From assembly GCA_051362555.1 (NCBI GenBank), contig CM120640.1, positions 24,476,225 through 24,540,224 on the forward strand: a stretch of 64,000 nucleotides of DNA, written 5' to 3'. Positions within the stretch are counted from its first letter, which is position 1. Each line of letters begins with the position of its first letter. The notes beneath the pieces were generated by a model that made no database searches, was not told the origin of the DNA, and saw only the letters and a program-made list of their open reading frames with translations. Of the stretch, positions 1-64,000 are shown one piece after another. The DNA is from Lingula anatina (lineage: Eukaryota; Animalia; Brachiopoda). Both the position numbers and the translations under genes were made by a program.

Positions 1-3000
1 CCCATCACCTCAATAAAATAAAATTTACTCACCTTAGCTTGGATCCAAGAGTGACATCCATATCAGGGTGAGGTCGCTCAGCATCTTCTTTGTACTGTAA
101 AAAGAAATGAAAAACAACATTAGATTTTTTCAATTTACCCATGTCACCATCCCCCCCCCAAAAATTTACTAACCTTAGCTTGGATCCAAGAGTGACATCC
201 ATATCAGGGTGAGGTCGCTCAGCATCTTCTTTGTACTGAAAAAAGAAATGAAAAACAAGATTAGATTTTTTCAATATACCCATCCCACCACCTCCAAAAA
301 ATAAAATTTACTCACCTTAGCTTGGATACAAGAGTGAAGTCCATGTCCGAGTGGGGTCGCTCATCATCTCCTTTGTCCTGTAAAAAGAAATGAAAAACAA
401 CATTAGTTTTTTCAATTTACCCATGTCCCATCCCAAAAAAATAAAATTTACTAACCTTAGCTTGGATCCAAGAGTGAAGTCCATGTCCGGGTGGGGTCAC
501 TCATCATCTTCTTTGTCCTGTAAAAAGAAATGAAAAACAAGATTAGATTTTTTCAATTTACCCATTCCACCACCCCCAAAAAATAAAATTTACTCACCTT
601 AGTTAGATCCAAGAGTGAAGTCCATGTCCGGGTGGGGTCGCTCATCATCTTCTTTGTCCTGTAAAAAGAAATGAAAAACAAGATTAGATTTTTTCAATAT
701 ACCCATCCTACCACCGCCAAAAAAAAAATTTACTCACATTAACTTGGATCCAAGAGTGAAGTCCATGTGCGGGTGGGGTCGCTCATCATCTTCTTTGTCC
801 TGAAAAAAGAAATGAAAAACAAGATTAGATTTTTTCAATATACCCATCCCACCACCTCCAAAAAATAAAATTTACTCACCTTAGCTTGGATCAAAGAGTG
901 ACATCCATGTCCGGGTGGGGTTGCTCAGCATCTTCTTTGTACTGTAAAAAGATATAAAAAACAAGATTAGATTTTTTCATTTTACCCATGTCACCATCCC
1001 AAAAAAATAAAATTTACTAACCTTAGCTTGGATCCAAGAGTGAAGTCCATGTCCGGGTGGGGTCACTCATCATCTTCTTTGTCCTGTAAAAAGAAATGAA
1101 AAACAACATTAGTTTTTTCAATTTACCCATTCCACCACCCCCAAAAAATAAAATTTACTCACCTCAGTTAGATCCAAGAGTGAAGTCCATGTCCGGGTGG
1201 GGTCGCTCATCATCTTCTTTGTCCTGTAAAAAGAAATGAAAAACAAGATTAGATTTTTTCAATTTACCCATAACATCAACCCCCAAAAATAAAATTTACT
1301 AACCTTAGCTTGGATCCAAGAGTGAAGTCCATGTCCGGGTGGGGTCGCTCATCATCTTCTTTGTCCTGTAAAAAGAAATGAAAAACAAGATTAGATTTTT
1401 TCAATTTACCCATCCCATCACCTCAATAAAATAAAATTTACTCACCTTAGCTTGGATCCAAGAGTGACATCCATATCAGGGTGAGGTCGCTCAGCATCTT
1501 CTTTGTACTGTAAAAAGAAATGAAAAACAACATTAGATTTTTTCAATTTACCCATGTCACCATCCCCCCCCCAAAAATTTACTAACCTTAGCTTGGATCC
1601 AAGAGTGACATCCATATCAGGGTGAGGTCGCTCAGCATCTTCTTTGTACTGAAAAAAGAAATGAAAAACAAGATTAGATTTTTTCAATATACCCATCCCA
1701 CCACCTCCAAAAAATAAAATTTACTCACCTTAGCTTGGATACAAGAGTGAAGTCCATGTCCGAGTGGGGTCGCTCATCATCTCCTTTGTCCTGTAAAAAG
1801 AAATGAAAAACAACATTAGTTTTTTCAATTTACCCATGTCCCATCCCAAAAAAATAAAATTTACTAACCTTAGCTTGGATCCAAGAGTGAAGTCCATGTC
1901 CGGGTGGGGTCACTCATCATCTTCTTTGTCCTGTAAAAAGAAATGAAAAACAAGATTAGATTTTTTCAATTTACCCATTCCACCACCCCCAAAAAATAAA
2001 ATTTACTCACCTTAGTTAGATCCAAGAGTGAAGTCCATGTCCGGGTGGGGTCGCTCATCATCTTCTTTGTCCTGTAAAAAGAAATGAAAAACAAGATTAG
2101 ATTTTTTCAATATACCCATCCTACCACCGCCAAAAAAAAAATTTACTCACATTAACTTGGATCCAAGAGTGAAGTCCATGTGCGGGTGGGGTCGCTCATC
2201 ATCTTCTTTGTCCTGAAAAAAGAAATGAAAAACAAGATTAGATTTTTTCAATATACCCATCCCACCACCTCCAAAAAATAAAATTTACTCACCTTAGCTT
2301 GGATCAAAGAGTGACATCCATGTCCGGGTGGGGTTGCTCAGCATCTTCTTTGTACTGTAAAAAGATATAAAAAACAAGATTAGATTTTTTCATTTTACCC
2401 ATGTCACCATCCCAAAAAAATAAAATTTACTAACCTTAGCTTGGATCCAAGAGTGAAGTCCATGTCCGGGTGGGGTCACTCATCATCTTCTTTGTCCTGT
2501 AAAAAGAAATGAAAAACAACATTAGTTTTTTCAATTTACCCATTCCACCACCCCCAAAAAATAAAATTTACTCACCTCAGTTAGATCCAAGAGTGAAGTC
2601 CATGTCCGGGTGGGGTCGCTCATCATCTTCTTTGTCCTGTAAAAAGAAATGAAAAACAAGATTAGTTTTTTCAATTTTCCCATCCCACCACCTCCAAAAA
2701 ATAAAATTTACTCACCTTAGCTTGGATCCAAGAGTGAAGTCCATGTCCGGTTAGGGTCGCTCATCATCTTCTTTGTACTGTAAAAAGAAATGAAAAACAA
2801 GATTAGATTTTTTCAATATACCCATCCCACCACCGCCAAAAAATAAAATTTACTCACATTAACTTGGATCCAAGAGTGAAGTCCATGTGCATGTGGGGTC
2901 GCTCATCATCTTCTTTGTACTGTAAAAAGAAATGAAAAACAAGATTAGATTTTTTTATTTTCCCATTCCACCCCCCCCACCCCCCCCCAAAAAATAAAAT

Positions 3001-6000
3001 TTCACTCACCTTAGTTAGATCCAAGAGTGAAATCCATATGTGGGTGGGGTCGCTCATCATCTTCTTTGTCCTGTAAAAAGAAATGAAAAACAAGATTAGA
3101 TTTTTTCAATTTACCCATAACATCAACCCCCAAAAATAAAATTTACTAACCTTAGCTTGGATCCAGGAGTGAAGTCCATGTCCGGGTGGGGTCGCTCATC
3201 ATCTTCTTTGTCCTGTAAAAAGAAATGAAAAACAAGATTAGATTTTTTCAATTTACCCATAACATCAACCCCCAAAAATAAAATTTACTAACCTTAGCTT
3301 GGATCCAAGAGTGACTTCGATGTATAGGTGGGGTCGCTCATCATCTTCTTTGTCCTGTAAAAAGAAATGAAAAACAAGATTAGATTTTTTCAATTTACCC
3401 TTAACATCAACCCCCAAAAATAAAATTTACTAACCTTAGCTTGGATCCAAGAGTGAAGTCCATGTCCGGGTGGGGTCGCTCATCATCTTCTTTGTCCTGT
3501 AAAAAGAAATGAAAAACAAGATTAGATTTTTTCAATTTACCCATCCCATCACCTCAATAAAATAAAATTTACTCACCTTAGCTTGGATCCAAGAGTGACA
3601 TCCATATCAGGGTGAGGTCGCTCAGCATCTTCTTTGTACTGAAAAAAGAAATGAAAAACAAGATTAGATTTTTTCAATATACCCATCCCACCACCTCCAA
3701 AAAATAAAATTTACTCACCTTAGCTTGGATACAAGAGTGAAGTCCATGTCCGAGTGGGGTCGCTCATCATCTCCTTTGTCCTGTAAAAAGAAATGAAAAA
3801 CAACATTAGTTTTTTCAATTTACCCATGTCCCATCCCAAAAAAATAAAATTTACTAACCTTAGCTTGGATCCAAGAGTGAAGTCCATGTCCGGGTGGGGT
3901 CACTCATCATCTTCTTTGTCCTGTAAAAAGAAATGAAAAACAAGATTAGATTTTTTCAATTTACCCATTCCACCACCCCCAAAAAATAAAATTTACTCAC
4001 CTTAGTTAGATCCAAGAGTGAAGTCCATGTCCGGGTGGGGTCGCTCATCATCTTCTTTGTCCTGTAAAAAGAAATGAAAAACAAGATTAGATTTTTTCAA
4101 TATACCCATCCTACCACCGCCAAAAAAAAAAAATTTACTCACATTAACTTGGATCCAAGAGTGAAGTCCATGTGCGGGTGGGGTCGCTCATCATCTTCTT
4201 TGTCCTGAAAAAAGAAATGAAAAACAAGATTAGATTTTTTCAATATACCCATCCCACCACCTCCAAAAAATAAAATTTACTCACCTTAGCTTGGATCAAA
4301 GAGTGACATCCATGTCCGGGTGGGGTTGCTCAGCATCTTCTTTGTACTGTAAAAAGAAATAAAAAACAAGATTAGATTTTTTCATTTTACCCATGTCACC
4401 ATCCCAAAAAAATAAAATTTACTAACCTTAGCTTGGATCCAAGAGTGAAGTCCATGTCCGGGTGGGGTCACTCATCATCTTCTTTGTCCTGTAAAAAGAA
4501 ATGAAAAACAACATTAGTTTTTTCAATTTACCCATTCCACCACCCCCAAAAAATAAAATTTACTCACCTTAGTTAGATCCAAGAGTGAAGTCCATGTCCG
4601 GTTAGGGTCGCTCATCATCTTCTTTGTACTGTAAAAAGAAATGAAAATCATGATTAGTTATTTTTTCAATTTACCCATCCCATACAACCAAAAAATAAAA
4701 TTTACTAACCTTATCTTGGATCCAAGAGTGAAGTCCATGTCTGGGTGGGGTCGCTCATCATCTTCTTTGTCCTGTAAAAAGAAATGAAAAACAAGATTAG
4801 TTTTTTCAATTTTCCCATCCCACCACCTCCAAAAAATAAAATTTACTCACCTTAGCTTGGATCCAAGAGTGAAGTCCATGTCCGGTTAGGGTCGCTCATC
4901 ATCTTCTTTGTACTGTAAAAAGAAATGAAAAACAAGATTAGATTTTTTCAATATACCCATCCCACCACCGCCAAAAAATAAAATTTACTCACATTAACTT
5001 GGATCCAAGAGTGAAGTCCATGTGCGGGTGGGGTCGCTCATCATCTTCTTTGTCCTGAAAAAAGAAATGAAAAACAAGATTAGATTTTTTCAATATACCC
5101 ATCCCACCAAAATTTACTCACCTTAGCTTGGATCAAAGAGTGACATCCATGTCCGGGTGGGGTTGCTCAGCATCTTCTTTGTACTGTAAAAAGAAATAAA
5201 AAACAAGATTAGATTTTTTCATTTTACCCATGTCACCATCCCAAAAAAATAAAATTTACTAACCTTAGCTTGGATTCAAGAGTGAGGTCCATGTATGGGT
5301 GGGATCGCTCATCATCTTCTTTGTCCTGTAAAAAGAAATGAAAATCATGATTAGTTTTTTTTTCAATTTACCCATCCCACCACCTCCAAAAAATAAAATT
5401 TACTCACCTTAGCTTGGATCCAAGAGTGACATCCATGTTCGGGTGGGGTTGCTCAGCATCTTCTTTGTACTGTAAAAAGAAATAAAAAACAAGATTAGAT
5501 TTTTTCATTTTACCCATGTCACCATCCCAAAAAAATAAAATTTACTAACCTTAGCTTGGATCCAAGAGTGAAGTCCATGTCCGGGTGGGGTCACTCATCA
5601 TCTTCTTTGTCCTGTAAAAAGAAATGAAAAACAACATTAGTTTTTTCAATTTACCCATTCCACCACCCCCAAAAAATAAAATTTACTCACCTCAGTTAGA
5701 TCCAAGAGTGAAGTCCATGTCCGGGTGGGGTCGCTCATCATCTTCTTTGTCCTGTAAAAAGAAATGAAAAACAAGATTAGTTTTTTCAATTTTCCCATCC
5801 CACCACCTCCAAAAAATAAAATTTACTCACCTTAGCTTGGATCCAAGAGTGAAGTCCATGTCCGGTTAGGGTCGCTCATCATCTTCTTTGTACTGTAAAA
5901 AGAAATGAAAAACAAGATTAGATTTTTTCAATATACCCATCCCACCACCGCCAAAAAATAAAATTTACTCACATTAACTTGGATCCAAGAGTGAAGTCCA

Positions 6001-9000
6001 TGTGCATGTGGGGTCGCTCATCATCTTCTTTGTACTGTAAAAAGAAATGAAAAACAAGATTAGATTTTTTTATTTTCCCATTCCACCCCCCCACCCCCCC
6101 CCAAAAAATAAAATTTCACTCACCTTAGTTAGATCCAAGAGTGAAATCCATATGTGGGTGGGGTCGCTCATCATCTTCTTTGTCCTGTAAAAAGAAATGA
6201 AAAACAAGATTAGATTTTTTCAATTTACCCATAACATCAACCCCCAAAAATAAAATTTACTCACATTAACTTGGATCCAAGAGTGAAGTCCATGTGCATG
6301 TGGGGTCGCTCATCATCTTCTTTGTCCTGTAAAAAGAAATGAAAAACAAGATTAGATTTTTTCAATTTACCCATATCATCAACCCCCAAAAATAAAATTT
6401 ACTAACCTTAGCTTGGATCCAAGAGTGACTTCGATGTATAGGTGGGGTCGCTCATCATCTTCTTTGTCCTGTAAAAAGAAATGAAAAACAAGATTAGATT
6501 TTTTCAATTTACCCTTAACATCAACCCCCAAAAATAAAATTTACTAACCTTAGCTTGGATCCAAGAGTGAAGTCCATGTCCGGGTGGGGTCGCTCATCAT
6601 CTTCTTTGTCCTGTAAAAAGAAATGAAAAACAAGATTAGATTTTTTCAATTTACCCATCCCATCACCTCAATAAAATAAAATTTACTCACCTTAGCTTGG
6701 ATCCAAGAGTGACATCCATATCAGGGTGAGGTCGCTCAGCATCTTCTTTGTACTGTAAAAAGAAATGAAAAACAACATTAGATTTTTTCAATTTACCCAT
6801 GTCACCATCCCCCCCCAAAAAATTTACTAACCTTAGCTTGGATCCAAGAGTGACATCCATATCAGGGTGAGGTCGCTCAGCATCTTCTTTGTACTGAAAA
6901 AAGAAATGAAAAACAAGATTAGATTTTTTCAATATACCCATCCCACCACCTCCAAAAAATAAAATTTACTCACCTTAGCTTGGATACAAGAGTGAAGTCC
7001 ATGTCCGAGTGGGGTCGCTCATCATCTCCTTTGTCCTGTAAAAAGAAATGAAAAACAACATTAGTTTTTTCAATTTACCCATGTCCCATCCCAAAAAAAT
7101 AAAATTTACTAACCTTAGCTTGGATCCAAGAGTGAAGTCCATGTCCGGGTGGGGTCACTCATCATCTTCTTTGTCCTGTAAAAAGAAATGAAAAACAAGA
7201 TTAGTTTTTTCAATTTTCCCATCCCACCACCTCCAAAAAATAAAATTTACTCACCTTAGCTTGGATCCAAGAGTGAAGTCCATGTCCGGTTAGGGTCGCT
7301 CATCATCTTCTTTGTACTGTAAAAAGAAATGAAAAACAAGATTAGATTTTTTCAATATACCCATCCCACCACCGCCAAAAAATAAAATTTACTCACATTA
7401 ACTTGGATCCAAGAGTGAAGTCCATGTGCATGTGGGGTCGCTCATCATCTTCTTTGTACTGTAAAAAGAAATGAAAAACAAGATTAGATTTTTTTATTTT
7501 CCCATTCCACCCCCCCACCCCCCCCCAAAAAATAAAATTTCACTCACCTTAGTTAGATCCAAGAGTGAAATCCATATGTGGGTGGGGTCGCTCATCATCT
7601 TCTTTGTCCTGTAAAAAGAAATGAAAAACAAGATTAGATTTTTTCAATTTACCCATAACATCAACCCCCAAAAATAAAATTTACTAACCTTAGCTTGGAT
7701 CCAGGAGTGAAGTCCATGTCCGGGTGGGGTCGCTCATCATCTTCTTTGTCCTGTAAAAAGAAATGAAAAACAAGATTAGATTTTTTCAATTTACCCATAA
7801 CATCAACCCCCAAAAATAAAATTTACTAACCTTAGCTTGGATCCAAGAGTGACTTCGATGTATAGGTGGGGTCGCTCATCATCTTCTTTGTCCTGTAAAA
7901 AGAAATGAAAAACAAGATTAGATTTTTTCAATTTACCCTTAACATCAACCCCCAAAAATAAAATTTACTAACCTTAGCTTGGATCCAAGAGTGAAGTCCA
8001 TGTCCGGGTGGGGTCGCTCATCATCTTCTTTGTCCTGTAAAAAGAAATGAAAAACAAGATTAGATTTTTTCAATTTACCCATCCCATCACCTCAATAAAA
8101 TAAAATTTACTCACCTTAGCTTGGATCCAAGAGTGACATCCATATCAGGGTGAGGTCGCTCAGCATCTTCTTTGTACTGTAAAAAGAAATGAAAAACAAC
8201 ATTAGATTTTTTCAATTTACCCATGTCACCATCCCCCCCCAAAAAATTTACTAACCTTAGCTTGGATCCAAGAGTGACATCCATATCAGGGTGAGGTCGC
8301 TCAGCATCTTCTTTGTACTGAAAAAAGAAATGAAAAACAAGATTAGATTTTTTCAATATACCCATCCCACCACCTCCAAAAAATAAAATTTACTCACCTT
8401 AGCTTGGATACAAGAGTGAAGTCCATGTCCGAGTGGGGTCGCTCATCATCTCCTTTGTCCTGTAAAAAGAAATGAAAAACAACATTAGTTTTTTCAATTT
8501 ACCCATGTCCCATCCCAAAAAAATAAAATTTACTAACCTTAGCTTGGATCCAAGAGTGAAGTCCATGTCCGGGTGGGGTCACTCATCATCTTCTTTGTCC
8601 TGTAAAAAGAAATGAAAAACAAGATTAGATTTTTTCAATTTACCCATTCCACCACCCCCAAAAAATAAAATTTACTCACCTTAGTTAGATCCAAGAGTGA
8701 AGTCCATGTCCGGGTGGGGTCGCTCATCATCTTCTTTGTCCTGTAAAAAGAAATGAAAAACAAGATTAGATTTTTTCAATATACCCATCCTACCACCGCC
8801 AAAAAAAAAAAATTTACTCACATTAACTTGGATCCAAGAGTGAAGTCCATGTGCGGGTGGGGTCGCTCATCATCTTCTTTGTCCTGAAAAAAGAAATGAA
8901 AAACAAGATTAGATTTTTTCAATATACCCATCCCACCACCTCCAAAAAATAAAATTTACTCACCTTAGCTTGGATCAAAGAGTGACATCCATGTCCGGGT

Positions 9001-12000
9001 GGGGTTGCTCAGCATCTTCTTTGTACTGTAAAAAGAAATAAAAAACAAGATTAGATTTTTTCATTTTACCCATGTCACCATCCCAAAAAAATAAAATTTA
9101 CTAACCTTAGCTTGGATCCAAGAGTGAAGTCCATGTCCGGTTAGGGTCGCTCATCATCTTCTTTGTACTGTAAAAAGAAATGAAAATCATGATTAGTTAT
9201 TTTTTCAATTTACCCATCCCATACAACCAAAAAATAAAATTTACTAACCTTATCTTGGATCCAAGAGTGAAGTCCATGTCTGGGTGGGGTCGCTCATCAT
9301 CTTCTTTGTCCTGTAAAAAGAAATGAAAAACAAGATTAGTTTTTTCAATTTTCCCATCCCACCACCTCCAAAAAATAAAATTTACTCACCTTAGCTTGGA
9401 TCCAAGAGTGAAGTCCATGTCCGGTTAGGGTCGCTCATCATCTTCTTTGTACTGTAAAAAGAAATGAAAAACAAGATTAGATTTTTTCAATATACCCATC
9501 CCACCACCGCCAAAAAATAAAATTTACTCACATTAACTTGGATCCAAGAGTGAAGTCCATGTGCGGGTGGGGTCGCTCATCATCTTCTTTGTCCTGAAAA
9601 AAGAAATGAAAAACAAGATTAGATTTTTTCAATATACCCATCCCACCAAAATTTACTCACCTTAGCTTGGATCAAAGAGTGACATCCATGTCCGGGTGGG
9701 GTTGCTCAGCATCTTCTTTGTACTGTAAAAAGAAATAAAAAACAAGATTAGATTTTTTCATTTTACCCATGTCACCATCCCAAAAAAATAAAATTTACTA
9801 ACCTTAGCTTGGATTCAAGAGTGAGGTCCATGTATGGGTGGGATCGCTCATCATCTTCTTTGTCCTGTAAAAAGAAATGAAAATCATGATTAGTTTTTTT
9901 TTCAATTTACCCATCCCACCACCTCCAAAAAATAAAATTTACTCACCTTAGCTTGGATCCAAGAGTGACATCCATGTTCGGGTGGGGTTGCTCAGCATCT
10001 TCTTTGTACTGTAAAAAGAAATAAAAAACAAGATTAGATTTTTTCATTTTACCCATGTCACCATCCCAAAAAAATAAAATTTACTACCCTTAGCTTGGAT
10101 CCAAGAGTGAGGTCCATGTCAGGGTGGGGTCACTCATCATCTTCTTTGTCCTGTAAAAAGAAATGAAAAACAAGATTAGATTTTTTCAATTTACCCATCC
10201 CATCACCTCCAAAAAATAAAATTAACTCACCTCAGCTTGGATCCAAGAGTGACATCCATGTCCAGGTGAGGTCGCTCATCATCTTCTTTGTCCTGTAAAA
10301 AGAAATGAAAAACAAGATTAGATTTTTTCAATTTACCCATCCCACCACCCAAAAGAAATAAAATTTACTAACCTTAGCTTGGATCCAAGAGTGAAGTCCA
10401 TGTCCGGTTAGGGTCGCTCATCATCTTCTTTGTCCTGTAAAAAGAAATGAAAAACAAGATTAGATTTTTTCAATTTTCCCATCCCACCACCTCCAAAAAA
10501 TAAAATTTACTCACCTTAGCTTGGATCCAAGAGTGAAGTCCATGTCCGGGTGGGGTTGCTCAGCATCTTCTTTGTACTGTAAAAAGAAATAAAAAACAAG
10601 ATTAGATTTTTTCATTTTACCCATGTCACCATTCCAAAAAAATAAAATTTACTAACCTTATCTTGGATCCAAGAGTGAGGTCCATGTCTGGGTGGGATCT
10701 TCTTTGTCCTGTAAAAAGAAATGAAAATCATGATTAGTTTTTTTTTCAATTTACCCATCCCACCACCTCCAAAAAATTAAATTTACTCACCTTAGCTTGG
10801 ATCCAAGAGTGACATCCATGTTCGGGTGGGGTTGCTCAGCATCTTCTTTATACTGTAAAAAGAAATAAAAAACAAGATTAGATTTTTTCATTTTACCCAT
10901 GTCACCATCCCAAAAAAATAAAATTTACTAACCTTAGCTTGGATCCAAGAGTGAGGTCTATGTCCGGGTGGGGTCGCTCATCATCTTCTTTGTCCTGTTA
11001 AAAGAAATGAAAATCATGATTAGTTATTTTTTCAATTTACCCATCCCATACAACCAAAAAATAAAATTTACTAACCTTATCTTGGATCCAAGAGTGAAGT
11101 CCATGTCTGGGTGGGGTCGCTCATCATCTTCTTTGTCCTGTAAAGAGAAATGAAAAACAATATTAGATTTTTTCAATATACCCATCCCACCACCTCCAAA
11201 AAATAAAATTTACTAACCTTAGCTTAGATCCAAGAGTGAGGTCCATGTCTGGGTGGGATTGCTCATCCTGTTAAAAGAAATGAAAATCATGATTAGTTAT
11301 TTTTTCAATTTACCCATCCCATACAACCAAAAAATAAAATTTACTAACCTTATCTTGGATCCAAGAGTGAAGTCCATGTCTGGGTGGGGTCGCTCATCAT
11401 CTTCTTTGTCCTGTAAAGAGAAATGAAAAACAATATTAGATTTTTTCAATATACCCATCCCATCACCTCCAAAAAATAAAATTTACTCACCTTAGCTTGG
11501 ATCCAAGAGTGACTTTATTGTCCAGGTGGGGTCGCTCATCATCTTCCTTGCCCTTTAAAAAGAAATGAAAAACAAGATTAGATTTTTTCAATTTACCCAT
11601 CCCACCACCCAAAAAGAATAAAATTAACTAACCTTAGCTTGGATCCAAGAGTGAGGTCCATGTCAGGGTGGGGTCACTCATCATCTTCTTTGTCCTGTAA
11701 AAAGAAATGAAAAACAAGATTAGATTTTTTCAATTTACCCATCCCATCACCTCCAAAAAATAAAATTAACTCACCTCAGCTTGGATCCAAGAGTGACATC
11801 CATGTCCAGGTGAGGTCGCTCATCATCTTCTTTGTCCTGTAAAAAGAAATGAAAAACAAGATTAGATTTTTTCAATTTACCCATCCCACCACCCAAAAGA
11901 AATAAAATTTACTAACCTTAGCTTGGATCCAAGAGTGAAGTCCATGTCCGGTTAGGGTCGCTCATCATCTTCTTTGTCCTGTAAAAAGAAATGAAAAACA

Positions 12001-14136
12001 AGATTAGATTTTTTCAATTTTCCCATCCCACCACCTCCAAAAAATAAAATTTACTCACCTTAGCTTGGATCCAAGAGTGAAGTCCATGTCCGGGTGGGGT
12101 TGCTCAGCATCTTCTTTGTACTGTAAAAAGAAATAAAAAACAAGATTAGATTTTTTCATTTTACCCATGTCACCATTCCAAAAAAATAAAATTTACTAAC
12201 CTTATCTTGGATCCAAGAGTGAGGTCCATGTCTGGGTGGGATCTTCTTTGTCCTGTAAAAAGAAATGAAAATCATGATTAGTTTTTTTTTCAATTTACCC
12301 ATCCCACCACCTCCAAAAAATTAAATTTACTCACCTTAGCTTGGATCCAAGAGTGACATCCATGTTCGGGTGGGGTTGCTCAGCATCTTCTTTATACTGT
12401 AAAAAGAAATAAAAAACAAGATTAGATTTTTTCATTTTACCCATGTCACCATCCCAAAAAAATAAAATTTACTAACCTTAGCTTGGATCCAAGAGTGAGG
12501 TCTATGTCCGGGTGGGGTCGCTCATCATCTTCTTTGTCCTGTTAAAAGAAATGAAAATCATGATTAGTTATTTTTTCAATTTACCCATCCCATACAACCA
12601 AAAAATAAAATTTACTAACCTTATCTTGGATCCAAGAGTGAAGTCCATGTCTGGGTGGGGTCGCTCATCATCTTCTTTGTCCTGTAAAGAGAAATGAAAA
12701 ACAATATTAGATTTTTTCAATATACCCATCCCACCACCTCCAAAAAATAAAATTTACTAACCTTAGCTTAGATCCAAGAGTGAGGTCCATGTCTGGGTGG
12801 GATTGCTCATCCTGTTAAAAGAAATGAAAATCATGATTAGTTATTTTTTCAATTTACCCATCCCATACAACCAAAAAATAAAATTTACTAACCTTATCTT
12901 GGATCCAAGAGTGAAGTCCATGTCTGGGTGGGGTCGCTCATCATCTTCTTTGTCCTGTAAAGAGAAATGAAAAACAATATTAGATTTTTTCAATATACCC
13001 ATCCCATCACCTCCAAAAAATAAAATTTACTCACCTTAGCTTGGATCCAAGAGTGACTTTATTGTCCAGGTGGGGTCGCTCATCATCTTCCTTGCCCTTT
13101 AAAAAGAAATGAAAAACAAGATTAGATTTTTTCAATTTACCCATCCCACCACCCAAAAAGAATAAAATTAACTAACCTTAGCTTGGATCCAAGAGTGAAG
13201 CCCATGTCCGGGTGGGGTCGCTCATCATCTTCTTTGTCCTGTAAAAAGAAATGAAAAACAAGATTAGATTTTTTCAATTTATCCATAACATTAACCCCCA
13301 AAAATAAAATTTACTAACCTTAGCCTGGATCCAAGACTGACTTCGATGTTTGGGTGGGGTCACTCATCATCTTCTTTGTCCTGTAAAAAGAAATGAAAAA
13401 CAAAATTAGATTTTTTCAATATACCCATCCCACCAACGCCAAAAAATAAAATTTACTAACCTTAGCTTGGATCCAAGAGCGAAGTCCATGTCCGGGTGGG
13501 GTCGCTCATCATCTTCTTTGTCCTGTAAAAAGAAATAAAAAACAAGATTAAATTTTTTCAATATACCCATCCCACCAACGCCAAAAAATAAAATTTACTA
13601 ACCTTAGCTTGGATCCAAGAGCGAAGTCCATGTCCGGGTGGGGTCGCTCATCATCTTCTTTGTCCTGTAAAAAGAAATGAAAAACGAGATTAAATTTTTT
13701 CAATATACCCATCCCACCACCTCCAAAAAATAAAATTTACTCACCTTACCCTGGAGCCAAGAGTGAAGTCCAAGTCCGGTTGGGGTCGCTCATCATCTTC
13801 TTTGTCCTGTAAAAAAAAATGAAAAACAAGTTTAGATTTTATTTTCCCGTTCAACCACCCCCAAAAAATAAAATTTACTCACCTTAGCTTGGTTCCAAAT
13901 GTGAAGTCCATGTCCAGGTGGTGTCGCTCATCATCTTCCTGTAAAAAGAAATAAAAAACAAGATTAGATTTCTTTAATTTACCCATATCACCATTCCATA
14001 AAAATAAAATTTACTAACCTTAGCTTGGTTCGAAGAGTGAAGTCCATGTCTGGGTGGGGTCCCTAATCATCTTTTTTTGTCCTGTAAAAAGAAAAAAAAA
14101 ATATTAGATTTTTTTGCAATTTACCCATCTTAACCC

Positions 14137-14167
<31 letters not shown>

Positions 14168-17100
14168 AAATTACTGACCTTAGCTTGGATTCAAGAGTGA
14201 CTTCGATGTCTCGGTGGGGTCGCTCATCATCTCCTTTGTCCTGTAAAAAGAAATGAAAAACAACATAAGTTTTTTCAATTTACCCATGTCCCATCCCAAA
14301 AAAATAAAATTTACTAACCTTAGCTTGGATCCAAGAGTGAAGTCCATGTCCGGGTGGGGTCACTCATCATCTTCTTTGTCCTGTAAAAAGAAATGAAAAA
14401 CAAGATTAGATTTTTTCAATTTACCCATTCCACCACCCCCAAAAAATAAAATTTACTCACCTTAGTTAGATCCAAGAGTGAAGTCCATGTCCGGGTGGGG
14501 TCGCTCAACATCTTCTTTGTCCTGTAAAAAGAAATGAAAAACAAGATTAGATTTTTTCAATATACCCATCCCACCACCGCCAAAAAAAAAAATTTACTCA
14601 CATTAACTTGGATCCAAGAGTGAAGTCCATGTGCGGGTGGGGTCGCTCATTATCTTCTTTGTCCTGAAAAAAGAAATGAAAAACAAGATTAGATTTTTTC
14701 AATATACCCATCCCACCACCTCCAAAAAATAAAATTTACTCACCTTAACTTGGATCAAAGAGTGACATCCATGTCCGGGTGGGGTTGCTCAGCATCTTCT
14801 TTGTACTGTAAAAAGAAATAAAAAACAAGATTAGATTTTTTCATTTTACCCATGTCACCATCCCAAAAAAATAAAATTTACTAACCTTAGCTTGGATCCA
14901 AGAGTGAAGTCCATGTCCGGGTGGGGTCGCTCATCATCTTCTTTGTACTGTAAAAAGAAATGAAAAACAAGATTAGATTTTTTCAATATACACATCCCAC
15001 CACCGCCAAAAAATAAAATTTACTCACATTAACTTGGATCCAAGAGTGAAGTCCATGTGCGGGTGGGGTTGCTCATCATCTTCTTTGTCCTGAAAAAAGA
15101 AATGAAAAACAAGATTAGATTTTTTCAATTTACCCATCCCATCACCTCCAAAAAATAAAATTAACTCACCTCAGCTTGGATCCAAGAGTGACATCCATGT
15201 CCAGGTGAGGTCGCTCATCATCTTCTTTGTCCTGTAAAAAGAAATGAAAAACAAGATTAGATTTTTTCAATTTACCCATCCCACCACCCAAAAGAAATAA
15301 AATTTACTAACCTTAGCTTGGATCCAAGAGTGAAGTCCATGTCCGGTTAGGGTCGCTCATCATCTTCTTTGTCCTGTAAAAAGAAATGAAAAACAAGATT
15401 AGATTTTTTCAATTTTCCCATCCCACCACCTCCAAAAAATAAAATTTACTCACCTTAGCTTGGATCCAAGAGTGAAGTCCATGTCCGGGTGGGGTTGCTC
15501 AGCATCTTCTTTGTACTGTAAAAAGAAATAAAAAACAAGATTAGATTTTTTCATTTTACCCATGTCACCATTCCAAAAAAATAAAATTTACTAACCTTAT
15601 CTTGGATCCAAGAGTGAGGTCCATGTCTGGGTGGGATCTTCTTTGTCCTGTAAAAAGAAATGAAAATCATGATTAGTTTTTTTTTCAATTTACCCATCCC
15701 ACCACCTCCAAAAAATTAAATTTACTCACCTTAGCTTGGATCCAAGAGTGACATCCATGTTCGGGTGGGGTTGCTCAGCATCTTCTTTATACTGTAAAAA
15801 GAAATAAAAAACAAGATTAGATTTTTTCATTTTACCCATGTCACCATCCCAAAAAAATAAAATTTACTAACCTTAGCTTGGATCCAAGAGTGAGGTCTAT
15901 GTCCGGGTGGGGTCGCTCATCATCTTCTTTGTCCTGTTAAAAGAAATGAAAATCATGATTAGTTATTTTTTCAATTTACCCATCCCATACAACCAAAAAA
16001 TAAAATTTACTAACCTTATCTTGGATCCAAGAGTGAAGTCCATGTCTGGGTGGGGTCGCTCATCATCTTCTTTGTCCTGTAAAGAGAAATGAAAAACAAT
16101 ATTAGATTTTTTCAATATACCCATCCCACCACCTCCAAAAAATAAAATTTACTAACCTTAGCTTAGATCCAAGAGTGAGGTCCATGTCTGGGTGGGATTG
16201 CTCATCCTGTTAAAAGAAATGAAAATCATGATTAGTTATTTTTTCAATTTACCCATCCCATACAACCAAAAAATAAAATTTACTAACCTTATCTTGGATC
16301 CAAGAGTGAAGTCCATGTCTGGGTGGGGTCGCTCATCATCTTCTTTGTCCTGTAAAGAGAAATGAAAAACAATATTAGATTTTTTCAATATACCCATCCC
16401 ATCACCTCCAAAAAATAAAATTTACTCACCTTAGCTTGGATCCAAGAGTGACTTTATTGTCCAGGTGGGGTCGCTCATCATCTTCCTTGCCCTTTAAAAA
16501 GAAATGAAAAACAAGATTAGATTTTTTCAATTTACCCATCCCACCACCCAAAAAGAATAAAATTAACTAACCTTAGCTTGGATCCAAGAGTGAAGCCCAT
16601 GTCCGGGTGGGGTCGCTCATCATCTTCTTTGTCCTGTAAAAAGAAATGAAAAACAAGATTAGATTTTTTCAATTTATCCATAACATTAACCCCCAAAAAT
16701 AAAATTTACTAACCTTAGCCTGGATCCAAGACTGACTTCGATGTTTGGGTGGGGTCACTCATCATCTTCTTTGTCCTGTAAAAAGAAATGAAAAACAAAA
16801 TTAGATTTTTTCAATATACCCATCCCACCAACGCCAAAAAATAAAATTTACTAACCTTAGCTTGGATCCAAGAGCGAAGTCCATGTCCGGGTGGGGTCGC
16901 TCATCATCTTCTTTGTCCTGTAAAAAGAAATAAAAAACAAGATTAAATTTTTTCAATATACCCATCCCACCAACGCCAAAAAATAAAATTTACTAACCTT
17001 AGCTTGGATCCAAGAGCGAAGTCCATGTCCGGGTGGGGTCGCTCATCATCTTCTTTGTCCTGTAAAAAGAAATGAAAAACGAGATTAAATTTTTTCAATA

Positions 17101-20100
17101 TACCCATCCCACCACCTCCAAAAAATAAAATTTACTCACCTTAGCCTGGAGCCAAGAGTGAAGTCCAAGTCCGGTTGGGGTCGCTCATCATCTTCTTTGT
17201 CCTGTAAAAAAAAATGAAAAACAAGTTTAGATTTTATTTTCCCGTTCAACCACCCCCAAAAAATAAAATTTACTCACCTTAGCTTGGTTCCAAATGTGAA
17301 GTCCATGTCCAGGTGGTGTCGCTCATCATCTTCCTGTAAAAAGAAATAAAAAACAAGATTAGATTTCTTTAATTTACCCATATCACCATTCCATAAAAAT
17401 AAAATTTACTAACCTTAGCTTGGTTCGAAGAGTGAAGTCCATGTCTGGGTGGGGTCCCTAATCATCTTTTTTTGTCCTGTAAAAAGAAAAAAAAAATATT
17501 AGATTTTTTTGCAATTTACCCATCTTAACCCCCCCCCCCCCCCCCAAAAAAAAAAAAATTACTGACCTTAGCTTGGATTCAAGAGTGACTTCGATGTCTC
17601 GGTGGGGTCGCTCATCATCTCCTTTGTCCTGTAAAAAGAAATGAAAAACAACATAAGTTTTTTCAATTTACCCATGTCCCATCCCAAAAAAATAAAATTT
17701 ACTAACCTTAGCTTGGATCCAAGAGTGAAGTCCATGTCCGGGTGGGGTCACTCATCATCTTCTTTGTCCTGTAAAAAGAAATGAAAAACAAGATTAGATT
17801 TTTTCAATTTACCCATTCCACCACCCCCAAAAAATAAAATTTACTCACCTTAGTTAGATCCAAGAGTGAAGTCCATGTCCGGGTGGGGTCGCTCAACATC
17901 TTCTTTGTCCTGTAAAAAGAAATGAAAAACAAGATTAGATTTTTTCAATATACCCATCCCACCACCGCCAAAAAAAAAAATTTACTCACATTAACTTGGA
18001 TCCAAGAGTGAAGTCCATGTGCGGGTGGGGTCGCTCATTATCTTCTTTGTCCTGAAAAAAGAAATGAAAAACAAGATTAGATTTTTTCAATATACCCATC
18101 CCACCACCTCCAAAAAATAAAATTTACTCACCTTAACTTGGATCAAAGAGTGACATCCATGTCCGGGTGGGGTTGCTCAGCATCTTCTTTGTACTGTAAA
18201 AAGAAATAAAAAACAAGATTAGATTTTTTCATTTTACCCATGTCACCATCCCAAAAAAATAAAATTTACTAACCTTAGCTTGGATCCAAGAGTGAAGTCC
18301 ATGTCCGGGTGGGGTCGCTCATCATCTTCTTTGTACTGTAAAAAGAAATGAAAAACAAGATTAGATTTTTTCAATATACACATCCCACCACCGCCAAAAA
18401 ATAAAATTTACTCACATTAACTTGGATCCAAGAGTGAAGTCCATGTGCGGGTGGGGTTGCTCATCATCTTCTTTGTCCTGAAAAAAGAAATGAAAAACAA
18501 GATTAGATTTTTTCAATATACCCATCCCACCACCTCCAAAAAATAAAATTTACTCACCTTAGCTTGGATCAAAGAGTGACATCCATGTCCGGGTGGGGTT
18601 GCTCAGCATCTTCTTTGTACTGTAAAAAGAAATAAAAAACAAGATTAGATTTTTTCATTTTAAACATGTCACCATCCCAAAAAAATAAAATTTACTAACC
18701 TTAGCTTGGATTCAAGAGTGAGGTCCATGTATGGGTGGGATCGCTCATCATCTTCTTTGTCCTGTAAAAAGAAATGAAAATCATGATTAGTTTTTTTTTC
18801 AATTTACCCATCCCACCACCTCCAAAAAATAAAATTTACTCACCTTAGCTTGGATCCAAGAGTGACATCCATGTTCGGGTGGGGTTGCTCAGCATCTTCT
18901 TTGTCCTGTAAAAAGAAATGAAAAACAAGATTAGATTTTTTCAATTTACCCATCCCACCACCCAAAAGAAATAAAATTTACTAACCTTAGCTTGGATCCA
19001 AGAGTGAAGTCCATGTCCGGTTAGGGTCGCTCATCATCTTCTTTGTCCTGTAAAAAGAAATGAAAAACAAGATTAGATTTTTTCAATTTTCCCATCCCAC
19101 CACCTCTAAAAAATAAAATTTACTCACCTTAGCTTGGATCCAAGAGTGAAGTCCATGTCCGGGTGGGGTTGCTCAGCATCTTCTTTGTACTGTAAAAAGA
19201 AATAAAAAACAAGATTAGATTTTTTCATTTTACCCATGTCACCATTCCAAAAAAATAAAATTTACTAACCTTAGCTTGGATCCAAGAGTGAGGTCCATGT
19301 CTGGGTGGGATCTTCTTTGTCCTGTAAAAAGAAATGAAAATCATGATTAGTTATTTTTTCAATTTACCCATCCCATACAACCAAAAAATAAAATTTACTA
19401 ACCTTAGTTTGGATCCAAGAGTGAGGTCCATGTCCGGGTGGGGTCGCTCATCATCTTCTTTGTCCTGTTAAAAGAAATGAAAATCATGATTAGTTATTTT
19501 TTCAATTTACCCATCCCATACAACCAAAAAATAAAATTTACTAACCTTATCTTGGATCCAAGAGTGAAGTCCATGTCTGGGTGGGGTCGCTCATCATCTT
19601 CTTTGTCCTGTAAAGAGAAATGAAAAACAATATTAGATTTTTTCAATATACCCATCCCACCACCTCCAAAAAATAAAATTTACTAACCTTAGCTTAGATC
19701 CAAGAGTGAGGTCCATGTCTGGGTGGGGTCACTCATCATCTTCTTTGTCCTGTAAAAAGAAATGAAAAACAAGATTAGATTTTTTCAATTTACCTATCCC
19801 ATCACCTCCAAAAAATAAAATTTACTCACCTTAGCTTGGATCCAAGAGTGACTTTATTGTCCAGGTGGGGTCGCTCATCATCTTCTTTGTCCTGTAAAGA
19901 GAAATGAAAAACAATATTAGATTTTTTCAATTTACCCATCCCACCACCCAAAAAGAATAAAATTAACTAACCTTAGCTTGGATCCAAGAGTGAAGCCCAT
20001 GTCCGGGTGGGGTCGCTCATCATCTTCTTTGTCCTGTAAAAAGAAATGAAAAACAAGATTAGATTTTTTCAATTTATCCATAACATTAACCCCCAAAAAT

Positions 20101-20781
20101 AAAATTTACTAACCTTAGCCTGGATCCAAGACTGACTTCGATGTTTGGGTGGGGTCACTCATCATCTTCTTTGTCCTGTAAAAAGAAATGAAAAACAAAA
20201 TTAGATTTTTTCAATATACCCATCCCACCAACGCCAAAAAATAAAATTTACTAACCTTAGCTTGGATCCAAGAGCGAAGTCCATGTCCGGGTGGGGTCGC
20301 TCATCATCTTCTTTGTCCTGTAAAAAGAAATGAAAAACGAGATTAAATTTTTTCAATATACCCATCCCACCACCTCCAAAAAATAAAATTTACTCACCTT
20401 AGCCTGGAGCCAAGAGTGAAGTCCCAGTCCGGTTGGGGTCGCTCATCATCTTCTTTGTCCTGTAAAAAAAAATGAAAAACAAGTTTAGATTTTATTTTCC
20501 CGTTCAACCACCCCCAAAAAATAAAATTTACTCACCTTAGCTTGGTTCCAAATGTGAAGTCCATGTCCAGGTGGTGTCGCTCATCATCTTCCTGTAAAAA
20601 GAAATAAAAAACAAGATTAGATTTCTTTAATTTACCCATATCACCATTCCATAAAAATAAAATTTACTAACCTTAGCTTGGTTCGAAGAGTGAAGTCCAT
20701 GTCTGGGAGGGGTCCCTAATCATCTTTTTTGTCCTGTAAAAAGAAAAAAAAATATTAGATTTTTTTGCAATTTACCCATCT

Positions 20782-20814
<33 letters not shown>

Positions 20815-23800
20815 AAAAAAAAAAAATTACTGACCTTAGCTTGGATTCAAGAGTGACTTCGATGTCTGGGTGGGGTCGCTCATCATCTCCTTTGTCCTGT
20901 AAAAAGAAATAAAAAACAACATTAGTTTTTTTCAATTTACCCATGTCCCATCCCAAAAAAATAAAATTTACTAACCTTAGCTTGGATCCAAGAGTGAAGT
21001 CCATGTCCGGGTGGGGTCACTCATCATCTTCTTTGTCCTGTAAAAAGAAATGAAAAACAAGATTAGTTTTTTCAATTTACCCATTCCACCACCCCAAAAA
21101 AATAAAATTTACTAACCTTAGCTTGGATCCAAGAGTGACATCCATGTCCGGGTGGGGTCGCTCATCATCTTCTTTGTCCTGTAAAAAAAATGAAAAACAA
21201 GATTTGTTTTTTCAATTTTCCCATCCCACCACCTCAAAAAAATAAAATTTACCCACCTTAGCTTGGATCCAAGAGTGAAGTCCATGTCCGGTTAGGGTCG
21301 CTCATCATCTTCTTTGTACTGTAAAAAGAAATGCAAAACAAGATTAGATTTTTTCAATATACCCATCCCACCACCGCCAAAAAATAAAATTTACTCACAT
21401 TAACTTGGATCCAAGAGTGAAGTCCATGTGCGGTTGGGGTCGCTCATCATATTCTTTGTCCTGAAAAAAGAAATGAAAAACAAGATTAGATTTTTTCATT
21501 TTACCCATGTCACCATCCCAAAAAAATAAAATTTACTAACCTTAGCTTGGATCCAAGAGTGAGGTCCATGTCTGGGTGGGATCGCTCATCATCTTCTTTG
21601 TCCTGTAAAAAGAAATGAAAGATGATTAGTTTTTTTTTCAATTTACCCATCCCACCACCTCCAAAAAATAAAATTTACTCACCTTAGCTTGGATCCAAGA
21701 GTGACATCCATGTTCAGGTGGGGTTGCTCAGCATCTTCTTTGTACTGTAAAAAGAAATAAAAAACAAGATTAGATTTTTTCATTTTACCCATGTCACCAT
21801 CCCAAAAAAATAAAATTTACTAACCTTAGCTTGGATCCAAGAGTGAGGTCCATGTCCGGGTGGGGTCGCTCATCATCTTCTTTGTCCTGTAAAAAGAAAT
21901 GAAAAACAAGATTAGATTTTTTCAATTTACCCATCCCATCACCTCCAAAAAATAAAATTAACTCACCTCAGCTTGGATCCAAGAGTGACATCCATGTCCA
22001 GGTGAGGTCGCTCATCATCTTCTTTGTCCTGTAAAAAGAAATGAAAAACAAGATTAGATTTTTTCAATTTACCCATCCCACCACCCAAAAGAAATAAAAT
22101 TTACTAACCTTAGCTTGGATCCAAGATTGAAGTCCATGTCCCTTTGGGGTCGCTCATCATCTTCTTTGTCCTGTAAAAAGAAATGAAAAACAAGATTAGT
22201 TTTTTCAATTTTCCCATCCCACCACCTCCAAAAAATAAAATTTACTCACCTTAGCCTGGAGCCAAGAGTGAAGTCCAAGTCCGGTTGGGGTCGCTCATCA
22301 TCTTCTTTGTCCTGTAAAAAGAAATGAAAAACAAGATTAGATTTTTTTAAATTTACCCATGTCACCATCCCAATAAAATAAAATTCACTCACCTTAGCTT
22401 TGATCCAAGAGTGACATCCACGTCCGGGTGGGGTCGCTCATCATCTTTGTACTGTAAAAAGAAATGAAAAACAAGATTAGATTTTTTCAATATACCCATC
22501 CCACCACCGCCAAAAAATAAAATTTACTCACATTAACTTGGATCCAAGAGTGACATCCATGTCCGGGTGGGGTCGCTCATCATCTTCTTTGTCCTGTAAA
22601 AAGAAATGAAAAACAAGATTAGATTTTTTCAATATACCCATCCCACCACCTCCAAAAAATAAAATTTACTAACCTTAGCTTGGATCCAAGAGTGAGGTCC
22701 ATGTCTGGGTGGGATCGCTCATCATCTTCTTTGTCCTGTAAAAAGAAATGAAAATCATGATTAGTTTTTTTTTCAATTTACCCATCCCATACAACCAAAA
22801 AATAAAATTTACTAACCTCAGCTTGGATCCAAGAGTGACATCCATGTCCGGGTGGGGTCGCTCATCATCTTCTTTGTCCTGTAAAAAGAAATGAAAAACA
22901 AGATTACATTTTTTCAATTTACCCATGTCACCATCCCAATAAAATAAAATTCACTCACCTTAGCTTTGATCCAAGAGTGACATCCATGTCCGGGTGGGGT
23001 CGCTCATCATCTTCTTTGTCCTGTAAAAAGAAATGAAAAACAAGATTAGATTTTTTCAATTTACCCATCCCATACAACCAAAAAATAAAATTTACTAACC
23101 TCAGCTTGGATCCAAGAGTGACATCCATGTCCGGGTGGGGTCGCTCATCATCTTCTTTGTCCTGTAAAAAGAAATGAAAAACAAGATTAGATTTTTTCAA
23201 TTTACCCATCCCACCACCCAAAAGGAATAAAATTTACTAACCTTAGCTTGGATCCAAGATTGAAGTCCATGTCCCTTTGGGGTCGCTCATCATCTTCTTT
23301 GTCCTGTAAAAAGAAATGAAAAACAAGATTAGTTTTTTCAATTTTCCCATCCCACCTCCTCCAAAAAATAAAATTTACTCACCTTAGCCTGGAGCCAAGA
23401 GTGACATCCATGTCCGGGTGGGGTCGCTCATCATCTTCTTTGTCCTGTAAAAAGAAATGAAAAACAAGATTACATTTTTTCAATTTACCCATGTCACCAT
23501 CCCAATAAAATAAAATTCACTCACCTTAGCTTTGATCCAAGAGTGACATCCATGTCCGGGTGGGGTCGCTCATCATCTTCTTTGTACTGTAAAAAGAAAT
23601 GAAAAACAAGATTAGATTTTTTCAATATTCCCATCCCACCACCGCCAAAAAATAAAATTTACTCACATTAACTTGGATCCAAGAGTGACATCCATGTCCG
23701 GGTGGGGTCGCTCATCATCTTCTTTGTCCTGTAAAAAGAAATGAAAAACAAGATTAGATTTTTTCAATATACCCATCCCACCACCTCCAAAAAATAAAAT

Positions 23801-26800
23801 TTACTAACCTTAGCTTGGATCCAAGAGTGAGGTCCATGTCTGGGTGGGATCGCTCATCATCTTCTTTGTCCTGTAAAAAGAAATGAAAATCATGATTAGT
23901 TTTTTTTTCAATTTACCCATCCCATACAACCAAAAAATAAAATTTACTAACCTTATCTTGGATCCAAGAGTGAAGTCTATGTCTGGGTGGGGTCGCTCAT
24001 CATCTTCTTTGTCCTGTAAAGAGAAATGAAAAACAATATTAGATTTTTTCAATATACCCATCCCACCACCGCCAAAAAAATAAAATTTACTCACATTAAC
24101 TTGGATCCAAGAGTGACATCCATGTCCGGGTGGGGTCGCTCATCATCTTCTTTGTCCTGTAAAAAGAAATGAAAAACAAGATTAGATTTTTTCAATATAC
24201 CCATCCCACCACCTCCAAAAAATAAAATTTACTAACCTTAGCTTGGATCAAAGAGTGAGGTCCATGTCTGGGTGGGATCGCTCATCATCTTCTTTGTCCT
24301 GTAAAAAGAAATGAAAATCATGATTAGTTTTTTTTTCAATTTACCCATCCCATACAACCAAAAAATAAAATTTACTAACCTTATCTTGGATCCAAGAGTG
24401 AAATCAATGTCTGGGTGGGGTCGCTCATCATCTTCTTTGTCCTGTAAAGTGAAATGAAAAACAATATTAGATTTTTTCAATTTACCCATCCCACCACCCA
24501 AAAGGAATAAAATTTACTAACCTTAGCTTGGATCCAAGATTGAAGTCCATGTCCGGGTGGGGTCGCTCATCATCTTCTTTGTCCTGTAAAAAGAAATGAA
24601 AAACAAGATTAGTTTTTTCAATTTTCCCATCCCACCACCTCCAAAAAATAAAATTTACTCACCTTAGCCTGGAGCCAAGAGTGAAGTCCATGTCCGGTTG
24701 GGGTCGCTCATCATCTTCTTTGTCCTGTAAAAAGAAATGAAAAACAAGATTAGATTTTTTTCAATTTACCCATGTCACCATCCCAAAAAAAATAAAATTC
24801 ACTCACCTTAGCTTTGATCCAAGAGTGACATCCATGTCCGGGTGGGGTCGCTCATCATCTTCTTTGTACTGTAAAAAGAAATGAAAAACAAGATTAGATT
24901 TTTTCAATTTACCCATCCCACCACCGCCAAAAAATAAAATTTACTCACATTAACTTGGATCCAAGAGTGAAGTCCGTGTGCGGGTGGGGTCGCTCATCAT
25001 CTTCTTTGTCCTGTAAAAAGAAATGAAAAACAAGATTAGATTTTTTCAATATACCCATCCCACCACCTCCAAAAAATAAAATTTACTAACCTTAGCTTGG
25101 ATCCAAGAGTGAGGTCCATGTCTGGGTGGGATCGCTCATCATCTTCTTTGTCCTGTTAAAAGAAATGAAAATCATGATTAGTTTTTTTTTCAATTTACCC
25201 ATCCCATACAACCAAAAAATAAAATTTACTAACTTTATCTTGGATCCAAGAGTGAAGTCCATGTCTGGGTGGGGTCGCTCATCATCTTCTTTGTCCTGTT
25301 AAGAGAAATGAAAAACAATATTAGATTTTTTCAATATACCCATCCCACCACCTCCAAAAAATAAAATTTACTAACCTTAGCTTAGATCCAAGAGTGAGGT
25401 CTATGTCTGGGTGGGATCGCTCATCATCTTCTTTGTCCTGTAAAAAGAAATGAAAATCATGATTAGTTTTTTTTTTCAATTTACCCATCCCATACCACCA
25501 AAAAATAAAATTTACTAACCTTATCTTGGATCCAAGAGTGAAGTCCATGTCTGGGTGGGGTCGCTCATCATCTTCTTTGTCCTGTAAAGTGAAATGAAAA
25601 ACAATATTAGATTTTTTCAATTTACCCATCCCACCACCTCCAAAAAATAAAATTTACTCACCTTAGCTTGGATCCAAGAGTGACATCCATGTCCGGGTGG
25701 GGTCGCTCATCATCTTCTTTGTACTGTAAAAAGAAATAAAAAACAAGATTAGATTTTTTCAATTTACCCATGTCACCATCCCAAAAAAATAAATTTACTA
25801 ACCTTAGCTTGGATCCAAGAGTGAAGTCCATGTCCGGGTGGGGTCGCTCATCATCTTCTTTGTCCTGTAAAAAGAAATGAAGAACAAGATTAGATTTTTT
25901 CAATTTACCCATGTCACCATCCCAAAAAAATAAATTTACTAACCTTAGCTTGGATCCAAGAGTGAAGTCTATGTCCGGGTGGGGTCACTCATCATCTTCT
26001 TTGTCCTGTAAAAAGAAATGAAAAACAAGATTAGATTTTTTCAATTTACCTATCCCATCACCTCCAAAAAATAAAATTTACTCACCTTAGCTTGGATCCA
26101 AGAGTGACTTTATTGTCCAGGTGGGGTCGCTCATCATCTTCCTTGCCCTTTAAAAAGAAATGAAAAACAAGATTAGATTTTTTCAATATACCCATCCCAC
26201 CACCCAAAAAGAATAAAATTTACTAACCTCAGCTTGGATCCAAGAGTGAAGTCCATGTCTGGGTGGGGTCGCTCATCATCTTCTTTGTCCTGTAAAAAGA
26301 AATGAAAAACAAGATTAGATTTTTTCAATTTATCCATAACATTAACCCCCAAAAATAAAATTTACTAACCTTAGCCTGGATCCAAGACTGACTTCGATGT
26401 TTGGGTGGGGTCACTCATCATCTTCTTTGTCCTGTAAAAAGAAATGAAAAACAAGATTAGATTTTTTCAATATACCCATCCCACCACCGCCAAAAAATAA
26501 AATTTACTAACCTTAGCTTGGATCCAAGAGCGAAGTCCATGTCCGGGTGGGGTCGCTCATCATCTTCTTTGTCCTGTAAAAAGAAATGAAAAACAAGATA
26601 AGATTTTTTTTATTTTCCCATTCCACCACCCCCAAAAAATAAAATTTACTCACCTTAGCTTGGATCCAAGTGTGCAGTTCATGTCCAGGTGGGGTTGCTC
26701 ATCATCTTCTTTGTCCTGTAAAAAGAAATGAAAAACGAGATTAGATTTTTTCAATTTACCCATCCCACCACCTCCAAAAAATAAAATTTACTCACCTTAG

Positions 26801-27180
26801 CTTGGATCCAAGAGTGACATCCATGTCCGGGTGGGGTTGCTCATCATCTTCTTTTTACTGTAAAAAGAAATAAAAAACAAGATTAGATTTTTTCAATTTA
26901 CCCATGTCACCATCCCAAAAAAATAAAATTTACTAACCTTAGCTTGGATCCAAGTGTGCGGTCTATGTCCAGGTGGGGTTGCTTATCACCTTCTTTGTCC
27001 TGTAAAAAGAAATGAAAAACAAGATTAGATTTTTTCAATTTACCCATCCCACCACCCCAAAAAAATATACTTACTAACCTTTAATTCTTGATCCAATAAC
27101 TAGTCCATGTCTGTATAGAGTTGATCAGGAGATTTTTTTTCAATTTACAACCCACCCACCCCCCCTTCCAAAAAAACTAT
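1..27180. repeat. Tandem satellite array, ~141-142 bp monomer, ~190 copies, with higher-order repeats; continues beyond the left edge
   Basis: Monomer consensus (+): AAAAAATAAAATTTACT(C/A)ACCTTAGCTTGGATCCAAGAGTGAAGTCCATGTCCGGGTGGGGTCGCTCATCATCTTCTTTGTCCTGTAAAAAGAAATGAAAAACAAGATTAGATTTTTTCAATTTACCCATCCCACCACCTCC. GGATCC recurs at 41, 182 and so on. Identical ORF-track hits recur at spacings of 1413, 1424, 1544, 3395 and 3531 bp. The array decays at ~27060-27180. Confidence 0.99.
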
Positions 27181-27184
27181 AAAA

Positions 27185-29560
27185 TTTCCAGAATGATTAA
27201 CCAATAAGACAGGTTTTTCAACTGAGTTGAGTTCTTAAAGTTGGAGAAGTGAAAGTGACATGGTTTTCCTTTAATGGTCACTGTGATGGCATTGCCCAAA
27301 ATAGGGATGTGTTCAGTTTTGATGCAATATTACATAATGCTTAGCAGCATAATGACCATTAAGTTTTAATAATAAAATAAAAGTATAATGGATATTCAAC
27401 AAATGTGACATGGAAAGGTCTTCAAGGTCATGGAGGTTCAGAGTCACACCTTCAAAATACCAAAATGTAAACAAGAAATAACTGTACTGAAATGATTTTC
27501 TTTCCATTTTCAACACCTTTTTTGCATAAAACAAAATGAGCAATTTAATGTCATTTTTAAATGATCAACTAAGAAAATTGTTGACATAGGTAAAATATCA
27601 ATAGAACAATTTCAAATGTCCTATTTGCTCCATTCTGAGATTCTGAACATAGTGAATGATTGAATCTGACAAACTGTAAAGATATGAGTTTTTTCCATTT
27701 TTGAAACTTTATTACGCAATACACAATAACAGGTTTACCATCATTTTTATAGAATCGACTAACAATATTGTTAAAATGCAGAAAATGTCAAAAGAACACC
27801 TTTACATATCTAATTAGTTTTAAAATGAGGCTGTAAACATGCCTAAGAATTAAATCTGAGAAAAAAACACTTATTTACAAAAACAAGGCATAACTTCATC
27901 AAAACTCGCGTAATATTCATCAGTTCTGTAAGTTTCAAGCCAAAAGGTAAAAAAGGTTTTCCACTTATCGTGTTATCAGTGAAAGTGCACGGCAACGACG
28001 GAGACGACAGACGCAGGTGAAGGCTATATGTACAAACACATGTGTCTGTACATAAAATCAATACACAAAAGGGAAACACACTCAATCACACTTGAGAGAA
28101 AATGCACATCAGCTTTAGAAGAGAAACACGACAACCAAACAAGCGTGACCTAAATAGGGCATATGAAGGTTTTGGTTCTAGCCTCAACTTTCAAGAACCA
28201 CCTAGAAACATGGACGTAGGAAGAATATGACAGAATAGAAATGAAAAGAGAGTAAGACACGGTGGCACTAACCCATCTCCAGTAGCTTGGATTTCAGTCC
28301 ATTTACGATTACTTTTTCTGCGGCGATTATTCGAGGTCCGGGCTAAGAGCTGAGTGCTGTTTGTACATGTACATTTCCCAGAGCGAAGAGTTCACATGGA
28401 TTGAAGGGTCGAATTCACAGAAGCACACCATGGGGAAAAGACGAAACATTCGATGTTTTGTGCTAGTAAATAAACTATCCTCAGGTGCGATGCATTGGCA
28501 TAGGATCACATGTGAATTTAAGGCGGTTGCCTTCGTGTCCTTTGTACTCCTCTGGAGTGAAACGCAACATGTCCATCCCGCTTCACAATTGCCGCCATTA
28601 GACTTCCAAACTTAGATTGTCGGCTGGGGGCGTTACTGTCGTCAGCATCCTGTCAGTTTGAACGCGGGGGTGTCGTATGAGAATGAGACCCAAATTTCAT
28701 TATTGCATTGTATATACACCTACGTTTGAAATGCATTCAGCGTTTTCCTACCTAAACTTTTTTTGTTTAAACAGAAAACAACGCGCATTTACCTCGGAGG
28801 GAAGAATCAATGTACGGCTATAAAAGTTTTTGGAGGGAAACCACGCATGCTATTTTTACACCGGCAGAGAGTACTTAGGCATGTTAACAGTCTCATTATG
28901 GAACTAATTAGATATGTAAAAGTGTTGTTTTGAAATTTGGTGCTTCTTAACAATATTGTTAGTTGATTATGTAAAAATGACAGTAAACCTGTTATCGTGC
29001 ATTGTGTAATATTATTATATATTATTAAATAAAGTATCAAAAATGGAAATGAACTCATCATTGCAATTCGTCAGATTCATTCATTCACTAAGTTAAGAAT
29101 CTCAAAATGGAGCAAGTTGGACATTTAAAATTGTTCCATTGATATTTTTCTATTGACAGCATTTTTTGAATTGATCATATAAAAATGACAGAAAATTGAT
29201 TTTGTTTTATGTAAAAAAGGTGTTGAAAATGGAAATAAACTCTTCAATACAGTTATCTCTTGTTTACACTTGGGGATTTTCAAAGTGTGACTCAGAACTC
29301 TATGGGATAGTCACATTTTTTTAATATCCATGATACTTTTATTCTATTATTAAAAAAATTATGGTTATTATGCTGTTAAGCACTGTGTAATATTGCATCA
29401 AAATTGAACAAAACCTTATTTTGGGCACTGCCTCCATAGTGACTGTGAAAGGAAAACCATGTCACTTACATTGTACTCTTCTCACACTTACAGGAAAGAA
29501 ACAAAGGACTGAAATACAGCTTCAGTTGAAAAATCTGTCTCATTAGTCAATTTTCTGGAA
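27185..29560. repeat. Long imperfect inverted repeat: arms ~27185-27847 and ~28874-29560, spacer ~1 kb
   Basis: Colinear reverse-complement matches. GTGACATGGTTTTCCTTT (~27255) pairs with AAAGGAAAACCATGTCAC (~29448). TTCCATTTTCAACACCTTTTTT (~27502) pairs with AAAAAAGGTGTTGAAAATGGAA (~29213). TTTACATATCTAATTAGTT (27801) pairs with AACTAATTAGATATGTAAA (28902). Confidence 0.92.
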
Positions 29561-30760
29561 GTTATTTATTTATTTTTTTTTATTATTTTTTTTGTGTGAA
29601 AATTTTTATCTTTCACATATTGGAATTTTCCATGTAGGACTTAGAGCTCCCTTGGGCATGAAGCCCAGTGGTAATCAAATTTTCTTAATGTCCATGTTTT
29701 TAAAAGTAGGTATTTAAAAATTGGTGGTATTTATATTATGTAATGTTGCATCAAAATTGACAAAAAAAATACTTTGTGCTCTGTCACCATTAACGTTATG
29801 GAAATAAAACTGTGTTATTTAACTAGTCTTACAAAAATGATCCTTAGGATTTACATACAGCACATATTAGATAACCAGCTCTATTGGATTATCATTGTTA
29901 TTAAATTTATGCATTTTTTGTGACATTTTCATTTTTCTCTTTCTGGCACTTTCTAAGTGTAAACTTGAACTCTGATGGGCCTGAAGCCTTATGCTTTTAC
30001 TTTCATCGGTGTTACCTGTTGTGCATAATTAAAATTTGATGTTGACTATGCAGTTAAACATAATGTATTATTGCATCAGAATTGGCAGTCTCTTATTTTG
30101 TGCATTATTATTTTCTGCTTTTCTTAAGGTGTGACTTATGGGCCTGAAGATCTTTGATAGACAAATTTATATATCAAACTCAAAGATTAAAAGTTTGAAT
30201 AGCAACTTCATTGGAATTATATTTCTGATATGTTTTCTTTGTAATTTTTTCTCAAACACTGGCATTTTTAAGATGTGACTTTTAACTCCCATCCACCTGA
30301 GGCTCTGTATTTCCACATAAGCAGTTGTATTGGTATTTATGTTTTTAAACATTATGTAATATTATTTTATGCACTGTCATCATTTTTTATATATTGGGAC
30401 TTTCATCATGTGAATTTGAACTCTCATGGTCCTGAAACTGTAATCTTATTGAAGGGGTGGATTGGGACCATCTTTTGGGTCTCCTGGAAGATGGTCAGAT
30501 TTGAAAGTTTACATTGATGGGTATCTATTTTTTTCTTTCTGTTGGAAGACCATCAAAATGAAGGATGGATCAACATAGATACTTTGGAATTCTGTCAGAA
30601 AATATCTCTGGATCCGCCCCTGTTATTGACCATGTTACCTGTTGTGCATGATTAAAATTCAGTGTTGACTGACTGTGCTATTATAAGCATTATTTATTAT
30701 TGCATCAAAATTGACAAAATTACCTATTTTGCATCTTTATTTTCAGTTTTTTGTCTGTAC
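29360..30760 (+). repeat. Degenerate direct repeats (~300-350 bp spacing) related to the inverted-repeat arm
   Basis: TTGCATCA(A/G)AATTG recurs at ~29393, ~29746, ~30071 and ~30700. GTTACCTGTTGTGCAT occurs at 30011 and 30634. Confidence 0.7.
30452..30622. mobile_element. MITE with CAGGGGCGGAT-type termini
   Basis: Left end AAGGGGTGGAT, right end ATCCGCCCCTG, flanked on both sides by TTATTG (6-bp target-site duplication). Confidence 0.7.
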
Positions 30761-31797
30761 ATTTGACAGCTTTGCTGCCTTGTTTATCTAATAGCACTCA
30801 GATTTATCTATTCCATTGAGTCACTTAGGACAATAAGATTATCAATACATCGATTTGTGGGTAAAAACAATAATCAACATTCACCTTTTCCTTAGTGTTG
30901 AGTTTTGCAGAAATGGCACACGCAGGTAGGAAGACGCAGTTTTTCTGAAATAAACCAGGTCTCTAGTGCATTTCAACAACAAGTGCTCTTCAGTGACATC
31001 TATTGTAATTTGCATAATATTAAGTTGCTCACTGCACAGTGAGCTGTCTCCCAGCATGCTCACTTGGCAGTTGGACCCAGAGGGGTGAAGACGTGCAAAA
31101 AAGGTGCAGTGCAGTCACAAAGTGGACCTTGTACAAGGCGGAGGAAAACGCATGTTTTGTAAGCATCACTATTTTTTTCCATAACCTTGTCAATAAATTC
31201 TAAAGGGGCAGTCAAATGAGAGATTTGTAGGACTCTTTATTGATATATACCTTCATAAAGAAGGTACAACCATAGACAAAAACATCTTACTACAACATTA
31301 CACAAATAAAAAAGCAACAAAGTTACATAAATAAATACACATCATCATTACATATATAGATCAAGTATTTCAAAACCATAAGTTAGGTTTGATCTTAATC
31401 CCGAGTCATTGCTCACAGCATGGGATCGCTCTTTTTTTGCATGGTAGACATTGTATACTATAAGCACTCTAAACAAAACTAATGTATAAAAATACATCAT
31501 GCAAAAGCCTGTTCCCTTTGTTGAAAACGTCTATTAACATAAGGCATGACTATCAAAGTCCTATGCACCTAATATGTAACACGATTCTCTAACATTATTA
31601 CCATCGTTATTTTTATGTCACGCAAAATATTAGAATATATTGGTTCACTGTTTCAAATCAGGTGAGCCGTTACAATGCTTTGGGAATGCCAATGTTCAGG
31701 AGGAAGAGTGCTCTCTGCTGGCCTTTGATGAAAACCTTAGGTTGCTTACAATATTTCAACTTTACATTGCCACAAAAAACTCCGACTGATTACACTA

Positions 31798-32007
31798 AGG
31801 GCACAATCCCATAGATTTTAGAACGATCTATCCCCGTGGGGAGTCTCACTAGATTACTGTCAGATAATCCGGCTTAAATGTCGTTCTGCCTACTACAAGG
31901 TGTAAAGGGGTAATTAACTTCCATGCATTTGACTGTAATTTAGTGTGAACCCCCAAGGAGTTAGGTTGATCTAGTAAGAACGATCTAAATCTCTGGGAAT
32001 GCCCTCT
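31798..32007. mobile_element. MITE family A, copy 1 (TA-flanked, Tc1/mariner-like by target site)
   Basis: Imperfect TIRs AGGGCACAATCCCATAGATTT ... AAATCTCTGGGAATGCCCTCT with TA on each side. The internal sequence is the reverse complement of 41808-42024. Confidence 0.85.
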
Positions 32008-32369
32008 TAGTGCATGTACTGATTCTCAATATAAAGATCCGTTTAACTTTTTTTTTATTTTATTAAAAGTAAGCTAGCAGAAGAATTGCAGAATGATGGC
32101 ATGCATAAAGAATTTTTGTCACATTTGATGCAATAAATTACATAATTCTGAAAAGCTTAATCACAACCAATTTTTAATCATATGCTATCATTTAAATGTG
32201 GACATTCAGAAAACGTAACTAGCATAGGGAACAGTCTGCATACATAATAAAGAGGCTGATCTGTATCATCTCTGAAATGTGATCCATTTTAAGTACTAGT
32301 ACTGGTAAAACGGTGTGAAAGTATTAAAATTTCCAGAAAGTATATAAGAATGACATAATCTGTGCATCT

Positions 32370-32984
32370 TCAAACATTATTTGTTAAGTTGGGTTGATCT
32401 TCCATTTTTCTATAAACTGTAACAATTTTAAATGATTTTTGAGGCCCTACAACTTTCCATGTCGTTGTAAAATTTTTTTGTGATTGCAATTCGTAAAATC
32501 CATCATAGATATCATCACCACATGGGTGTTGGCACATAGCTTCCACAGGTTTAAAGCCACTTTGCTCATCTTTGTTGGTTTCTTTGAAGTTTAAATCATG
32601 AAAATACCCTGCCTCATAGAATAAATTTGTACTAAAACCTGTATTAAAGGGCTTCAGGTCATTTTCTACAGCCTGTGCATGTTTTGAGCAGTGATATGCA
32701 TTGACTTTACCATCTTGCATATCAAAACAGTACAAATATTGTCTTGTAAATGGCCCAGAGGCAGAGACATATTCTAGGTTATTAAAATGTCCTCTTTCTC
32801 TATACAACAGCCATTTCTCTTTGGTGTCTGTGTCACTCTCCAACTTGCACCAGGGTAAGTATGAAGCTTCCCCATCACGGACAGAGCCAAGTAGAGCACC
32901 ATTTGTTAGAGATCTCACTTCACGATTAAATTTCCAGCAGCCTTTGAAAAACTTCAGCATGGTCTCAGGATCAGTTTCCGTCAT
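32370..32984 (-). CDS. DUF6314-like protein, 204 aa, single coding exon
   Basis: Clean ORF with an in-frame upstream stop at 33030-33032 and a 5'UTR acceptor (ttttcag|) at 33036. The motif series FxGxWxFxR, LLYxExG, RQYLY, FHDL, HPCxxDxY and WKVxGPxK..TxY matches DUF6314 as I recall it. Confidence 0.8.
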   Translation of the reverse strand: MTETDPETMLKFFKGCWKFNREVRSLTNGALLGSVRDGEASYLPWCKLESDTDTKEKWLLYRERGHFNNLEYVSASGPFTRQYLYCFDMQDGKVNAYHCSKHAQAVENDLKPFNTGFSTNLFYEAGYFHDLNFKETNKDEQSGFKPVEAMCQHPCGDDIYDGFYELQSQKNFTTTWKVVGPQKSFKIVTVYRKMEDQPNLTNNV

Positions 32985-34103
32985 GACAACGTGATGAGTA
33001 TCACCAACTCCAACTGGAAGTGGAACCCCTTACACCTGAAAAATATTTTCCCTCGTATCAACTAGGTTTCACTTCCAATGTGGTTTACACAGTCGCTGCT
33101 CATTTCTTCAACCACAGAGACATGTAGACATTACCAAATGTAATGCCTTTTTGTATAGTTGACAAACAATACTGTATTACATTTTACTTCCACACTTTTC
33201 TGGCATGCCTTACACTGGGGGCATGATAAGTCCCCGTTTTGTACAAAGTGATGTTTATCTCTACAGACTTCTTAAAATCTTCATTCTTGGAGGGGTTACA
33301 ATGTACCTCACATTTCAGCCTAACATGCTAGGCATTTACTCTGCTATAGAAGTGTACTTGAATAAAGAGTTTGATATTTTCACCTAAACTTAACGAGAAA
33401 GAGTCCATTTCTCCAGTTAATTTTACAAATTACATGGATGATACAACAAAATGAGCATGTAGTCCGTGTAGTATCTGATATAGTGATAGCGATATATTGT
33501 AGCACTGTTAATTGGCTTGGAAATGAGTAAATGCTGAAAATAAGAGTCCTGCAAGTAACGCTAACACAGTTTTGTGTAACCTACTAAGTTCATCCCAAAG
33601 ATCGAACCTGAGAGCAAGTTTTTTCATGATAAATCCAAGCAACACCTGCGGCCAGTGACCGAGCAGTTAGGCCGGCCATGTGATGTCAGAAATTAGGTCA
33701 TTGTGGTCTCGCAGTTTTATCGAGTAAATGGATAAACAATTAAAAAATAAAGAATTCCAAAACTATTGTCACTCTAACCAACGTTAACCTCTATATTAGG
33801 AGCCATTCGTTTTATTTTTGCACATTCAACAATCAAGAAACATTCAGAAAGTAATAAAAAAAGACCCGCAGTAAATGAACTTTAATCCCGGAAGAAGTTT
33901 CGATTTCGTTTGGGACAGTGTCTTGTCCAGTACCTTGTGGAGTAAAGTAGTTAGAATAATCGTGCCCTAACTGCCAGGAGTATGTTTTAACATACCAACT
34001 GTAGCGCAACAGGTGCAAATAGGATTGCTAGAGTACGATATTACATATTCTTTTGAAGTATTGCTTAACTTTATTCGTCGATCTTGATTACCCTGAGAAC
34101 ACC
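32985..34103. promoter_or_regulatory. Putative bidirectional promoter and 5'UTR region between the divergent genes
   Basis: The two start codons are ~1.1 kb apart, head to head. CpG is locally more frequent at ~33.6-34.1 kb, and there is an ETS-like CCGGAAG at 33888-33894. Confidence 0.5.
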
Positions 34104-36821
34104 ATGAAGCTTGGCCGAGTGGTTGTCGTGGGCGCTGGTCCCAGTGGATGTTATGCTGCCACCAGACTTGCACAGAGTCAACTGTTTGAGGCAGTACACG
34201 TGTACGAGAAACAGGAGACTGTTAACCCAACTACAGCTATTGGGAGAAACATCAATATTACTCTGTGTAAAAGAGGTGCTAAAAAGTTTTTTTATTCTCC
34301 TGTAATATATTACTACACTGCTACTATTAGATGGTGTGTCATGTGTCACTTTAGTTCAGATTGCACTCCCATTCCAATTGCATATGACCAGATATACAAT
34401 TTATTCACAGTAACCGTGTATGTCCATACTACTGTACATGTGTACCACATGTTAGTGTATACGCATGTACCACAAGTACTTCAGGTGCCAGGGAAATGCA
34501 TGCATTTTTGAAATTTTTTGAAAGATTCGTTTTTAAGATCTTAAATTTTTTCAATGACAAAACTTTGGAGTTTTTCTCTTTATACCAGTTGTATATAAAA
34601 TTGTCTTCTGATTAATATTTCCTGAGGGATGCCAAGTGCATCTCCTTCTTCTGCCAGTGCTGGACTCTTTTTTCTGGCTCGCAGAGTCAAGCTACTATAC
34701 ATGGTGTTACATGCAAACCACCTATATTGGGTTATTTTGCTCTAGTACATGTGCTCCTGTGCTTATAGATGTATTCTTGTGCATGTACAGTGTATGTACT
34801 GTACCTGATGGTCAGTTGTACACTGTAGATCACATAAGTGTAACAGTAACCCAACGGTACAAAAGGTTAAATGATCCAAAGCAATGTGTAATTAATTAGT
34901 TTTTTTTAATTGAATTAATTGTGAATCTGATCATGACTTTATTTTACAATAAGATGTAAATGAAATACTATTTAGAATTTGTGATCTCTTTGCTATGTGC
35001 ACTCCTGAGTCAATTGTGATGTTGGATGAATACCAGTTTATCAGTACAAGTTTTTTTTTTTCTTTACAGGAATTGATGCTTTGAAAATACTAGGTAACAT
35101 GCCTTCTGCAGAACTCCCAGCAGCTAGTTTGAAACACTTCTCCATTCACACCAATCAAGGCACATTTCAACATGCATATGGAGGTGAAGGCCTTTTGTCA
35201 GTGAAAAGAAATGATTTGTACCAGTACCTAAAAATGAAAGCTGAAACAGCAGGTGCAATTTTTCATTTTGGCCATACTTTGGAGTTGGTATCCCCAGCAA
35301 AGGAAAATGGCAGCAGTCTCACTATTTTTTATGATAAAAATGGTCACACCATTTCAGAGCCTGCAGCATTGGTGATAGGGGCAGATGGTGTTCATTCATC
35401 AACAAGAAAATTTTTGTTTGAGAAAATTGTGTCAACAAAATATAGATCTTGTGATTCACTGCAAGTTGACAGCCAACAGCACCCAGGATCCTGCATTATC
35501 CAAGAACACCCTCTTGGATACAGAGAAATCACCATACCTGCTGATGTCCTGTCACGCTATAGTCATAGTCTGCCACAAGATACCTTTCACATATGGGGAA
35601 GCCAAGAGTTTGTTGTATTGGGTCTGCCATCACCTGATGGGACTATGACATTAGGAATATATATGAAGAAGGAACAGCTGCTTGTAAAATCCATGAAGGA
35701 TATTGTAAAGGCCATGCAGTCCAACTTTTCAGATTTGAAGGACTTGCTGTCAGAAATCCCAGACTTACATGTATGTATGCTAGTGATTGTGTGGGGTTTA
35801 CCCATTCAAATTACTTGACTGAATATAATATTTAAGTTAGTTAAAACTTGTTTTGATATTTATTCTGCACAGATTTTACATTTATTTTCAATATTTTATC
35901 GTAATGAGATGCATTTTTCTCTGAATGTTGTTTATTGACTCATTTTTTGTCAAATAAAACCACAAGATTTTTTAAAAGTTATGAGTATCTTTATATTTAT
36001 TTGACAGAGTTCAGGGCGGGTTGGAAGTTTGACTACAGTGTCATCAGCATTCTATAGTTTAGGAAACATTGCTCTTATTGGAGATGCTGCTCATGCCATG
36101 CTGCCATTCCTGGGTCAGGGACTGAACTCTGGTTTGGAAGATGTCTGCATTCTCCTGGATGCTCTGAAGAGTAGTCAAACACCACTTGGTATACATGTTG
36201 GTGGCTCTGTACATACTGCACCTGTACTTTCATTCTCTAGATTTATGTATCTTTTTCTTCTGTGGATTTTAAAGCTGGGGTAGCGCTAGCAATTTTTTTC
36301 ACTTAGCCAAATCACCACTTTTTTGTCAATTTGTTATCCAAATGGTTATAATTTGACTAAAACAAGTCAAATCAAGCCTTTTTTGTTTAGCCAATTTATG
36401 TCAGTTTTAGCATTTGACTAAATTGGCGAGTGTTAGTGCTACCCCAGTAAAGATTACCAGGTTAACACATGTATGTAATACTGGTGGTATTATATTGTAT
36501 TTGGCAAGTTGTTTTATTCTGCTGTATTTGCATTTCTATTTTTATTTGCGATCAATTTTATTTTTGGTCTAGGTCTTTCTAGTGATACCTTGTTAAGAAT
36601 ACTTGAAGACTTCTCAACAAAGCGCAAGAAAGATGTGGATATCATATTAGCAGAGAGTCTGGCAGAATATGAAAAATGGCGTACTCTTAGTTCGGTTGAC
36701 TTGAGCCATGGATTTCAATATCAAATCCAAATGAGTAGTTTCTTTGAAAAAATTAGCTCCAGCACAGTGAGTTATTCGGAGGCATGGAGAATGACAAAAG
36801 AAGAATCTCCTCCTGTTAAAG
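34104..36821 (+). CDS. Exons 1-4: FAD-dependent monooxygenase module, kynurenine 3-monooxygenase-like (group A flavoprotein)
   Basis: [10 protein letters not shown] (GxGxxG); [12 protein letters not shown]|IDAL (KMO GRSINLALSxRG); VIGADGVHS (DG motif); GYREITIP; FHIW; [23 protein letters not shown] (GD motif). Confidence 0.93.
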
Positions 36822-37622
36822 GTAGGTAAAACGGTAATGTGTAATCCCACAGAAGTCGTGATTGGTATTCTATTACACTGTTTGTTTGCCTGTGTGTGTT
36901 AGTTCTTTGTTTACTGTTGTTTTTCATCCATTCAATTATATTTATATTATTTATATACTAAGACTTAAAGTATATGCATGAATATATCCATTCACTTATG
37001 TATATGTTTGCTATTATTTTCTAATATTCATTGATGTGAATATTTAAAGGAAAATTAGAAACTATTTTGGATCCTGGCCTGTTTTCAATTAATAAAATGA
37101 TCATTGGTTGTTATAGTCAATTATGTTCGATTTAAACTTTGTGTGGGTGCCCTTAATGATTTTTTACATCTTTCCCTGTTGAGATTTTAAAGAACAAATT
37201 CATTGTTTTAGGGATTGGTGAATATGTTCACAAAGGAGAGACATTAGCAGTGTATGAGGCTGTGAAAACTGTGATTGCCATACGCTCCCCATGTGATGGT
37301 ATGATCAGTGACATAAGTTTTGGACCTGCTGGTGAGCCCGTATACAAAGTCAAGACTATAGATTCTGAAAAAGATCCAGGTGTGTCACCGCCAGTCATCC
37401 AGTCATCTGTAAGGGTAGAACAAGATTTGTCCCCCAATTCTACAAGCGATAGGTAAAAGTATTGTTGCACCCTTTACATTATATAGTACATCGTGTGTTT
37501 ACATTGATGAATTAACAATTGCAATATAGTTACCGGTATATGAACGTTATTATAGTATAGTTTATGTACTACTAACAAGTATTTCATTTCTCTAAAAACA
37601 AGCAGTTTAAATTAAGGTCAAT

Positions 37623-37705
<83 letters not shown>

Positions 37706-40091
37706 TTCTGCCATCATGGTCAGTGAACATGTCCTGATTGATATTGGGATGACTGACTGCTAGTATATTATATCACCTAGTATTTTCTCATTATGTTCTG
37801 AAAGTGTAGATAGAATTCAGAGGAATGGCTGTCTGACTATGGTTTTTCTAGTTCATTTTGCCTTATTGTTATTCTTCTTTATTATCAGTCATTTGGTGGT
37901 GAGCAGCCAGGAAGACAAAGAGGTTTTATTTGATGAGAAATTATACTTTGAACACTTAAAGACCAGTTACATTGGGAAAAAATTAACATACATGAAAACT
38001 ACTGGCTCTACAATGGATGATGCCAAATCTGGGGCACATAATGGTGAGAAGAATTAAGTTCTTTGTTTATGTATATGATCTTGTCTTAAAATTACCATTA
38101 TTAGAAAAGCACCCAGACCTCCCCCAAGGCAATTCGTTTCTCATTATTATTATTTGTTTGTTTGTTTATTTATTTATTGATCACCAAAGTCAAATTGATA
38201 TTAAGTTGTCCCATTTCTGAACTATCCTGAATTTTTTATCAAAATCTGGGTATTACATTTTGATTAAGACAAAATCAAAAACTTTTTAAAGTACAGGTTA
38301 TACCAGTTTGTAACTTTTGAATCAAATGGTCTTTAAAAAAATTAAATGTACTTCTGTAGTAAATATACCCACATTTTTATTCAGCTCTCAGAAGCATCTA
38401 CATGCATCTGTTTTTTGGATTTTAGGCTGTGCATCAGGCACTGCATATATGTCAGAAGCTATGACAGCTGGCAGAGGACGCCGAGGGCGAACCTGGAAAT
38501 CACCACCTGTGGGGAATATTTATGTTACAGTTGTGCTGCGTGTTCCCATTGCTGTGAGTGAGCTAAGTAGTTGCCTTAATGATTCCATTCAATTTTGCAA
38601 TAGTTTATAAACAGTTGCTACCTGCACTAGTGCACGGAAAAGTACATTTAACCCTGTATTTCCTTTGAAAGTTAGATCATCCAAATCCAGAGAAGAAATA
38701 AGTACTTGATTTTTTTTACTTCCTTTCAGCTCAAAAATGTATATGGATTAAGTCTTTGGGAGCATTCCCATAAACCCATCGAACTAGCTGGATAGATCCA
38801 ACTCTGCAGGGATTCTCACTAATTTGCATTCATTGTAAGCACCTTAAATGTCTACTCAAGCAACAATAGGCAGTTACCCCCTAATTAATCAAGGGGGTGT
38901 GCCAGACAATTAAGCTGATTACACTGAAAGCACTTAAGAGAGAAGCCATGCAGAGTTAAATCAATCCAGCTACCGGTAGTATCATGGATTTATGGGAACA
39001 CAATGTACATATTTAATAGAGGATTGTTGTTAAATTATATTGGTAAATTAAAAACTTGGTGCTTTCAGGAAGGCTTGACTAAAATTCAGTTTGCTGCTGC
39101 AGTTGCTGTCCTGAGAGCTGCCCATTTAGAAGGAATACTGGACGCCAAAGTGAAATGGCCAAATGACGTCTGGGTGAAGGGCCATAAAATGGCTGGTATT
39201 CTGGTGGAGGCTGAAGGTGAAGCTTCCAGTGAAGAGAAACAAACACCTGGAGAAAAAAACCTTTCCACATTTTATTTAGGAATGGGAGTAAATGTGAATG
39301 CCGACATTCGCCGTGATGCTGACATGAGAACCCAAGCTACTAGTATGGCCAATGAAGTTGGAGATATTGTTTCCAGGGAAAAGGTTCTTGCCAATATTTT
39401 GGAAAATTTAGAGTCTTTGTTGTCAATGGAATTTCCTGACATTTTGAAGGAGTTTAAGGAGTTTCATGTTGTAAAGAAATCAGCAGAAATGGTAATCTAC
39501 CCAAAAGATGGCAAAGAGTATCCAGCAATTTATGATGACATTACAATGGATGGCAAGTTGCATGTACAAAGTAAGTTTTTTAAACAGAATTTCAGAAAAT
39601 GCAGGTTCAAAGGAAATATGAAACCATACTGGTAGGCACATGTACTTCAGAAAATGTTAGTATCTGTATGTTAAAGGGATAACAACTCTTCATACAATGT
39701 ATGAGATTCAAAATTCCACAATTAAAAGTTTTAAAAGTTTGCCAATTGAAAAATCATTTCATACCTAGAATCCCTTGAATCTTCTTTCTTTTACTTTTCT
39801 GTTCAATGCCTGTGCATGTGCCCCGGATTGCTGTCTTAATTTGTCAAAAGTAATGCCTCAGTCATATTTCAGTGTGATAATTACTTTCAGGATTGGATTC
39901 CAAAGAACCTGTCATAGTTAGTGACACAGCTACATCTGTGCGCCCAGAACCAAAGTCTGTCATTTATGTCTATGATGGAGAAGGTTGTGCTAACCAAAGT
40001 GTCCAAATGCTTACCATCTGGTTGGAGACTATGGTAGACACAACAAAGTACAAAATTAAAAGGATTTCTTCAGAGGAAACAAAAACAGGCA

Positions 40092-40163
<72 letters not shown>

Positions 40164-41655
40164 GTACTGTTGGGACATTGCATATACTCATCTGCTGTTA
40201 CATTTTGTGGACAGCAAAGAAGACTGTGGTTCTGAATGGCCAGAATGATCAGAATGATTATTTTGTTTAAGACATTATTTTCTCCAGCAATCATAGAGCC
40301 CTTTTGAAAAAAAAAAACAATCTGCAGCATTGTTATTCCGTGATTGTTAAAGCCCAGAGACGATGGAGACATGCATGTGAGAACAAAATATTTAATATGA
40401 TTTTGAAAAACATATATTGATTAGATTTTCCTCTAGTCAACTTTTATTTTTTAGGCAAATGGAGAGAATCCTGTGCTCTGTTTGCTGTTGGAGGAGGCTA
40501 CGATATGGGCTACATAAATGCCTTGCAGGAGGATGGCCTGCTGATGATAAAGGAGTATGTACACAGTGGTGGAGCATACCTAGGCATATGTGCCGGTGCC
40601 TACCTGGGCTGCTCAGATATTGAGTTTGACAAAGGCGGACCACTGGAAGTATGTGGCAGAAGGCAGTTAGAGTTCTTTCAAGGTATGATACATGTATATT
40701 GAGCTCATTATGCTCTGTGTAATCTTTGTTTTTAGCAATCCCTATTCTGACCTTCAGAGGCCAGAATGGTCCACCTTCTTAAACCATTTCACCCACTTTA
40801 ACACACACTGACCTTTTCTGGTCCTAATACCATAGGTGTCTTTATATCAGAAATGTGCCATCCATTGCATCCCATCTTCATAATAATCCCTTTGATATCA
40901 GTTGAAAGCCCAAGAAGTCTAAAAAACGGGTATAACAGGCCCCCTTTGATAATGCTACAGTGTAATTCAAAATAACATACTGTAATCCCCTCCCCCCATC
41001 CCCTCATGTATAAATATGTGTTTATATAATGTAGATTTTTCACAAAAATGACACAAATTACTAAGAGTAAAGTCAACTGTATATTTTCAAAACACCAATT
41101 AAATTTTTTGTTAAAAATTGACTTGCTTGCGTGGACTTTCTCTCTTTGTGAAAAAGTATTTTGTTTTAATTGTCTCTTTTTGCTTTACTTTACTCATTCA
41201 TCAAAAAACTCCTTTTTACCTGAATTTTAGGGAAGTGTATTGGTCCAGTGTATCAAGGCTTCCAGTACAACAGTGAGGCAGGGGCACGTGCAGCTTGCAT
41301 TAAACTGCAGGACGATGCCTCTTTTGGCATTCCTTTACGTGAAAAAATGTCAAAAACTTTGACAGCACAGGTCTACTTTAACGGAGGAGGAACATTTATC
41401 CCAGACAAGAAAAACCAAGAAAGTTGTGTTGTAGCCAGGTATGAAGATACCCAAAATGCTGAAGAATCTGCGGCCATTATTAGCTGCAGGGCTGGTGCAG
41501 GAGTGGCTGTTTTGAGTAGCGTCCATTTTGAGTATTTAGTGGAAGATTTGGATTCATCTGATGAGTACCTGAAGACAGTTGTTCCAAAGTTAAGAGAAAC
41601 ATTGCACAGAAGAGATTTTATTTGTAGTAGGATCCTCCAGATTTTGAGGTTGTAA
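34104..41655 (+). CDS. Predicted 11-exon multidomain protein (~1059 aa): KMO-like FAD monooxygenase + lipoyl/biotinyl carrier + biotin protein ligase + C-terminal BPL_N/GATase-like domain
   Basis: Exons: 34104-34275, 35070-35770, 36008-36188, 36573-36821, 37212-37452, 37889-38043, 38426-38553, 39069-39570, 39891-40088, 40455-40682, 41231-41655. Total 3180 nt = 1060 codons with no internal stop. Intron phases 1,0,1,1,2,1,0,1,1,1 match at both ends of every intron. Nine introns are GT-AG and one is GC-AG. Confidence 0.82.
36275..36447. mobile_element. MITE in intron 3
   Basis: TIRs CTGGGGTAGCGCTAGCA / TGTTAGTGCTACCCCAG, with TAAAG duplicated on both flanks. Confidence 0.85.
37212..37452 (+). 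CDS. Exon 5: biotinyl/lipoyl attachment-like domain plus linker
   Basis: The spliced reading PPVKG|[34 protein letters not shown] fits the pattern GxxVxxGxxLxxxExxKxxxxIxSPxxGxI with the acceptor Lys intact. Confidence 0.8.
37626..37701. repeat. (TA)n microsatellite in intron 5
   Basis: Direct reading. Confidence 0.97.
37889..39570 (+). CDS. Exons 6-8: biotin protein ligase catalytic domain (BirA/BPL) and C-terminal subdomain
   Basis: [27 protein letters not shown]; [14 protein letters not shown]; VKWPNDV; KMAGILVE; LGMGVNV; [10 protein letters not shown]. Confidence 0.95.
38765..38998. mobile_element. MITE in intron 7, termini distantly related to family A
   Basis: TTCCCATAAACCCAT...TAGCTGGATAGATCCAACTCTGCA pairs with TGCAGAGTTAAATCAATCCAGCTA...ATGGATTTATGGGAA. 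Confidence 0.75.
39891..41655 (+). CDS. Exons 9-11: BPL_N-type (class I glutamine amidotransferase-like) domain
   Basis: IYVYDGEG; GGGYDMGY; [12 protein letters not shown]; [22 protein letters not shown]|[20 protein letters not shown]; YFNGGG; VLSSVHFEY. These parallel the N-terminal domain of yeast Bpl1. Confidence 0.92.
40096..40160. repeat. (TA)n microsatellite in intron 9
   Basis: Direct reading; it produces the spurious YIYI ORFs. Confidence 0.97.
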
Positions 41656-41807
41656 TATATATATACACATACCTGCCATTCAAATGGATTTTTGATATTC
41701 GTTTGCACAACTTTTAATTTTGGCTAAACTTTCTGAATTTTTTTGTGTTATATTTTTAGGTCATATGTAGGTAAGTGGGTGAAACTTATATGATTTTTTA
41801 ATCTTTT

Positions 41808-42024
41808 AGACTGCATTCCCACAGATTTAGATCGATCCATCTGGATCGACCTAACTCCTTGGGGGTTCATGCTAAATTGCTGTCAGCCGAGCGTGCATGG
41901 AAGTTAATTACCCCCTTACAGCTTTTAGTAGGCGGGACAGACATTTAAGCTGGCTAAGCTGACAGCAATCTAGTGAGACTCTCCACAGGGATAGATCAAT
42001 CTAAAATCTGTGGGAATGCAGTCT
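41808..42024. mobile_element. MITE family A, copy 2 (opposite orientation to copy 1)
   Basis: Perfect 21-bp TIR AGACTGCATTCCCACAGATTT / AAATCTGTGGGAATGCAGTCT. The internal sequence matches 31798-32007 in reverse. Confidence 0.9.
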
Positions 42025-43056
42025 TAGACAATTTATAACGCATTTACTCATTTTTTGTCACGGTGGTAGTATTCTGGTCAACTTGATGTGTTTGTACAAA
42101 GTTGCAATTTGTTGAGGGTGCATACAATGCTATTAGAAGGCTAAGATAATGTCCTTTGGTGAAGTTTGTCATAACAAATTTAGACAGTATAGTTTGCTTA
42201 CACCGCACGTGCAGATTGAAGTTGTATTTGTTTTTAAGTCTTTTTATAGCTGGAGTGCCATTTAGAAACAAGTCATTATTAAACAAAATTCACTTTTTGT
42301 TTCAGAATGGTTAACAGGCTTTTATAGATCGATATACTGGGGGATATGGGCAGTTTACTGTATAGGAATTTGAAATTTTAAAAGCAGAATTTTTTTTTAT
42401 AAATAAGGCTCTTTCTTTTAATTATATATATATAAAGTCATATAGACTGGTTCACACAATACATCTGTACTAGTATCTTTATCACTTCTTTTAAGAAGTT
42501 AAATGAAAATCTTTTGCTTTAGGTTATGGTATGGTACCTTTTCTTTACATGCAATCAAATATTTGAAAAATCCCTGAAATTATTATATGTTTACTTATAT
42601 AATCTGCAAGCAATTATAGTGGTAAAATTTGCTCAGTATTAATCAGTGTCAGTGCAAACATTCTCCATAATACCATATGTTGCTATCTTGCTGCAGTATT
42701 TCAACAGTTTTATAGGCAACGTACATCATGTATGTGTCTAAGATAGTTGAAAGATATGCTATTTTTTTCTTCTTAATTATTGTCATAGAAGTAGAGATTG
42801 TATAACATAATACTGATTGTGATTGTCAAGTGCTGATTGAAACAGGAAAACAAATGGATAATGAATATTAAGTTATTCCAGATTAATAACAATCATTTTC
42901 AGCTTTAGGAGTTAAACACTGGTTTAGATGGAGTGTCTTACATTTTTTAATCGGATACTAACTTCCCAGTCAGTGGTAAAATACAACATTGTAATTGTAT
43001 ATATGACATCATAAAGGAAGTACATCACAAACTGTTCACTTTCATGTTAAAACAAA

Positions 43057-43149
43057 TCTGCCAGGCACTAACGGCTGACTTCAGCTGAAAATGACCATCT
43101 ATCTAGCTAGAGACATATCTGTGAATATCCGTAAAAATCTATCAGAGGG
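43057..43149. mobile_element. Diverged copy of the 46120-46253 MITE, reverse orientation
   Basis: CTAGAGACATATCTGTGAATATC at ~43107 is the reverse complement of GATATTCACAGATATGTCTCTAG at ~46153. Confidence 0.6.
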
Positions 43150-44184
43150 TACTAAAGGCTAAGGTTAATTTTTGTTAGTTGCCATTGTTTTCAAAGCATC
43201 ATCACCACTGTAATGTTCTGGTTATCATAATGTAAATATATCATTATATACCAGGTACAGGGTAGCATACTGAAGGACAGAAGTGTTGGTATGTGTGAAA
43301 AAATACATTGTGAATAGCTTGTAACAAGGCAGAACCCTCTTTTGTCTCAGAACAAAACAGTGGTATAAGCGAGATTAAGAGAGATTAACACCTCCCATAA
43401 TATTCTTTGCATTCATTAACATATACTATAACAAAAGTAAACTGAAGTAATTTTGGATAGATACCATTTTCAAGAGTCTGGGAAGGAATATGATGGTGAA
43501 ATTAGAAAAGCACTTAAATCGTGCATACCTCTGCCAAGACGAATATTCAAGTAATAATTAACCATAATGAATTAATGGATCATTCAAATCTCAACACGTT
43601 TCCTCAAAAACCACCCATTACTTTCTGCATTAGGTTGCTTGCCAACAGACAACAAATAAAATTGCTCACCGAGGGAGGAATTGCAAATCATAACAGTATC
43701 ACATCTGTGGATGCCAGTAAGGTGTAAAATGGATATGGTGCACGCGTTTTTTATGTTTGTGGAATACTGAATTACGCACTCCACAAAGGCTCCTACGGCC
43801 TACTCTATCTACAGAATTTTAAAATAATGTCAATGGGATTTTCCCGTGTAAGTTTAAAAACTTAAAATTTGATACATAGATAGAAGATAAAAACATCCTA
43901 TTAAAATCAATAGGTTTCACCCTAGACCAGTTACCAACCTGCTTAGTATCACTTCACATAATTTGATGCAAGAAATTGCACCATAAATAAAAAAATCTAA
44001 AAGTTATTATTTGGGATTTTCCATTTAAAATTCGGAACTTTGGAATTGTTTTTTATGAACAAAAGTCATGATCGTTGGGATGAAACTTGGCAAATTAGAA
44101 TTAAGATGCCATGCCGTAGTATCGGTATCCGTTCCAACAAGTTGTCGACTTTACACTATAAGGCACATTTAATAAGATGACCCC

Positions 44185-44545
44185 AATACTAAAAGAACAC
44201 TAACATTACCACTGACACAAAAATAAGAACACTGAAGTAATACAAATAATAAGTGGTCAGTACTCTACTTTTATGTGCGTGTGGATGCTGGAATGTCTCC
44301 AACAACACTAAGAAGAAACTGGAAGCTACGGAAATGTGGTACTTAAGAAGATAATTCAGAATATCCTGGGTAGAAAGAAAGAACAATGATTGAAGAAGTG
44401 TTACAGTTTGCAGGAGTACAACGCTCATTGATGAAAACAATCAGAAAAAGACGAATGAAATCTCTGGAACATACCATAGGAAAGGACGGAACAGAAAACT
44501 TGTACTCTGTGTGAAAATTGAAGGAAGGAGTAGAGGAATACAACA
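44185..44545 (+). mobile_element. Degenerate RTE-like non-LTR retrotransposon fragment (region C-terminal to the RT domain)
   Basis: Manual translation: CWNVSNNTKKKLEATEMWYLRR*FRISWVERKNN / EEVLQFAGVQRSLMKTIRKRRMK.. / KIEGRSRG, with a stop and frameshifts. Matches the RTE-clade pattern LEAFEMWxxRRxLRISW..NEEVL..KIEGKRxRG. Confidence 0.85.
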
Positions 44546-45476
44546 AACATCATACTATTACATTGATAGCCTTAATGCCTTTGCAACAAATCAACGACTG
44601 TAAGTGTCTGTATATATTCTGATTGGTCTGTCTATCCGTGTCGTCGCTGTCGCCGTCACGGTCCGGCACATGACGTCTGCCCTATAACTTCCAAACTGTA
44701 TTTTTGTTTTACGTTAAGCTTACCGAGTTTCTTCCTTTGGTAAAGAGGCAGGGTGCTTCCGAAAATTGGCATGATTGGTTTACATTTACGATAATTATTG
44801 TTTGTTTTTTTTAAATTGGAGGCTAGGACACGATATATCGGTTGAGGGTACATGTAGTGATTACAGTATAAAATGAGGAGGAAATGCCAAAGACGAAACC
44901 AAGTCGGGTCTTTGTGTGAGTACTTCGCATAATATATGTTACTGTTGTCATGAGATGAAACTTGTTCAAAAAGAAACCGAGGTACCGATCATTTAAACCG
45001 CAACAAGTGTTTGTAATATTTGCTTTTATTATGAGACCTCTTTAGCACCACATGACCCGAACCCCCTAGCTACATGTACGTGTCTGCTTATCCATAATTC
45101 TTTCTATATTTTTTGTCTTCTTTCAAGTTTTGGTACACGTAGCTGCGTGAACATCAAAACAATAGATTCGCGTAGCATTTTGGGTTTTTAACTCTAAATG
45201 ACTTTGCTAAGCGGGAAGCACGTGGCCGGTAAAAGTTGTGAAAGAGGCTCTAAAATGTCGAAAGGGAAAATATAGTGTATTTGCAAGTTTAAGAAGAGCC
45301 TGAAGTGTGGCTTGAGCACTATAGGCCATAGCTGTCTTTGAAAAATTTGGGAACTTTGTTAGATGTAGGATGTACCGGTATCATCGCTCGTAGAGATAAA
45401 GGCGACATTAAGAAAAATGCAGCCTTGGAAAATCAACAGGAAAAGCGTCAACGATACTAAAGGAGCTCAAGGAAAA

Positions 45477-45477
<1 letters not shown>

Positions 45478-45509
<32 letters not shown>
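45478..45509. repeat. (TG)n microsatellite
   Basis: Direct reading. Confidence 0.95.
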
Positions 45510-45510
<1 letters not shown>

Positions 45511-45635
45511 AGGACGTAGGGCGTGCGAGGGAATCTCCTTTTCTGACAGTTGTTAATATTGACAGGTATGCCACTGAACATAACTGTATCACTCCCCCCC
45601 CCCCTCCCCCAGGTTTATCATTCAAACAATTACAT

Positions 45636-45666
<31 letters not shown>

Positions 45667-46119
45667 TATTTCCTTGCGCCATCATGTCCACTACAATTTT
45701 CTTTAGAATGGGTTCAAATTCAAGCTGTTACTGATCAGTATACCTACACCACTGGCATTGTATTTACAAGAAACTGGAAATTAACGATAGGCCTACGTAC
45801 ATTTTCTGTTTGGTTTTAGTTTTGTAACAAGCGCAAATAGTCAACAACACACGCTATTCTTACCTTCACGCATACATAACAGGAAGCCAGTTTTGAAACA
45901 AAAGCATCTAAATATAGCATGTGGACTTTTGCGTGTTATTTGTTACATCAGCAGAGCGATTCGTACAGCAAAAATATAAAGCAGACAAGTAAAGAATAAA
46001 AAACATAATGCTGTCTGATACTGACCTCCTCTAATTATTCGTAAAGTTACTTAAATTTTTAAATACCATTGCTTTTAACAAACACTTATTGCCAATGCAA
46101 ATAACTTACCAACCACCTA

Positions 46120-46253
46120 CCCTCTACCAGGGCGACAGATTGATTTTTCACAGATATTCACAGATATGTCTCTAGATAAATGGACAGTCATTTTGGTCTG
46201 ATGTCGCCTCAGCAAAAAATGTCCACAATAATAACTGCGGCCCTGGTAGAGGG
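46120..46253. mobile_element. Short MITE with 14-bp perfect TIR
   Basis: CCCTCTACCAGGGC ... GCCCTGGTAGAGGG; flanks CACCTA / CACCAA form a near 6-bp duplication. Confidence 0.8.
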
Positions 46254-49022
46254 CACCAACCACCCTTGCTAAGATAAAATAAAAACTTGCCTTTATATGA
46301 AATAATAGATATACAGGGGGGTGACAAAAGTATTGCACCATTTTTCTTTAAGGGGAACATCAGCTGGATATGTTAGCTTTTTTTTTTTTTTTAATTGTTA
46401 TTTTATTGAAAACTGATTGCGTCAAGTGAGTATCTTTATTTTAGGTTTACAGTGCATTGCCCTGTCCCCATAACACTATTTCTAGGTGAGGAGGAAGTTA
46501 TATGGGAAATGATTGAAAATGATGGCTGGGAGAGCCAGTATCAGATGCCATAACAGTATATGTATCTATTAAAACAATAATGTATATGTATCTATTAAAA
46601 CAATAATGTAGCTGGCACTGATCTGTGCGGTTTTTAATTTTATCATCAAATAGAAGAACGTTTTCTTTTCAGTTTATGCAAATAGCCAAACTCCATACCT
46701 TGTGAACGCATTAAAAGGTGAGATACATGTAGCTGTGAACTTGTTCAACTCAAGCTGCTGACAGCTTTTTGTCTCAGTTTTGGGCAATAAGTTACGTAAT
46801 GTCGGAAATGTGAAATTTTAGGCTTGAAATTTGCCATAATGGTTGAAAGACTGTAACCAGAATGGATGAGGCTAAAATATCGACTAAAGACAAAAAAGTT
46901 ACATCTGATCTTAGTCTTCATCATTTTATGTTTTTTTTAATTGGGAGAGGAATAATTGGCTATTTTGGCAGTGCCGCTAACCTTGTTAACACTGCCACCT
47001 ATAGAAACCACGAAGGTCTGAACACTTATAACTTAGCATTGTATTCTCCATTATTGTATCCCCAAAACCAGATATATCGCAAAAGCCGTGACGAAAACAT
47101 ATCTGCACAATTTCTGCATATAGTGCACATTTAGCGCATGCTGACCGTCTTTTAAAGCTTATCTACCGGTACCTCCGATATGAGCCTTTGAAACGCCAAT
47201 TCCCATCAGAAAATGGTTGGTACCAAATCCCTTGGTACGACAAAACAGTGCGTGTTTCATTAAAGAGCACCGACTTTGTTCGTTTCAAAGTGGCCAACCC
47301 ACCAGGGTATTTTTTTAATCAGCTGTTAATAATTGATCGACCGGCTAGCATGAGCATCGTTGTTATTTGGGTCTCCCAAGAAAGTCTACTTCAAAACACT
47401 TCAAAAACGGGAAGATTTAAGTAATTTCTAGAATTGATTGCTATGCCTTTACATGGCGGCAGAGAGAGGATGATGTATATTTTTTTCAAAATTTGTTTTA
47501 AATTTGCACATACATGCATGTAACTGGTTTTTTTCCGCATACGTCTTATCAAGTTTTATAAATTATCATTTTACTCGGGGGTTTAAACTAGTTAAAATAC
47601 AGTAGTCATCCGCACCCCATCCAAAAAGGCTTTGTTCGGAAAGATAGATAAATTGTATTCTATTCATTTTGTTATATTAACAGTTTCAAGCTGATTTCAC
47701 ATGTAATCTTGGCGGAGTAGTTGACTAACAAAATGATTTTGTGAGAAGTTTGCATTCAGAAAATCAAAGCGAAAAATTGATGAGTTTACCTTGAAGATGC
47801 CAGAGCAACCATGGATACAATTGGTTTTATCTTTAAACGTAGGCCTGGGTGGGGGTAGGTAGGGGCATGGTCTGCTACTGTCTTACATAACTTTTTACGG
47901 ACCCAAATTAAAGATTTTAAAGGTAAAAGGTAGAAACAGCAGACAAGTAAAAATGTTTTTTAACCATCTCGCCACCTATAAAAACTATAAGTCGATAGTT
48001 GTTTGATTGGATTTCTGTTTTTCTCTTCTTTTAATACTTCAGTAGCGGATTGGTTGCTTTCATTCATTACATTGGCGTTTCTTTTCCCATTCTTTCAATA
48101 TCTCTTGTCTCTCAAACAAGGAAGGCTTGCACAAATAACACGGCAAGCTGTTTCCGCTGTATGTCCAGTTTTTGCATGTCCTCTCGAAAGATGATGGTAT
48201 TATATAGGATGTTGAATCACACAAGTCACTGCTCTGTAGAAAGTAATCAAGACCTCAAAGTCACGATAGTGCGTAAGAAAAGTATCTGACTGGACAATAT
48301 TTGGAACATTCTGGTGTTCACCTGTTGGTCAATTTAGCATCATTTTTGTAAATTGACCAACAGATTATTTTGGTTCAGGAAACTCACTTTGTCTTATCAT
48401 AATAAAATATCTCCAGTGTTCAATCAAAGATCCGCCTTACGAAACAAACGCATGACACACGATTGGTTCCATTTCCACCTGTCCATTATGTGCTTATCTC
48501 CCCTCGACACGCAAATGTTCTATGGTAGACGGGAAAGATATTGTATTCCTTTTGTTCATATATCTCAATATTGCTGAGGGTTGCTTCTAACCGTGCTTAA
48601 TGCTCAATTTATTGGGAAACGCTTCTAATAATTACCCCACTTGCTCGCCAATGCGGTTCATCATGCTACATAACGTTGATAATATTCAGTATTGATCGCA
48701 GGAATATTCTCATCAAGCACGCCCATACTGCTTCTTCATATACCTGCTACGGTATAAGAGAGACTTCACACAGGGAATTGAAAGTGATAATGTAGGTTGT
48801 ATTTACGATAAGAAGCCTATTAGAATGCTACATAATTAATTGACCTGGGAATGCTTATTTCTACTCGGCGTGAGTGTTGGAATACAGATATATCAGGGCC
48901 GATAATTATTTTAAATTATTTAATCTATTCTTATTAATATATTGATGGTAATCAACACCCCTACACAATTTATGATACATGTTGCCTTTTTTCAGCATAC
49001 ACCGGAATCACACACAAGCGCC

Positions 49023-49025
<3 letters not shown>

Positions 49026-49053
<28 letters not shown>
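49026..49053. repeat. (CA)n microsatellite
   Basis: Direct reading. Confidence 0.9.
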
Positions 49054-49056
<3 letters not shown>

Positions 49057-49932
49057 GCCAGTGTCAGATACCAGTGGCCTACTTCCGTATACAATGTAAC
49101 ACACGAAAACACATTATGATTAGGGGCTACTCTACATCTTTTTCGTATATTGCTATATAAGCGTAATGACCAATACTGCTTTCGATGATGTCGTGGTAGG
49201 ATAACGAAGTATTATGTCCAGAAAGCATTAGCAATTTAACGAGAAAACCTGCGGGAAAATCGTGCAAGTATAAAGTACATGTGGTGTTAACACCGCTCCT
49301 TCATCTCTATCTCTATCCCTACAAATAATCCCTGCAAGCGTCTTACTGCGAGGCTATGCGTGTACACAGCAGTAGGCAGGGATCTTCTTGCCATGTTTAT
49401 CAAGACAATTGAGGGCCAAAATATATCTGCTCTGTTCTCAGTCTGCTCTCCGGATGATTAGCGATGTCAGTTGTCTTGCAGGTCTGCAGTTTCAGCAGAA
49501 GGCCCCGGCGTCAGTTAGAACAATTCAATCCAATCGCGCCCGTATTTTCCTGAACGAAACACTGGAGTGATTTTTGTCGAGCGAGTCTTACCCAGTGCGA
49601 ATCTTCGTTGCATTGTAGGTCGACGATTGATTAATTATTCAGAGCCATGTTGGTGAATTCATATTGAATAGCCGGCTAGTCGCTTGTATACCGACAGCTT
49701 TATTCTCAATCGCAGTGAAAGGAGGAAGATAACGAAAATTGTGCACGATAAAAATATTCTCTGGTAATTGACTTCAGGAAATTCTGTTTGACTTGTGTTG
49801 TTCCGAGGATATATTTACATCACAGCGTTCGGGGGAATGATGACGTTTATTCACGAATAACAACGGAAGATTTCCCGTATTGGTAGATTTCAATTTCTCT
49901 GGACTGAACGGATCTACTGTTGATGTACCTTC

Positions 49933-50118
49933 ATGCCCGGCCATAGGCTATCTCCCACGCCACAAGTGTCTACAACAGAGATAGATCAGATTTTAAAGGA
50001 ATATTCACAAATTGTCGCCGAGGAGGTCCAGCCTTTCGTTGACAGAATCTGGCCGGTCTGGCCTTTCCGGGCCTCGCGTAGCAGACGAGTTTTGGGTTCG
50101 GCAAACGTGTTGAAAAAG
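49933..50118 (+). CDS. Candidate upstream first coding exon of the RGS gene (62 codons)
   Basis: ATG follows an in-frame stop in a CpG-richer region. The frame is open to a strong donor AAG|GTGAGA in phase 0, compatible with the phase-0 acceptor at 57304. No recognisable homology. Confidence 0.5.
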
Positions 50119-53100
50119 GTGAGATCATTTCAACTATTTTTGAGCATTAACATAACATTAGGGAATCTCCTTTTTGAGCATATTGTTGAGCCTTTGCCTA
50201 CCAAATTATAACATGACCTTCTTATGTTGATGATTTCTGCAGTTTTCATGTGTTTGCACATAATGAAAATATATGCATATTATTTTAGATTAGTCTGATG
50301 CCTCACACAAGACTTGCCTCACACAAGAATTCTTGTCTTTACTATGGCGTTTCAAACTGTCACTCCATTTTCATGATAATTTACTCTACACATTGTCTTT
50401 TTACTGTTAATACAAGCCTCAAGTCCATTTACCTATACCATAGATTTTATATACTGCTCTACACAAAAATCAAACCTGCTTCTACACATACTGAGTAAAT
50501 ACATATATGTCAGAGATACATTAGGTTTTACAGAGGATGGCCAATGGAGCCTATCACTCTTAACTAGCTTTATTTTAAAACCATTTATACGTAGTTCAGA
50601 AATAGCTCTCATTTTCACAGTAGTGACTCCCATGCATATTAGTTCTAACATGCATGGCTATGGATTTGTCCAAATATTATTTCTCGGCTTCTTTCTATTT
50701 ATTTTGCTCGTCCACTTATTCACTAAATCATGAGATCTGTCTGCATCGGCTGAATATTAACTTGCATTTGGTTTGAATCAAATCGACCATGTCATGTCAG
50801 AGGTTCTTAGTTATTGGTAAGTTTCTTTGATGCAGCCAACCAGAGCGTCTGTTTCTGTGGGAGTAGATAAAAATAATTCGTGCGACACAGTGAGAGACCA
50901 CGCGAATATATTTTTTTCAAAATAATCAATATCAGACTGTCAAATCCTGAGTTTATGAGTTTAAACCACTGATATCATGGGAATGTTCACTTCGTGTTAA
51001 ACATTGGAGAAAAAGTCCAGGTTTTAGTTTTAGTTATGGTTCTTTAATTGATATTCATATTTTACTTATGATTGAAAGAGCCGTGATCTAAATGTCTATT
51101 AGATGCTTTAAGCAATGAAATTTGCAAAATCGTACATTTTGTTGAAAAACAGAGTTAGAACAGTGCGTAAATAAGAGTTTTCGTGAGTACTCCAGTCCAA
51201 TTTACCGTTTTCTCACTCCTCACATTTTCTCTGTGACGTTTTTGTGACCTTGTTTTCTGAATACTCCGCCTGTTACGGTCAACATGAACTAGAAACAAAT
51301 CAGCTAGTAGACCCCAAGTCCGACACAGAATGGCAAAAATCGCTGTCAAGACTTTCAAGCAAAAAAAAAATATATATATATCATGTACTAATTGGGATTT
51401 CACAGATAATTCTAATTTTGCACGGATTAAAATTGTCGAAGGGGTTCTTGATGAAGCACTTTACCCCCCCCCCCCCCCCCCGAAAGCATTGAAAGAATTA
51501 TACAACTTATATCATTTCATACATTTCTCCAGCCCTTGACACTTCACAAGTCTAGATGATTTATCTGAAAATTTGACGTTGAAATGTTTATTTCAAAGCA
51601 GGTTTAGAATGGGCATCACATTTAGATGTCAGTTTTCTATTTAAATTACTTCGATAATTAATTGATAATTAAGGTTTGCGAGTCAATTAATTTTCACTTA
51701 AGCGTTTGCAACTTGACTGTCAATCAAATTACTCACTAGCGTGTATCTTTTGCTATGATCACCAAAAACCTCAGGGGAATTTCACCTATAAAAACGCTTT
51801 TCTATTTATTGTTGCCTCAATTTCTAGGGGTTGCAAGACAAAGCAATACATGCAGCAACTAGACATTCACATGATGCCATATAATAGCTAAACAGCTTTT
51901 TAAAACGTCTTGCAAGTTATGTTAATTTTATGTTGCAATTTTTTTCAAGTTGGCATTTTCTGCTAAAAACATGTAGCTCTCACGTATTAGACCCCATTGC
52001 TATAGAAACGATCGGTCTACGTAGACCGCTCCAACTTTGCAGAGGCTCTCGGTAAGTGCAAACAATTTTAATTTTTTAAAAACTGAATGACACGCCTCCG
52101 CTTGTTTCCAATGTACTCTTATAACCACCAGCTTTTCTGAATTCTATTTCGTAACGCCAGCAGAAGGCGTGGTCATTCAGTTAAGCTGATTGCACTCAGC
52201 TAGAGTCCCCGCATAATGGGGTCGATCCACGGAGACCGATGGTGTGTGTGGGAATGTGGCCTTAAACTACACCCAGACCCCATGGATAGTGATTAACCTG
52301 TTCATAAGCGTCTTAGCAGGGTAAGTAATATACATGTGGAATCTATACATGTACTTGATTAATCTTGGAACTATCGCAGGGGATGTATGACAATTTGGGG
52401 TAAAACTGGTATTCGTTTATGGTGCCTCCTTGGTCTTTTTTTCGTGTAAGTTAAATTTAGTCATTATCTTACAACACAGGTAGTGATAATTTAGAAAGTT
52501 AAAACTAGTTCTTTTTTGAAATATACTTCTGGCAATGCAAGATTTTTTTACATAATTTTAATCTTAAAAGATTGCTTCAAGGCTTAAATGAGTTTCTTTG
52601 CTGTGCAGGTATTGCTACATGTATATCGATACACTGTCCATATGGAATTGCCAGGAATAATGGATCTGTAATTAACCAGAGCTTCAGGTTTTATTCTCAA
52701 GTCACGATTATAACCTTTCAAGGGACCAGCCAACTCGTATAGCTGCATTCGCTTTAATTGTTCTCCACTAATCCCACGCTTTCCATGCACGCTAGAAGAG
52801 AGGTGTGGGCTAGCCAATGCAATAGCTAGTTTTCATTTGTACAGCAAAGAACACGAGTTTGAGGTTTTGTGTATAGGCAATGTACTTTTTTCGTAAACAG
52901 TGCACATGTACAAAAGAAAGCATGTAATCTTCTCTCCTTAGCTGTTTGAAATAAAGACCACGTTAGTTTCTGCAATTTCCAATGTATTTGACAATGAAAA
53001 CATAACATTGCACCAGAACCGGGCCAATTTTCTTTAAGATACATTTCTTAGTGTACAACGGTTTTTGATGCAATGAATTGATGTATCCTAATATTAATAC

Positions 53101-55199
53101 GAATATAGTTACATAAAAATAACTTTTCGAATTTTGGTCTTTATATTTGTGTTTAAGCCATATTTCAAAATGATATTATTTTTGAGAAACTACACGAATG
53201 TCTAGGAAATCAATATAAGCCGTCACTGCCTGTATCAATTGCAAGACATAAATGTGCAAGTTACGGAAAAAATGTTAGATGAACCAAATGGCGTAATATG
53301 AAAACTATACATAATGTCAAAGCTTTTAGAAAGGAAATACTCGTTCTAGTCTGTGAAAAATCCTTGGGTTTTCTGCACAGCCCCATGGTTTCTATTGAGT
53401 AGTTATGTTACTCTCAGAATACTTAATAAATCGCAGTATTTAAATGCAGTGTAAGGCGGTTTAAATACAGTGTTTAAGTACTGTATTGATATACACCCAA
53501 GACGGCACTGACGTGTGTTTTTAAATGCACTTGACGCTTAAAACCAAAACGTTGTAAAAAAAAAAAAGGTCGTGTCCTTTATTTTAGGTATGGAATGAGG
53601 TCCATTTCTCCTATCAGCCAAGGAAAGATTGATCCGTCAATTTAAAATTGTGATGCGCTTTGGTCATTCTACAGCTTGTAGGACACTTTTTCGCCATTCT
53701 TGATTTTTGCTCCATAAAATTTGATGCCCCTATTAAGTCAGAGTCAGAATCTACTTGCTATCTATCTTTGGAACCTTTTTATTATATTTCATTTCATATA
53801 GTTTACCTCTTCGTAACTGCTAGAGAGGTAAATTATTTTGACTGAAGCAATTTTCCATGTGCAACCCCGTGACAAACAACAGAACCTATATTTTCTTTAT
53901 CCCTGATGTCTAATTTTTATACCAAGCTGTCCCTATAGAGTGAAAAGTGGCTAACGTGAGTTCATTTTAAAGTTATGTTACAACCTATGACTTAAATGAG
54001 CTCATTTTGAAAAATGGGACTGAGGGAAGGAAATCATTCATAGTATGGAATATAAATTGGACGTGAAAATGATTTGTATATTGTTGCCCAGCTGAAGGGT
54101 TGTTCTGAACGTATAAGTTATCAAAAGTTATAAGTTATTGGATCAGGTGGTTAGTAAAATGGTCAAATTTTAAATATAGTCAAATTTGAGGTATGTTCAG
54201 GAAAATAAACCAATTAAGTTTAATTATTAAAAGAACGTGAGTAAAGAATATGCCTTTTTTTGGTAAATTCCTTCCTCATTCTTTCACCATCCCATGTCAT
54301 CCTCAAAGTAATTGAATATTTCAAATACGGCCTGGCCAGTCTTCTTGTAGCATGGCTTCACATGCCAAGTGTGTGGCAGCAGGCAGACTTTCAGCGATGG
54401 AGGTCTTTCAAGGTCTATAACCTTTCATTTGGTGTTCAGAGGGTGATAGCCAGTCATTTTTGCGGAGGCTGTGGTTCCAGAAATGCCAACCGATTTAAAT
54501 ATACATTACCCAGGTTGTAATTCATTCTGACCACTCTCTGAAGCCCATGATTCCCCAAGCTGTCTAAATGTCATTTGATATGTTTTAATTTTTCGTTACC
54601 TACATTGTAGGAATTCATGTATTTGTAAAACATCTTCCTAGAAATACCGATGGGACTGGATGGGTAGAACATTTAGGATATCCAGGAGGATTCAAAAGCT
54701 CACTGAGTCTAAATATCCCTAGATTTAACACAATAACATATGGCAAAATATCCTTGTCATATCCAAAAATATGAAATGCTCTTTCAGACGAATTAAAGCA
54801 AAGCATCAATTGAAATGAGTTTAAATCACTTTAAGGCTTTGGAAAGGACCCGATTGCAAATGTAGCCTATGTAACCTATATGCATATAGTGAAACTGTGT
54901 AATAATACAACATGTTTACATTATTTTATGCATCTATATTAGTGAGTGTTGTATGTAGAAATGTTTGTTTTTCACAATTTATTAGGTGTAGCTTTTCGTT
55001 TATTTTTCATAGAAAGATTTTTCTTTTGCTATCTTAGTAGATTTCGTGTGTATTTGTATATTTTTAGTAGAAAGATTTTCCATTTACTATCTTACTAGAC
55101 TTCATGTGTAAATATTGCATTATTTGTAGAAATGTTTGTCCTTACCCAGTCACTGAATAGCTGCAAGGCTAATGTTTCCTTTCAATTTATACCCGAAAT

Positions 55200-55265
55200 G
55201 AAATAAAATAAAATAAAATAAAATAAAATATATTGTATTGTATTGTATTGGATTGGATTGGATTG
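55200..55265. repeat. Compound pentanucleotide microsatellite (AAAAT)n(ATTGT)n(GATTG)n
   Basis: Direct reading. Confidence 0.9.
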
Positions 55266-55683
55266 ACGATCCTAGCTAACCTAAAACCTAAAACGTGCTA
55301 AAATGGTATAAAGTGTGTTACTGGTGTGTCATCAGAGAATCATTAATATGTTAGTTCGATTGTTAATTTGAATTATTAAGTCATTGGCAAACCCCCTGTT
55401 TATATTTTAAGGGTTACTTGAAGAGATCGGTATTCAATAAATTTATTAATTTAAATGTACGCTTGGAGAAAGATTTACTTAATGCTTCCAGAATTGTGTT
55501 AGAGGTGCCCTACAATGCAATTAAACTCGTTGACGCTACGAGCTCGAAGATGCCGGTGGCAGCAAATAACGCGTAAAGCTGATTGAGCACCATAAATTGT
55601 GCCACGCCGTTAAAAGAATCTTACATAATCTACATTGTTTTTGTCATCATATTTCTACTCACGTTGTCCTTGGCCTACATTTG

Positions 55684-55687
<4 letters not shown>

Positions 55688-55736
<49 letters not shown>
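55688..55736. repeat. (TA)n microsatellite
   Basis: Direct reading. Confidence 0.95.
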
Positions 55737-55740
<4 letters not shown>

Positions 55741-56374
55741 ACATTGCCAAGGTAACCAGCATCAGGTGTACATGTATTTCTTACTTCATGCATTAGTACA
55801 TTAATTGGGGGGAGGGAGGACATTGGGCACGCAACCAATCCCTTGAGATGTACCCTTTCTAACACACCCCTATACTCACCACTTATCTTCCAGAGTTCAG
55901 GTATCACCAGTCTTGAGTTGCAGGGTCTTTTTTTTAGATTTTGACGTAAACTTCATGTGACTGCTCATTGTGTTATAAAAAAACTAGTATTCGGTTATCA
56001 TTGCTTAGTTGCTTTTTAAAACGCAGCAATAAAATGAGACAGAATAAAAAAATCAAGACCAAAACAAACTCATCGATTGATATAAAATGGAAAGATAAAA
56101 ACGCTATTTAACGATAAAAGTTCATGATTTGAAAACTAAGCTCACAGGGTGTCGTGTGGTAAGGACGCTATCTCATCATTAGAGATGTCAGTTCCTTTGG
56201 GATGGTTCGCATTTAGGAAAAATAAAGAAATACACGATTCTTATTAGTCAAAAAAACTAATTGGAGTTGCTCTATTAGGTGAGCAAGTCCACTACCGCGT
56301 CTTAGTTATGTGTAGGGTAAACATAATTCGCAATCGGGTTCAGCAGCATGCTTAACATACATTCAATGTCAACC

Positions 56375-56378
<4 letters not shown>

Positions 56379-56410
<32 letters not shown>

Positions 56411-56550
56411 GGAATCATGAAGGTGGTGCTCATTGAGCTTCACCATTCTTTTCGGTTGTAACCGATGCCTTGGTCTGGAAAAAGCTCATGTCTGTCCACT
56501 CTTTGATGTTGTCTTCCCATACTTTCCTCTGCCTGCCTCTTCGCCTCTTT
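56379..56550 (-). mobile_element. 3' end of an RTE-like LINE with a (GA)n tail
   Basis: The minus strand translates to KRRRGRQRKVWEDNIKEWTDMSF, a typical RTE ORF C-terminus, followed by a short 3' region and a microsatellite tail. Confidence 0.8.
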
Positions 56551-57303
56551 ACAGACTAAGAATATTGATTTTCTTACAACATTATTAACGCATATAACAG
56601 GGATTCAGGATCGGAATTCCAGAAATGCATCAATCATATTGATAGACAGAAGCCGTCCCAAGGCACTTAACCAACGTGATACATTAAAAAATGACATTGG
56701 CAGAAAACTAGACATTTTCCTTCGAGATGTCTTTTTTGTCTTTGTGTCCTGCAAGGTCTTTTTAATGGTTTTATTTTGCCAATGCCGCGCGCATTGTATG
56801 GGGATGTAGAAGGGGGGAAAGTACGTTTTGTCTAGCTCTTCTTGAAAATAGTGTTTTATTATTATGCATTAAATGCATGGGGGTGTTGGCGTGAAATACA
56901 CCATGGAATCTAAATCTTCTTTTTGACAATTGTTAAATTTACACATTCAAAACTCTGTACCTTAATTTGTTTTGATGAATATTTTCTTGACATTATTTTA
57001 TTCCATTCTGTTATTTGTTTTGTTTGGCAAACGAATTTCATCACAGTCTCTCGCCTTTAAGAACCGCCCTTGGCGATCTTCAATCTCCATGTATTGTTTA
57101 TAACAGTATGAAGTGAAAAAAAGTCTGTTAACATATTACAACTAAGTCATATTATACTGATTTAAAGCAAAACTAGATTAATATCGTATAAAAATTGATT
57201 AATAAAAGTAGTCCCTATGCCTCTAAAGCATTTCGAAATTGTTTGACAGTAGATGTTCAAAGGCAACGGCAATAGAAAAATAATCATATAGATTTCTTTC
57301 CAG

Positions 57304-57479
57304 ATGAGCGTGCGAGTTCTCTCACCCGGACAGAGACCAGGGGAATGTGTAATGAACAGCACCTACAATAACCCAAGCACCATCTCTAACGACAGTAGTC
57401 CCCCGCCGTCTCCAGTCTCCACGGAGAGGGGTTCCAAGTCCTGCTGTTTTTGCTGGTGTTGCTGTTGCAGCTGTTCGTG
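57304..57479 (+). CDS. Cysteine-string exon of an RZ-subfamily regulator of G-protein signalling (RGS17/19/20-like); RGS-box exons not seen in this window
   Basis: tttctttccag|ATG...TG|gtgagt encodes MSVRVLSPGQRPGECVMNSTYNNPSTISNDSSPPPSPVSTERGSKSCCFCWCCCCSCSW. CC(F/L)CWCCCCSCS is the RZ-family signature. It is too short to appear in the ORF track. Confidence 0.9.
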
Positions 57480-57924
57480 GTGAGTACAACGGTGCTGAAG
57501 TTTTGTCAAATTGTATATGTGTTGTAAATACTAAATACTGCTCATTTATACGGCAAAACCCTGTCTGATTTCGAATCTTTTATTTGTTGAAAATTGGCCT
57601 TCGGTCTACCTTAAACACTGTTGTAGAGGAGATTCACAAGCAAATTTGGAAATCAAGCAGTAACCCTAGACCACTTATGATAGCAAACCCTGAAAGAGAA
57701 CTAGAGATGAAAAAGGATGTACTATATGGCTTCTTCTCTGCAGCATTTAAAGAGGAAACCTCTCTAGAAACGGAAACTTCTCTTTTTACTCTCGTTCACG
57801 TGTATATTTTTGACCGAACAAAGGCCTGGTGTAACAAAATATATGCATCAGGTGTTTTGTCATTTGTTTGTCCAGGTAAAATTTCAAAGGTATTAAGACA
57901 ACTAAAATAATTGAACACCTGATG

Positions 57925-58158
57925 CAGGGATCAAGGTTTATTTGAAGGGGGTCCGCGGATGCGAAGCCGACATTCCCCTCCCCCCTTATCTCCCAATTTT
58001 TCGGTATTTTAGAGGGCGTACGGTGCCATTTGTTACAGTTTAGAACTATGATTCAGCTAGTCAAAATTCTAAATTCAAGAGGGGAACATTGGGTTTTCAG
58101 AAATCGAAAGGGGGGGGGGGGGTAGGACCCCCCTGACAGCCCCCTAAATCCGCCCCTG
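57925..58158. mobile_element. Probable degenerate MITE with a CAGGGGCGGAT-type right end
   Basis: Right end CCCCCTAAATCCGCCCCTG with internal G/C runs; the left end is degenerate and no target-site duplication is seen. Confidence 0.45.
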
Positions 58159-60955
58159 TGGTAGTTTGTTGATGATTTTTTATATAAAAAGGAAATAGAG
58201 AACGCATTCACTCTGTCAGTATTTGGACAAACATACAGCGTGATATGAAAGATATTTAGAAACTTGGGGAAATGACGCTTTAGTTAATAAATTGACAAGA
58301 CAGATAAAAAGCTGATTTATGAATTTGGAATAATTGTGAATAGTCTACGTTTTTGATCAAATTAAAATTGGGGACACTATGTTTTTTTTTTTTTTATTTT
58401 CAACAAAAATTCACATCAACATTGATAAACATGTAAAGGAATAACAATCAAACATTTAACACTGTATTAATGCAACAGAGAAGTAAATACACATCTCACC
58501 TAAAGCACGAAACATAATTGAATGAGTATACTGTTTTAAAGATATCCCGACTGACGTTCGATGATTGAGTACATATACCATCGTCGTGATTATTACGTTT
58601 AATGGATGTGTGCTGTCAATCGTTTTGTATTTAATGTGATGGAAAGCAAGAACCGTTGTAGGCAGATTCGTAACGACAGTTTCTTTGGATGTGACTATAA
58701 AATGGCAGCACTATTTTGGGTGTCCGTTCTGTTGGGAAGATGTGGCGAGAAGCAACCATTGTAGTCAAATGGCAACAATACAAAGATGTAATCTTGAATT
58801 AGACTGTTCTTCTTGTGGCCTATTTTGAGAGAAATGAAAATATATGGAAATTTAATTAAAACCTCAAAACTATGTAGTTAGGTGCTATTCATTTTGACAG
58901 GTATTCACTTTTGCGCACCCGTTTCTAGCGCAGTCATTAAGAGCACGCTTAGCCGTGATGGGTTTGTGTCATCTTATATTTTATAACTGTCGAAAAACAT
59001 TCAACAGCCACGACGGTATTATTGTGGTCAAAATGTAGGCTATACACCACTATGTTAAGCCGCCTTTCACCAGTGTCGTACAATTTAAAAAGTAAAACGT
59101 CTTTTTCCCCAAATTCTATCATATCCCAGGTCACGCTGTATTGCTTAGTTGTCCTTGCTGAGCGGAAATACCAAATACCGGCCTATTAAGCGCGTCCGTA
59201 ATCTTTTTTTAAGAAACGCCGATTTATGAGGATACCCACACATCACTTATTATTTGGTTATGGGGTGGTAGGATGGTCTTTATTGATTTCTTTTATTAAA
59301 TAAAATAAAGAAGGTGTTTGTCGTGGTGATGAAAAATTGGAGTAAAAATTAAACAATGCACCAATTCAAAAAACAGTTTCCGAATTTAACGTGTGAGTTT
59401 GTGTGTCAGATTCCATATAGCCGGTTTATTATTTATTTTTCACCACAACACCTTTTCCAAATGTATTTGTATATATATTTTTATCATGTAAAGGGTTGAG
59501 GGGTATTTCTTCCGTAATTGGCGATATTTCCATTTATAAATATTTTGGTTTGCCATTTCGTGTGTTGGCCAAGTGCATGGCTGTGCAGATACTCTTTTGC
59601 TATATCCACACGCCGCAGCAAACATGAGAGAACTTATCTAGCCCCATGCCTGGGTTTGAACTGCAGCAGTTCGAATGTGCTTCCTCTGTTGCCTTTGTCA
59701 TTGATAGGGTAGCGTCGGGAATGCTCTTTTACTTGATACCATGAATGATAAGTGAAACATCCGTTTCCCTAGTCTGGTTTGCACTTCTTGCAGCCTTCGT
59801 AAGAGTCGATGTGAATACCACAAGTAAAGCAAGCGGGCAACCTGGGTATACTTAAGCTTACAAATTTACCATCTTTCCACAGTAAAATACGTTACAACAC
59901 ACAATATAATGATATGAGCCCTCATCTAATGTATTACCCGCATGGACTGTTTGTGGGAGTGTATAATATACCGGCGCTTCCTCATACGATCACCTGAACT
60001 CTGTTGCTGCCCTCGATTTCTAACCGTCAGATAACAGCGTAGGCTTCGAAAGTACTTCCGATATTAAAATAGAACCTGTTTTGTGTTCTGCTTTACTGCT
60101 GTCTCAGCAGTACCGATCTAAGCTCCGGAAGGACTAAGTGCAAGACACTTGTTAGAAAAACGTAATGTAATTAATCGAAGGGATCCAAACGTCAGACAGG
60201 GTCTTTCACTTGCCAGTTTCAGAGAAGAGAGAAAAAGACGAATTTATCTTATTCATTTTCATGACTTCCTTGATCCAGAGTTTAAATTGAATCGACTTAT
60301 ATTGGAGATCCATATTCCTTGTATTCATTGCAAAGCTAATGTGAATATCGACCGACAACTCGCACAGTTAAGTCTGAATCGATTCAGTGCATAGCTTTTC
60401 TGAGAAATTTATCAGAGCAGTTTGGCGAAGCGCTGCCGCAGTACGCGGGCTTATGTAGAGGGAATAGCGTATCTAACCATTTGTTTCAAACCGAAGGTGT
60501 TGGGTGAATATTGGAAGAAATAACCTACCTAGCTTTGGAAGCGAAGGACAAGGGTTGATTATTTTACCTAGACTTATACGTCAATGCGTCATGGCGACCT
60601 GTCGCAGCAGCAAATCACTTGCAAATGTATGCTCCATCTAAAAAAAGAGCGACCTGGAACGTCACACGCCATCTTACGTTGGTGTTTCCGAGGATTGACT
60701 GGAATTCAATACTGAACTACCTGCGTGACAATAACTAAACTCCTTTATTCATCATGGTAAAGGATATAGTCGTCGGTTTTTCTAAAAGACGAATGTAGAA
60801 CAACCTATGACAGTACATTTCCCATATAGATCGGATACATAAGCTTGTGTGTGTGTATATGTGTATATGTATATATAAACTACAGATAAAAACCAGTTTT
60901 TTCTGATTCTTCAAAGCCAAACAACGAGAGAAAAAACACAGGATATGTTGTCTTA

Positions 60956-61038
60956 ATGAAGGCACTCTGCATCGTTCGAAAGAGATTTTCAATACGGCAG
61001 GACATGCTGAAACAAAAAGTTTTGTCCATCTTCAATAG
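60956..61038 (+). CDS. Candidate internal alternative first exon of the RGS gene
   Basis: ATG...AG|GTAAGT encodes MKALCIVRKRFSIRQDMLKQKVLSIFN and ends in phase 2, like the cysteine-string exon. Confidence 0.35.
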
Positions 61039-61398
61039 GTAAGTGATATTTATTAAAACAAAATGGCGTTGGTCCATTTGCTTCGCAGATTCTCAGAATT
61101 GGCAGGTGATGCATATATACATGAAGATATAGATCTCGCATTATACGAACTGAATTGAATGGCTGGTTTAAGCAGGTTGTAATTTGGCCAGTTCCACGAA
61201 TTTGTTCCCTTAGCAATTATATTGATTGGTATTGGTATCTGGCGATCTGTATTAATTATGTTGATAAAGCTCATTGTTCACATAACATGCAACGTGAGAC
61301 GTCCTTGTGGCCGCCCAGATAGAACTTACTTGTCATTGTGATTTTGGCATACTTGAGTGTATAGGGTGTCTATTCTGACGAGATTATGTGATAATGAT

Positions 61399-61400
<2 letters not shown>

Positions 61401-61459
<59 letters not shown>
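61401..61459. repeat. (TA)n microsatellite
   Basis: Direct reading. Confidence 0.95.
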
Positions 61460-61462
<3 letters not shown>

Positions 61463-62923
61463 GATACACACTCTTTAGTGCTTATTTTGAACATTTTAAG
61501 AGTTCAAGGCATTAATAAAGTCAATGGCACTTTTGATTGTGCATGTTCAACCTTGCCTAATATGCACAGAGAATAGATCCATATATGTTTGGTTAAAACG
61601 AACCCCAAATTTCAACATGAAAGCAAAAAAAAAAAAATCATGCGACCAAATGTGGCCATCATTTTATTGCACTATAGAGGTGTTTGGAAATAAAACGTAC
61701 ATATACGCCAAGTGGCTGCATCATTAATCTTCCTTAATTGCCATCCATAACACATTTTTCCATTACATACAAAAGACCTGTATCCTGTTACCTGTGGTAG
61801 AAAAACCTTTTTTGCTTCAAAACAGCGATTTTTTTTTCTTTTTTGCTGCTCGAATCAGGGACAGTACTTAACTGGAACCACATTTAGATTATCAAGGGAA
61901 AGGCAATGTCTAAAACGTATGAAAAAATACTTCAGGGCCCGGTGTTAGTTCCATTCACTCTACATTTCGTCAGTCATGTAGCTATATATTACACCTGCAT
62001 CCATTTGATGAGGTCTAATTGGAAATACTATACAACGAAAGGGGGTTTTCATACGCAGCAGTAATATGTTATTAGTATAGTTATATCACGTCACATGCGG
62101 TATTTTGCCCTTTTACCCACTACATGAGAATATATTACTGTCAACATGAGTCGAGCACTCTCCATAAACCACATACAATGTGGCGAGGTACTTTGGTAAA
62201 TGAAACGCATCAATTAATTCTATAATCTATATTCTGTACAAGTCAAAAGTTAAAGACGGAAAATTCCGAAATACCATTAGTCTTCTCTTCTAGTGAGATT
62301 TGATTTGTGATCAACAGATTTGAAATAATTGAATACTCTGTATCAAGAAGTCATCTGGTTATATAAAACCTTTTCAGAATAACATAAACACATGTGAGGA
62401 CACAGTTGTATGAAAGCAGGATTCCAGTAGGGTTTAATATTGTCGAGTGGCGCGTAGGCTGTATAAGTGTGGAGCAAGTTTTATTAGGTATTGTTATATT
62501 TTTATATTAGTATGAACCCGTGGTGTTGCGTGATGTAGCTTATTACTTAGCGTGGGCCGGTAATCATTTCTCGTGACGTTGTTATGAAATTAAATTAGTA
62601 CTGGGGTGGGCTGTATGATCTTCGTAATCACGGTTTGTGGTCAACATACCAATCCGTGGTCAATGCTAGCCAATAGAACCTTGGTGTATTCTAAGCCACG
62701 TATCATGGCAGTGCGCGTTGTATAAACTATACTTGTGTCTGACGCCATAAAGTCATAGTGATTTTGTGTATTGAAAACCCTCGGTGGTGTTTGGTTAGAA
62801 AGGATTATAACAATCTTGATGTTGCGTTTGGTGCAACTGTGGTTTTGTTTGGTGGAAAAAAAACATATCGATGGTGTGCTTTACAGCCCTTAGTGTTGTT
62901 GTTTCGTATGTTATAGTTCATAG

Positions 62924-63015
62924 TGGTGTTGCTTCGCATTGTGTCCTTCCCACACTGGTGTTGCTTCGCATTGTGCCCTTCCCACACTGGTGTTGCTTCG
63001 CATTGTGCCCTTCAC
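62924..63015. repeat. 32-bp minisatellite, ~3 near-perfect copies inside a wider degenerate tract
   Basis: TGGTGTTGCTTCGCATTGTG(T/C)CCTTCCCACAC repeated. Confidence 0.9.
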
Positions 63016-64000
63016 AGCCCAAAGTAGGGTTTTGCCTTTTACAGCTCATAGGGGGGCTGTTTGCTACTGTGTTTCACAATCCTTTATGGTGTCGTTTCAA
63101 ATCCCGAAGTGGTTTTATTACACAGCACATTCTGACGCTTTGTCTCCCAATAGAGTTGTGTTTCACATTCCACAGTGGTGCTGCAGCTGTATTGAGTGTC
63201 AAAATCTTATAGTCGGTTTGGTGTGTCGCACGGCCTACGGTGATTTCTTGTTTTTTACGGCCTTAACAAGCCCCTGTGGGGTAGTAGTGTAGATGACAGT
63301 GCTTTTAAGTTCAGTCTATGTAACAGAATTGTGCTGTTTTAAGAACAGGTCGGCCTTTTGACGCCGATGGTATGGTGCTCTATTGTGTTCAAAGCAAAGA
63401 TACAGTCTGTGGTCTATAGACCAATTTAATGATGTGAGGCGTCAAGACCGTAGTGATAACAAAAACACTGACACAAACTAGAAACTCGAATTGCTAAAAA
63501 CAACTTTTATTGATCGAAGGCTGTCAATGAAAACAACAATCACGGATATGAATTGGTTATTTCAGTGCTGGTGTTGAATGAATCGCGATGAATTAACATC
63601 ACCATGGAGAAATGTGTGGCTTTAAGTGTTACATTGGCAAGAGTTCCCCAGTTAGGATCAGACCTAGAGTTCAGTGCTGTAGGAGTCAAGAGATTTACAA
63701 CAGGTGCGCATCGTTCACCATTAGGTTCATAATCAATCAGAAGAAACGATCAGCTATATATATTTTGTCCATTGAGGTAGCACACCACTTGCAATATATA
63801 CAGCTTTGTAGTACAACAATGCTCTATCCTGCTCAAAGACAATAATTGCATAAACGTGTAATTTGGTTACAGCAAAATGAGAATCGCATCTTTGCCTGCC
63901 AAATGAACATCGCACCCAAGTCGTGTTGCAAGTTTGAACGTAGCCGTCTCTATCGAAAAAAAAAAGAAGAAATATCGAAAGGCAGTTTAATTTCATGTGC

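Follow-up and report, generated by a model that had tools for sequence, protein, structure and literature searches.

Background

Higher-order-repeat satellite DNA is built from a monomer of fixed length, with duplications of whole blocks of monomers and degenerate units at its edges. Among spliced non-coding RNAs, the human C19MC host gene is made of many near-identical exons: in the portions of its description considered here, a 123-nt exon is similar to 37 segments, and alternative splicing leaves some exon copies skipped in ESTs (PMC2691840). The 116HG or IPW-A exon array of the SNORD116 host gene consists of tandem non-coding exons, and the accessible parts of two accounts have its spliced RNA staying at the locus (PMC3792690, PMC9369261). 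In Firre, repeat-derived exons make up 7 of 13 exons in human and 11 of 23 in mouse, and the repeat, RRD, is described in the available text as a nuclear retention signal (PMC4820808).

Here we analyze the window, a 64,000-nt stretch of DNA that begins with an array of tandem exon-intron units on its minus strand. On balance we lean towards reading this array as the product of a satellite-like expansion in which a single internal exon, together with its intron, multiplied inside a spliced, low-level, non-coding minus-strand gene; this gene likely starts from a CpG island 1.2 kb upstream.

Results

Architecture of the array

Tandem Repeats Finder calls the array with a period of 142 and 191.2 copies. 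The earlier note had put it at about 190 tandem exon-intron units on the minus strand, which the 191 monomers of 142 nt bear out, and the boundaries that it drew for the first exon and intron are exact (Table 1). As the array continues past the left edge of the window, 191 monomers is a minimum; of the units extracted, 190 are full, and the truncated last one is left out of all counts. The exon is 62 nt long in 164 of the 190 units (61 nt in 13, 50-59 nt in 11 and 63 nt in two) and the intron 80 nt in 122 of 189 (78-82 nt in 178). There are 109 distinct sequences among the units, with a mean pairwise difference of 12%. Near-identical pairs concentrate at lags of 24, 10, 32, 11 and 35 units; the higher-order blocks are 10-, 11-, 24-, 32- and 35-mers, and many block copies are 100% identical. 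These blocks were duplicated recently, or in part by the assembler. With its length, head-to-tail order, fixed monomer and higher-order structure, the array qualifies as a satellite.

Table 1. Features of the array and of its upstream flank (window coordinates; a colon marks the exon-intron boundary)
Feature	Position	Strand	Remarks
Tandem array of exon (62 nt) + intron (~80 nt) monomers, higher-order blocks	1-27081	-	tandem-repeat call
Exon of left-most complete unit (example)	33-94	-	AG at 96-95, GT at 32-31
Intron preceding left-most complete exon (example, 79 nt)	95-173	-	
Read-placement stretch: exon tail, intron, exon head	1179-1348	-	acceptor 1224/1223; joints and loose ends 1221-1225
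5'-most intact repeat exon (unit u0)	26938-26999	-	
Degenerate edge unit	27079-27190	-	branch/pyrimidine/AG block and exon head lost; donor kept
Inverted repeat, left arm	27170-27847	.	would lie in intron 1
CpG island over upstream exon	27750-28900	.	CpG o/e 0.72-0.98
Unique upstream exon, 3' end	28273-28303	-	donor GG:GTTAGT at 28272; 5-read loose end, agreement 0.97
Inverted repeat, right arm	28874-29576	.	

Splice signals and their conservation

Read on the minus strand, the unit presents in order a branch motif, a pyrimidine tract, YAG, the 62-nt exon and AG:GT(T/G)AGT. The acceptor AG is found in 190/190 units, as are the donor letters G+1, G+5 and T+6, with T+2 in 189/190; both splice dinucleotides are kept in 189/190, in line with the earlier statement that AG and GT are mostly retained, and every splice-site variant listed with it recurs here. 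Donor position +3 is T in 95 units, G in 92 and C in three. In 167 of 189 introns, a branch-like YTRAY motif is found 25 nt from the 3' end. The complete signal set (pyrimidine tract, YAG, branch motif and AG:GT[AGT]AGT), whose definition was fixed post hoc, after the monomer had been seen, is present on the minus strand only; it turns up in one of 20,000 dinucleotide-shuffled monomers, on either strand, and in none of 258 equal-sized pieces from the remainder of the window.

The AG and GT columns together hold a single variant allele against the 4.0-4.6 expected from base-matched columns of the monomer; the P values of this deficit, which are rough because the monomers are related and recombining, are 0.019-0.043 under three background choices and 0.002-0.008 once G+5 is added, and a tree-based version yields 0.011 and 0.001, respectively. 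When donor +3 is counted as well, P is 0.025-0.066 for alleles, and for carriers, at 0.5-0.8, the signal disappears. Conservation of the pyrimidine tract is borderline (P 0.05-0.06), and that of the branch motif does not exceed other columns of the monomer (P 0.58). Invariant columns number 24 of the 142, and exon columns are as variable as intron columns. Six types of multi-base deletion leave the splice sites intact and are too few to weigh as evidence. An association between donor positions -1 and +3 was dropped, as it may reflect a single event. The per-column comparison, which had been proposed beforehand as a check, thus finds the splice dinucleotides less variable than base-matched columns, and provides moderate evidence for selection on the splice columns.

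Coding potential and small-RNA cargo

Stops occur in 62 of 190 exons in frame 0, the frame least often closed, in 173 in frame 1 and in 186 in frame 2. Hence the claim that stops fall in two of the three frames is right for frames 1 and 2, but the DKEDDE frame is also broken (62/190). Frame-0 alleles comprise 14 synonymous, 51 non-synonymous and 3 stop changes against neutral values of 16.1, 49.9 and 2.0; the allele classes fit the neutral expectation in every frame, and the longest stop-free run obtained by chaining every exon is 96 codons. No frame of the array is under coding constraint, and the stop counts, neutral alleles and short open runs agree with the proposal that chained splicing would be non-coding. 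A bank of mutually exclusive coding exons constitutes the Dscam-like class. No single frame kept between constant coding exons was found here, and the idea of such a bank is contradicted by the frame-0 stops, the neutral alleles and a stop in the upstream exon.

A 110-aa read-through frame spanning two exons, about 40 residues of which are exon signal, has no protein relatives at E<=1 among longer proteins and no match in Pfam. Two weak protein matches to this frame proved on inspection to be unrelated repeats, and a metagenome motif scan returned a single match (L001) whose context is unrelated.

An Rfam search of 24000-34000 yielded 13 matches with E values of 5 or less, none of which comes near the gathering score. 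Four intron stretches fold worse than their shuffles (z +1.1 to +1.6), and one exon and one monomer fold no better than theirs. By folding, the short intron does not form the end-to-end hairpin of a mirtron, and neither Rfam nor folding finds a miRNA hairpin or snoRNA in each intron, as a host gene would have. The suggested small-RNA precursor accordingly fares poorly, with no Rfam match near threshold and introns that fold worse than shuffles. A reading of the exon itself as a C/D snoRNA (ATGATGA ... CTAA/CTGA) was rejected: its D-like box CTGA occurs in only 10/190 units and its C-like box is broken in about 30/190.

RNA reads on the repeat

Reads from four of nine raw-read runs with the same species label (6-30% of each run) were placed at 85% likeness on a stretch comprising 45 nt of exon tail, the intron and 45 nt of the next exon head (Table 1). 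The numbers placed were 60 in run X1, two in X4, 22 in X7 and three in X9. In X1, depth with the first mate on the plus strand reaches 52 versus at most 2 on the minus, a pattern that, for a conventionally stranded library, corresponds to minus-strand transcripts; the geometry of the joints, with AG/GT on the minus strand only, independently agrees. At the predicted acceptor, depth in this run declines from about 52 to about 30. From this acceptor, five reads continue into 30 letters identical to 28274-28303; at the same acceptor lie a period-62 exon-exon joint (4 reads, 4 starts), a period-63 exon-exon joint (4 reads, 2 starts) and loose-end groups of six and five reads that read as exon tails. 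In about 20 X1 reads the acceptor is joined to the tail of a diverged family exon, of 62 or 63 nt. In this species the monomer family functions as an exon-intron unit, and the use of the predicted acceptor by X1 reads supports the genic origin and minus-strand transcription that had been claimed. Joints were listed from 3 reads with 2 starts upward; every listed splice joint comes from the single run X1, with none among those listed for X4, X7 and X9 (2, 22 and 3 reads). Both X4 reads cross the intron unspliced.

At column 47, 25 of 37 X1 reads bear a letter present in 0/190 window units, and hence most of the placed reads come from other members of the family. The tails joined to the acceptor differ from the window monomers: by eye, those of the 62 type have A at column 77 versus C in 190/190 window units, and others belong to 63-nt types. 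Units of the window type are represented by unspliced period-142 reads, seven in X1, all 7/7 on one strand, and one in X7. No window-type exon-to-exon joint, skipping the intron, is among the joints listed in X1, X4, X7 and X9. On the placement stretch, 150 of 189 adjacent unit pairs pass the 85% cut, and the exon-tail depth is only 8-17. This depth excludes for X1, however the joints are called, a fully chained transcript, which would have about 150 detectable joints per upstream-exon joint, and tells, together with the missing joint, against the many-exon chain through the window copies that the earlier note had envisaged. Repeated non-coding exons in a spliced transcript are thus found for the family, through the X1 joints, without listed exon-exon joints of the window type. 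The sampled animals may carry different alleles.

Reads of X1, X7 and X9 on 1204-1242 have in common a set of variant letters that belongs to yet another diverged member of the family. This member has a different exon body and intron interior (loose ends in X1 and X7), crosses the acceptor unspliced and is absent from the window.

Upstream exon and CpG island

The read sequence joined to the acceptor matches 28274-28303 exactly (30/30), 1.2 kb upstream of the array and in matching orientation. This upstream exon is likely the first exon of the gene. The CpG island over it, with flanks (27001-27750 and 29001-30750) at a CpG o/e of 0.0-0.3, would be the promoter. The exon has a stop eight codons before the joint in repeat frame 0; the longest ATG-initiated ORF in 28273-28900 has 40 aa, and the ORFs around the exon give no Pfam match above cut-off. 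The exon end (28273-28310, minus strand) resembles the tail of a repeat exon and has the same GTTAGT donor, with a local score reached by 0.4% of 3000 random 64-mers; judged by this likeness, the upstream exon may be a remote copy of the repeat exon.

The CpG island is framed by inverted arms of about 700 nt, 76% identical over 727 columns. The arms and the 1-kb island resemble a fold-back or non-autonomous transposon-type element supplying a promoter, and short arm pieces recur at 29670-32210. The inverted-repeat element of the upstream exon may be multi-copy, in which case even its joint could stem from a sister locus.

The edge unit and a possible 63-nt ancestor

The degenerate edge unit ends in a 63-nt-type tail, whose translation, DQLYTDMD*LLDQELK, contains an in-frame stop. 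By eye, the RNA reads include spliced 63-nt exons with this same tail type that are open in frame 0. The two observations together hint that the ancestor was an in-frame 63-nt exon of 21 codons and that the 62-nt unit is a frameshifted derivative.

CpG landscape and neighboring genes

The CpG o/e of the array, 0.2-0.4, is like that of the adjacent gene bodies, with 0.56-0.9 beyond 44 kb. This depletion would fit gene-body methylation in an invertebrate, a likely clade judged from the mosaic CpG pattern, the methylation being presumed as well. Near 44 kb the ratio steps up, 0.2-0.6 giving way to 0.56-0.9 (44000-64000), in what looks like a mosaic methylation-like boundary. On the plus strand, consecutive exons in 34032-41655 match, in order, FAD/NAD monooxygenase-like, biotin-lipoyl, biotin-ligase and BPL_N families, several of them below curated cut-offs; these exons may belong to a single, unusual fusion gene whose C-terminal part is BPL_N. 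A DUF6314 exon (32370-33029, minus strand, E 2e-19) and the monooxygenase-like gene point away from each other on either side of a second CpG-rich stretch (~33250-34250), and the DUF6314 and monooxygenase/biotin-ligase genes are flanked by a 200-nt inverted repeat pair (31804-32002 and 41813-42018, 82.5%).

Discussion

Origin and possible role of the array

If the array is the satellite-like expansion of an internal exon and intron that we favor, unequal crossing-over would have multiplied the unit first and entire blocks afterwards. Few repeat exons would then enter the mature RNA, chiefly older, diverged ones located past the edge of the window, or else on a different allele or at a sister locus. 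Most of the young block would be skipped, or would keep its introns, in a scarce RNA that probably stays in the nucleus. A weak selective pressure to retain AG and GT could keep the 27-kb stretch processed as exon and intron. The gene would then operate in the manner of the SNORD116 and C19MC hosts with their repeated exons, minus any small RNA in the introns. One possible role, by analogy, is chromatin retention through many U1 sites, an effect reported for mammalian lncRNAs in the accessible part of 10.1101/310433.

A bolder proposal, which we regard as unlikely, would make the locus a host gene free of cargo, in which a first exon in the CpG island feeds at least 200 interchangeable 62-nt exons, descended from a 63-nt coding exon that lost its frame; splice sites would be selected without protein or small RNA, and splicing itself would be the product. 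Alternatively, the whole block might be spliced in the right tissue or from the right allele, with selection keeping every site and the loading of splicing factors on hundreds of exons as the function, in a nuclear scaffold like 116HG or Firre. The reduced variability of AG, GT and G+5 against base-matched columns, the retention of both dinucleotides in all units but one and the splicing of family exons to one another are consistent with such a functional many-exon lncRNA, and the sampled animals may have had other alleles or the tissue may have been wrong. However, exon columns vary like intron columns, the exon-tail depth stays low, and with 150/189 pairs detectable the five upstream joints would predict several hundred chain joints, none of which is listed; we give this account, too, little credence. 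At the opposite extreme, the array could descend from a gene but be an inert satellite, transcribed only as background read-through, with the spliced RNA coming wholly from another locus and AG and GT reflecting a few founder monomers. This is improbable. In its favor, most placed reads are not of the window type, those that are being few and unspliced; 24 of the 142 columns are invariant in any case; and the unit at the 5' end is degenerate. Against it, the upstream exon joined in the reads matches the window 30/30 at 1.2 kb upstream, in the right orientation, with a proper donor and a CpG island. Moreover, the unspliced window-type reads of X1 keep to one strand (7/7), and the splice columns are conserved beyond base-matched chance.

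The 63-nt exons raise the further possibility, in our view a rather slim one, of a coding repeat gene that has decayed wholly or in part. An ancestral phase-0 exon of 63 nt would have encoded an acidic 21-residue repeat; after a net loss of 1 nt the 62-nt unit would have been amplified, and a sister locus may still code. Family exons of 63 nt do occur in the period-63 joint, and also with a homologous intron after them; their tails are open in frame 0, a tail of this type is also found on the edge unit, and frame 0 is the one least often closed. Nevertheless, an exon whose length is a multiple of three and which has one open frame would arise fairly often by chance (we estimate about 1 in 4), and the reads give no run of consecutive 63-nt exons. 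The lack of coding constraint in the array, the stop of the upstream exon in that frame and the absence of a detected protein relative, though the query held only about 40 exon residues, also weigh against coding.

Under the favored reading of an expanded exon and intron, the locus would be a satellite born from a gene's own exon-intron unit, with the parent promoter, first exon and splicing still traceable. It thus offers one place to ask how new satellite monomers originate, and also whether non-coding splice sites are selected without a protein or an intronic small RNA. If the block were ever spliced through, few known non-coding transcripts would have more exons.

Comparison with known systems

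The array resembles higher-order satellites in its 142-nt monomer, 12% mean divergence, block duplications and degenerate edge unit. Unlike them, it has a complete exon-intron unit as its monomer, and the family acceptor is joined in RNA to the adjacent unique exon. A word search of open-access titles and abstract openings found no description of a satellite with a whole exon-intron monomer.

In the portions of the C19MC account considered, the unit measures 400-700 nt and its introns carry pre-miRNAs, whereas the unit here is 142 nt, in at least 191 head-to-tail copies with higher-order blocks, and its intron of about 80 nt shows no hairpin and no Rfam match. With 116HG, as far as it is covered by the same accessible texts, the array shares tandem non-coding exons, and retention at the locus may serve as a model for the role of the array RNA; the 116HG introns, however, carry C/D snoRNAs, and none is detectable in the introns of the array. 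Because the array shares the architecture of a host gene but shows no intronic cargo by Rfam or folding, we do not class it as one. Firre, going by the available part of its description, is like the array in having repeat-derived exons in a lncRNA. Pairs of family exons are joined in X1, in reads of 150 nt that are too short for counting repeat exons per transcript. The Firre RRD, in contrast, is a discontinuous local repeat, and the array is a tandem satellite of exon plus intron with a more than tenfold higher copy number.
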